A stretch of 64,000 bases of DNA, from contig CM082580.2 in the NCBI GenBank assembly GCA_040954595.2, forward strand, positions 2,098,783 to 2,162,782. The letters run 5' to 3'. Below are positions 1-64,000 of the stretch, one piece after another (positions within the stretch are counted from its first letter, which is position 1; every line of letters begins with the position of its first letter). The notes beneath the pieces are model-generated. The model saw only the letters and a list, made by a program, of their open reading frames with translations. It was not told the origin of the DNA and ran no database searches. The position numbers were made by a program, and so were the translations under genes. This DNA is from Balanoglossus misakiensis. Its lineage: Eukaryota; Animalia; Hemichordata.

Positions 1-297
1 CGTTGTCAACACAAATGCCAGCATTCAAAAGGGGAGTGCCACCTGCTGAAATCAACTCATCTGCTGTGGGCCCGTTTACCTGTGGCAACTGTTCAGAGGA
101 GACAACGTTTATTCCTAGCAAGCCACCACGCAATGTTGGGGTCTACCTGTCAACACAGATGCCAGCATTCATGTGAGTGAGAACCATGCTAAAATCTGAA
201 TACTTTCTTCAATTTCAAGACAGAATTATTTATAAAATTATAAAAATTTAAGTGTATTATATATATATCATGAGTGATTTACTTAATTATTTATATA

Positions 298-915
298 TTA
301 TAAGGTTATTCACAAAATACCGGGATTTATGTCCAAGTACATCGTGCAGCGCAGGTATTGTCCGAGACGCGCAGCGTCGAGGACAATACCGAAGCGTACG
401 ATGTACGAGGACATAAATCCCGGTATTTTGTGAATAACCTTATTATTATACACCTTTTCCGGACGTCCTTGATGAACGATAAAGAATAAATAGGCCGCTA
501 TCGGACTTTCTAGTTTTCAGACGCCGCCATGAGATAATTTGCATATCGAACGCGCCTTGACCTCGCGCATCAGGTGATGCTAGTGTCGAACTGCCGATGT
601 CTCGCGCGACGTTCTACGCTGCTTGCGCTGAACGTGCTCGCCTGTTCAGCGTGGATTTTGACTTATTTCGCATCTTGGGTCACCAATAATTTTGTTTAAT
701 AACGGCTGTGTACTTTTTATATAAATTTTTGTCAGAGTAGGGTTAATATCATTGTTTACATTGATCACCGGTCCTGTGAGGTCAAAGTCACAATGCATCC
801 AATAACCCTGTGGGTTATGGGACTCCGCGTCCTCATTTGAATAATTATTGTACGGTGATACCGCGAATTATTGTATCACGGAACTCCATAGGTTACAGCA
901 GTAGGTGTATAATAA
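298..915 (+). mobile_element. Non-autonomous asymmetric hairpin element (Crypton-like architecture) inserted in the left TIR
   Basis: Hairpin arms 301-334 / 409-442 (TAAGGTTATTCACAAAATACCGGGATTTATGTCC), adjacent IR TTATTATACACCT (~442-454) / AGGTGTATAATAA (903-915). Absent from the homologous position of the right TIR. Confidence 0.75.
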
Positions 916-2339
916 AATTAATTATTTGTAAATAATTTAAGTGCAAGTCTATTATTTACATATAATGAATTACTCGCATAATTATTTATAAATAATGTAT
1001 TATATATAAATAAGTGATTTCTAAACCGTGACAAAATGCACTCATTATTTGCTGCTCTTCATGATTTACGCCTGTTCACACAACCCCTTACATTTGGATC
1101 ATTACGCACACATATAGTCCCCACACGTGAACAAGAAATGCATATTTCGTGCCGTCATTTCATTTTTATTATGCTCCTTTCAAAGGTTAGATGAAACACC
1201 GAAAAAGGTATAAACTAGACAGTGATTTTAGCCCGTGATTTCAATGTTTGATTGAAACGCGAAAAGCTGATCGAAAGCTCCACATTGTGGCCCCCGAGGT
1301 CAAAGGTTGGCCGGTCATTGGGGTCACGCATCACAAGAGCATTATAAATTCAAACTTTGTATAATAATTCACGAAATTTAAGGATTATAATATTACAGGG
1401 CAACGTTATATGTTTTATAATCATAACATACAATTACATTTTCAGTAGAGATATTTGTCTGAGATGCTTAGTTATTGTCGTTATTGGCGTAACATAGCTG
1501 TGCAGCAAAACAGTGAACACAACACATGCCTACACTGCACTGGAACTTGTAAGCGAGAATAATGGATGAAAGGCAACGTGGTACCTCTGATCGCGATCGG
1601 GGATCCGATTTAGCTGCAATAGTCAACCAAGCCGTGTTAACAGCTTTGCAAAGTACTAACTGTAGTGGCACTTCTTCAAGATTTAACTCGGCGACTGATG
1701 GCCAACCGGCAATGCTTCTGTCCACCAAACTCGGCTACTCCAGTTCCGGCCCCTGAAGAAGCAGTTCCATCACAAACACCCAGAAGCGCTAGGGTTGAGA
1801 GATTAATATCATCCCATCGTCGGGCACGTCAGTCACCCTCCTTACTTGACAGTGACGACGATAGGCTGATTTTGTCCCTTCCCAGGTAAGTTCACCAAAT
1901 GCATGTGAATGAATTAAGGTATCTATGCATGAAACCAAGACTTCAAATCTGCTCTTCTTCCTGTGACATTGATTATAGACAAACTGCCACTGATCAGTCT
2001 ATTAGTATTACCAAGTGTCAACTTTGCGAGAAAAAAAAACCGACAAACTTTTTTTAGATTTCAGGACACACTTTGAAGGAACAATACACCAGGAAACATC
2101 AGCACAAATTTCAGTCAAATCCGCGAACTACTTATCGACTTATACATATAATTTAGCAGGGATGTTTCTTGCTATGATTGGATGAAGGATTATGCATCAC
2201 TTCATGTGAAAATGGTGCTTATGCAAATTAGGTCTAAAACATGGTTTTTGGTAAAATAAATCAGTTACTCATGAATGAAGTACTGGGCCGAATTCGCTAA
2301 AATTTGCCAGGGATGTTTCTTGCTATGAATGGATGAAGG

Positions 2340-3606
2340 TGTCACCCACTCCCACGCGGGTGGGGGGTCCAAACACAGGGAGCGGGTCAGAAACTCCTAT
2401 CTATTCCAAAGGGCGTGAATCCGTAGGCACAGCGTTGAATTCCTCTGCATGAGCCTACCACCGAGTCGTATCTCCAAAGCAACACGTGACACACCAGGAT
2501 ATTATAATGTAATGAAATAACTTTAATGTAGAAAAACAAAAGTAGTCCACGTACACTGGACTCCAGAGGGCGCCGTGCACCAAAATACCCCTGTACTTAT
2601 CCCCCAGAAAAGATGAACAGATCTGTTTCTGTGACGTCTTCTATAACACTATCTTAGCAAACTACATCGATGTAAACTCTATAAGATTCTATGCAAATAA
2701 CCCCATGATGAATATTTGAGTAAAGAGTTGTCCAAATATCATCCAATGTTTCAAGTCTCTGTTTCCCAACCCCTGTTGTACTTGCCCAAAGTGATGAACG
2801 CTCGTCGCTCGCGGTGGAAGACGTTGCCTCGACGTTCCGCGTCTGTATGTAGCGATGACGTCAGCACTCCAGAAAATTCCACAGCCACTCCACTGTCTCC
2901 AGCACACTTGCTGTCCACTTGACCTCCGTGCGACTCCCAGAGTCCTCCAGCACACTTGCTGTCCAGCTGCCCTCCGTGCGACTCCTAGTCTCGGTTACCC
3001 AGACGCCCCTGCTTCCTCTGACGCTCTCCAAAAGAGGGTCCGGGGAAACGCCACGAGGCTATGCGACTCCCAGAGTCAGAACGAGGCTATGCGACTCCCA
3101 GAGTCCGGAAAACCACTGCGACCCACAGGAATGTCTATTCTTCCTGTCACCGCACTGCTGGGTGTCTCCCACGCACGATTGAGAAGTGTTGACCTTTCAG
3201 TCAGTCGACATCCGCAACTTTCGGACCGTTTTCGATGACTTCAACAACTCCATCAACTGGTGCGTCCGCCATAAACGAATCTCTCTCCTCGTGTCCTGTC
3301 AAACCCACGCCCAAAAAAAGTAGTAAAAAACCCCCTAGCTCGCTAATAACTCAATACGTCACATGACATCTTTCCAGTAAAATTACCTCAAATAACACTT
3401 TATGCATCACGTCTATCGCTAGATACGTTTTCTTTTACACAAATATGAATTTGTAAACACATGAAACATATGAAGGTTACCAAAAACACATCACAGATCG
3501 AACATTTCCATCAATACTCCCTAGCAACCATAATATACTCTCCAACATCTCATGAGGGCGCCAGACTGGTAAAGTCCAAACACTACAAAATTTGGATCTG
3601 GCCACA
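2340..3606 (-). repeat. 3' LTR
   Basis: TGTCACCCAC...TGGCCACA; matches 10602-11868 apart from one C/T difference I could see near the start. Confidence 0.97.
2986..3061. mobile_element. 76-bp AcademH-type mini-element inside the LTR (second copy 11248-11323)
   Basis: TAGTCTCG...CGAGGCTA flanked by 9-bp TSD TGCGACTCC. First ~66 bp align without gaps to the left end of the MITE at 59616. The preceding 48-bp LTR repeat unit shows the empty site. Confidence 0.85.
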
Positions 3607-3620
3607 TCCTCCCCCCCTCT
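3607..3620 (-). promoter_or_regulatory. Polypurine tract
   Basis: TCCTCCCCCCCTCT on +, all purine on -, abutting the 3' LTR. Confidence 0.9.
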
Positions 3621-4206
3621 AAGAAAGGTTGTCCCAACCGACAAATATAATTTTCCCATGAAAAATTCCCATACAAAATCCTATACTCAATAAAGAATAC
3701 AAATCTGAAAAGTTTGTCATGCTTTCAGCCTCAACCTTGTGCTTCACCTTCACTATGAGTGTTTTACCACTTCAGCTCCAGCTCACACAGACCATGTGCT
3801 TCAGCAGACTCCCTTTTCTTTTCCTACACCAATCAAGCAGGCTCTACATGCTATACATATCGGTGCAATCCTTCGACCATCCCTGACTACAACAGGTTGT
3901 ACTTAAACTACAGTACACAGCAATATGATGAGGAAAGACATTTCACTTGGGAGATTTTAAATCTCTCCTCAACCCAATAAATTGGATGAGGGCTCTCCAT
4001 ACATCACAAGCTCTCATTCCAACACACACGCTGCTAATTCCAATGACAATGCGCCACGCATCAAACACCATGTAAACTTACCCATGTAAACAAGACCAAA
4101 TATTTTATCCCATGTCTAAGCTAATAAGGGGTCTCATGACTTACCTTCCAACATTCACAAATGTGGTATGGTTCATGTCTCCTCCAAATTCAGCTTACCA
4201 AAATTA

Positions 4207-7200
4207 CTAATTCTTAACTACTATCACTTCCTGCAGTTCACAGCCATCCAACCTCAACTCAGGTTGTCTCTGATTCAATTTCATACCTACCTTGGTATCA
4301 CTGCAGTTCATTCTCGGTCGAACATCTTCCAACTGTGCACAGACCATCTGCAAAGTTTTCCGAAGTTCATCCACCACGGACAGTACAAGTCCTACATCCT
4401 GAAACTGAAAATTGTCCCTCTGCATACAAACCTGTGAGAGATTCAATTTATCCGGTGCTCTCCGTATACGTGTAGATCTCCTAGGCAACACTGGTGACAT
4501 AGCAGTATCTACCTCCTCTGACTCGTCCATCTCAGGTTCCTCCCTGGTATCCTCTTCCTCAGGTTCACCAACATCGGGATCATCATCATCATCCACCACG
4601 TTTTCCAATACACCATCTTCCCTCTGAACTGGCTCAATCACTGTAGAATCCATTTCTTCTATCTGTGTAGACCATTCAGAATCATCCCTCGCTTCCGTCT
4701 GTCCAGTGTCTGTCACATCAATTATTTCTTCTGGCTCAATTCTTCCTGATTTCTCTTTCTTCGAACTCTCCCCAGCCATACTTCGTCCTGACCTCTGAGG
4801 TTTCCAAACAAAATCTATCGGATCCTGCTCCTCCTCAGATTCTTCGTCCGTGACATCAACATCTTTCGTCCTCCAAGTTCGCACACCAATTTTCTCCTTC
4901 GGTACCTTATTCCTCTCCGACATCCGCATAGGTCTATCAGGATATGGCATAGGCAACGTATAACAAGGCAACAACAGGTTCCTATGAAGAACACGGTTCC
5001 TTCCAATTCCTGTCTCCGATTCGACCTCATACACAGGCACATCTGGGTTAACCTTTCTCACAACACGATACGGGCACTTCTCCCAGCGATCAGCAATTTT
5101 ATGCTTTCCTCTCAGATTCACATTCCTAACCAGTACTCTGTCTCCAGGTTCCAAAATCGATTCTCTAGCTTTCAAGTCGTAGCGACGTTTGCTATCCAAT
5201 GCACTCTTGCTAGCCTCCTTCGATGCCAATTCATACGCTGTCTTCAATCGCTGACGTAGATCACTGGCATAATCATCCGGTGTACTTCCCGTGGAATCTT
5301 CAGGCTGAATCCCCAGATACACATCTACAGGCAATTTCGGGTGTCGACCGTACATGAGAAAATATGGCGAATACCCCGTGCTATCGTTCCTAGTGCAGTT
5401 GTAGGCATGAACTACTGGTGCTACATAGGTTTTCCAATCACATTTCTTCTCTTCTGGCAACGTTCCAAGCATATCAATGAGAGTTTTGTTAAAACGTTCA
5501 CATTGCCCATTGCCTTGGGGGTGGTAAGGTGTCGTTCGTGTCTTCTCCACTCCAGTAATCTGACATAGTCGCTTTATCACACTAGACTCAAAATTCCGTC
5601 CCTGGTCTGAGTGTATACGACTCGGGAAACCATAATGTACCATGAAATCTTTCCAAAGGTGATCGGCAGTCGTCGTGGCCTTCTGATCCTTTGTGGGAAT
5701 AGCAACCGCATACCGGGTAAAGTGATCTGTGATTACTAATATGTCCCGATATCCTCCCTTTGATGGTTCTAGCTGTAGATAATCCATGCACACCAACTCC
5801 AATGGCTGTGATGTACGGATACTCACCAGTGGTACTTTTCCTCTTCCTTCCGCAGTCATCTTCCGGCGCGTACATCTCTCACACGTGCGGATCTTGGTCT
5901 GTACATCTCTGCTCATTTGCGGCCAATAAAATCTTGAACGGAGCAGATCAAGGGTTCTCTCCTGGCCCAAATGTCAAACTTCATCGTGCACACCTTCCAA
6001 GGCAGTACCTCTGTATCTCGCAGGGAGCACCAACTGGAATTGTGGGATACCATTCACATCGACTCTCTTCCTGTGTAGAACTCCATATCTGAAACATAGT
6101 CTTTTCCATTCACGCAATCCTTGCCGTACCAGTTTCGTTTCTCCTTTCCTCTCCTCGTCTGATGGGTATCTGTCTCTTTCCTTGTAGAAATACAGTCTCC
6201 CAACCACCGAGTCCTCTAGCTGCAATCTCCTCCATTCTTCCATGCTAACAGACGGCAGTGACCTCTGCTCTGGCAATACAGGAGGGGTGTCCAATGCCAT
6301 GGGAACTGCATCCTCAGTACCTCCTATCGCCTCCACACATGGTGCCTGTTCCACCAAGTATGACTGGCATATCGCCTGAACTCCATCCAGTGACAATGAT
6401 CGAGCGCTGTCTCTCTCATCACACTGTATCCACTCCATGCCGTGCTGTCCTTCCTCACTGTCCATAGTCGAAGTCACCTGTGGCCGACGAGATAAACCAT
6501 CTGCGTCACCATTCTGTCTTCCGGGCCTGTACTGTAACCTAAAGTTATACGCAGACAATGCAGCCAACCAACGATGCCCTGTTGCATCTAACCGTGCTGT
6601 AGTTGTCACATAGGTCAATGGGTTGTTGTCAGTCATCACAACGAACTCATTACCATACAAATACTCATGAAATTTCTCCGTCACGGCCCATTTTAGAGCA
6701 AGGAACTCTAATTTATGTGCCGGATAATTCCGCTCACTGACTGACAAACCACGACTGGCATAAGCGATCACACGCTTGTCCTTACCTTCACCCTGATACA
6801 ATGCCGCTCCCAAGCCTAACGAACTCGCATCCGTATGCAGCTCGAAAGGTTTGGCATAGTTCGCATACGCTAACACTGGCGCTGTCGTCAGCTTCTCGAT
6901 CACTGTGTCGAAAGCAAACTGACATTCCTGTGTCCACACAAACTCAATCAGTCGATCCACAGACTTCCGTGTCTTTCCTTTGGCACGACGACTGACAAAC
7001 CCCACAGTGAGGACATTGAGGGGCCTCACTATCCTGGAAAAACCTTCTACAAACCTCCTGTAGTAACTGGCAAAGCCCAAGAATGACTTGACATCTCGTG
7101 CAGTCTTTGGCACAGGCCAACTCTTCAAAGCCTCAATCTTTGAAGGATCCGTACGCACACCATCCGCTGAAACAACATGACCCAAATACTGCACTTCAGT

Positions 7201-10200
7201 ACGCAAGAACTGACACTTTGATGGTTTAACCTTTAAACCACACACCTGCAACCGATCAAACACTCGTTCCAGACGAATCAGGTGTTCCTCGACAGTGGAT
7301 GAAAACACAATAATATCATCCAGATACACTAGGCACACATTGACATTCAAATCACCAAGGCAACGCTCCATTGTTCTCTGAAAGGTTCCTGGGCTACCAG
7401 TCAATCCCATCGGCATTTTCAGACATTCGAACAAACCTACTGGCGTTACAAATGCCGTCTTCTCAATATCTATGTCCTCCATTCCAATCTGCCAGTAACC
7501 GCTTTTGAGATCGATCGAACTGAAGAATCGGGCTCCATTCAATGCGTCGAGACTCTCCTCAATCCGGGGAATGGCGTATGAATCCCTGATTGTACGGTTA
7601 TTCAGTTTCCTGTAGTCAATACATAGCCGGATGCTCTTGTCTTTCTTTTCCACTAACACAATCGGGGCAGCCCACGGGCTATGGGACTCACGAATCACGC
7701 CACTCTCCATCATACCACGTAAAATCTGTCGAAGTTCTTCATACTTCGCTGGGGGTACTCGACGATATCGTTCCTTGATGGGTGTATCATCCGTCAGTCT
7801 AATCCTATGTTTCTCCAAATCACAGAAGCCAAGGTCATTTTCATGTTTCGAAAACACATCTGTCTTCCGATCAAGCAAATCTTTCAGCTGTTGAAGTTGC
7901 TGTTCATCCACGGGAGATTCCGACAGATCAAACTCTACTCCATGACTAGTGAAACTCTTTGCTGTTCGTTTTCCATCGTTGCTGTGTCCTGTCATCTTTG
8001 TCTTCACCTGAGACATAATCTGGTGATCCTTGGGATGTCCAACCCATGTGAGTGCATGAACTTTTCCTATAACTTCTCCTGGTCTGATTACCAGTGGTTT
8101 CATCGTCTTGTTCTGTATTACTACTGAGACTTTCGATTTCTTCTGCAAACAAGTCATCACGGCAGTCGCTGGACTCGTCGTTATTCTTCCTGAAGACTTC
8201 GGGCTAGGCTCCACCAATACTATGTATTCATCACCAATTGGTCCACGTTTTGCTCTTCCCCATACAGTCATTGCATGTTCCGGTTCGATCGTGACTGGAT
8301 GTTTCAGCATACCACGGACATCACCAATACATCCTGTTTTTCCTATGAACTGTTCTCGAGCTTCCAGACGTTTGCAGACTGATTTCCCAACAGGAGACAT
8401 TCTCATGTATCGAACTTGTTTCATCTTTCGCGCTATGCCTGATTTCCATGGGTAATATCCTAGTAAATTCGTTCCAGCTGTCACCGGTACTTCCAAATTG
8501 TAATCGCTATCTCTCACTATCAATGCTGGGATGATGTATTCCTCCTCAATACCAAATACTGCTTCGCGAAAGGACATCGTCACTTCTACAACTCCCAAGA
8601 ATGGTACATTCTGTCCACCAGCACCAGTTATCGTCAATTCTTCGGTCTCTTCTGTCTGTTGAATCGGCAAATGCGACAAGTACTGCCGATAGTAACTCTC
8701 TCCAATGGTCGTCACCTGTGAGCCTGTATCTATCAAGCAACGGCATTTCTTACCTTCTACCATGACAAAGTCTTCATTGGGTGCGCCAACTATCCGTCCA
8801 ACTGTTCTGGTTTGCATCAATATGGACTTCTTGTCACCATGAGGAAATTTTCTGCTCTGCTCTGATGTCACACGCGATTCTGTTTGCGAGGAAACAACCG
8901 ACTGCGATACAACAGGCTTATGGGGACACTTCCGAGCTATATGACCTTCTTGATCGCAGACGTAACACTTCACGGGGCTTCGCTTGGGTAAAGGACAATC
9001 TTTTGCCTTGTGACCAGCTGCTTTACAGTTGTAACACTGCATCGGTTTTCTCCCTGGACTCGAAGTCGTCTGTGGACAAGAGGCTTCACTGCTTTCGGCT
9101 ACCATTCCAGGTGTACTGTCGTATGTCTTGTCCGTCTTCATGTTTGTAATCTCTTCTTTCATCTGTCTGACTTCTTTGTGAAGTGACTGATTTTCTGTCT
9201 GCATACTCTGTAATTTCTTCAGAACTTCGCCAATACCACTGTCAGATTCTGGACTCATCACTGTAGTCTGGTGGGTATGTCCGGCTGGAACACGTCTGGT
9301 CTTTGGCTTCTCATGGAATTCTTTCAATTCTTGCTCTATACCACGTGCTGTACGAACCAATTCATCAAAAGTAATCAGTTGATCACGCTTGTGGTAAATC
9401 ATACTCTTCAAATTTCCATCGGCTAGTTTTCTCCAGAAAACAGTGCGAAGTGTTTCATCCACTAGCTCCTCACGAATTCCTCCACGTAGTTTCACCTTGT
9501 TAATGGCCAACTGCAAGCGAGAACTGTATGCTGCAATAGTTTCACCATCTTTCTGATCGCTGTCACGATAGAAACTTTCAAGTAACATTGCTCCGGTTTC
9601 AACTTCGCCATAAATGATTTCTAATTTTTCAAGAATGGTATCCAAACTGGCATTGACTCCAAGATGCATGACTGTTAAACCTGCGTCTCCCTTTAATGAA
9701 GCACGTACCGCCTGAACCAACACTTCAGGGGAATAAATGTTGTCAATACGTAAACATTCAACCTCATATTTCCAAAGGTCAAATGCCACATCGCCCTTGC
9801 GAGTTTCATCGCCAGAAAATGTTGACAAACGCGGCCGCTGTAAAAATCCTGCAGGTACACGCATCTGTCTGTTTCCATCCTCATATGACAATCTCATCGT
9901 AGGGGTGCTCGTCATTGGGGATTGACCTGCATTACTCGAAGGGGTAAACTCAGTTCCAAATGGTAGGTATGGTTTTCTAAGCTCATCTGCTCTAGAACTT
10001 ACCTTTTTATCCATCTTTGGGGCAGCTTTCCCATCACTCACCTGTTCAACTTTCACTTTCGGTTCCACTTCTCTCTCTTTCATGGCCCATCTGCCTCTCC
10101 CTCTACCTGTTCTGGCTCTAGCTCCACTACCTCTTCCCAGTGGTAAGGGATGATCACCTTCCTGAAATTCAGACTCCATAACAGTGTTAGGGGTATCAAA

Positions 10201-10239
10201 TTCCTGTTTTGTGGGTGGTGTTTCCATTGCATTCAACAC
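4207..10239 (-). CDS. gag-pol: Gag-Pol polyprotein (PNMA-like Gag, two CCHC knuckles, protease, RT, RNase H, integrase) with one in-frame TGA at 5974-5976
   Basis: CYNCKAAGHKAKDC and CYVCDQEGHIARKC, LIDTGS, YLDD, TDAS, integrase H-H-C-C, MDY, HSDQGRNF, CERFN. ORFs 5974-10239 and 4207-5970 share a frame across GVHDEV*HLG. Confidence 0.96.
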
Positions 10240-10579
10240 ACTGGCGCAATGTTACAGTAACCAGCCTGTACTATCAACACTATTACACAGTACTATCACA
10301 CCACACCGCCCTGGGACAATTTAGTCAAAAGGCAATGGGAACCCAAAATAAATATCCGAAATGACCACAATGATATTTAACTATGTGTAAATTCAGAGAT
10401 GATCACTGCAATGCACCTATAACGTACTACACAATAGAGCTGCCTCGTTCACTAACTATCCTATAAAATGCTATAATATCCTATATCCAGCAAGTGTCAC
10501 AAAAATTACTTCAAAGACGACTCAGTAGCAAACATCCATGCATTTCAACACATGAACAAATGTTTGTACTGTACACAAA

Positions 10580-10597
10580 GCCCCACGTTGGGCGCCA
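10580..10597 (-). promoter_or_regulatory. Primer-binding site, tRNA-Lys type
   Basis: Minus strand TGGCGCCCAACGTGGGGC, 4 nt from the 5' LTR; matches the known tRNA-Lys1,2 PBS. Confidence 0.92.
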
Positions 10598-10601
10598 TTT
10601 C

Positions 10602-11868
10602 TGTCACCCACTCCCATGCGGGTGGGGGGTCCAAACACAGGGAGCGGGTCAGAAACTCCTATCTATTCCAAAGGGCGTGAATCCGTAGGCACAGCGTTGA
10701 ATTCCTCTGCATGAGCCTACCACCGAGTCGTATCTCCAAAGCAACACGTGACACACCAGGATATTATAATGTAATGAAATAACTTTAATGTAGAAAAACA
10801 AAAGTAGTCCACGTACACTGGACTCCAGAGGGCGCCGTGCACCAAAATACCCCTGTACTTATCCCCCAGAAAAGATGAACAGATCTGTTTCTGTGACGTC
10901 TTCTATAACACTATCTTAGCAAACTACATCGATGTAAACTCTATAAGATTCTATGCAAATAACCCCATGATGAATATTTGAGTAAAGAGTTGTCCAAATA
11001 TCATCCAATGTTTCAAGTCTCTGTTTCCCAACCCCTGTTGTACTTGCCCAAAGTGATGAACGCTCGTCGCTCGCGGTGGAAGACGTTGCCTCGACGTTCC
11101 GCGTCTGTATGTAGCGATGACGTCAGCACTCCAGAAAATTCCACAGCCACTCCACTGTCTCCAGCACACTTGCTGTCCACTTGACCTCCGTGCGACTCCC
11201 AGAGTCCTCCAGCACACTTGCTGTCCAGCTGCCCTCCGTGCGACTCCTAGTCTCGGTTACCCAGACGCCCCTGCTTCCTCTGACGCTCTCCAAAAGAGGG
11301 TCCGGGGAAACGCCACGAGGCTATGCGACTCCCAGAGTCAGAACGAGGCTATGCGACTCCCAGAGTCCGGAAAACCACTGCGACCCACAGGAATGTCTAT
11401 TCTTCCTGTCACCGCACTGCTGGGTGTCTCCCACGCACGATTGAGAAGTGTTGACCTTTCAGTCAGTCGACATCCGCAACTTTCGGACCGTTTTCGATGA
11501 CTTCAACAACTCCATCAACTGGTGCGTCCGCCATAAACGAATCTCTCTCCTCGTGTCCTGTCAAACCCACGCCCAAAAAAAGTAGTAAAAAACCCCCTAG
11601 CTCGCTAATAACTCAATACGTCACATGACATCTTTCCAGTAAAATTACCTCAAATAACACTTTATGCATCACGTCTATCGCTAGATACGTTTTCTTTTAC
11701 ACAAATATGAATTTGTAAACACATGAAACATATGAAGGTTACCAAAAACACATCACAGATCGAACATTTCCATCAATACTCCCTAGCAACCATAATATAC
11801 TCTCCAACATCTCATGAGGGCGCCAGACTGGTAAAGTCCAAACACTACAAAATTTGGATCTGGCCACA
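10602..11868 (-). repeat. 5' LTR
   Basis: Direct repeat of 2340-3606. Confidence 0.97.
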
Positions 11869-13247
11869 AAGGTTTAGCATAATATTTTGCGAAATGGTGT
11901 TTATGCAAATTAAGTATATAAACATGGTTTTTGGTCAAAAATCAATAACTCATGAAGTGTTGGCCTCATTTTTTAATTTGATAACATGCATAACAGTTGT
12001 GGTGCAGCGATAACAGTGCTATATTTTCATGTCCAAAGCTATAACTCAGACATGCTTTAACAGAACTCATTCAAAGTTAGTATCGGGACATATAATGTTC
12101 CATGACATGTGAATGTCAATTTTCGACATGATACAATCCAGCATGGTCATCAGTCGACCATTTTGTTTGTAAAGTTTCCATGTGAATAGCCATAACTCTG
12201 ACATGCTGGAACAGATCTGATTCAAAGTTGGTATTAGGACAGTGATCTATAACATACATGTGGATCTCAATTTTCGTCATGATACAATCGAATATGGTCA
12301 TCAGTTGACCATTATTGTTTGTAAATTTTCCATGTCCAGAGCCACAACTCAGTCATTTGTGGACAGATCTCATCCAGAATTGGCATTATGGTAGTGTTAT
12401 GAGACCTGTCATTCAATGTTGGTATTAGGAACTATTAAGGTAATACCCTGGCGGGGCGTGTGCTTAATTAACAAGAACTTGTTATTATCTGTACCTATGC
12501 AAGATGATGCCCAACACTAACCCATAATATATAAGAATTGGTCACAGGCAATTTTGTTATATTAAACTGGGGTCGGCATTAAACAGCTTCAGAACTAGAA
12601 ACTTTGAACAGTACATGTACTTTCTTTTTCTCCGTAAGTTGTGAACACATATCAACTTTACTTTGGAACAGAATTCTTGAAATACTCTTAAATTGTCAAA
12701 ATGATCATGACTTTTATACTGTGACGATATTTCATAGTCGTCCCTGAGAATAAAAGGGTTGATTGATAATATTAAATGATGCTGGACACCAATAGAAAAT
12801 AATGAAATCACAGTTGTAATTTTAACTTGATAAATTGTTTAAAAGTTTTTTTATACCGAATGTACCATATACATTTACAGAGACCAAGACTACCAACATC
12901 GTCATATAGTACACGTTCCAGATGTACTGGTACAACCAGCAGAAACAAGCCAAAAACACTGTCCAAAGATGTTGTTTGCTTGCTGTATACTGCCGTGCCA
13001 ACTATACCGATTCCTCGAGGGGAACGAAGAGGCAAACTAGCACAGTTGGGTTTACTTGGAAAGGTTCAAATAGACAGATCATGGACTGCTCGTCAAGTTC
13101 AAAAGGAAATAACAACTGTTTACAAAGATGCCTTTCTGCTGCAAGATAACCAGCTGCTGGAGTATGAGTATTTAAGGTTTGTATGATTCCTAAAAGTATA
13201 TCTGGCTACAAAAGTACAGTAGAGCAAAACGAAAGTGAACTGATCTT

Positions 13248-14270
13248 GTTAGGTCCCATTGGTATGTACAATGGGACCTTATGGGATCGGTTGCGTCTGT
13301 ATGTATGTATGGATGTATGGATGGATGTATGTCTGTATGTCCGTCCACATCAAAAACTTGAAAACCGTTGCGCGTATGACCTCGATATTTGGTGTGTAGA
13401 TGAAGGCATGGCTGTAGATGGGAGTTTGTTCAAATGAAGTTGTCATTGCCAAAAATATGCAAATTAGCTGGGAAAATGTGAAATTGGTCAAAACTCAAAA
13501 ACTCAACAACCACTGGTCATATTGATTTGAAAATTGGTATGCATGTACCTTATGTCAACCTCATACTGTCCTGTATGTTTTGAGCTAATATTATTGATTT
13601 CTTATTTTTCATGCATTTTTTTTTATTTTTCCATGTTATTGGTAAAAAGTCTTCATTTCTGAAAGTGATGGGCTTACTTCTTTGAAATTTAGTATGAAGC
13701 TTCCTAATGGTTGTCAAATTGTTGCAAAATTTGCATATATATAATTTTGAGCAATATTTGCCATTTTTGGTCAAAAATGTTTTTCTTTAAAACCGCATGC
13801 CAGATTGCTTTGCAATTTGGTTGGCATGTTCGTAGGGGTAACCTAAGTAATATGTTATAAAAAAATGTGATATTTTCATAAATGTGTTATCGGGGAAACT
13901 TTTGCAATTTTGTCAAAAATTGTTTCTCTGAAACCGCTTTTCATATTGCATTGAACTTTGGCAGGCATGTTCCTTGTAGTGATTGAAGTAAGATATTGTA
14001 CAATTTTGGTGATATTTGCATATTTGTGTTTTTGCCACTTTTGAACAAATATTATTTGTGAAACTGCTTATTTGATTGCTTTGAAATTAGTTTTTTCTCT
14101 GATTGCTTTGAAATTTAGGATATAATTTCATAACACATACATGTATATGTGCAACTTTTATTAAATTCTGATATCAGAAATATTCAATATTTAGCGAGTT
14201 TTTTTGTAAGTTTCTTTGTTTTTGGTTAGCAAATCTTCTCCTAAACCAATTGTCCAGTTGTTTTGAAAGT
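13248..14270 (+). mobile_element. Helentron/HINE-like non-autonomous repeat in a HECT intron
   Basis: 5' hairpin AGGTCCCATT..AATGGGACCT followed by a (GTAT/GGAT)n microsatellite and degenerate tandem cores (GATTGCTTTGAAATTT) also seen at 30150-30480. Confidence 0.5.
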
Positions 14271-15943
14271 TACTGTTTACAAGGAGTTGTTACCCCCAAC
14301 TTAAACATGTTTACATAACTTTAATAGGCCAGCTGTCACAGAGACCACTGGCTATTAAATATTTAATTACCAGTGGCAGGTCAGTGTGTGTCTGACTGTC
14401 TGTCTGTTTGTTCCAGGGCTGACTGAAAGAAGTTGCTTCTCATATGTGTTTGTACAGACAATTTTTGGTAAAAAAAATTTCTAGCACCACTTGTAAGACT
14501 GCCATGACACATGACAGTTTATTGGGCATGTTCCTTGTTAAGTTTTTACATTCCATATTTCTGTATTGTAAGATCATATCTGCTTGCAATGTCACCTGTA
14601 ATTTTTATTCTGGTGTGTCACTGTTTCCGCATAATCCTCAAATGAGACCACAGTGTCCTTGACACTATTTTGTAAATTTGTCATATCGCTTTGTATAATA
14701 ACGTAAACAAGAAGATCGATTTTTTAAGAGGACAATGAGATGAACCAAATTACTGAAAACACCAATGTCCATGCACCTAAAAGGGCATGTGTCAAGTACT
14801 AGTATTCAAAATGAATGTATATGTACATGTTGGCTGCCAATGGAAGTTGTCAGAGATTTATACTACATATATAGTACTCAATTTGTTCACCACTCGTTTG
14901 AGTATTGCAAGTATTTCCCAATTTGAACCTACTAGGCTATTATTTATTAACTACTTGTCATTATTTACTCATATGCAGTATACTACCAGGAACCAATAAG
15001 CTCCAGAGGCCTAACACTCCACAATCATTCACTTTGAATGCACCAGAGGTGCTTGCTACAAGTGGTCAAGGCTGCCTTTATATCATGGCAAGGAAAACCA
15101 TGATACCTGTGAAGGATGTAAGTATATACACTGTATTAATTGTTGTGTCCATGACATTAATCATTGTGCATGTGTGTGTAATATATATTATGTACTTATT
15201 TAGACGAATATACTTGCACTGTGGACCCCATTTTGAGTCCCTGCTGGACTAAGTATGGAATGGGATCGACTTAGTACATGTATGAATCGAGTTCCGTATA
15301 TGCGTATGTCAATTCGTCTGTCTACCTGTCCGGTGCCATTTCTCAGACATGCCTGGACTGATTTTTTCTCAAACTTCAACTTGGCACAAGTATATTGAAC
15401 CACAAATTTATGATACGACCAAATTCCAACTTCAGTAGTTCAAGTTTGGACTCATCTGTGTAATATGATCTGAAATGAGCTGTTTGCATATGTCAGTATA
15501 TATCTTCTCAGATCATACTTTTTTATTCTTCTTAAATGTTATACCCGGTAGATGGATGATGCTGTTGATGGTTCCAGCAGTGATTCTTTGCCAGATGTCC
15601 TACATTGTACACGAACAGAAACGCCTAGTACTACCGGTAGTGTTCAAAGTACAACACATACAGGTCCTGATACACAGACTCGACAGAGTAACCTGCAACA
15701 AAAGCCAGAGGAACGAAGGAGTACATACAGGTATAATTAAATGACAATGAAGTCAGCCTTACTTCCAATCCCAAATAGCTCTTAATTCAGAAGCAACGTT
15801 TTGATGCGACTAGCACATCTTCCTCAAGCTTTATACATGTATTACAAAAGTCTTGAGATGTTGGTTAATCTGTATTATAAGAGACTATAAGAAGTATTAA
15901 TTGTATTGCTAGTGGTAAATTAAAATAAAATTAATGTTCTTTT

Positions 15944-16552
15944 TCAGCCCCGCTTTCAATGACAGCCAGGGTAGCTGTAGGAATAGGTTGATGTTTGACC
16001 TTTGACTGTCGTCTATTTGTACGTCAAGCTGTTAGTCTGTCCATCAGTCAACCTTTTTAGTCCCCCCCCCCCCCCCCCCGGATGAAGGGACTTCTAGATT
16101 TTGTTCCGTCCGTCCGTCTCAGACATGACTGAACCAATTTCTTTCAAACTTGACACACTAGGTCGATGCACTATATGATCTATATCATACATATGCACGT
16201 CAATTTATTTTGCGATAAGATCCAATATGGCCACCTGGAGGCCATTTTTTAATGCTTTTTACATGTCAGGTCGCCAATTTTTTTCGTAATACAATCCAAT
16301 ATGGCGGCCTGGTGGCCATTTCTTAAATGATTTTTTTTCATGTTCACAGCGTTACTTGGCCAAACGACTTGACCGATTGCCTTCAAAGTTGGCATGAGGA
16401 CATTGTCCCATGACATGCATATACTAGCCATTTTTTGTGTCTTGTGTGTGAATTTTCCATGTCACTACTGTATTGATCAAAGACACAAGACATCTAGAAA
16501 ACAATACTATAAAAAAAATTATTGCGGGGACAGGGCCTTATCGAGGCTTGTT
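15944..16552 (+). mobile_element. Helentron/HINE-like repeat(s)
   Basis: TTTTAGTCCCC start at ~16057, (CCGT)n, core TCTCAGACATG...CAAACTT...ATCCAATATGGC shared with 15340-15400 and 23731-24283, 3' hairpin GCCTTATCGAGGC followed by TTGTT. Confidence 0.5.
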
Positions 16553-19269
16553 ACTTTACATTTTTATCCACTTTCTGTTTGCACCATCTTAGAATACGGG
16601 GTCCCCACGCACTTTTCCATTGGAATTACTAGAATGCATTGCAAGAGCCATTTAAATTTCTGTGGGATAATTTATCTATATATGTAATTGTGTAAGTGAA
16701 AACCTGTGGTAGCTAGCTGACTATATCTACCATATGTCCCAAACACACATCCCTGAAACAGTATTTTGCTCGCAAAATGCCTACTATAGTTTATTTTGTG
16801 TTCCTATAGTACCTATTCAGAGATGGTGTATGTTGCAGAAGGCTGTGATGATGATATGAGGGATGAAATAAGTGAAGACATGCAATCAGCAATTGCTGCA
16901 TCATGTTTACCAACAGCTAGCCATGTTGATACTAGTACAGGACAGTAAGTACCATGATTTCTTTTATTATAGCTAGTTTATTGACTGATTTTAAATTAAT
17001 CTGTTGCTGAAAAAAAATCATCTCTGAATATTAGACTGAGTTAATTCTTTGTTTGACGTCAGTGTGTGCCTAGGTTTTGGACTCATGCAGAGAAAACAAG
17101 CAAACATGTAAATAAGGTCACATAAGGGTCAAAAGACCTGGCACTTTTGTACCATTATTGTAAAATGAAGAGAACTTTTTGGTGTTCAACAGGAAAATTA
17201 ATCCGACATAACTTGGTAAAAAGTGAAATGATTTTGAAAGTTACGTTTTAAAAGTTTGGCAGACTTGCTCGGAACTACACAATCCATGCATCTACATGCA
17301 GGTCCCGATTGAGAGCATGACTGTCTGTTCATCCCACTCTGGGCCGTGCATTCCCTATCCAGAGAGTTTGGTGGAGGGCTCCTTACTGTCTCCCACCAAG
17401 AACTCTCTCCAAATCAATTTCAGCTAACCAATCAGGTATGTACATAATTCTATCTTGACAAGTGTACACTTCTGATTTCACTTTACAGAATTAGCTACGA
17501 GTATACTCAAGAGGTTTTGATGCATCACATCAACAAAGTGCTGCAGACAGATTCTGAGGACAGCGACCAATTACTACAAATTTGTTGATTCCTCTTTTGG
17601 AAAAGTTCTGTGAAGGCCTTAACCTGTCCTGACTTCAATCCAACACTACCCTTCCGGGTGTTATTTACAGGAGAGCCAGCAGTCAATGAAGGAGGGCCAA
17701 AGAGAGAATTTCTTTACTTGTTCGCTATATAACTACAAGTGGAATCTTCGAAGGCGATTCGAAATATCTTACTCTTCACCATGACTTTGACATGATGGCA
17801 GCTAGAAAATACTATTTGGTTGGGATACTGATGGCCATAGCTATAGTCCATGGCGGTCCACCACCCAAGTTCCTTTCCCAATCACTTTTTCATTATATGT
17901 CACACAGAAAGATGGTTACTGATGTAGCCCTCCTGCATGAAATGGCAGACTTCCAATGCAGAGATATTGCAACCAAGGTTTGTATCAGTATACATTAATT
18001 TTGTATTTTTGTTTTACATGTAGTAAGTCCCTTCAGACAAAGTCTTAGATGAGGCTTTTAGAATTATTCTGCACCCGCCCTTTTTGTGTGTTCCTATTAA
18101 TTTCAATTCAATTCAATTCAATTTATTACCCGTGATGACTTGACTGATTTCCTTCAAAACGAATTGACACAAGGTTGATGCATTATAAAGTACACATCGA
18201 TTTGTTTTGCTACAATATTATCTATGGATGTCATATTTTTACCTTATGACAATACCTTTTTTCACAGATATTAGAAAGCAAAAGTGTGGATAACTTAAAC
18301 ACCTACCGCAAAACAGAGGAAGCAAAGAAAGTTCTTGCCAGTGTAGGCTTCCCTGAAGATAATACGATTGATGGAAAATTGTATGAAGAAAGAAAAGAAG
18401 TATTGGTCCCAGCCATAATGCAGCACTACCTAATAGGCAACATATTGCCTGCAATACACCAGTTTGAAGAAGGCTTGGAACTACTTGGTATTCTGAAATT
18501 GATCAGGACTGAAGCGGGTAATATGTTCTACAGATGCTGTATCCTAAATCATGTGAATGATGTCTATGGTCATACTACTTTCAACACTGAACACCAGAAC
18601 TTATTTTATTGCATGTTTAAGCAATGTACCCCCTCCCCACGGCAGAGTGTCCGGTCTCACCTGTAACTGTAATATGCATTGGTTGATTTCGGCCAAACCT
18701 GGTACAAATTTCAGTTAATTGTAGTAAATTAATGCTCATAAAATAGATAGTGTCATATGTATACAATTATGAATTTTGAGGCTGTTTTTTTTTATTCCAT
18801 TGGATTTATTTAATATGATATCAGGCCTTCTCTATATTTGATGTGTATATATACCTTGTGATCAAGTACTGGTAACTTTATTCACGCAAATGAAGTAGAT
18901 GTGATCATTGAGAGGCAAACCATATGCTTCAGTAGTGTTACGTACTGGGATAACAGTGCTATATTCTATTAATTTGGACAACATACTAGTCTTGGGTGGT
19001 GACTGTAATTAATTCATATGTTATCATATGTCATTTACTTCTGAATCAATGATGACGTGCCTGCTGTGTGGCATACATTTAAATGTGCACACCCACCTGA
19101 CTTTGACTTATTGATAAACTAGATTTATGTCATGTGCATTTTTATAGGTTGCATGCAGAAAGTGCTGTGCTACTCCGAAGACTACTGTGAGCCAACTCTT
19201 GCATTTTTCAAAGAAAACACTGAGGTAGACAGAAGTCCAAATGGATCGTCACGTTATCAGCAGGAAAAT

Positions 19270-20757
19270 ATAACTGATTAAACCACGATCGTGACGTCAC
19301 ACTATTCAATAGACAAGTCATTCACTGAGAGAACCTCCGTTTCACACAAAACCACAGGTTGAAAACCAAGTCCCGGGTAGTTCTAGAACTACCTCCGGGG
19401 GTTCTAGAACTACCACAGGACTCAGTCTCACCTGTCGTAACAAAAATACAAATACACAATGCTTTATTTGCATAATTACATTTACTTCTATACCTGTATT
19501 CAAAGTACATTTCATTTGAATAGAGTAATTGTTATGTTAATTGAAAGTGAACTGGATATGCGACATTCTCCGGATCATTTCATTCAATGCTTCACATTCA
19601 CAGTTTTGTCTACTGACGTACAAAGCTAATGTCTTGGTGGCTCTCGAGAGTCTTCATAACATGATAAAGTATAAAATAGACAAAAATCAATTCACCAGAA
19701 ACAAACTAACGTTGCAATAAATTCACTACAAATTTCTAGAAAATTATACTAAATCACATTATCCCCAGATTTGCTTGTATTACTCTAACCAGATGCTTCA
19801 CTTCGATTTTGCTTCACTACCGACATGTAACAACGTTGGCTGTTTTAGGCCTACTGTTTAACAAAACCCGCGTACCTTGCAAAATTCTGCTTACTTTTTG
19901 TTGCTGTTCACCAGATGTGCGTTTGTAATGTCGGACGGCTTCACTTCGGTATCAAGTCTTTTCGCAGATGAGTTACTCACCAATATATCGCTACCATACA
20001 GACGCGTTGCCGCTGTGGCTCGTGGAGAGTGGTTCGTTCAAAAGCTGGGGAGGCCAATATACAGACGGGCAGTAGTACCATGTAGAGCATTGTGACCCGC
20101 TTTTTGCTTTACCCACATGTAGCCGCTTGTTTTCGCAGATGATATAGATCGGAACTAGATGTATCTTCAGATCGATTTCATGGACATTTGAAGGAAAATA
20201 AACTAAAACGTGACACTTACATGTAGGCCTACTGCATTTGGCCTAGAAAATTTTCGCGTAAGCTTACCATGTGCACGCAAAACCCCAATAGCTGTATAAC
20301 CCTTCCCATAATACACTACGTAACACACCTGTAAAGTTTAATTTGATGCAAATTGAAGTTTGAAATTAGCATATCACTCCGACACGTAAGCATGAACATT
20401 TAGAGTAACACCTGTCAAGCGTGGGCGATCTTGTAAGGCCCAGCAGGGCGGTCTAGAACTACCTGCCCACGACATGATTCATTTATAGGAAGAGGGGTGG
20501 CCAACCAAATTTCACAGTCAGCAATGAAGAATAAGCCTCTTTTGATAAGCTTTTGTTCGTTCATTTTATTGAATCGTTGAGTAAAACGACGTCTTTGTGG
20601 CACACAAAGCTCCAATGGTGACAATGTATGTGGGGGATCGTGGTTTAAGTTAGAGAACCACCTCCCCCTCAGTGGTTCTTGGTTTCCAATCGCCTCGGGC
20701 CTGCGGCCCTCGGCGATTCGAAACCAAGAACCACCTCGGGGTCGGTGATTCTCTATT
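19270..20757 (-). mobile_element. Non-autonomous asymmetric hairpin element (Crypton-like architecture) interrupting a HECT exon
   Basis: IR TTAAACCACGATC (~19278) / GATCGTGGTTTAA (~20636), then a long hairpin 20652-20754. Removing it restores ..QQENI|ITYLWNEFL.. Confidence 0.72.
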
Positions 20758-21039
20758 ACATACTTATGGAATGAATTCCTTGCATCTTGTGACAAAGGTA
20801 AATTTGTATGTCACTTGATCAAACAAAATTAGTGCACATGAAGTGTATATATACTGTTCTTGTAAACTGTCAATTACTATTATAGCAATGTGTACATGTA
20901 GTTTATGCCATACACTGAAAGTTACACGTTGGTTCATGTGGAAAATCAAAGCAGGCCTGAAGTCTTAGACTGTCGTATATAGAAATACTATTATAATAGG
21001 ATTTGTGTGTGTACATGACAGATGATATGAACTATAACA

Positions 21040-23515
21040 CAGTCTGATTTCAGGGTACCTAATTTACATGCATTTGCATAAAATCATTTCAAATGAACAG
21101 CGCCCCGTGCTTAAGTATGCGTCCGTTAGGATTTTTCCCCGAGGTACCGATAATCTCACTTTTCCAGCTTAATACTGCGTTAGAAGAATTATTCTCATCC
21201 CGAAACTGACGTATACCCGGTAAGTTGCTGTTTCTATCATATTTCACGCCATTGTTAGTCCAAAGAATTAGGTCATACGCGTTTCGAGTGGTGTGCCCGT
21301 ACGGCCCTCCACGATTTTTCCGTTATTTTCAACACTGCCCCGCGTCTATGTGCCGGTTTTAAAAAATCGAAAATTGACATAAATCGTTGAGTTGATTATT
21401 GTTTTATCGAAATTTGCGTATTTTTAGTCTGCTCAAGGTCCGGAAAAATTGCGAATGCCTGTTTACTGAGTTTGTGTATGTACCGTGTTCTGACATGGCG
21501 ACGGAAGGAATCCATACCCGGAAGTAGAGAATGCGCGACTGTGGCAAGCTATTTTTGATCATTATGTCCCGGTCCAATTTCGTAATTTTCTTGCTGAGAG
21601 CTCTGATTGGACAGTATTTTGGCGCAAGGATGGGACAGTAGGTGTCCAGACGTCAGGAATCGTAGACCTTAAGTAAGCGCGCAGGAGGGAAAGTTTCCCG
21701 GGCAGCATCATTCCTTGCTTGGCGTGCACTGTTGCAGCAGTGTCGTGTGTGTGTGGAAGCCGGAGCAAGTGTTTCTCAAATCTCTTGTTGAGAACTTCAC
21801 CAATAATTATCGTACGCCTTACAGTTTGTTTCTTTGTCTTTCAGGAGACAACGAAGAAAGAAGTGCGTCAGTGTGCTGATCGATCGGTGTTTTACTTTTA
21901 GTGAGTCTGCCTGTAGTGTGGTTGGTGGCCAGTTCCCACACTTTTTTGCATTCAGGAGTTTCCTTTATTAATCTTGCTTTCCTCAGTTGTTACCTTTTAT
22001 ACATTATATTGTATTTATTTGACAATAAAAATTAAAAAGGTAATATTCATTAACTGTTATTGTTTGAGTATTACTGAACAGGCATTTTCCAGTCTGTGTA
22101 GGAGTAGTCTGTGTGGTTTTAGTTTGACTGACAATTGTCTAGTCTGCACTGTGCAGAGATTTTGTGAACTGATATTTAGTCTAGTCTTTGCAGGGTGTGT
22201 GTGTGTGAATCTGGGATACAGATGATAATCTGCAGATAGTAAAAAGCAATGTCGCTTTTCTAACTAAAGGATGTGGCTGTAAAGGTGGCTGCAAAAACAA
22301 ACAATGCTCATGTAAGAAAAAGGAAAGTAAATGTGGACCAGGATATAGATGTACAAACTGTGAAAACCCTAGAAGTGGTAAAAACACCAGTAGAAGTTAT
22401 ATTGACAGAGTAAGTGAAGATGATTCGATTCTAGAAATGATTATGAATGAAGAAATGGTGGATACTTTTGAAACGTTTGACATACTAGAGATAGTAGAGG
22501 TAGAACAGGAATACCAATTACCTGAGGAAGATTTACAAGAGAGTACAACAAATGCATATGAAAATGATACAAATAATTACAGTGATTATTCAGATATGGA
22601 GTTAGAAAACTAAATGTAGAATTATAAGGCTGGCAATAATTTTATTGATTGAAAAAATATACATAAAATTCTTAAATTAGAAATAATCAAAAAGAACAAA
22701 AAAAAAATGTTTTTAAAAATTGCCAAATTACCAATCAATGTCAGAAAAAGGAGAGTTGGACCAGTGTAGTCTGTTGTAGTACACCATGATTTCATTGTCA
22801 GATTAACCTCACAGTCACCACTATGCATACTATGTACATACTGTCCATGCAGACCGCCACTTATCCGGGTTAATCTCTAAAACACACGAATATCCATTGT
22901 CAAAACCTAGGCTGTTATCGAGCATTGATTGTCTCATAACTCATCTGCAATGTTATGTTCAGTGTAAAGTCCCGGCAGACTGCCGGGGACTGTGATTTGA
23001 TCAGCCGAGTTTCCGTGTTACGCAATCGAAACACCCTTACGGAGGTCCTATACATATAGTATGTTGCTTGAGAGGTCACATTCAACACTGCCCCGCGTCA
23101 ATGTGCTTCACCGTAGGCAAACCAAACTTGGCACAGTTATAGCTAATACATAGACCCTGTGAAAAACCGTATTTACGCCTCTGCTCAAGACCCCCTAATT
23201 TCTGTATCGCTTCTCAAAAATTAGCATTCACATGCATAACATCGTACGATCGAGTCACTGCCACATCGCCAGTATGCAGGGTTTCAAAATAATTTATTAC
23301 AGCTAAAACAAGCGTCATAAGGCGTAAGATAACATCCATTTAGACAATAATCGATGGAAAACGAACCTTGTCATCCAAAATTAAAGCGTGTACACCACTT
23401 TTCATGCCAGCATGCAGGTTTCAAGTTTTCGGTAGGCCGCCATATTGGATAGAAGTGAAAACGAGGGTCTCTGTTGTAAGGTTTAGGCGAATTTCAATAG
23501 GCTGAGATCAGACTG
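21040..23515 (+). mobile_element. Academ deletion derivative
   Basis: TIR CAGTCTGATTTCAG / CTGAGATCAGACTG, 4-bp TSD AACA (21036-21039 / 23516-23519), internal CXC-domain coding remnant. Confidence 0.8.
22209..22613 (+). pseudogene. C-terminal remnant of an Academ transposase (Tesmin/TSO1-like CXC plus acidic tail)
   Basis: Open frame missing from the ORF track: IWDTDDNLQIVKSNVAFLTKGCGCKGGCKNKQCSCKKKESKCGPGYRCTNCEN...DMELEN*. Starts abruptly after a (GT)n run. Confidence 0.75.
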
Positions 23516-23730
23516 AACATGTGTTAAATTAAAGGGAAACATCAGTCAACATGATTATACAAATATTTGTTGTAAACCCATTTTGCATTGATAGGGTCCT
23601 TTCTTTATTTTGTATCACCCTCATTGTGAGCGATTATAGTGAGAAGTCTGACATTGAAATTTGTTCAGATACAGTTACTAACCATGTAGGTCAGATTTGT
23701 TTGTTTTAGCCATTTAGGTTCATTGGTATA

Positions 23731-24285
23731 TTTAGTCCCCACTGGACGAAGTCCGGAACGGGGACTTATGGATTGGGTTCCGTCCGTGCGTCCGTCCGTC
23801 TGGAGCCATATCTCAGACATGCCTGGACCAATTTTTTTTCAAACGTGGCACAAGTGTGGACCACATTGGCCTACATATGCACGTCAGTTGATTTTGTTAT
23901 ATAATCCAATATGGCTGCCAGTCAGCCATTTTGTTTGTGATTTTTCCATGTCCAAAGCCATAACTCAGACACGTGTGGACAGATCTCATTCAAGTTGGTA
24001 TAAGGGGGGTGTTTTATGATATACATTGTACATGTGCATGTCAATTTTCATTTTGATGAAATCCAATATGACCACAAGGCAGCAATTTCATTTTCACATT
24101 TTCCATCTCCAAAGACATAACTCAGATGTGTGAATAGATCTCATTCAAAGTTTACATGTCAACTTGTACATGTCACAACCCAGGAATGTTGTGATCAAAA
24201 CAATGACTGCCAGTTTATAAGAACAAAAACTGCAAATTAACTAAAAATTTCTTAACAGGGACTATGTCATTTACAATGACTTGTT
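23731..24285 (+). mobile_element. Helentron/HINE-like non-autonomous element
   Basis: TTTAGTCCCC..GGGGACT 5' stem, (CCGT)n tract, 3' subterminal GGGACTA, hairpin GTCATTTACAATGAC, then TTGTT. Confidence 0.6.
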
Positions 24286-25924
24286 TGTTTTAAAGGTGAT
24301 GTCTGCTTAGAAGAAAATGAAGAAAAGTTCATGGTGACCCTTGAAGATGTGTTACAGTTCATTACCGGGGCCACGAAAATCCCACCGATTGGATTTGATC
24401 ACAAGATACAAATAAAGTTCAATGATTTAGGTGACACTAGAGACTACTTGCACAAATAAGATCAAACTGCCAATAAAATTTACCGATCCAGAAATATTCA
24501 ACAGAAAGATGGCTTTTGCAATTTTGAATACAAAAGGTTTCGGGCAAATTTAACATGCTTCATGTATTCCTAGAAAGCCATGAAAAACCACAATTTACCC
24601 CTGGCAAGTCCTTGAAACAAATCAATGAATGTTTGTGATTAGAGATCAAAAAATGAGAAAGATTTAAAACATTTATTTTATTGGTAAACACTCTTGGAAA
24701 TATTTTGATGTTTGTTGAAATAGTCCTGGAATTGTTTTGTTTCCAGATATAGGCACTGTTCATGGATATACTAAGAAGTATACAATTGTTGTAATTAGAC
24801 AATTGATGTCATTACCTGTTGTAGTCCTCACCATGATTGTGTTAAAATGTGTTAATTTGTCTGTTTTTCATTGTACAAGTTGAGACTTATACAGGAAACA
24901 TTTTTTGTGACCTGTTTATTAACGTGATTAGAGATAAAAAAAAAGCATTCAGGAAGAGTATACAAAATATTTCACTGGCCTTCAAGAACTTACGGGGAAA
25001 GGTAACCAAACCTGATTTTGGTTGTACAGGTGGTCTTCTTGTGATTTTGCATTCTCTATGTTCTCTGTGAAATACAACTTGTTTGCTACAGTTAACACAC
25101 AACTCGGAGGCACAAGTTTTAAGTTTGTCTCTAGTTGGAGTTTTGAATAAAATACTTTAGAGTAATTTACATTTTTGTACTTGTCTTCAATTACACCATA
25201 TTGGGAAGTGACTGCTTTATATCGTGTAGTCCAGAGACTGGCCATACTTACGGTTATACTGATCTGTACTATCACCAGTGACAGTGATGATCCAACTGTC
25301 CAACTGTCATGAACAAACTAACTTAGATCTGGGTACTTTAGGACACCTGTGTCACCTTACCACCAAATTTCAGGTTAATTGGCCCAGTGCAATGTTTTAG
25401 AGAAGATTGTTGATGTGCAGTCACAGTCATTAACAACCTATCCCTACAGCTCTGGTGACTTGGGTGTGTAAAGTTGGTTCCTAGGTCCTTGTTCCTTATT
25501 CGCCCCAATCTGAATTTTCATTTTATCATACAGACATGTTCTGGATATCCCAAAGTGACGTGCTATTTTTGTGATGGTGAATCCCAAATGTAACATGTCT
25601 TCTATTTTATCTCTGGGTACAGTTATTCCAGGGTTGCCTGGTTTCACCTGAAATGAACATGGGAATTTTTTGTTAATATTTTTGCTTAGGCAAATATTAT
25701 AACCATACTTGTTTCCCTACAAATTTTCATATATATATATCGATTGTTATAAACACTTTAAACTTGTCTACATACAATTTGACAACATGTATAATTTGTT
25801 TGAGTCACTTTAATTAACATTCATATTTATTAATTTTAGAATACATCATGAGTTGCTATGATATGTATCAGCCAAAAGCATGCAATCATGGTATTTTTAA
25901 AGACAACCACTCAACAGTGAAATA

Positions 25925-25980
25925 CACACAGACACAGACAGAAAGATACTCACACACACACACACACACAAAGAGACAGA
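25925..25980. repeat. (CA)n / (CAGA)n microsatellite
   Basis: Ten consecutive CA at ~25951-25970. Confidence 0.9.
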
Positions 25981-26417
25981 TATATCTTGTATACAACTAT
26001 TAATAACAGTGAAATGTAAGTCATGATACTTAATATAAGGGACTGTCCAGAATTTACTTCCAGGGTGGGGCTGGAGGATTTCTTATTTTCCTTGTGATTT
26101 TTTCCATGCCCCCCCTAGTAAATTGTGGAGGAAATCTGTGCCCCCCCCTTAAATTTCATGGGTTTTTTCCATGCCCCCCCCCCCAATATATACATGCATG
26201 CTTACAGAGTACGGCAGATATAGTCTGACAAGTTCATCACCCTTTGCAAGAACAATCAAGAGATCATTTACTTACTGATATAACCAATTTTAGTGGGGAC
26301 AGTTAAGTGGTCATAAAAATCATGTTTTTGCAGGGACTGCAAGTGGAGGTATGTAAGGGTACCTCAAACCTCAATCTGGGACAAGAAACTGGGACTCCCA
26401 GATGTCACAAAATGCAG

Positions 26418-26518
26418 TCTGGGACCGGTCCCAGATTAGGTCTGGGACCGGTCCCAGACCTAATCTGGGACCGGTCCCAGACCTATTCTGGGACCGGTCC
26501 CAGACCTATTCTGGGACT
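26418..26518. repeat. Subterminal 23-bp tandem array of an 18-bp palindrome (left)
   Basis: TCTGGGACCGGTCCCAGA x4.5 with 5-bp spacers TTAGG, CCTAA, CCTAT, CCTAT. Confidence 0.95.
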
Positions 26519-28334
26519 GACCAATCACCGAGCCTGAATCACCATATAAGCCCACCTCTTCCCGATACTTCACATGCATACACGCGTACTTGTTGAACGT
26601 CAATCACGATCAAAGCCAACCTCTAATATGACACTGCATGCATAATATTATTCTAGAAGCTACAAAAGGTAAAACTTTCTATCATAGCCAACACGACGGC
26701 CGCGGTAGTTAGACGTTACTGTCCAAAGCTTTAATTTGTTCTTCTACGAAGTCATGTCATCGTTTAGAAATGAACTCTTTATTGCCGAGTGCAACGATTT
26801 TGCGAGTTTCCGGAAGAAGCGGAAAGCCCAAGCCACGCCAACGGTATCACGGCCGTGTAAACAACGTCGGAGGTAAGTCAAGTGTGCCGTTGTGCTTTCC
26901 GTCTCGTCGGTGTTTGTGACTGAGTGGTTGTGTTTATGCGCACGTAGCAACAGTAGTGTAAAATGTCTTACAAAATTTATTTGAAAAAGGGTACTCCTGG
27001 AACAGCTTTCCGCTCACTTTCGACATAGCCGTGTTTTGTGTTCGCGTACGTGTTCGTTATTTACATAGAGCGAGGTTCACTGACCGACGCCATTTTGAAA
27101 CAACTTATCGTACACACGTGTGTGTGTGTAAAAAAGTTCTGTTACCGCCACGTCGTCGCTGTCAACTTCGCTAGTCACGAGAGTATGAGAAAGAAAACAA
27201 GTTTCATGAAACTTCTCACTTAACATCCTTTGATTTACGAGAAAAATCGAAAAACTGTGAAAGGCGGTGGCCAAGTTCCCGTACGGCACCAGTATCCATA
27301 CAAACAGAAATTTACATCCCTTTCAGAGGGTTTCGTTTTTCAGAAAATTGTGTCTAAAGAGCTTGATTTCCAAGGATTTTTCAGTGAACATCAGGTGGAC
27401 GTTGTTTGGTTTCTTCATAGTACATGACAAAGTTTTTCAACCCGACCGTGAAATTTGTGTACTAGTAAATAAAACTACCAAGCGTTTAATTCATTAGTTC
27501 AGTTTGAGTCGTGAAAGCTGGTCACCGTTTGTTGAAAATATAACCACCGCAGAAGTAGAGATCGATTTGTTGCCTAAAATTTCTGTCAGTCATTTTTCGT
27601 AAAGATATGAAGTATCTGAGAACGGCAACCCCGTTGTGTGTTCGTCCGTTGTGGCCCAGATTCTAAGGACTGCCTAACTCAGTGGTTATAATCCCTTTTG
27701 TTTCCAATTAGATAAATTGCATATGGCAGTTTATTACACAGCCATCTGGATATCTTTGTAAGACAGCAATATGGATGAAGTTTTCATGTAAAAAGTATAC
27801 CTATATTAGCCTTTACATGTGTATTGTGTTATGCTAATTAAAAAAATTATGTTTCAATTTCAGGATGGTAACAAGCTCCCAATGTGGTCTTCTCAATGTA
27901 AGGCATGAATATCTAAGACAACTTGGGCATAGGAAACGACTTTGGAGATTGGCCGAAAATACTGTTTACGTTGTGGCTGACTGCAACAGAACTGATGGCT
28001 CTCTGTTGAAGAAGTACTTCATGGTTGAACAAAAATTGTTTTTCCATAACCAAGATAGGAGTGAAACAGCCACCATATTGACTTGCAATTGTGAAGAGGC
28101 TTATGTTGAATCAGAACGACTAAAGACAACTGACCCATGTGTGTATGAAGATTTCAGCACATTTATCTCTACAGTCAAAGAGAAGTACTGTATACATGCC
28201 TGGGCTGTAGATGTGTCATTATGCTGGACACAGCCAGAAAGTGTTGTCTGTGAAACATGTAGGAATCATTCCTAATTTCAACAATGCAGATATGTATAAA
28301 CAGCAACTTTATCTGACTGATAAAACAAGATTTT

Positions 28335-28720
28335 AGGGAAGGTTCACCAAGGGGGATTTTTACATACGTGCTAGCTTTGGGGTGGGTTATCAAAGGGACA
28401 CCACTTTCGCCATTCATAACCCTCCTGGTTTTTAGAAAAAAGGGCCTAAAAGTTGCAGTCTAGGGCTTCATCAACTTCACGGATTTTGCATCATGGGTAA
28501 AATTGTACCTATTTCTTAATGTAAGCGCCACGTTTTGCACCATTTTACCCATGATGCAAAATTATGGTGTTGTTGAAGCCCTAGACTGCAGCTTCCCGTA
28601 CTATTTTTGGCTGTTTTTGTTATAAATCCTGAGTGCTATGAATGGTAAAAGTGGTGTCCCTTTGAAAACCAACCCGAAAGCTAGCATATATATGAAAATC
28701 CCCCATGGTGAACCTTCCCT
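28335..28720. mobile_element. Fold-back MITE, Kolobok/T2-like
   Basis: AGGGAAGGTTCACCA...TGGTGAACCTTCCCT, nearly palindromic along its length; TTAA on the right, TTTT on the left. Confidence 0.8.
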
Positions 28721-30077
28721 TTAATTAAAGAATGAGATGCAATGGGCATTTGGAAAAGCTGTCACTGGTGAATAAGTGAAAATCAAAACTGTAAATTGAC
28801 TCACTTGATAACATTCACTTAACAATTAGTATGCATTCTGTTATAACAACATTTTAATTGGATGTCAGGTTTTAATAATTTCACATTTGCCTGCTGGGTT
28901 GAAAAATGCATATTCATAAAAACCATGTTGACACTCATTCATTTATTTTCATTTTTTTTCAGACTCAACCACCATGACAGTTGAGATATTGTCTGATGAA
29001 CCTCTTCTGGTTGCGACAACGCGAACAACAGATGCAGCTGTCCACCTTGTACATTTAAAGACGACACGCCTAGGTAAACGGCTGGCCTGTATGACATGCT
29101 CTTATGGCACCACTACGTGCGATCATGTTAAAATGTATCAGGCATGGTTGGAAAAAAATGGCAAGTCAACTCCAGAAACAGAAAGTGACACTCCGCCAAC
29201 TAGTAACTTTAAAGGTGTTTCATATGGAACCATCCTGTATCCACTGCCACCATCACTTAAGTCAAAATATGAGAAGCAAGAGTCTGGAGAACTTACTCTA
29301 CCACAGCATCTAATACCATCGATTCCTGAAAGTGGAAGTAACTCGACTTGTGAACATGGCTTTGAATGGGACAGTGGTAACCCTGTAGAAAATCATTGGT
29401 TTGTTGGTGAAGGGACTATTTACAAGGAAAGCTGTACTGTCAGACAGCTACATGTTGATGGTAGACAACTGCCAATAACAGGTAAAGTCAGATAATAATA
29501 CATCACCGCATTCAGTTCATGTATGTAGTAAGCTAACTAGTAACTTGCTTCTTCTGACCTGTGAATTCCTGATCTAGCCCAAAGTCAATGGCCTCCAACA
29601 TTGATTAGTTTTATTCCCTCACCATTAATATTATGAAAGATGGTAAAACATGGACCCCACCAAGCCGGCCTTTAATCCTTAACTGCATGTACATTGTATA
29701 ACAGGAATGTAGCTAGAATAAGGAGGATGTTTATCTTGTATCAAAACAAGCCCTTCAAAAAAATTACATAAGCACTACCGTAATCGAGGACTCTTTGGGA
29801 CTTTTTTACATGTTTTCGTGCTTTATGGACCTACACAAAAAACAGTGAAGTTCATCAGTTGCACATCTTTTCACTTGTCACTGACAATATTTTTTTTCCA
29901 GTCTGTTTCAGACCTAGTCTTGGCCCGTGTAGCTGTCGTCTGTTTTATGATGGTGTCGAGGATCTGCTATTCAATTTAAATAATAGAGACTTTATTCACT
30001 ACAGCCTATTATACAGTTATCTCCATCTAATGACTGAAAGCAGAAATCCCCTTGCTGCTTTTCACAGGTGAGTTGCA

Positions 30078-30480
30078 CTTTTTAGCTCCGCTGTCAGCGA
30101 CATGGAGCTTTACACATTGGCTGATTGTCCGTTGTCAGTCAACAATTGCCGTCTTCTCTGAAACCACTGGTCTGATTGCTTTCAAATATAATATGCAGGT
30201 CCCTAGGAGTGACCAGAGTCAGATTTGTTTAAATTGTGTTGAAATTCGCATATTTGTATTTTTGGGGCAATTTTTGCTGTTTTTGGTCAAAAAGTCTTCT
30301 CTGAAACCACTGGTCCATTCGCTTTCAAATTTGATATGCAGGTTTCTAGGGATGACCGTAGTCAGATTTGTTCGAATTGTGTTGTAATTTTCATATTTGT
30401 ATTTTTGGGGGGGGGGGGGGGGGAGGGGGGGTCTTTTTGCCAGTCTTGGTCAAAAATTGGTCTTCTCTTCAGAACAGCCC
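30078..30480 (+). mobile_element. Helentron/HINE-like repeat in a KDZ intron
   Basis: TTTTTAGCTCC..GGAGCT stem, then two ~140-bp tandem cores beginning TCTTCTCTGAAACCACTGGTC. Confidence 0.55.
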
Positions 30481-32002
30481 TTTTGACTGATGTTACAGCA
30501 GACATTAAAATGTTGGTCTCCGGAACATGCGTCACTACCTTCAGTGTTAAAGCATAATCATGATGATAATGGTTAAACTTAAAGCCATAAATAAGAATTC
30601 CATGGACCGGAAGTGAGTCGTGTGGTCTGCCTTTGTCCATTGATGAAAGGTTCAGTCAGTTTTGCATAGATATAGTACAACCGAAATGGTATGTCAAACA
30701 ACATTTGATGACTATTCATGGGTTCGTCAAGCATGTGATATGATGTCATTTTTCTTTGCCTGATGATTACTAATTGTCAATTCTTATTGTTTTTAGGGCA
30801 TATCTACAGAAACACGCATCATTGGTGACAACAACACCCATACCATTGCACAAACTGAGGATTGCATGGAATTGTTTCATAAGACTACTAGACATCAACT
30901 GGAAAGAAGCCTTCTCCTGTCAGCTGTGTGGAGAGAACCCTGAAGTAGTTGTGTGTGATGGAACAGCTGTTTGAATGAACAAACAGCTCCTCAAAGCATT
31001 CCCTGATCCTGATGTTGATCATCTGCCAACCATTACTGGAACAAAGCATGTAGACAGTCTTCATACCAAGCCCCCAGGCTCGAAAACTACTTCTTCAGTT
31101 TGCAGGGATACACCCACAGATGAAAACAACAAGGTCTCATTTACCACCAATTCCACTTTCTGGCCAGCAGTACAGTCAGCTGTTGAGTTTACTCCAAAAG
31201 CATCCACATTTACAATCGCTCATTTCTGTTATTGAGAGAATCAGCTCAAATGGCAGAGAAGGACTGGCACCTCTTGCATACTGAACTTTTCTTGCAAATC
31301 TCGCAAGAAATTGTCCAGCCTCTTCACTGGTGCAAATGGAGGAACACTCCAGAGGAAGACACTTAATTAAGGAGGTGATTATAAGAGGTGTAAATGTATT
31401 CCGAAGTGAGAACTATGAAAAATTGCTCAAGCTTAGAGAAGAAGCACCGATTATCACTGCCTTCCTGGAAGCGACATATGATGATTGCCAAATACCCAAT
31501 GATGTGCGTCAACTTGTTCAGGATGTCTTGAAGCGAAGCAAAAGTGCAGTCACCACTCAGAACAAAGAATATCTACCCGTTGCAAATGAAGAACTGTTTA
31601 AAGATTTGAGTTTTTTCCCCAACCTTCCAAGCCTCCATGGGTAAGTTTAAGGTAGAGATGTAGGTTTTTTGCATTTTTTTGGTGATTTTTACTTTTTTCA
31701 ATATTTCCAACCATTAGAATTTGTATTATTTTTTTATTAAAACAGTTTTACCGGGTCACACTCGTAAACATGTGTAAATTTATCAAAACTAAAATTTTTT
31801 TAGAATTGCGTGTACAGTTATAAACGTTTCGGATTAACTGTCGCCGGATTAGTGTTGAAGTTTGCTAACCAATTCACGGGATCCCAGGGGGGATAACTTC
31901 AAGATATGCAAATCTGACTTTTCGAAAGTTAGGCTTGTACGCATGCGCAAATAGACGCACTGACTAGACTTCAACCACTGTGTAAGATCACAGATACTAG
32001 AT

Positions 32003-35000
32003 ATGGCTACTGTCCAGAAACCGCGCAAACGAAAACGCGGGCCGCCGAAGAAAAATGTCAAAGTCATGACAGATGAAGTGAAAGCGGCACTGAGAGAACA
32101 CCGTAAACGTGAACGGTGTTATGTTGAATCGGAGTTGTCCGACTCGTCTGATGCGGATGAAGACGCCTTATGCAGCGGAACCCTCCCGAAGACGGAGAGC
32201 GTCGCAGCCAGAAAAATAAGTTCGGGGACTGCAATTGTAGATCATGATGAGGGCGAAACACTCCGCATCATTAATTTGAACATTTTAAATGCAATGTTGA
32301 AGACGGAGTCGGTATGTAGGGTATGTTTGAGTGGGACTCTTAGTCTGGTTGAGGAAACCGTTCAAGGATGGGGGAGCCATTTCTGCATGGAATGCACAAA
32401 TTCCAAGTGCGGACGATCTACTCCAGCAAAGTTTCCCTCGTCACGGAAGAACGGGAGTTTTTTCCAGATCAACAGGAAAATGGTGCTAGGGTTGCGCGCC
32501 ATAGGTAAGGGAAGACGTGCGGCTGTTAAGTTTAGTTCGTTTGTGGGGCTCCCACCACCTTTATCTTCCCATCCATTCAAGAAGCACGTGGAAACCTTGG
32601 CAACGACGAGCGCAGAACAGACCGAGCGCAATATGGCGTCTGCTGTGGCCGAACTTCGTCGGCTGAAGCTGCAACTGGCACCCGATGACGTCGATGACAA
32701 CAACGAAACGGTTGATGTTGCCGTTTCCATCGATGGATCGTGGATATCCAGAGGATTTTCCTCTCTATATGGATTTGTTAGTGTTATATCCATCGATACT
32801 GGTAAGTGCATTCAATCATTTTGCAACCTCCAGTGACTTTGTAATTGTTTTCCGTGGTAATTATTGTTACACGTTTCTGAGGAATACAATAAATATAAAC
32901 TGTGAACGGAAGCCCAACACATTTGTTCATGGGCGTTTACAATGGCATTGTTTCGGTGATTGTCACCTCACAAAACATGAGGTGACATAACAAAAGCATG
33001 ACAGGAAGTAGAGCAGTTGTTTTTGTCTGGCCATCTTCATTTCATGACTGTAATGTTTGAGGCCAGCATTCCCAGCTACTACACTCTTTTGTATCCATCT
33101 TCTTTTAGGTAAAGTTTTAGACAGACATGTCAGCTCTGCTTATTGCAGTGAATGCAGGAAAATGGAAGACAAGCCGAGAAACCTTGACTACATGGAATGG
33201 TTCATACAGCACGAGCCAACCTGCCAGATGAACCATGATGGTTCTGCTAAGAGTATGGAACAGACAGGTGCTGCCATCCTATTTGAACGGTCAAAGGAAA
33301 AATACAATATGAGGTAGTTGAACAGTTTAGAATTATAGCAAAATTACAATAATAGAAAATAGCACACAAAAAATCTTGGTATATTTTTCTGATTACTTCC
33401 ACATAAAAAATAAATACATTCCTGTTTTTTTATTCCTTTTGTGAACTTCTTGTCCAATGTAATTATACATGTAGTTTTATTTTGTATTTCTTTTTTGCCC
33501 TTAATCTCATGCTTATTGATATAACTTTAACTGATTTTTTTATTTGTACTCCAATTTATTTGAATTTTGCAGATACACAACCTTTGTGGGTGATGGTGAC
33601 AGTGCCGCATACAGGGAAGTAAAAGATGTGTATGCAGATGACGATATAGAAGTTCAGAAAGAAGACTGTGTGGGGCACATTCAGAAGAGGATGGGTACAC
33701 ATCTCAGAAAACTTGTTGAGAAATACAAGGGTGAGCAGATAAAAAAATGAACTAATAATATCATTGCAAATAATTTCAGTTTCGTTCTTATCTAAATAGA
33801 CTGGAAATATTTCTATATTTTAATGCAAAAAAACTGTCTTGTGCTATTTTTAGCAACTGTTTCTAATGATTTTCCAGTCATTAATATTACAACATTTCCT
33901 TGAATCAGTCCTACACTCATGGCGTGTCAGAAAAATTGTGGTGCCTACAGGGGACTAACATTTATTCAATTCAGTGTCATCAACTGAACCATTATTTATA
34001 CAAAAACATAGTGATGGAAAACACCAAATAATAGACAAACTCATGCATCTGACATCTTATGTGTTTTTGTTGATTTCTCCATAAGGTGGCAAGTTAGAAG
34101 ATGGATTGAGCTTGACTGGCCGTAACCGACTAACCAATCAAATGATAAATGCTTTTCAAGTTTTCTATGGTATTGCCATCAGAAACAACAAAGGTAGGCT
34201 AAGATCAATCAAAATTGTAATGATTGAATGTGATACTGTATGTGAAAGCAGGAATGTGTCTTTCACCTGAGAGATATGAAACACTTGAGCTGAAATGAAT
34301 TTTATTAAAGGAATAATTTAACTGTGGGGACTCATCTTTGTTAACCTGTTCCTTTGTGAAAGTCACCTGACCAGACGGAGAAACAAGGTCTGGTGGCCTT
34401 CAATGTTGCTAAATTGGCATCATCTTAGAAAGGGGAATTGTGAGCTTAGTTATTTCAATTCATTCAAGTTTACTTTGTTTCTTTTCAGGCAACGTCACTG
34501 AAATGAGCCTTCAAACGAAAGCCATATTACAGCACTATTCGAGTACTCATGATAACCCATGTCACGAGTATTGCCCCAAGGGAATAAACAGCTGGTGCAA
34601 GTGGCAGAAGGACAGAGTAAGTGGTCAAACCACTTACAAGCCCTTATTACATCCACTTGCGCCAGCTGTTGTGAAAGCTGTGGAACCAGTTATCGAAAGA
34701 TTGGCCAACCCAAACCTCCTGAATGGTGCAAGGATGGGGCTCACCCAAAATCAGAATGAAAGTTTACACCATTCTATGTGGAGCCTGGTTCCAAAAGATC
34801 AGAGTCATGGCCTTAGTGAAGTGATCCTTGGCATCAACATGGCCATATCATTTTTTAATAGTGGGATGGCAGAGTATAGTCAAAAGTTGTGTGATGCCAA
34901 TGACCTTGCCGTCAATTCGGAGATGTCTTTATTGTGGGCTAGGCTAGATTCGATTCGAGTTAGAGATGCTGAATACAAATGTGCAGTAAGAGTGAAAAAG

Positions 35001-35183
35001 AGAAGGAAGCAACTGAAAAGGCAGCGTCTGCAAAAAATAGATAAATTTCAGTATGCAGAAGGGGCAACGTACGAATCTTGTGGATTTGACAGCTCAGTTG
35101 CCCGTGAAATTCAGAAGAACTGCAGAAGATGTAAGAAGTGTTTTAATCCCATGAAAGGACATAGAAGAGCATCGTGCAATTGA
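32003..35183 (+). CDS. Kolobok DDE transposase, 5 exons, open frame
   Basis: Exons 32003-32801, 33109-33313, 33573-33730, 34086-34193, 34489-35183 splice in phase. Motifs SIDGSWISRG, FVGDGDS, EDCVGHIQKRMG, TQNQNESLH; basic NLS at the N-terminus. Confidence 0.9.
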
Positions 35184-36022
35184 GTGATTCGCGCCTTCTC
35201 TATTTCGCTCTTATGGCCCATTTGTATTCAGCATCATGTGCTGGGACTTTTGATCAATAGTTCAAACCAAATTATCTTATTGCCTTTTTGAATGGAACCA
35301 TTGTAATGAAAGTATAGTGCCATGACAATGATGTACTCTTTTGTAATAATTTTGCATAGGAAAAGCAACTGCTGCTTATATGTACCCACAAGAAATTTGT
35401 AAAGTTTGTAAACATCTAGAATTACCAATTTCCAGAATAAGGGTATTTTGGGCAGACAAATCACCTGTTGACATTATTAGTTTGCGCTTGCTGTGACCAG
35501 TAATACAATTTGTTTAAGAAGTATTTATAGTGACTTATTGGCACCACACCAGTGTGTTACATTCTTGCAGTGGTGATCAACTGTAAACAGATCCTTTACA
35601 TCAGCTGACAAGGTGTGGAACAGATTTCTAGAATCATCTGTAAATACTCAGTAGTTATTTGTCAAAATATTTAGAAGAATTTGGTAAATTTTTAATATAG
35701 ACTAGAAATAGAGTCGGTCCAAGTACTGATCTCTGGGAAACACCACAATTCACTGGTAAATTTTCTGACCAAAAAGTCTTCTGTAAATACATATTGATCC
35801 CTATTGTACATATAATCTGTGGAGTTGAAATAAAGCCTGTTTTGTTTATAAACTGTAATTTCTTGCTGAATTGTTAAACCTATCAAAGGTTCAACTTCTT
35901 TTCTTTTCACATCAGGAAATACGACGGTACAACCAAGCTTCTGTCCATAAAATGCTGTTTTATTAAATTAAATGTAAAAAGTCAAATAAATATCAGCTTC
36001 AAATTGATTTGTTCTTCCTTGT

Positions 36023-37383
36023 TTACAAATGAGGTGTCACTGCTTCGACAAATTGCTGCATTGTGACATCAAAGGCCCCCTGAAAGTAAAGCAGACAAAA
36101 AAACACGTTAGAGGACTATTGTTTGATTTTATACGTGAAAGAATTGAAAATCCTACACCTATCATTTTTGTACTTACCAAGTGTACGAGTGGCATAGTTC
36201 TATAAAATGATGGCTGTGACACATTGTAATAACTTGCATATTATTACACCTGTGCACCAAGCCCTACCATTCATGAACAAACCCAGTGCATTTTTTTCAC
36301 ATAGTGTTTTTCACCTTTAGAATGAAGACTCACCTTCCATATTTCTCCTTTAACATTCCTTGGTAAGAGACATCGCAGATACTGAAGGATAACTGGAGGA
36401 AAGGCGTAATGGGCATTGGGAGGTCCAATTTCTTTAGCCTGGTGAAACAAAAATAAATATACATTCAGTAGCTGGTTCCATATGCCTGTGTGAATGCAAC
36501 CACCCTCATGATGAAACATTTTCAAACAAAGCAATATCCGACAAAATATGCTTACATATAGAGAGTACGCCCAATTACAATATAAAATCCAACGAATTCT
36601 CTTCTGGTTTATTCCTTTGGCCTTTCTTTCATTTACAAGGCGCTCCACTTCTTCACAGAATCGCTCACCCTGAGCTGAACTAGTTGGAGAGAAACAGAAA
36701 AAAGTATCAAATTAAAATGTGTTCGTATTCTCACAAAGTCATATTACATTACACTAGGATGTTTCAGTGACGCTGACTGTCAACTAAATCCACGCAAAAG
36801 AAAACAGAAACTGGGCAGTTGCATAGCAACCACTTCAAGCGAGTTTTATCATAGCGCAGGGACCTGGTGAATTAGGGCCAGCTACGCATGTAGACGCAAG
36901 AAAATATTATTAAACTAGAGTCTGGGATAATCGTGAGCGTAACTGGTGATCGCCGTGTGAACAAACAACTCTCACGCGACTGTGGTTTCCGCCGCCACAC
37001 ACGGCCTCCTGCGCCGTGTAAAGCCGGGCCTACTGTATATTTCGCATATGAATTGTGCGCACCTAGAAAGCTTGGCGTCTCCTCGCCAATTGTAGTCATG
37101 CCGAAAAACATATATATTTTTAATGTGACGAAAAGGAAAAGTGAATACTGAAATGACAGAATACATTTGCATACAACAGAGACTTTTCAACAAAAGCTAT
37201 TTTGACTTACCCGCATTTCTGGAAATGCTCCATGACAGAACGTTTAGTTGTGACCAGTGTTGTTTGTCTCATCTTGTCGAGAAAGCTGTTGCTGGTGCAG
37301 CTTACAATGTCACAACCGTCGATAAACTGAACAACTAATCCATTGCATGAAATAGGTGGATGTGTCAAGCGATGCCGATGCAT
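36023..37383 (-). CDS. Kolobok accessory protein (KolX-like by inference), 4 small exons
   Basis: Approximate exons 37383-37211, 36679-36556, 36439-36335, 36079-36023 splice in phase: MHRHRL..QKCG|SAQGERFCEEVERLV..RIRWILYCNWAYSLY|AKEIGPPNAHYAFPPVILQYLRCLLP..WK|GAFDVTMQQFVEAVTPHL*. Start uncertain. Confidence 0.6.
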
Positions 37384-40300
37384 AAATTTTCAGTTTTGAA
37401 ACAGGAAGTTTGACAGGCGTGCTTTGTCTAGCGACTTCCAGAATGATGGTAGAGTATGGCTTCCATCAGGGTTCGATCGTCATGTTCCGTGGCATAGACT
37501 AATTTACCGGACACAGAGCAATGAAACGCCCGCAAATGTACAATTACTAATTTTACATGTTATGGTAGGAGTGAGAAAATTAGATTAAAATGGGTTTACA
37601 GAAGTGTATACTTAACGGGCTTTAGTGTCGTTTGGAGAAGTTATCAGTGGCAGGGATTAACAGTCCCTTGTTTGCTGAATAAACAAACCAACCTCATTAT
37701 TGTACTCTGTCCGTAATGATGTCGTTTTTTCCACGATTTTCCACTAATTTATGAACTTGCAAAACGTTCTAGATGAAAATGACTTGGTCTAAAGTCTCTA
37801 GTATTATGCTACTTCGTTAAAACATAACAAAGCAGTGAGTAAGTGCTATTTATGATCGTTTTTTTCCAACTGAAAGTGCCGTTCACACAAATTGTCGATT
37901 TTCTCTGTTCGGTTTTGGGCTCTGGAGTGCAACTTCAAAAGAGTGTAACTTAGCAACGCGTGCACAGATTGTTCTGATTTTTGGCCTATGGAAGGGAACA
38001 ATACCTGTCTCCAAACCCCACGAGCGGATTTCCAATAAAGTTGATAGAACAAAAGAAATCACCACACAAGTGAACAAAAGTCGATAATTTATGCAAAAAT
38101 CGACAGTTGACACTTTAAAGGCTCATTGTTCGAAAACAAAAGTGAATATCAAAATTCCATGACCCGGTATTTTTACCACTATACCCAGCTGTCGATTGCC
38201 GGTAACAGATCACCTGGAGGCATTGTCTTTTTTTATTGCCAAGCCTTTGAGTAAAAAAACTTAAAATCGTGTATTTTTGAGCAAAACGAGAAAGAGAACA
38301 GAAATTTTGGAAAATAAACCAGATTTTCATAAACTTCAAGTATAGAGCTAACAGAAAATATATAATGTGTTGGTGGGAAACATGAAATACAAGGAGAAAA
38401 AATCGATTAAAAACAAGTGTCATAAAAGGTACATCTCAACCTTAAGAGTGTGTACAAACTTTACAGAATGTGGAAGTCTATCTGGAATGTTAATAAAGGT
38501 AGACTACCTAACAGTTGAAAGAGATATAGCCAGATACTAGTTACCTCCCAAGCAAACTTGTATGTGTCGGCACATATAAGACTATGTGGATGATCTTTAA
38601 ACATTATGAGTTCTAGAACATGCAGGTGTGAAAGAAATGTACAATTTAGGCAAGTCTAGCTAAATGCAAAAATAAGGCTAAAACATGAACCACCGTGTTC
38701 TTCATTGTTTCTTACAAACAGACGCAATACATGGTAGAGTAGAGTATATCTAGGGCATGTACATGTTTGTGTACAGTTGGCAAGGTTAAGAAGTATTCTC
38801 AAGAAGACATCCACAAGTACATAACAAAATACTTTTGTGTAATTTCAAACTGTTCTCCTTCTGTCCATATCCATGATTTAACTGCTAATTTGTGATTGGA
38901 ATTGGCAGGTTTTGTATTAATACCTCACTGAAAGATAAAGAAATTTGGATCAAGCCTAATTATAAAATGTACGCCTTACATTTTTTTTGCAGAATGTTCT
39001 ATTCATTTGTTTATAATTTATCTTATTTTGTTATTTATTAATTCAGCAATGGGAACTATGCATGTGATCAAGGAACAGCCCAAGCAAGCAGAAGAGAGAA
39101 TGATATATGCAACAAGCTGACCGGTGGCCACCCTTCACTGTCACCAGGCATATTTACCGTATACTGCAAGCACAGAACCTGCCTTGGATTCGAAGTTATG
39201 AAGAGACACGAGTCACCCGCTGTTCCTTTTGCGATATTCAAGCAAAGATTCCGAAAACCACCCAGAATAGTTGTCTATGACAATGCGTGTAAATTACACC
39301 AATATTGCTGTAATAGGTGAGTATACCTTTGCTCAATTTGAAACAAGCTCTCACAGTACTGAAGATAAGCTATAATGAAAAGTGATCTGATAGAAAACAC
39401 CGTTTCATAAATATAGAAATTCAGTTAAAGGGAGAGGTGGGCAAGTGTAATTATGTAATTGAGTATGTGCACCCGAACTACAGAATGATTTGCCATTTGA
39501 AATTAAGAGCGCCAGAAGTGTAGATAGTTTTAAGTGCAGTTTGGTGTTGGGATATATTTTCTCTATTTTTTTAGTAATTTCCACTTAATTCACTGTTACA
39601 GTGGAACAACTTGTTTCAAAGCCAAATCCATGTAAAGCTGTTCTCAGTTAACTTTGTGAAAATGTAATTAGTGTGTAATATGTGTTTTTTTTTTCCATTG
39701 AAGATCTAATTGTTAGTGATTATCATCTCTCCACAGGGAACCAGTGTTTTTTCAAAACACACTCTTTCTGGTTGATAGACTTCATTGGTGTAATCACACT
39801 GGGTAAGTTTTTTAAAAGTAATTTCACGGTTTGATGTTCCTTTTCTAAACCACACTAAAATCAAATTTGATAAAACACAGTAAATGTGTTTCACTGGGTT
39901 TTAATTTATGTTCTAAATCCCACTGTGGGGTATAAAATGAAAATTGCGCTAAACTGCGCTAAACTATCTTCTACCTTGCCAGAATGGTCTGAAAGAGTAC
40001 ACTTAGTTTCATGAACAAATTGTCCACACAGCTATGTACATCATTACGCCCATTTCTTCGACAAAAAAAAGAACCTTTTAGAGAAAAAGACTGGTCAGGG
40101 ACAACTTTTTAGCGTGCGTGAGAAGTGGGAGATTGCCATTGTTAAGTCCATCACTAATCACTTTTATAAACACAAAGTTTGTTGGTGTGCTGATTAGGCA
40201 GGGTTGACTATTAGCTGTAACCCCGGCCTTTAAACTTCTGATGAAATGATATTGTATCGCAAAATCTATCTATATATGCCCTCTAATATGTTATCAAACA

Positions 40301-40728
40301 TGAACCCTTGTTGTCCATGTTACAGACAAAACGTAATATTTATCTGTTATTTTTCCCTTTGGTAGATGTTCAGCGGGGTACAACATGAACACGTACTCGA
40401 CTAATCAAGAATTGGTGCAGCTAAATTCGCAGATCTGTGAACAGACGAATGCTACAGTAGCCCGGTTGAAGGCACAGCTGTCCTACATGCTTCCTGACAA
40501 CTTCATATACCATGTTGCTCTGTTTCTTGGTTTGGCAAATAAGAAGATTCAAGATGCACTTAAAGGACACTAATAGATACAACACTTGAAGGAGACATGA
40601 TGATTGTAATGCATTTTGATAATTTATTGACACTGAAAGTATAGTATAAAAAAGTAAATACAAAAAAAAATACACATGAAATGAAATGAATGATGAATAT
40701 AATTACTAAAAAAAACATACATATGAAG

Positions 40729-43700
40729 TTACAGATTGCCCACGACCCACTGTAAAGTGCCTTCCAACTTGGCGATATTACATGGGTCCTTCAAAATACT
40801 AAAATTATCAAGTAAAAACTGAAGTATAAAATTGACAGTATCTTCATCCAATGCTAAGACTTGACAATGCTTCTCGTGCTGTTGTGGCTGCTGGTATTTG
40901 AAACGGAGCAGGTCAGCTGGGCTGGTCATCCTTCGCAAAGGTGAAGGATGACATGTTCTGACATACTCCTCCAGCTCACCGCTCCTCTTCAGGGCCATCA
41001 ACTTTTTTTCTATTCGTGTAGTTTCCTGTTGGCGACTCTTCTCGCTTCTCTTTTTCTTCCTCTTTGAAGTTCTTGTGTCTAAACCTGAGAAAAAATAGTA
41101 GGATAGTGGGTGAATTATAAAGATTTAGTTACAAAAAAGAAAAATGTGGTTAGTGTTACAGTACTTGCCTTGCCTCAGCGTTATTATTGCTGATAAAATC
41201 CACTAAAATTGAAAAAATGTGTTCAAAGATTGTACAGTTTCAAAGCTTTTAGTGTCGCCTGAAAAACACATAAGCCTACAATTGGTCCATCATTTGCGCT
41301 GAGTTTAGTCATGTTATTCCTTACATGCGATCATGTCGCGTAATGATGTGGGAAGTGCTAGTTTTGAGGCAGCCAGTTTATCTACAAGTCATTGTAATAA
41401 CTAAAATACCTTACCTCTCTTCTTTACTCCACCATCTGTTGTATGATTCTCTTGGGGGTCGGGTATCGATGACGTGGAAAGGGAAGCTAGTTCAGCTGTT
41501 GATACGTTCGGTGTGCTCTGTACATTGAATTCAGCTGCAATAAATTTATAAAGATGTATATTTAGAATGTATGTTTCATTTCAGTGAAAATGTCAATTTT
41601 TTCGAATGTCACTTTTTTATTGAGCTGATGATTGAAATGCAGATTCAGACATTTCTGTGAGAGAATTCCAGCTTTGACATTAACATCCCAAAATTGACCA
41701 ATTTCCAGATTATCTCAACATGTAAAATAAGCCTTTTCATCCTGAAAAAGGTGAGGAGGCAAATACAGGCAAATAAAGAACTGTACACTTGTCACTTGTG
41801 CTTATTGAAGTACCCAAGTAGTTAAATACTTACTTATATCTGCTGGATTGATCGTTGTTAAATCAGCAGTTAATGGTATGCTCTGGTCTGTAAATAAATC
41901 AGAAAAGAACACATGATATACCATCGAAGTAAAAGCAATTATAACAAAGCACTGCAAAGATGAACAAGTTGCTGAAGTAGAACTAGCAATGCTGCGAAAT
42001 ATTTTATTTTTTTCTTCAATGTCTACTATCAACAAAGATTGTTCCTGTTTGGGTCTTGTCTGCTAGTAAAAACCACATCTGAATTCACACACTTTTGAGT
42101 TTTATAATGAACTGCATTTCTAAATGAATAAAAAACAGGCTCGCATTTTTGTTCTCCTTAAATTTTGTTCAAACTTACCAGTATTAATGGTCATGCTTGT
42201 GATACTGTCTTGTGGTGGAATGATATATGTGTTACCTCCAGGTGCAACATCTTCAACAAAACCTACAATAAGAGAAGAAATATAGTCAATGAGTATTGAA
42301 ATGTGACAGTGCATGTTGTTAAGTTACAGGCCAGTATGTTGTCAAAATTGTAGCAACTGGTTAAAAAAACTTAGGACCAATAGGATAATCACTGGAATTT
42401 ATACTTCCAGTCCTGGCTGGCTGGCTTTGTACATTGCAAACTCAGATTATTAAAAGGGGATACCATTATTAGTTTTAACTTACCTTCAATATTATCACTG
42501 TTGGTGCCAAGTAATTCTGCAACACTGTGTATTAGATCTGTTTGAAAAAAAAAATGTTTTGTTAACAGAGTAGGGAAGACAATATCTTGCATCGTCATTG
42601 AGATACAGTTACAAGCCTCAAAGAATGACCGAAACTGGAATAAAGGGAAAAAAACTACGAAGCAATCAACATTTTGAGGATTATTTTTGAATTTGGAAGG
42701 CTTTCCGCGATAGAAATAGCATTTTTTCTAATTTCTGAAGCTCTCATTTTATTCCTTAAATCTACACTAAATTTTGGAACACGTTAGGATAAAATTTAAG
42801 TGGTGCGGCAGGAGGCCCTAATATAGACAGAAAAAGACACATGGTTGACAAGGCTTACCGTAAGTTGAGTCTTCCTGGCTGCTTCGAACTTCTTCGATAC
42901 CATCGCCTGTTTAAAAAGTGCATAGACGACAAAAAATAATGAGAATATGACAAATACATGTGTCATAGTACCGCGTGAGGTACGTTCGAGTGAAATGGTC
43001 TCAAGTCGTTTATATGATTGCAATACAGTTATGTTCTGTACAGATCAAATCTAGGAACAAACAAAAATTCAACGAACTTCGACAGCATCCCAACCTACAG
43101 ATATCGTGAATGCAACAGAAACATCGTTCATTGGAGTAAACAGTTGCTTCATACTTTGCGATGGGAGTAGCGCTTACCTGTCAATTCTGACATGTTATGA
43201 TGAGTATAACACGCACGAGCGGCTTTCCTCAGAAGACTAACCCACTGGCCATCCGGGACTTCTTTTGGTTTAGTTGTTGGGTTTGCAAACGGTATCGACG
43301 AGGGCCACCAGCAAGGTGCCTTGCCAGCCCTGCCCCAGAGAGGTTGGCTCCGGCCCTCTACAGTGTTGACAACCAACACGGGTAACAGCTTTCGTAGAAT
43401 GGCAAACCCGGCATTGCTCAGTGAGCCCGCTACAGTCTTTCTCAAGTCTGGCAATTCAATGATGGCTGGTGAAGTGGGTGAATTAGACGAAGGTAGTTGT
43501 GGCGGTGGCATTGATGGCAAGGACGGTGGACGTATGCCTGGTGTTACTATACGGTCTATGTTGTTGTGGATGGACTGTTGGAGGACCTCGGTGCCGTGCA
43601 CCAAGGTTTTGCGTTGGCCGGTTAATCGGTCAATGAATGTTGTAACGACTGCAACTTCAAGATTTGTTTTCTTAGCAAACATGTCTACCTGTTTCGACAG

Positions 43701-43742
43701 GATTGACCAGCTAACACTCTGCTTCTTAGAACAGCTCTCCAT
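40729..43742 (-). CDS. NRF1/Erect-wing/P3A2-like DNA-binding-domain protein carried by the KDZ element
   Basis: Exon 1 (43742-43178) encodes LRKLLPVLV..GRSQPLWGRAGKAPCWWPSSIPFAN..WVSLLRKAARACYTHHN, resembling NRF1 KPGWGKESCKPIWWPEDIPWAN..WTQALRTIVKNCYKQHG. Candidate further exons ~42538-42403, 42262-42178, 41533-41414 and 41084-40729 (basic KRKKKRSEK stretch). Confidence 0.75.
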
Positions 43743-46700
43743 CGTTTCAGAGTTTACGAGGAATGAGTAACACACGTTTATGTGTCAGTTTTTATACTTG
43801 CTCGTGCAAACTGCTGGGAAAGTGTGAATTGTAATTGACAATGCGGCGGTTTTCATATAAGGCGGAAAAAAAGTTACTACAAAGTGTGTTGGAACAGCGA
43901 GGTGTGAAGCTATTGTTAAAATCATTAATTGTTGTCTCCTGTCAGTCATCCAGCAAACATATAACCTAATACATTTTTGTCTTTGTAAAAAAGAATGATA
44001 CTAAAAGAAATAGAACAATGATGACTGGTCAGTGCCTTTGACGATTTTGCCGAAAGTTCGACGGACGTAGAAACAACATGCTGACTTGGTAAAGTTTGTT
44101 GAATTATAGTAAAATACCATTTCTAATTTAAAATTTGTCTCTGCTGAATGAAGATAACGATATATTTCACAATAAAGTCTGTAACAATCTAGTCAATTTT
44201 ATGTCGTCGCAGACAGTCGAAATTTTCAGCTTGCATGGTTTTTGTAGTAAAAAGCTCTTGGGTGTGAATAACAAAAAGTGATCTTTTATCTTGTTTAGTT
44301 GATTGGCAGATGTCTCAATGCCCTTTGGTCAGTTTTCACCGCCACTTAATCGTCATGGTATAAGGTATAAAGCCATCAGTTCGCGTGTAGTGTATATTCA
44401 TTGCGTGGGAATCTATAGTTCACTTATTAGTATACTGATACATAATGGTTTCATCTTTTTAAATAATAAAATAAAACGTTTTGGCAAGGGGAAGATGACA
44501 TTGGAGTGGGCCGCAAATTTCAAAATACAAAAAATCAGACTTTGGCGGCATAGATTTGATTATATGCGTTTTCAGTTACCAATTATATTCCTGAAAATAA
44601 AGTAGCTTATTATGAGAAAATTTTCGGCAACAATGTGCGAAAGAGAATACCTTGTTCACTTACGTATGATTCCGTTGATATCATTGTATTGCTAGCAGGT
44701 AATTTCGAAATTTTCAGGAAGTACGTCCAAACATGACTAATTAAGATGCTAGTAATCAAAACCCGGTAACCCGGTATAATCTAGAAGACTTAATGACCCT
44801 GTACATTTGCTCCACATTTAAAATATGTTTCCCCCCCCCCCCACCTTTTTGACTATATCTGGAAACAACGACACTGCCCTATCCGTTTACTGCTAGGCAA
44901 ACGAAAAGTTTTGTAAATAAAACCTATATCTTATGCTGCAAAAAATGACTTCAACCTGATAACACGTCCGTCATCAACACATTTATCTTATCGTCTAAAA
45001 ACGAACGAACTGCGAGCAGAAGTACGAGCTCGTACGAGTGACGTAATGTCACCGTACTTTCAAAGTGGGAGTGATGTAATATCAGTATTTTTCGACAGTC
45101 AGCCTGTTCTGCATGTTCTGTCGTACTTTTGTACTGTGTATATTTCTGCAAAAAACAAACAATCCAACAGTTATTGCAGCTACACTTGCGGTAGTTTCGT
45201 ATAGTGCCGACCGGCATCTACAAAATGCTCCCAAACTTATTGTATCCAAAGCCCCGTGCGGTCTGCAGCCGATCACTTTCGCTTGAATACAATCCCATAA
45301 ACCGACCCGACATCAGATATTCTATATATGTCAATTTTTTGCTCTCGTTTTGACCGTTTGAGTTTTCTATTCCGAGTGATATCGGCAGGTTATCGCAACC
45401 CACAAAGGTTAACACCCTTACTATTGTTTTGCTCCGAATGACACGCCGAAAAACTGCTGTATGAAAATTTTTGACACCTCGTTGACTGATCATTATTTAC
45501 AATGAGCTCTGTAATGAGGGTGTTACTTTTGTTTTCACCACTGGACATACCGCAACACATTCACACCTTTATTGGCCCTGGTGATGCGCCTCAGTCGATC
45601 GGCCGCGCGCAAAGAAATACAAAATTACTGAAACATTGTGAGATGTGGCCGACAAAGCAAAATGTCGGGGGAAAAACAAAGAAAATAATGGGAGCCATAC
45701 TGTAACCCGCGACTTAGCCGAAACCGCGACTTATTGAGGCGCGACTTAGCGAGGGTCTACTGTATTCGGAACAAGTTAAGGCATACTATATTAAAAAAAG
45801 AACTGTTTCAACCGTACTGAAAACTGCAATAAAGATTATTGGAAACGTGCGTAAATTGACAAAATTTTCGACCGTCTTGACCTCAAAATCGAAAGAGGTT
45901 TGAATGTCGGGCTATGGGGCTCTGTGAAACATGTAATACTTTATTGGAAAAGTACGTAAATTACATCATTGTCGTCTGCATGTCTTGACCTCAAAACAGA
46001 AAAAAAATGAGAAATACAGCACATTCCGGGACCAATTGGTTGAAATCAGTTTTGCAAAGCGATTTTTGTGTGGAAATCTCAAAACTTTTGAAAAAAGATA
46101 GGAAAAATAACTGCGGGTGGCGTAGCACGCTTACGGTGGAATGGTGTATGACACCCGAGCGATTTGTGACATTGCGCCGTGGAGATGGCAGTGGCTGGCG
46201 CCATCAAGATAAATGTGGGACATCAATATATGACATTAGGCAAAGTTTATTTTTATGTTATTAAAATTGCTCTCAACTAAAAGCTTGTGTTAATTTGAAT
46301 TATAATACTTTTTACATGACGTCCTGTGCCATTTCTTGTACTTTCGCCAGCACTTTATTGAATCTCAGCGTGAGATACACAGTTATGGTCAGTATAACTT
46401 TTGAATCGGACCTTGATCGATGCTATTTTTGTGATGTAAGACATTTTACAGTGTATTAGATATTCTGAACTGTGCGTGAGTGTCTATATTTTACCGATTT
46501 TTACTACAGTTATGAGTCGAGCCGGGCCCTATCCAAAACGAATTTCTTCTGGTCCGTGATTCTCCACTTACGTATAAGCTTACCCTTAAACCCTTGATCA
46601 CCAAATTTAACTGACTTTTATCATAGTACACATGTACCGCCGCGCCGGGACTGACAATGTTTCAACCACGGTTACTGGAAAAGAAAATACATATTTCTAA

Positions 46701-47438
46701 TTCCCATGATTCCTGTTGCTTATTTCAGAGAAAGGTTTATTCACCCCCGCCATACAATGGTCAATTCGGTACGTTGATTGGTTCTTTTACGCAACGCTAC
46801 TGATGACGTATTGTTATTATGGTGATTAGCGGTTGCGTATCACGTTCAACATGCATGAACAATGAAAAAATGTAATGGAGGGACTGTGACGCGTCAGAGA
46901 ATCGCGAACGTCTCCCTCAGTCCCGCTCGAAGCTTTGTCAACTCCGCAAACGTCCGAAGTTGTCGTTTGGATTTACAATCACTTGAGATATGTGTAATAA
47001 CGATCTTAGAGGGTAATTACAAATAAAAAAGAGACTGGTCAGACGATATACCACGAATATTGTCCCGTGTTTATGTGTGCGAAGAGTAGCGTAAGCCGAT
47101 ATCACGTAGCTCATAGGGAAAACATACGGACGTACGACATAGAAAGATCGAAAGTGAACAAAAGCAAACAAGTTTACCTAAAGTTTAAGAATCTTTATTG
47201 AGTAAAAGGAAAGGCCAAGCTACTATAGTGGGCTAGCTCAGTCCCGTACCGGTCCCAGACCTAATCTCCGACATTGTTTACACGGCCGTGATACCGTTGG
47301 CGTGGCTTGGGCTTTCCGCTTCTTCCGGAAACTTGCAAAATCGTTGCACTCGGCAATAAAGAGTTCATTTCTAAACGATGACATGACTTCTATGCATGTG
47401 AACATGGTGAAGTATCGGGCTTATATGGTGATTGGTCA

Positions 47439-47585
47439 GTCCCAGAATAGGTCTGGGACCGGTCCCAGAATAGGTCTGGGACCGGTCCCAGAATAGGTCT
47501 GGGACCGGTCCCAGATTAGGTCTGGGACCGGTCCCAGACCTAATCTAGGACCGGTCCCAGACCTAATCTGGGACCGGTCCCAGAC
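47439..47585. repeat. Subterminal 23-bp palindromic tandem array (right)
   Basis: TCTGGGACCGGTCCCAGA x6.5; a partial extra copy at ~47248. Confidence 0.95.
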
Positions 47586-49729
47586 TGCATTTTGTGACAT
47601 CTGGGAGTCCCAGTTTCTTGTCCCAGATTGAGGTTTGAGGTACCCTTACATACCTGGCAAGTGGCACACTTTTGGGAAGCCTAGCAATGGGCAACTGAGA
47701 TTGTAATTTTATGAAAATAAGTTAATTATGACAAAAATTCCTGTCACTATGTCCACTACATCAAACACTTTTGTTGTAAATAAGACATGTCAAAACACGT
47801 CAGCACTTTTGCATCAGAGGTTTTTCAAAGGAAAATATACAATTATCGTTATATCTAATTATCAAGCAGAGTCATAGTATTTGTTTTATATTTTTCAATA
47901 TAGCATTTTTCAATGGATCATCTGTGACATTTTCAGGAAATTGACAGACTGAGTACTCAATTGTTTAACAATTTCACATTTTACTTTCTGCTTTTAACAA
48001 TCAACAATCAAGTATTTTTTAGAAAATTTAAATAAATAGCAGGTGTATTTGGGGAGAGACACACTACAAACAATTTTCATATCAGATGTTAGCGCTGGTG
48101 CATCTTTACATATTTCTGATTACTGGCTGAAAATGGGTGTTTAATATAGCTAAATGTTTTGACATTATTTCATTATTTTATTTTCTGTGTGCCAACAATG
48201 GTTTCTTATGCTATTCCCACATAGAACACCCCATGCTGTTTAGGCAACATACATATATGAATGATTGATAAGAAAATTAACGAATTCTAGTCTGGACTTG
48301 AATTGAGCTCATCAACAGTAACAACACTGACTGTTCACTGAACATATATGGTCTGTGCTGGCAGGCCAAATACTGGGCATTTTATTATGCTTCACAGAGT
48401 AGAACAAGAAACTGTAGTAGATATACAAAATAACCCACCGTAAAAATTACCGGAAATTCAAGCTTATGAAGATTTAATGCACTTGTGGAGTTCATCTGTC
48501 ATCCAGGTAGCCATGGTGGTTTGTTTCTTATAAATCAGTACTTCTCGGCAAATATTGAGTTTGTGAGGGTTTTTTACATGCCCCCCCCTAAAGGATTGTG
48601 ATTGTTATGCCTGCCCCCCCCTAAATTTTCTTTGGGGAAATGGGTGCCCCCCCCCCTGAAAATCCTCCAGCCACCCCCTGGAAGTAAATTCTGGACAGTC
48701 CCTAAGGCATGCTAGTATACCAGTATATCATATATTGCTACAATATAAATTAAATATTATGTGTTTATATCATTGCTGAAGACGTACTGGTACAATTCGT
48801 GGAATTTACGTTTTGCATTATAACCCTGTTTTATTTCTAATCATCGGTACAATTGACTTGACAAAAAATACAGAAACTTGATTTTTACACCCCAATACTA
48901 GGGTCGTCAAGCAGTACGTGCCTATGGCTACCTGTCCTCCAATAATATTTTGGGGACGGAGGGAGGGGCCGGGGTATCGTTACTGTTAGATCTAAACAGC
49001 TAAAAGGGCGTTTATCAATTAACTTCAACGCTTATTATACCCAGGATAAAAAATCTGTGCTCTTATAATAGTATACTACTACTACTACAGTACGTGTAGA
49101 AGACTTCCGTTTAAAAATTTTCGCAACCCAACCCCTAAACCGCCCAAAAATAACGCTTATGGCGGGCAGTCCCCACTCACCAACACTTGATACTATTCAG
49201 TTTTGGCAAACTTGTTGGTAGCCTTACCTGTGGAGGTACAACATCGGTGTCCTTTTCGTCACAGTTAAAAGGCAATTCAACCTGGCTACTGGAGGCTTGA
49301 GTGGGAGCCACGGCTGATGGAGTCGCTGATGAACTTCTAGCAGCCGAGCTGGTGGAAGTAGTGCCTCTACTAATGTTACGTAGTGCTTCTCTCACAGCTT
49401 CCGACACGACCGCTTTTGGATCGGATGATGAGTTACGACCCTGTCGATTCATTTATATACTCTCTAATAATTTAATATTTAAAACTTAAAAGCTAGCCCT
49501 GTAACATTATAATCCTTAAATTTCGTGGATTAAACAAAGTTCGCATGTGGGGACTATATGTGTGCGTAATGATCCAAATGCAAGGGGTTGTGTGAACAGG
49601 CGTAAATCATGAAGAGCAGCAAATAATGAGTTGACAAACGCGAGTGCATTTTTTCATGGTTTAGAAATCACTTATTTATATATAATACATTATTTAAAAA
49701 TAATTATGTGAGTAATTCATTATATGAAA

Positions 49730-50735
49730 TTATATTATAGCTTTATCAATACCAGCGAATTTTGTGACGTCATAGCTATACATTATTACTGATAATGTAT
49801 CGTGTTATTCGATGGACGCGCGACGCGCCCAAGAACCAGTGGACGTGTACAATTTCCGACTGAATAACGGAGGATTTCAAACAATGCGAACATTTTAAGG
49901 GCTAAAAAAGAAATGCAAACGTACACAGAATAAATACGGCGATATTTATTAATTTCTATATCTGTCCTCGACTGGCATTTTGTTTATTTTTTCTTCCTAC
50001 GGCTGCAGTACATGTCGTCTGCTCTTGAATCACGCGCAGTCAACATGGCTCACTCACGCACGTAAAGCAAACCTCTCCATGATGCTGGATTTGACATTCG
50101 TTCACCATACATACCGTGTACCATGTACAAAGCAGTCATGTCAACGAAGCTATACGTAAAAAAATATGCCGCAAGTGTCACTGTCATGTTGTCTACGCGG
50201 TACGGAGGGTCGATCGAGGGCGAGTTTGTTTATGTATTGCAACCTTCCGAGCGCCCGTATACGTGAACTTTCCTGAGAACGCAAACGAATTCAAATATTC
50301 CCCGAGTCATCCCCAAGATTACACAAAAATCGAAACTTTTTCAGATATATTTCAGCAGAACCCTTAAATGAATTTTCACATGCGTTAATAAACCTTCATT
50401 ATTTATTTCCTGATGTTTGAATATGATACTAGAAATGTACAGTACACTGATACACCGCGATCAGGTGACCTTTTGTCTACGCGTACGCCATTGCTCTGTT
50501 CTCGATCTCCGTGTCCGAGTCTGAATTGTTCGCACCTATACTTTTTGAAGTCTGCAAATTCACTGGCATTGACAAAACTATAAAATAATGAGAATAATGA
50601 ACGCCCCAAAGACCCATAATGGACTCAAGCACACATTGCGCTAGCTCCATAATATACTCGGCTTCGCCTCGTATATTATGACGCACAATGTGTGCTTTCG
50701 TCCATTATGGGTCTTTGGGGCGTTCATTATTCTCT
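49730..50735 (-). mobile_element. Non-autonomous asymmetric hairpin element (Crypton-like architecture) inserted in the right TIR
   Basis: IR 49733-49762 / 50556-50587, then hairpin arms 50590-50624 / 50700-50734. Absent from the homologous left TIR position (~955). Confidence 0.75.
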
Positions 50736-50754
50736 AAATAATAGACTTGCACTT

Positions 50755-51290
50755 AAATTATTTATAAATAATTAATTATATATAAATAATTAAGTAAATC
50801 ACTCATGATATATATATGATACATTTACATTTTATTATTTATAAATAATTTATTATATATAAATAATTATGTAAATCACTCATGATATATATAATACACT
50901 TAAATTTTTATTATTTATAAATAATTAATTATATATAAATAATTATGTAAATCACTCATGATATATATATAATACACTTAAATTTTTATTATTTATAAAT
51001 AATTAATTATATATAAATAATTATGTAAATCACTCATGATATATATATAATAAACTTAAATTTGTATTATTTATAAATAATTAATTATATATAAATAATT
51101 ATGTAAATCACTCATGATATATATATAATAAACTTAAATTTTTATTATTTATAAATAATTAATTATATATAAATAATTATGTAAATCACTCATGATATAT
51201 ATATAATGCACTTACATTTTTATTATTTATAAATAATTAATTATATATAAATAATTATGTAAATCACTCATGATATATATATAATAGACT
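50755..51290. repeat. AT-rich ~78-bp tandem array in the right TIR of the giant element
   Basis: AAATCACTCATG recurs at 50796, 50873, 50949, 51027, 51105, 51183, 51261 (7 units); one inverted unit at 230-300. Confidence 0.93.
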
Positions 51291-51553
51291 GACACTGACA
51301 TTGTTTATAAATAATTTATTATATATAAATAAAAGAGCATAAAATACATTTTATGTATATAATTGAATCAACTTGAAATAATTTATAAATAAATTGTCAG
51401 GACTTAAATAGTTTGCAAATCTATAATAACATACATATAAGTATGTTAAATAACGACTTTTGAACAAATAATATAGCTAAATAATAAGTTAACACATGGC
51501 ACCCCATACCGGCATATCAATCGACAACATACAGTGAAATACCTACCTTTCAT

Positions 51554-54532
51554 CAGTCCCTGTTCACTCCATAAAACGAGACGTGTTCTGCGCAACCGCA
51601 GTACGTTTAACCTCGTGAACTCAGATGTGCACATGCGTACAACATTCCCTGTTCACTCCATAAATGGAGACGTCAGGGGGGGGGGGCGACTCACGAACGC
51701 TGCCCTCTAGTGGCTACTAAATTGACCAATCAAAGTGCAGGATTCTGGCTCACTCATATGTGCGTCTTGTCGACAGTAAAGGCTCGAAAAAACCCGTTTT
51801 TGAACAGAATGTGATCATAGAAATAAATCACGATCTCAAATTGAGAAAGTTACATTATGTGTGAAACACCAGACATTTTTTCCCGTATGATACTACATCT
51901 GTGTTTATTTTACGGAGAGTTGAAATTGACATACCCAATCTTAAAGTAGGACCTTAAAAAAGTTCATTAGCTGTGTTTTGGGCATTATTGCATGAAAACG
52001 GTCGGGGCGATATCCATTTAAAATAATTTTTGAGTTTTTCTTCATCATAACAATTTAAAAACATGAAAGCGCCACTAAGCGCCACTTTCTAAAACACTGT
52101 ATGACCGTGTTGAATTCCACGCCCGAAAGTGGGTAGTATTTCTGTGACTCCCTTAGACAACGTGTTTGGCACACGGGCATTACAGTGTACGCAGCTCGAG
52201 TTAACAGATACAAACAGGCGCAAATTATTTTGTCTATGCAATATTCCAATTAGAATCGTGATCAAGTATCTTACAAAATTATTTAAATACCAAAATCACT
52301 CATTGCCCTGCGTTACACCTAGCTATATATCAGGGCTACATATAGCTAACAAGGTAACAGAAGTAGCAGTACTAGCAGTGTTTGGAGACGTCGACGTGAG
52401 ACACAACACCTGCTCTGCCACACTGAGCTAGTCTTAGCTGTACCAGTCGGAAACAAGTCGGTAACAGACAAGTTTCGGCCCAGACGCAAACCGATTCTGC
52501 AACCTGCAGTTCAGTAAAGTTGGCGAACAGGATAGTCCAGGAACGCCGGCAGCAGGGCTAGCGAACAGGACAAAACAACATACTAGTAATAAAAGCGAGC
52601 GTGTTGTCAGATCGGTGGGACTGTCATATCATGAAGAAATTACGATCCCGGGATTACGATAGGCATGAAGGGGCATTATAACGTGCGAGCGTGAAACTGA
52701 CATGGAAACGATCGACAGTACGGTATAGCACAGTGACATTGGGTTGAGCGAGCGAGTTGCATTTTACCACGTTTGTTTACAACATACAGCGACTTGACCT
52801 GTGGCCGGCCGCAGCCCCTCGCCGCGACCTAATGCAAGCAGTTTACGATCTCGTGGATCGTGGTTGGACTGACAAAAATAACAAAGAAACAGAACCAAAT
52901 TAGGAAGTATTATAGGTCTGTCTCCTTGAAGTCGAATATTGTGCAAAACACAAACGTGTTGCCCAGACTCCGGAAGTTAGCAGTTCGCTTGCCTGGTTTG
53001 AAATGTGCGGCTGTGGTGGAAAATTACCCACTGTGCTTTGCGGCGTGAGTCTCCCCCCCCCCCTCCTGTGGAGACGTGTTAAATTTCCGACCTACACATG
53101 TACGGCAACAGAAAGCAAAGTGAGCGTAATTCAATAAAACGACCTATACAAGCCTGAACTCTGATTATTTCTGGTCCCAAAACTCCTTTCGTGAAAAACT
53201 CACTGGACTGTTTACGTATTTCAGCGAATACTACCCGCTGGAAGTGACTGGGATTATGCTAATGAGACCTCGCACACAGTAGTGAGTGTGCATGTGAGGG
53301 TCTAGCTCTGCGTACAGGTCTGTGTGTTCCCGGCGTTACACGGCCTCCACCCACAGCCCTGCAAGGCGCCATAGAAAAAACTGGTGCTTCTGCGGTCCGG
53401 ATCCGGACCGCAGCTTTTTCGGCCGAAATTCGATTTTATCGAAGCAAAATCCTTTCCCTGTCTACTTCTGCCTTCTAACCGACTCCAAATATGATGCGAT
53501 TAACTTGTCCTAACGTCCGAACCACTCGCGTTTGATTCATTTTTGTGTGTTTACATGTTGAGATCGCCATATTAAATATAAGGCTTACAGCGAGTTTATC
53601 TCCATGGGTAAACAAAAAAGTTTTAGAAAGCGAGCGGCTCGGACGTTAGGACAAGTTAATCGCATCATATTTGGAGTCGGTTAGGAGGCAGAAGTAGACA
53701 GGGAAAGGATTTTGCTTCGATAAAATCGAATTTCGGCCGAAAAAGCTGCGGTCCGGATCCGGACCGCAGAAGCACCAGTTTTTTCTATGGCGCCTTGCAG
53801 GGCTGTGGGTGGAGGCCGTGTAACGCCGGGAACAACACAGACCTGTACGCAGAGCTAGTGAGGGTCAAAGTCCGCTGCCGGAGTTGTGGCGCAAAATGAA
53901 CTTCTGGGAAGCAATCATTTGATAGTTTCCTTTGACATATAACATTATTATTCTTTCATTATCAAAACACAGCCATATTTTACAACCCGCAATCGGCAAC
54001 CCGCGGCCCGCATTTTAACGCTTCCCCACATGTACATGTATCACTGTTCACATGTACATACACCATAACCGCGTTTTCAAAATGTTACCCGAAATTACCC
54101 CATCATGTGAGAGCCATGAAACTCGCACCCATTGTCCTGCAGTAGTTAGTTGACTATCCTATTCACTCAAAATGAAAAGAACGGGTGTTAAAAAGTCACT
54201 AAAACAGCATTGATACAGAGATGTATAATACTGTCGATGATTTCAAGAGAAAAACACGGATGCAGCCCAGGAAGATCAGTCACTGTATGTGGCGATATCT
54301 TTCTAAGTATTTCACTCATCTTGTAAAGACGATGCCATGCTGTCTTCTGGAATGTGCTAGTAACGTCACACATCAAAATTTTCCGAAGTTGCCGCTCCAT
54401 AAGGTCGAAAATCACCGAAGTCTACGTGTAAACAAACCAGCGAGTGATACTCACTTGCGAACTTCGCGGGATATGCAAATTTATTTATGAGCATGCGCAG
54501 TACGTCTCCATTTATGGAGTGAACAGGGACTG
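51554..54532. mobile_element. Non-autonomous TIR element, superfamily unclear
   Basis: TIR CAGTCCCTGTTCACTCCATAAA / TTTATGGAGTGAACAGGGACTG, 5-bp TSD TTCAT, internal second TIR copy at ~51643. Confidence 0.85.
53303..53857. mobile_element. Near-perfect palindromic MITE, AcademH-type termini
   Basis: TAGCTCTGCGTACAGG...CCTGTACGCAGAGCTA with ~225-bp arms; 9-bp TSD GTGAGGGTC. Confidence 0.9.
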
Positions 54533-54541
54533 TTCATACAG

Positions 54542-54617
54542 TAGTCTCGGTTACCCAGACGCCTTTGCTTTGCTGGAGAGCATCGGAAGAGCAAAGGCGT
54601 CTGGGTAACCGAGACTA
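54542..54617. mobile_element. 76-bp AcademH-type mini-element
   Basis: 29 bp of the left end + TG + 45 bp of the right end of the MITE at 59616-60072; 9-bp TSD TTCATACAG. Confidence 0.9.
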
Positions 54618-55267
54618 TTCATACAGGAGCTGTTTTTTAACATGTTTATACCAATTTAATTTACACCCGTACATTTAATTTTAAATTTCTAACATATTTT
54701 AGTTTATGATTTCAATTACTTGGTGTATTTTGGTGAGAAATCCACGTCAATGTCAATTCGGACCTGACGCAGACAACAGTTCCACACACAGGGCGCCAAT
54801 AAGCGCGTTTCCAGTTCCAGATACCCATGACGCTTTGCGCGAGGTCACGGGGTCAAAAGGTAAAACTTTAGGTCAGCGTAGCAGACGACATATTGTAAAC
54901 AAACGTTGGGAGGCGAATTTTTTTGCGAATCACAGTGAAAACGAACTTTTGAGGTGAGTTTTTACATTGAATAACAAATTTAGTGTGCCATTCAAGGCAT
55001 TTCGAGTCGAATCTCGCATTGTCACTCGAATTTTTGGCGACTTTCATAACTTTTTGCCGACGTGTATTTCCTTAGGCCTGAACGGAAACACCAATACGTA
55101 CGGCCGTGAATAGCTAGGCACGTAATCGGTTCGTGTGGTGTTATATAGCAGACATGTAATTATGTTGACGACCGACCAATGCAGGCATAAAACATTGCAT
55201 AGACATAGACTATATAGGTATTTCTTTTTTTACCAGATTCTCGTGTGAGTGAATAGGAAGTTTAGGG

Positions 55268-56943
55268 ATGCCCACCTGTTCCTGTGCAGTGCATGGGTGC
55301 ACTAATAATACCCATAAAATAAGACAATGGAGGAGGCAGTATTGCCAAATACACCACTGTCAATTCGACACAGGTAGATGTTTTTGTGACCCACCATTTA
55401 CGCTATTCCCTTTCCCAAACAAAGAAAGCAATACAGAGGTGTTGAAAGAGTGGATTAGACTGATCAACCTTAAAGATGCTACTACAGGAAAGATTTGGGA
55501 ACCAAACTCATACAGTCGAGTTTGTTCACAGCACTTTGTTGACAGCAAACCCACCCAAGAAAACCCAAATCCAACTCTACACCTAGGTTATCCTGTAAAA
55601 CTAAAGCAAACAAGGCGAAAAATAGAGAGGTCCACGTGTTGTTCCGCAGTTCCAAAGAAAAGGAAAACAGTTGAAAGGCCAGTAGAGAGAGAACACAATC
55701 CAAATTCAAGCAACCCTTCAAGTTCATCTGTTTTGTCCACTGAGGAATCACCAAAAAAAGATGAGAACGCTAGTGAAATATTAGTTGACTGTGAACACAA
55801 AAATGCTGCAGACACTTCATCATCAAGTGTAAATTCTTCACATCTAGATAACCACTCTTACTTTAGATCTTGTGACTGTAGTCAAGATTGTAATTGTTTG
55901 GGGTGTCATGAAAAAAAATGAGACAATCAAGGATTTGCTAAATAAAATTCAAGACCTTGAAGAATTGATTAGAATGAAAAAGTCTGTTGAGCAAAAAATC
56001 AGTGAAAATGGAAAACATATATTTGAAAAATTATTGAAAGATGATTTGAAATGTAAATTTTACACAGGTCTACCAAGCATTGCTCTTTTCAATTTAATTT
56101 TTGATTACATTGATCCGAAAACCAGGAAAATGAGATATTGGTATGGTGTGAAAAATATTATAAGCACAAAAGTCCCAAGGAAGTTTAATAAATCACCCAA
56201 AAAGTTTGGTCCCCAAAGAAAACTGGGTGGAAAGGATGAAATGCTTCTTGTCCTTATGAAGTTGAGATTGGGTCTTTTAAATAAAGACCTGGCTGATCGT
56301 TTCAACATTTCACCTGCACATGCGAGTAGAATTTTCAATACATGGGTCAAAGTTCTCTCTAAAGAGTTGAAACAAATGATATGTTATCAACCTAAAGAGT
56401 ATGTTTTGCCAAACCTTTCAAAGTGTTTTCAGAAACATTTTCCCAGACTTGTCAGCATATTAGATTGCACGGAAATATTTATTGAGAGACCCAGGGACTT
56501 GAAGCTGCAAGCTCAAACCTGGTCAGATTATAAGAAGCATAACACAGCCAAATTGCTGGTTTCTTGTTCACTAAGGGGGTCAATTAGTTTTATTTCTGGA
56601 GCCTGGGGTGGGAGAACTTCCGATAGTTATATTGTGAGGAATTCTGGGTTTTTGGATTTTGTTGAACAAGGCGATCAGCATTTGGCTGATAAAGGTTTCA
56701 CATTGAAACAAGATTTTTTGATCAGGGGGGCAAACTTATAATACCAACAAACAAACTGAAAGTGAGGTTAAAATGACGAAAAAAATTGCAAATTTGAGGA
56801 TACACGTGGAAAGGGCTATCAACAGGTTTAAACATTTTAGGATTTTACAAAATACTTACCCAATTTCTTTGATACCAGTAATAGATGATGTCATCACTGT
56901 ATGTGCTGCATTATGTAATTTTTTACCACCATTAGTGCGATAA
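55268..56943 (+). pseudogene. THAP + HTH + Harbinger-family DDE transposase, frameshifted
   Basis: CAVHGC..FPFP..W..VCSQHF (THAP), FYTGLP, LDCTEIFIERP, WSDYKKHNT, LADKGF, RIHVERAI. Frameshifts at the A-run ~55911 and G-run ~56725 with a small deletion. Confidence 0.92.
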
Positions 56944-58699
56944 AGTTTTTTTTTATATGAAAATAAAAGATGTACGTTACTGCAGCTCTGGGTTATGTAA
57001 GTTATTTCCCCTGTTTAGTTGAAGACTACTCAAAGAAATCCCAGCAGAAGGCGGTCTGCCTATCCATACGTTCTCTACACTGGGTTGTTGGGCATAAAAC
57101 TACGAGAAGTATTTCATTCGATATTATGCATATTTTAAGGATGGAGATTAAACATTGTCATTGTGGAATGAAAAGTCAAAAACATACTGTCAAATTAACA
57201 TGATTTTATTAAGATTTACACACTTAAAATATTAAAATACATAAATGATGTATCATTTTGCAGAGGAATCATGGATATATATAATCATAATTCCACAGCA
57301 GAGGCTGTCCAGTTGCAGGTGTGGGACTTAATTTCATTGAATAAATGGTGATTGTAGAAATATGCCAGATTTTTTACAATTTTTTTCCAATAATCATGGT
57401 CAAATGTTATCCTTTCTAAGAGGTATCCATGCATAGAATAAACAAAAAAATCACACCACTTTTTTTCAGCAATTGCCATTTGACCTTGAACCTGGCTATA
57501 ATATGAAGAAGTATGTTTGAGTTTTGTTACACCATTAGCAGATGTTAGGTAAATTAAATTGGTATGACTTGGTACTGAATCTGATACTGATATAGGACAT
57601 TTGCATTCCAACAGACCAATACCACAACAGTCACATTTCACTATTGCATCAGGGCTTGCTCCCAGAAATATATTGTTTTTATCAACAAATAGACCACATT
57701 CAAAGAGATGGATATTTTTGTGACCATTTCCTTTCATAATTTTCAAATAGTTACTTTTAGCCACTGACTCCATACGTCTCCCAAACTTGAGTGACCCAAT
57801 GTTTGGATTGGGAGAAACACATCCAAGTAGCCTACAAGATAAGGACTTTGTCTCGATTGATTTTGGATTTTCGGCCATCTGAATTGTGTTCACTTTAGTG
57901 TACACAGAGTGAAAATTAGAAGCAGTTATACGCCCTTTTCTGTTTTCAATCCAAATCTCATTTTCACTTTGCCCAATTGTACTATTTTCAATAGCTGACA
58001 CTGTTTCATTACTGTACTTTGGTAAATCACAAATATCAGTAATATCTGAGAAACTTAACAAGTCATGAAGTGTAGGGGGCAATGGTGCTGGAAAATTACC
58101 AACAGATGACTGGCTCAAATTGTCAAAAGAAGTGTCTCTCTCTGTAGATGTTTCAGAAAATATGACAGAACCTGGAGATACAACTTTAGCATTTTCAAGG
58201 AAAGTTTGAAATGTCATCCCCTTGTCTTTATTCCTCTTGTGTGGCACAAACAATGACTTCACGGCAGGATTAATGGTGCTTGTGTGATCTGAAAAAATAA
58301 TATCAAATAAATATTCATGTATTAACCAATAATATTAAATGAAGTGGTCAAGTAGCACCAACTCTTGGACACAATGTTCTTCAGTTCACTACAAACTAAT
58401 TTTATATTCCGGCGTTTCATGGGCTTAATCCCACTTCATCAGGTTGAAATTGTATGGAAGCCAAAGTATATACCGGTATGTATAGGATCCCCCCCCCCCC
58501 ACCGCCACACACACACATACATACATACAACACATACAGGAAAGTAAGAACAAGACTTGGTTGCACAGCATTTCACACCATACTTTTTCTTACATCAGCT
58601 GTTCATTAGGTTTTGAAAAGGACTTCAAATTAAATTAGGTGAATATTACATGGTAATATGCCATTGATGGCAACAGAGATACTACAGATTGCAATTTAA

Positions 58700-58883
58700 A
58701 GGTATACAATCACCTCCAATTTACATCACTCATGTATGGCTGAAATTGCGTATTAGAGCCTTCTAAAGAACATATGGTGGCGCTCTTGTTTTCGCGTGTG
58801 CCACCCAATGACAATTTGTGATTGGCTAGATCTCATTTTGCCATGGTAACTATAGCTTATTTTCCATAGGTGACCGTATACCT
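58700..58883. mobile_element. Kolobok/T2-type MITE
   Basis: TTAA|AGGTATACAATCACCT ... AGGTGACCGTATACCT|TTAA. Confidence 0.8.
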
Positions 58884-59339
58884 TTAATGTTACAGAAATT
58901 ATCTAAATAAGATTGGTTTACCAGATTTATCAGCATGTGGGGATTTCCATTCCATTTCTTTTATTGGTACTGGTTGAACAAGAAGAGTTTTACCAGATCC
59001 TCTCCATGTACAGGGTAGAGATGTCTATGACTTGACCACATACCCATACTTCCAACAGAAGTCAATTTTCAAAAGTACTGCTGCCACATGATTGCATGAT
59101 CTACCATATCTGTACAATACAATACAAAGCAAAGAGAGAGCATTCGTTAAATATTTAACTACTTTGGTTGGTTAATTTGAGAACTTTGAGCCAAATATGT
59201 GGCATAAAGAGAAATATTGAAGACATAATAAAATTATTCAGACTAATATTAACAATATATGAATAAAAATAAGTTATTGTGCAGTTTTTATACTTGAGTT
59301 AGTATAAATTATTTATCAGAGTCACTCAATTTTTATTAA

Positions 59340-60408
59340 AGCCACAGTATTTCTCGTAGGGGCAAAATTTTGTTTGAAACGGCATCTATAATTTCTAAAA
59401 GTAGATGATAATTGATACTGAATCGAACAGTCATCATCCCCAGCTCTGCTGATAAACTCATACAATTTACAATATAACGAGTGAAGAATGACTTTCTGTC
59501 CGGACAGAAAGTCACGTGAGTCAGGCTAATATTGACACACGTGACTAGTGCGCATGCGCACTCAAATGTGAATCTATGCGGAAGAGTTTTGGTCGCCCCA
59601 AATCAAGCGACTCAGTAGTCTCGGTTACCCAGACGCCTTTGCTTCTTCCGATGCTCTCCAGAAAAGGGTCTGGGGAAATGCTATTGAAAGCTTTGTAAAA
59701 CAAAATGGCCGATGTCAGGATTTTGATCATCGCCTGATTGGCTGAGCTGTCAGTATGACCCGGGTCATTGCAATAGTTTCGACAATCGTCTACCAAAGAT
59801 ATTTCATATAATTTCTCCAACAATGCTAACAGAGGACGCCTTTTGCCTTTCGCATCAACCAACAAGTACCGGTCTCTTGATATGAAGATACAACAAATAA
59901 TCACACATTGTCGAGAGTCAGTGACCCGGGTCATACTGAGAGCTCAGCCAATCAGGCGATGATCAAAATCCTGACATCGGCCATTTTGTTTTACAAAGCT
60001 TTCAATAGCATTTCCCCAGACCCTTTTCTGGAGAGCATCGGAAGAGCAAAGGCGTCTGGGTAACCGAGACTAGCGACTCAGCGAAGAAATGCGCACTAAT
60101 TCGGCGAAATTTTGGGAAGATAACTTTATGGGAGAAATCAGTCGATGGAACCAGATCAAATCCGAAAATGGTCTGACCATCAAAATGTCAAAGTGGCACG
60201 TTTGCTGATCGACATGTACACCATTTCCGTTGTAAACAAACCCGCGCATCATTTCAAGCGTTACGGGCGATATTTTCGGCTTGCATGTAGCTACAATTGC
60301 CCAAACCTTTCTTACATCTTCATTATATAGTATTCCATGATGGATGTACTGGAAAAACTGGCTTTTTTCGATGATGAAAAATGGATGCACACGAGAAATA
60401 CTGGGGCT
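59340..60408. mobile_element. Kolobok/T2-type MITE hosting an AcademH MITE
   Basis: TTAA|AGCCACAGTATTTCTCGT ... ACGAGAAATACTGGGGCT|TTAA. Confidence 0.82.
59616..60072. mobile_element. AcademH-type MITE
   Basis: TAGTCTCGGTTACCCAGACGCC ... GGCGTCTGGGTAACCGAGACTA, ~150-bp TIRs, 9-bp TSD GCGACTCAG. Confidence 0.92.
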
Positions 60409-61611
60409 TTAAGAATAGTAAGTAGAATTTAAAATGTCAAAATGCTGATATAACAGCATAGGTCAGTGAAAAAATATAGTTTCTCCCATTAAAAAAATAT
60501 GTAAAGGTACTCACCCAGCTACACAAGTACAATGTGAACTTTTAATCACTCCAGTCTCTTTCTCAATAGCAACCCACAGTCCATGGGAACAATCTGCCAG
60601 TCTTTGTGATGGTGTACATTTGGATTTCAGGAAACAGTATGGACTATCTTCGGAGATGTGGTGGTAATAAACCTCAAAAAGAAACTGTGAGGAGAAATAA
60701 CTAAATGCCTTGCCCTCTTTGTAATCATTTAACAGCCTTTTCGATAAATTGGTCTTGCTGATATCAGTCTCATGTTCCTGCAAGTAATTTTGAATATCCG
60801 TTATCATAGTTGGGGGCCACATATGCATTGCTGTATTTTCATTTTGCCATCCAGACGTCAAAGAGGTGAATGGATCTGGCAAAACACAGCCATCAGAAAT
60901 GACCAATGCCATTTTATATTCTCTTTGGCGCGTTTCCTCCTTCTCTATGGCTGTTGTAACCAAAGGTGTCTTGTTTATATGTGCTGCATATGCTAGTGCC
61001 ACCAACTCTTCTTTTCTCCCAGAAACAGGCAGATCTCTTTTCTGAAGAAATGCTTTGAGAGCTGGCACATTCCATAATTTAAATGTGTCATACGTTAGCT
61101 CAGCCTCATGAATACTCTGAGATGACATTTTTCTACAAGAGATAAATTAAAAATGTAGTTATAGTCACACTGTCAACAATACCTGGTGTTCATATAGAAT
61201 ATAAAATGAAGAAGCGTTTTTTTTTCAAAATAGGTACAATCACTCATGATTATCATGAAAATATTAATAAATCAAGCACTACCGCTGTCATTACATTTAA
61301 AGTTTCCGGTAGAATAAACGAGCCTTGACCATGATGACCTCACGGTTTTGTACTGTAGTCGTGTACGTGCCTAGCCATTCACGGCCGTACGTATTGGTGT
61401 TTCCGTTCAGGAAATACACGTCGGCAAAAAGTTATGAAAGTCGCCAAAAATTCGAGTGACAATGCGAGATTCGACTCGAAATGCCTTGAATGGCACACTA
61501 AATTTGTTATTCAATGTAAAAACTCACCTAAAAAGTTCGTTTTCACTGTGATTCGCAAAAAAATTCGCCTCGCAACGTTTGTTTACAATATGTCGTCTGC
61601 TACGCTGACCT

Positions 61612-64000
61612 TAGTCTGGTACCCTGCCCCCTTTCTCCCGCTGCTGGCGCTACACTCACGAAAGGGGTCAGGTAAAGGCCATTTAATGCATGGCTGTGAT
61701 TGGACATTAATATCGAGCATGCTGATTGGTCAATAAAGTTTTCAGACGACAAACAATGGCGTCGTTCAAAGAAAAGCTCGACTTTGTTATTCGCACAAAG
61801 TATGCACTGTCTTGTATTAACCGTCGACGCGGCTCTGCTTTCACTTTTTTAAAACCGAAACAGGTGGACTGTTTGGCAGTGTGCTTGAAAGGAGACTGTA
61901 TCGCGCTGTTGCCAACAGGATATGGAAAGTCAGTGATATTTGAATCACTGCCGATTCTATTTCCACCGGAGACTGCTGCTGTCGTTATAATAACTCCGCT
62001 GAACGCAATCATCGAGGAGCAATGCAGCAAGTTGGGTGTTGAAGCCGTGAAGATCGACCGTAATTTTTCTTTCGGGAGTACTGTGAAAAAACGCTTTCTA
62101 GATGGCGACTTTACCTACGTTTTCTCACACCCAGAACATATTCTGCAGCCAGAAGTGTTTGAAGTTTTTAGAAGACCAGTGTGGCAGAAGAAGGTTACCC
62201 ACATAGTGATCGACGAGGCACATTGTGTTGTGCAATGGGGTACTGACTTTCGCCCTGATTTCAAACATTTAAAAAACCTCCGGGCAATATTTAATAATGC
62301 AAAAGTTTGCGATGACAGCTACTTCTACGATTGAGACACGGGCAGAAATCAGTGAACTACTACTGTTGAAAAACCCGACAATTGTGTCTTCAAACATCGA
62401 CAGAAGAAATATCAAATTAATTGTCAGAAAGAGACCTCCAAACTCGGGTGGTAACCATACCGTACAAGCGTCATATGATACGATTTTTCTGCCGCTTATT
62501 GAAGAGTTGCAGAATCTTGGGAATGGTTTTCCCAGAACAATTGTATACACCCAACTGAAGTGGTGTGGCTATGCACATGAGCTGGCTCTAAGACCCTGCT
62601 TGGATAGCGATCCTCCTTTCCAAGATATTGGGGATATGGTTGCCCAGTTCCATGCATCTTGCACAGATAAGGTAATGCAACTTAGTGTTTGAAGTTACTC
62701 TGATAAAATAAAATGTCATTTAGTTTTTGAATACTATTATTTTAAAGGTAGTTTGTAAAACAACTGAAAGTCATTTAATATTATTACTTTAAAGAGTAGA
62801 TACATCACTTGAAACATAACAGGTGAAATAATATTTTTGTAAAAAAAATGTTATGTCAATTTTTAGCACCTACATATATGTAAACGACATGTTGTATTTT
62901 TTTCAACAGATGAAAAACGAAATTATTGAAGGTATGGCAGCGCCAAACAGTACCCTGAGATTGTTATTTGCCACCGAGGCATATGGTATGGGTGCAGACC
63001 CAGCAGGGGTGAGAAGAGTAATCCATGCCGGTCCACCAAGATCACTAGAGAGTATGTACCAATACCAATTTGTCATATTATTATTATTTTTCTCATTTAA
63101 ATTTTTGCATTTAGAATAACTAAGGTTCCATGTTTGATGGAACGGGGGAAACTGATAAGACAATTTGCAAATATAAAAAACACACAAAATATCATATTAA
63201 ATGATATATTGAGAACTTGTGTCCATTTCTTGTAGGGACAATAAAAGCTGTTACCAAGAATTCATTGTGCTGACCAACAATAATAAACAATGATAATTTT
63301 GAATGTTATGTCAGTTAATTCACAACTAGGAAAAGTACAGTGGTTTATACTTTAAATAACATTTTCTTTTAATTCTCTGTAGCTTATATTCAAGCAATTG
63401 GTCGAGCTGGCAGAGACGGTGAACCTGCTGAGGCTATCCTGCATTATAATGCCTCTGATATTGCAGCAAATGTGAAGGGAATGACGCGCCAGATGAGAGA
63501 TTTCTGTTTGACCGAGAACTGTCGAAGGGAAAATTTAATCCACAATTTTGGACAGCAGTTGTGTGCTCAGTTTACAGACAGTCATGAATGTTGTGACAAT
63601 TGTGCGGTGGCATGTAAATGTCTGGCATGCTTATCCCCAAGTACTCTATCATATGACTGCACCTCAGCTTCTGTACTTGATGGCTGTTGGCAGCCACCAG
63701 AGAATGGTGGCTGTTTGCTGCCATCTGGGAAAGAAACTGTTGCTCAGTTGTGTGATAGTGGAATTGTAGGTACATGTTCTGAAAAAATTTCAATAGTTCA
63801 TGGTTTAATATTGCAATACTTTCATGCAGAAAACTCATGCTTGTCAAATGTACCTTTACCATCACTTGTTACTGGTTTGACACAGGTATTGGCAGAAACA
63901 ATTTCTAATCAATATATTCATTATGCTAATAGCAGAAATATAATCGTTGATTTTCAGTATTTGGATAGAAAGTATGTTGGTAACATTGTATCCATAATAT
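61612..64000 (+). mobile_element. AcademH-like transposon, left part; continues beyond the window
   Basis: Terminus TAGTCTGGTACCCTGCCCCCTTT..AAAGGGGTCAGG resembles the TAG ends above; RecQ helicase gene starts ~145 bp inside. Right end and TSD not visible. Confidence 0.7.
61756..64000 (+). pseudogene. RecQ-type SF2 helicase, frameshifted
   Basis: Exons 61756-62671, 62910-63051, 63383 onward. LPTGYGKS, IDEAH..QWGTDFRP, MTAT, ATEAYGMG, QAIGRAGRDG, CRR..CCDNC. Frameshift at ~62308. Confidence 0.9.

What the first reader, a model, noticed from the sequence alone, without database searches (positions are those of the whole stretch)
298..50735. Three unrelated elements share a strand-specific ssDNA hairpin code: C(GNA)G triloop plus tandem G.A mismatches
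Seen: elements at 298-915, 19270-20757 and 49730-50735 have no evident sequence similarity but the same layout (100-145-nt terminal hairpin, adjacent IR, body, IR; no clear TSD). Read on the strand where the hairpin is 5', the tips are TCC-GA-GACGC(GCA)GCGTC-GA-GGA (361-383, +), GCC-GA-GGGCC(GCA)GGCCC-GA-GGC (20692-20714, -) and TAC-GA-GGC(GAA)GCC-GA-GTA (50655-50673, -). Further GA/GA bubbles recur down the stems (e.g. GGAC-GA-AAGCAC / GTGCTT-GA-GTCC). Established: C(GNA)G triloops and sheared G.A tandems in CGAG context stabilise DNA hairpins, while the complementary strand would have T.C mismatches; integron attC and IS200/REP systems use folded single strands. Inference: these elements are recognised as a folded single strand by a tyrosine recombinase (Crypton-type) or an HUH enzyme, a structure-encoded recognition system. 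I cannot tell whether this is already described.
Basis: partly seen in the sequence, partly recalled or inferred. Interest (0 to 1): 0.85.

Follow-up and report, generated by a model that had tools for sequence, protein, structure and literature searches.

The report
Crypton ends built as folded DNA
Three gene-less jumping elements in this animal genome end in long DNA hairpins with the same built-in G-A mismatches and GNA loop, a design also found on a recombinase-carrying element elsewhere, so they are likely Crypton transposons whose enzyme likely works on one folded DNA strand, a route known in bacteria but not shown for these elements.

Summary
Three unrelated elements (299-915, about 19278-20758, 49730-50736) carry a 105-146-nt terminal hairpin with a C(GNA)G loop, tandem GA/GA bubbles on one strand, and an adjacent inverted repeat that mirrors the joined ends. 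Copies of E1 and E3 in sequencing runs restore GA/GA bubbles lost in the window copies, vary the loop's middle base, show one compensatory pair change, and share only the ends between two organisms. The one clean empty site shows no target duplication. A tip-motif scan of metagenomes gave 29 long hairpins among 122 matches; 31 of their 44 unselected 2x2 loops are GA/GA. One such locus (L216) has the whole layout around a gene with tyrosine-recombinase motifs; a close relative folds like Cre. The window elements are therefore likely non-autonomous Cryptons. The link is by design only: no sequence homology and no recombinase in the window. Action on a folded single strand is inferred, not shown. 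This scan found the same design before on other DNA (eight notes, one in this genome); my literature searches found no description of it.

The parts
299..915 (+). E1: non-autonomous element, 5'-TA ... TAA-3', inserted without duplication in an AT-rich host repeat
   Evidence: Empty host units at 50789-51254; loose ends at 295/299 and 915 in run X4
299..444 (+). E1 terminal hairpin: 35 bp, AA/GA (GA/GA in most copies), about 14 bp, third bubble (GA/GA in organism B), 10 bp, GA/GA, 5 bp, GCA loop
443..455 (+). E1 inner inverted repeat, mirror of the 3' end
   Evidence: 13 of 13 complementary to 903-915
903..915 (+). E1 terminal inverted repeat
   Evidence: shared with organism B
19278..20758 (-). 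E2: non-autonomous element; ends uncertain (alternative 19271-20753)
   Evidence: no reads laid on it
20651..20755 (-). E2 terminal hairpin: 12 bp, GA/GA, 4 bp, GA/GA, 24 bp with one G.G, GA/GA, 5 bp, GCA loop
20636..20648 (-). E2 inner inverted repeat
   Evidence: 13 of 13 complementary to 19278-19290
19278..19290 (-). E2 terminal inverted repeat
49730..50736 (-). E3: non-autonomous element in a second copy of the host repeat that holds E1
   Evidence: loose ends at 49728/49729 in runs X4, X6; host comparison
50590..50734 (-). E3 terminal hairpin: 35 bp, GA/GA, about 15 bp, GT/GA (GA/GA in many copies), 10 bp, GA/GA, 3 bp, GAA loop
50569..50588 (-). E3 inner inverted repeat (20 nt; two G.T wobbles and one T.T against the terminal copy)
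49730..49749 (-). E3 terminal inverted repeat
   Evidence: shared with organism B

Best explanation
E1-E3 are likely non-autonomous Crypton (tyrosine-recombinase) transposons whose ends are likely used as one folded DNA strand. Shown: each has a strand-biased hairpin at one end and, beside it, a mirror copy of the far end, so that the joined ends are predicted to fold into one continuous stem with a 1-3-nt bulge or loop at the joint. Inferred: when that strand is exposed (for example at a replication fork) it folds, a recombinase supplied in trans exchanges one strand only and peels out a rod-shaped single-stranded circle. The stem across the joint would then act as a pseudo-duplex site that recombines with an AT-rich double-stranded target, and replication would finish the insertion without target duplication, as for integron attC sites and phage CTX. 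The GA/GA tandems and the GNA loop would keep one strand folded while breaking up a perfect palindrome in the duplex; direct reading by the enzyme is not required.
For: Family variants restore or keep the design. E1: 335 A>G (second GA/GA) in 32370 of 34817 depth units in X1 and 27843 of 31041 in X4; 352 C>G (third GA/GA) 16486 of 17759 and loop GCA>GTA 10175 of 10989 in X4. E3: 50654 A>G with 50674 T>C, a compensatory pair, 13564 of 14026 and 10255 of 10474 in X4; 50681 A>T (third GA/GA) 1308 of 1409 in X4 and 12734 of 45713 in X1; one-sided changes at 50672 and 50674 in X1 give G.T on the hairpin-5' strand. Organism B shares only the two ends of E1 and of E3. Joined ends fold through the joint in E1, E2 (both end choices), E3, L216 and L251. 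Metagenome scan: 29 of 122 matches have long stems; 31 of 44 outer 2x2 loops are GA/GA. Bubble spacing of E2 (GA-4-GA-24-GA) recurs in a family with no blastn match to E2 (L221, L236, L277). L216: hairpin, adjacent 23-nt repeat, two-exon ORF, terminal repeat; PF00589 E 2e-4, below the curated cut-off; R, K, H, R, W, Y conserved in 50-56 of 57 relatives; model of relative P0007 pLDDT 88, best fold Cre, E 2.5e-11. RNA mini-hairpins are far less stable than DNA ones (PMC13037366, passages).
Against: No recombinase lies in the window (0 of 147 ORFs by Pfam; HMM and tblastn negative), and E1-E3 share no sequence with L216; the only blastn hit to the 120 metagenome loci is a 28-nt tip match. The enzyme link rests on 1 of 29 hairpin loci, and that one has a degraded tip (extra A, a TA/GT loop) and an insect-type enzyme. 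The 29 loci are mostly two families, so the 31 of 44 count is not independent. Some variants erode the stem: 431 T>G is the majority in X1 (53446 of 79158) with no partner change listed; 396 G>A 6353 of 10688 in X1; 391 G>A and 392 A>T are minor in X4. Both variant tables were cut (31 and 74 rows unseen). The E3 site is not a clean insertion: host TA reads TTT on one side. The bare tip occurs in phage contigs with no long stem (0 of 135 matches). No experiment addresses strand use.
Confidence: 0.55

Rival explanations
1. They are non-autonomous Cryptons, but recombination is on double-stranded DNA (the standard circle model); the hairpin serves another step, such as cruciform extrusion, a priming or replication signal for the circle, or exclusion of single-strand binding protein.
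For: The double-stranded circle is the published model (PMC3212892 and PMC13565253, passages). GNA mini-hairpins mark phage single-strand origins and the N4 promoter and bind SSB poorly (PMC13037366, passages). In viral contigs 23 of 48 CGAG-GGCC-NNN-GGCC-CGAG sites have a GNA loop against 3 expected, so the tip is a generic design. Bubbles lie far from the predicted cut site.
Against: It does not explain why the inner repeat mirrors the joined ends with G.T wobbles on the same strand as the GA/GA bubbles (E3). Duplex recombination between two inverted sites should flip the whole hairpin; I saw no such flip among the copies of the larger family printed, only tip-only flips in L184 and L273.
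Confidence: 0.25
2. They are Helentron/Helitron2 non-autonomous elements (HUH rolling circle), whose asymmetric repeats plus terminal hairpin give the same order of parts.
For: Same order of parts and no target duplication (PMC3627910, PMC4067079, passages). HUH enzymes read folded single strands (established). Earlier notes report Helentrons in this genome (untested here).
Against: Helentron palindromes are 5-10 bp and the elements are flanked by T runs; here the stems hold about 50-70 bp and no T run follows the hairpin end. The only enzyme found with this design is a tyrosine recombinase (L216). No Helitron domain in 86 ORFs.
Confidence: 0.12
3. The hairpin works as RNA, as a structured 5' leader or a small-RNA source; the GA strand is the recombinase-coding strand in L216.
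For: Tandem G.A pairs and G.U wobbles are also stable in RNA (established). In L216 the GA strand is the sense strand.
Against: The GNA triloop closed by C-G is a DNA speciality (Tm 76.5 C for DNA mini-hairpins against 39 C for r(GCGAAAGC); PMC13037366). The stem runs across the joint only after the ends are joined. No Rfam match.
Confidence: 0.05
4. They are ordinary cut-and-paste MITEs with decayed palindromes and chance mismatches.
For: High copy number, gene-less, AT-rich targets.
Against: GA opposite GA needs two transversions from a perfect pair and is the majority state. The repeats are asymmetric. No duplication at E1. Other inverted repeats in the window lack the motif.
Confidence: 0.03

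Closest known systems
Crypton DNA transposons of animals (CryptonA, CryptonI) and their non-autonomous derivatives; Kojima and Jurka 2011, PMC3212892 (passages, section 8, supplement 1 read)
   Same: Tyrosine recombinase as sole enzyme (L216); abundant gene-less derivatives sharing only the ends; no symmetric terminal repeats; no target duplication at E1.
   Different: The paper reports no terminal repeats in animal Cryptons, and 'hairpin', 'palindrom' and 'stem' occur 0 times in its main text. E1-E3 were not linked by sequence to a named Crypton; subgroup not determined.
Integron attC sites and phage CTX attP; Escudero et al. 2016, PMC4792948 (passages)
   Same: Structure rather than sequence conserved; one strand favoured; unpaired bases near the predicted crossover; predicted single exchange and replicative resolution.
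   Different: Eukaryotic; the site would be formed by the two joined ends plus an internal mirror, not by one palindrome; tandem G.A and GNA caps; no I2-like domain was tested; nothing biochemical.
Helentron/HINE and Helitron2; PMC4067079, PMC3627910 (passages)
   Same: Asymmetric inverted repeats, hairpin at one end, no target duplication.
   Different: Hairpin many times longer, with fixed bubbles; no T-run flanks; HUH enzyme not found with this design.
GCGNAGC mini-hairpin DNA; PMC13037366 (passages)
   Same: C(GNA)G cap with sheared G.A; E1 has GCGCAGC and E3 GCGAAGC exactly.
   Different: Known from phage and plasmid origins and the N4 promoter; here it caps a long transposon stem.
Eulor5/Eulor6, ancient vertebrate Crypton relics; PMC5753468 (passages)
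   Same: Classed as Crypton by similarity at the termini. My recollection that their consensus has a similar hairpin tip comes from no call.
   Different: The passages read give no hairpin; the alignment figure is not held.

Membership tests
Crypton | Mobilised by a tyrosine recombinase encoded by an element with the same ends | tested here: inconclusive
   Met for L216, which shares the design. No YR with E1-E3 ends found; no genome held.
Crypton | No symmetric terminal inverted repeats | tested here: met
   Repeats are asymmetric: one terminal, one inside the hairpin.
Crypton | No true target-site duplication | tested here: met
   E1 against empty host units: exact insertion. E3: no duplication, but a small one-sided change. 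E2 not testable.
Crypton | 4-6-bp terminal direct repeats (fungal and oomycete groups; none reported in animals) | tested here: not met
   None seen at E1 or E3; not expected for CryptonA/I.
Crypton | Sequence similarity to Repbase/Dfam Crypton consensus ends | not testable with these tools
   No repeat library; supplement 1 of PMC3212892 lists names and lengths only; supplements 2-6 not opened.
Helentron/Helitron2 | 12-15-bp subterminal repeats placed asymmetrically | tested here: met
   13, 13 and 20 bp.
Helentron/Helitron2 | Short (5-10 bp) terminal palindrome | tested here: not met
   Hairpins of 105-146 nt.
Helentron/Helitron2 | At least two T on each end, insertion in TT | tested here: not met
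   With the hairpin read as 3', flanks after it are A- or C-led in all three.
Helentron/Helitron2 | Rep/helicase partner | tested here: inconclusive
   None in 147 window ORFs or 86 ORFs of hairpin-search loci; whole genome not searchable.
DDE MITE | Inverted repeats at both extremities plus target duplication | tested here: not met
Integron attC-like single-strand site | One strand preferred for folding, with unpaired bases at the site | tested here: met
   Predicted only: GA strand 2.5-5.5 kcal/mol better, 1-3-nt bulge or loop at the joint in 5 of 5 elements folded.
Integron attC-like single-strand site | Recombination of the folded strand, single exchange, replicative resolution | not testable with these tools
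   needs biochemistry
Parvovirus-type hairpin telomere | Flip and flop forms of the whole hairpin in similar amounts | tested here: inconclusive
   No whole-hairpin flip seen. Tip-only flips in L184 and L273, and 4 contigs with a matching loose end at E1 position 390. Short contigs are a weak test.

The most novel reading that the evidence does not exclude
Animal Cryptons of more than one subgroup transpose through a folded single-stranded circle: a eukaryotic counterpart of integron and CTX recombination, in which the element carries a mirror of its own joined ends and a G.A-studded, GNA-capped rod that selects one strand.
Probability: 0.5. Interest if true: 0.85.

Novelty: new variant of a known kind. 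Interest (0 to 1): 0.62.

Why it matters
A 2026 review states that Crypton transposition has not been demonstrated experimentally and that a double-stranded circle is assumed (PMC13565253, passage). The end design gives exact oligonucleotide substrates and a strand prediction, which makes the question directly testable. If true, single-strand tyrosine recombination is not confined to bacteria. In practice the hairpin-plus-mirror signature would let unclassified animal repeats be assigned and their ends drawn without a protein. Within this scan the design is a repeat finding. Added here: a likely CryptonI-type carrier, bubble spacing shared by unrelated families, and the same tip in phages.

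Tried and rejected
No whole genome is held, so genome-wide consensus building was impossible. Pfam on 147 window ORFs: no DUF3504, integrase or Helitron domain. E1-specific tip in viral contigs: 0. Generic tips in viral contigs: 111 and 23 loci, none with a long stem. PF12012 search through 45 metagenome handles was not possible; Pfam on 86 ORFs of 95 aa or more from 26 of the 120 loci gave no DUF3504 and, at E 1e-3, missed L216 too. Recombinase-first searches for loci: none in viral contigs or prokaryote genomes, so hairpin frequency beside recombinase genes is untested. Single-sequence fold: pLDDT 37, discarded. phmmer of the L216 domain against PDB: 0 hits. The first mismatch tally (39 loci, 26 of 70 GA/GA) held noisy alignments; I replaced it by a stricter score with G.T counted as paired (29 loci). 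The metagenome scan covered about 4 of 64 parts and required the first GA/GA and GNA loop, so only outer loops were counted. X11 shows E1 at depth about 2 and was not used. Rfam: 0. Literature searches (Crypton or Eulor with hairpin, palindrome, single-stranded, subterminal, secondary structure, subgroup names) listed no paper on such ends; I saw listings for most, and Repbase Reports, Dfam notes and subscription papers are not in the library.
Full report
Setting. No whole genome is held. The window is eukaryotic repeat-rich DNA with Gypsy, Mutator, Harbinger-type and other transposon domains. Earlier notes call the organism a likely acorn worm; I did not test that.

Observation. The three tips are as described. 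They are the only three sites in the window where a short capped stem and a 2x2 bubble are followed by 7 or more pairs (59 hits examined). Read from the tip: E1 5 bp, GA/GA, 10 bp, GCA/GAA, about 13 bp, AA/GA, 35 bp. E2 5, GA/GA, 24 with one G.G, GA/GA, 4, GA/GA, 12. E3 3, GA/GA, an irregular stretch, 15, GA/GA, 35. The elements are unrelated in sequence. Three other long inverted repeats in the window show no such loops.

Ends. E1 and E3 sit about 40 nt apart in two copies of one AT-rich host repeat, so empty sites exist in the window. E1 is an exact insertion, 299-915, with no duplication. E3 (49730-50736 as I draw it) leaves TTT where the host has TA. Loose ends of contigs with diverse flanks confirm E1 at 295/299 and 915 (64, 48 and 32 contigs in X4) and one end of E3 at 49728/49729 (63, 59 and 33 contigs); the E3 hairpin end rests on the host comparison. 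E2's ends are unconfirmed, as both read-laying runs went to E1 and E3. On the hairpin-5' strand the elements read TA...TAA. The repeat beside the hairpin is the mirror of the far end, so joined ends fold into one stem with a 1-3-nt bulge or loop at the joint in E1, E2, E3, L216 and L251; the GA strand is the more stable by 2.5-5.5 kcal/mol.

Families. E1 and E3 are covered at summed depths of thousands to tens of thousands in organism A (one sample, two runs); depth is not a copy number. In organism B only the two ends are covered, which marks the ends as the conserved parts. The window copies are partly decayed. Most copies of E1 have G at 335, which makes a second GA/GA; organism B has G at 352, a third, and GTA for the loop. 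For E3, B has a compensatory A-T to G-C change (50654/50674) and T at 50681, a third GA/GA. With these, E1 and E3 share one geometry (35 bp, GA, about 15 bp, GA, 10 bp, GA, 3-5 bp, GNA) without sequence similarity. Against: 431 T>G (majority in X1) and 396 G>A break pairs unless unlisted partners change, 391 and 392 variants erode a bubble in a minority, and both tables were cut.

Elsewhere. A scan of about one sixteenth of the metagenome collection with the E3-type tip gave 120 loci and 122 matches. 29 have long stems, all in contigs of 34-48% GC, several with animal-type exons nearby (TSP1, VWA, Kazal, DOMON, TMEM101). Their outer 2x2 loops, which the pattern did not select, are GA/GA in 31 of 44, TC/TC in 4 and other in 9. 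Most belong to two families, so this is a few independent cases. One family repeats E2's spacing and has the same mirror and TAA end. The 4 TC/TC loops come from L184 and L273, where only the tip is inverted against the rest of the element; this may be real or template switching.

Enzyme. L216, read on its minus strand, is hairpin, adjacent 23-nt repeat, a two-exon ORF, terminal repeat. The second exon hits PF00589 weakly (E 2e-4). Nine relatives include three short-listed with PF00589 plus a fly protein named by its source (four rows carry PF00589 in all). A wider search gave 5861 representatives; in 57 aligned, R147, K174, H254, R257, W280 and Y289 are kept in 52, 50, 54, 56, 51 and 52. The profile hits XerA/XerC-like and Cre structures. 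The model of P0007, 44-50% identical to the L216 exons, has pLDDT 88 and matches Cre best (E 2.5e-11), with the integron integrase at rank 39. CryptonI was found only in insects (PMC3212892), so L216 is likely CryptonI-type; I built no tree. This is 1 of 29 hairpin loci, and no recombinase remnant lies in the window. The assignment of E1-E3 to Crypton therefore rests on design; I put it at about 0.8.

Mechanism. I commit to a folded single strand as the substrate (0.55): one strand folds, one exchange peels out a rod-like circle, the stem across the joint recombines with an AT-rich duplex, and replication completes it. Shown: layout, strand bias, conservation, mirror, lack of duplication at E1, a recombinase carrier with the same layout. 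Inferred: everything about the reaction. attC sites are recognised only as a folded strand, with extrahelical bases selecting the strand, and CTX integration is the closest parallel (PMC4792948, passages). The tip itself is generic: in viral contigs 23 of 48 matching sites have a GNA loop against 3 expected, none of the 135 tip matches tested has a long stem, and GNA mini-hairpins mark phage origins (PMC13037366). So the 'code' is better read as a stability design than as proven enzyme contacts. The main rival keeps duplex recombination and gives the hairpin another job (0.25). Helentrons share the order of parts but fail on hairpin size and T flanks (0.12).

Novelty. Kojima and Jurka found no terminal repeats in animal Cryptons. 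The 2026 Glomhopper paper has 0 occurrences of 'hairpin' or 'stem-loop' (PMC13465315, passages). A 2026 review calls the mechanism undemonstrated. Searches listed no description; Repbase and Dfam text could not be seen, nor supplements 2-6 of PMC3212892, which I did not open. This scan had noted the design eight times on other DNA. I had named Crypton before reading those notes; they gave me the mirror-of-joined-ends and tip-flip leads, which I then tested. Verdict: real, likely Crypton, a new variant of a known kind, interest 0.62.

Noticed in passing
window 235-1400 and 49498-51400: E1 and E3 landed about 40 nt apart, in the same orientation, in two copies of one AT-rich repeat that carries a 78-nt tandem array; target preference or chance.
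   Followed up: partly
window 19369-19422 and 20448-20463: Inside E2, an 18-bp palindrome with two further partial copies; possibly a nested element or binding-site array.
   Followed up: no
window 54870-61611: 203-nt terminal inverted repeats (99%) enclosing THAP, HTH and DDE_Tnp_4, YqaJ exonuclease and SAP ORFs; resembles ISL2EU (name recalled).
   Followed up: no
window 2340-11313: Gypsy-type LTR element with zinc knuckle, RT, RNase H and integrase domains; the terminal repeat pieces compared are 100% identical.
   Followed up: no
window 26347-26877 and 47261-47655: Inverted pair 21 kb apart with 23-nt palindromic tandem units; between them weak CxC4 and KDZ hits, Mutator-like ORFs and an Nrf1-like domain.
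   Followed up: no
window 61726-63116: DEAD and Helicase_C fragments just beyond the 61611 repeat.
   Followed up: no
L113, L114, L121, L123, L127, L128: Viral contigs carry the E2-type tip among further mini-hairpins in non-coding DNA; in L123 and L127 it lies near terminase-like ORFs (judged by eye).
   Followed up: partly
L184:1524-1542, L273:301-319: Hairpin tip inverted against the outer arms; a hint of the same in 4 contigs of the E1 family in run X4.
   Followed up: partly
L254:812-830: Hairpin copy extended by a 67-bp perfect palindrome near PolB and endonuclease VII ORFs; possibly an assembly artefact.
   Followed up: no
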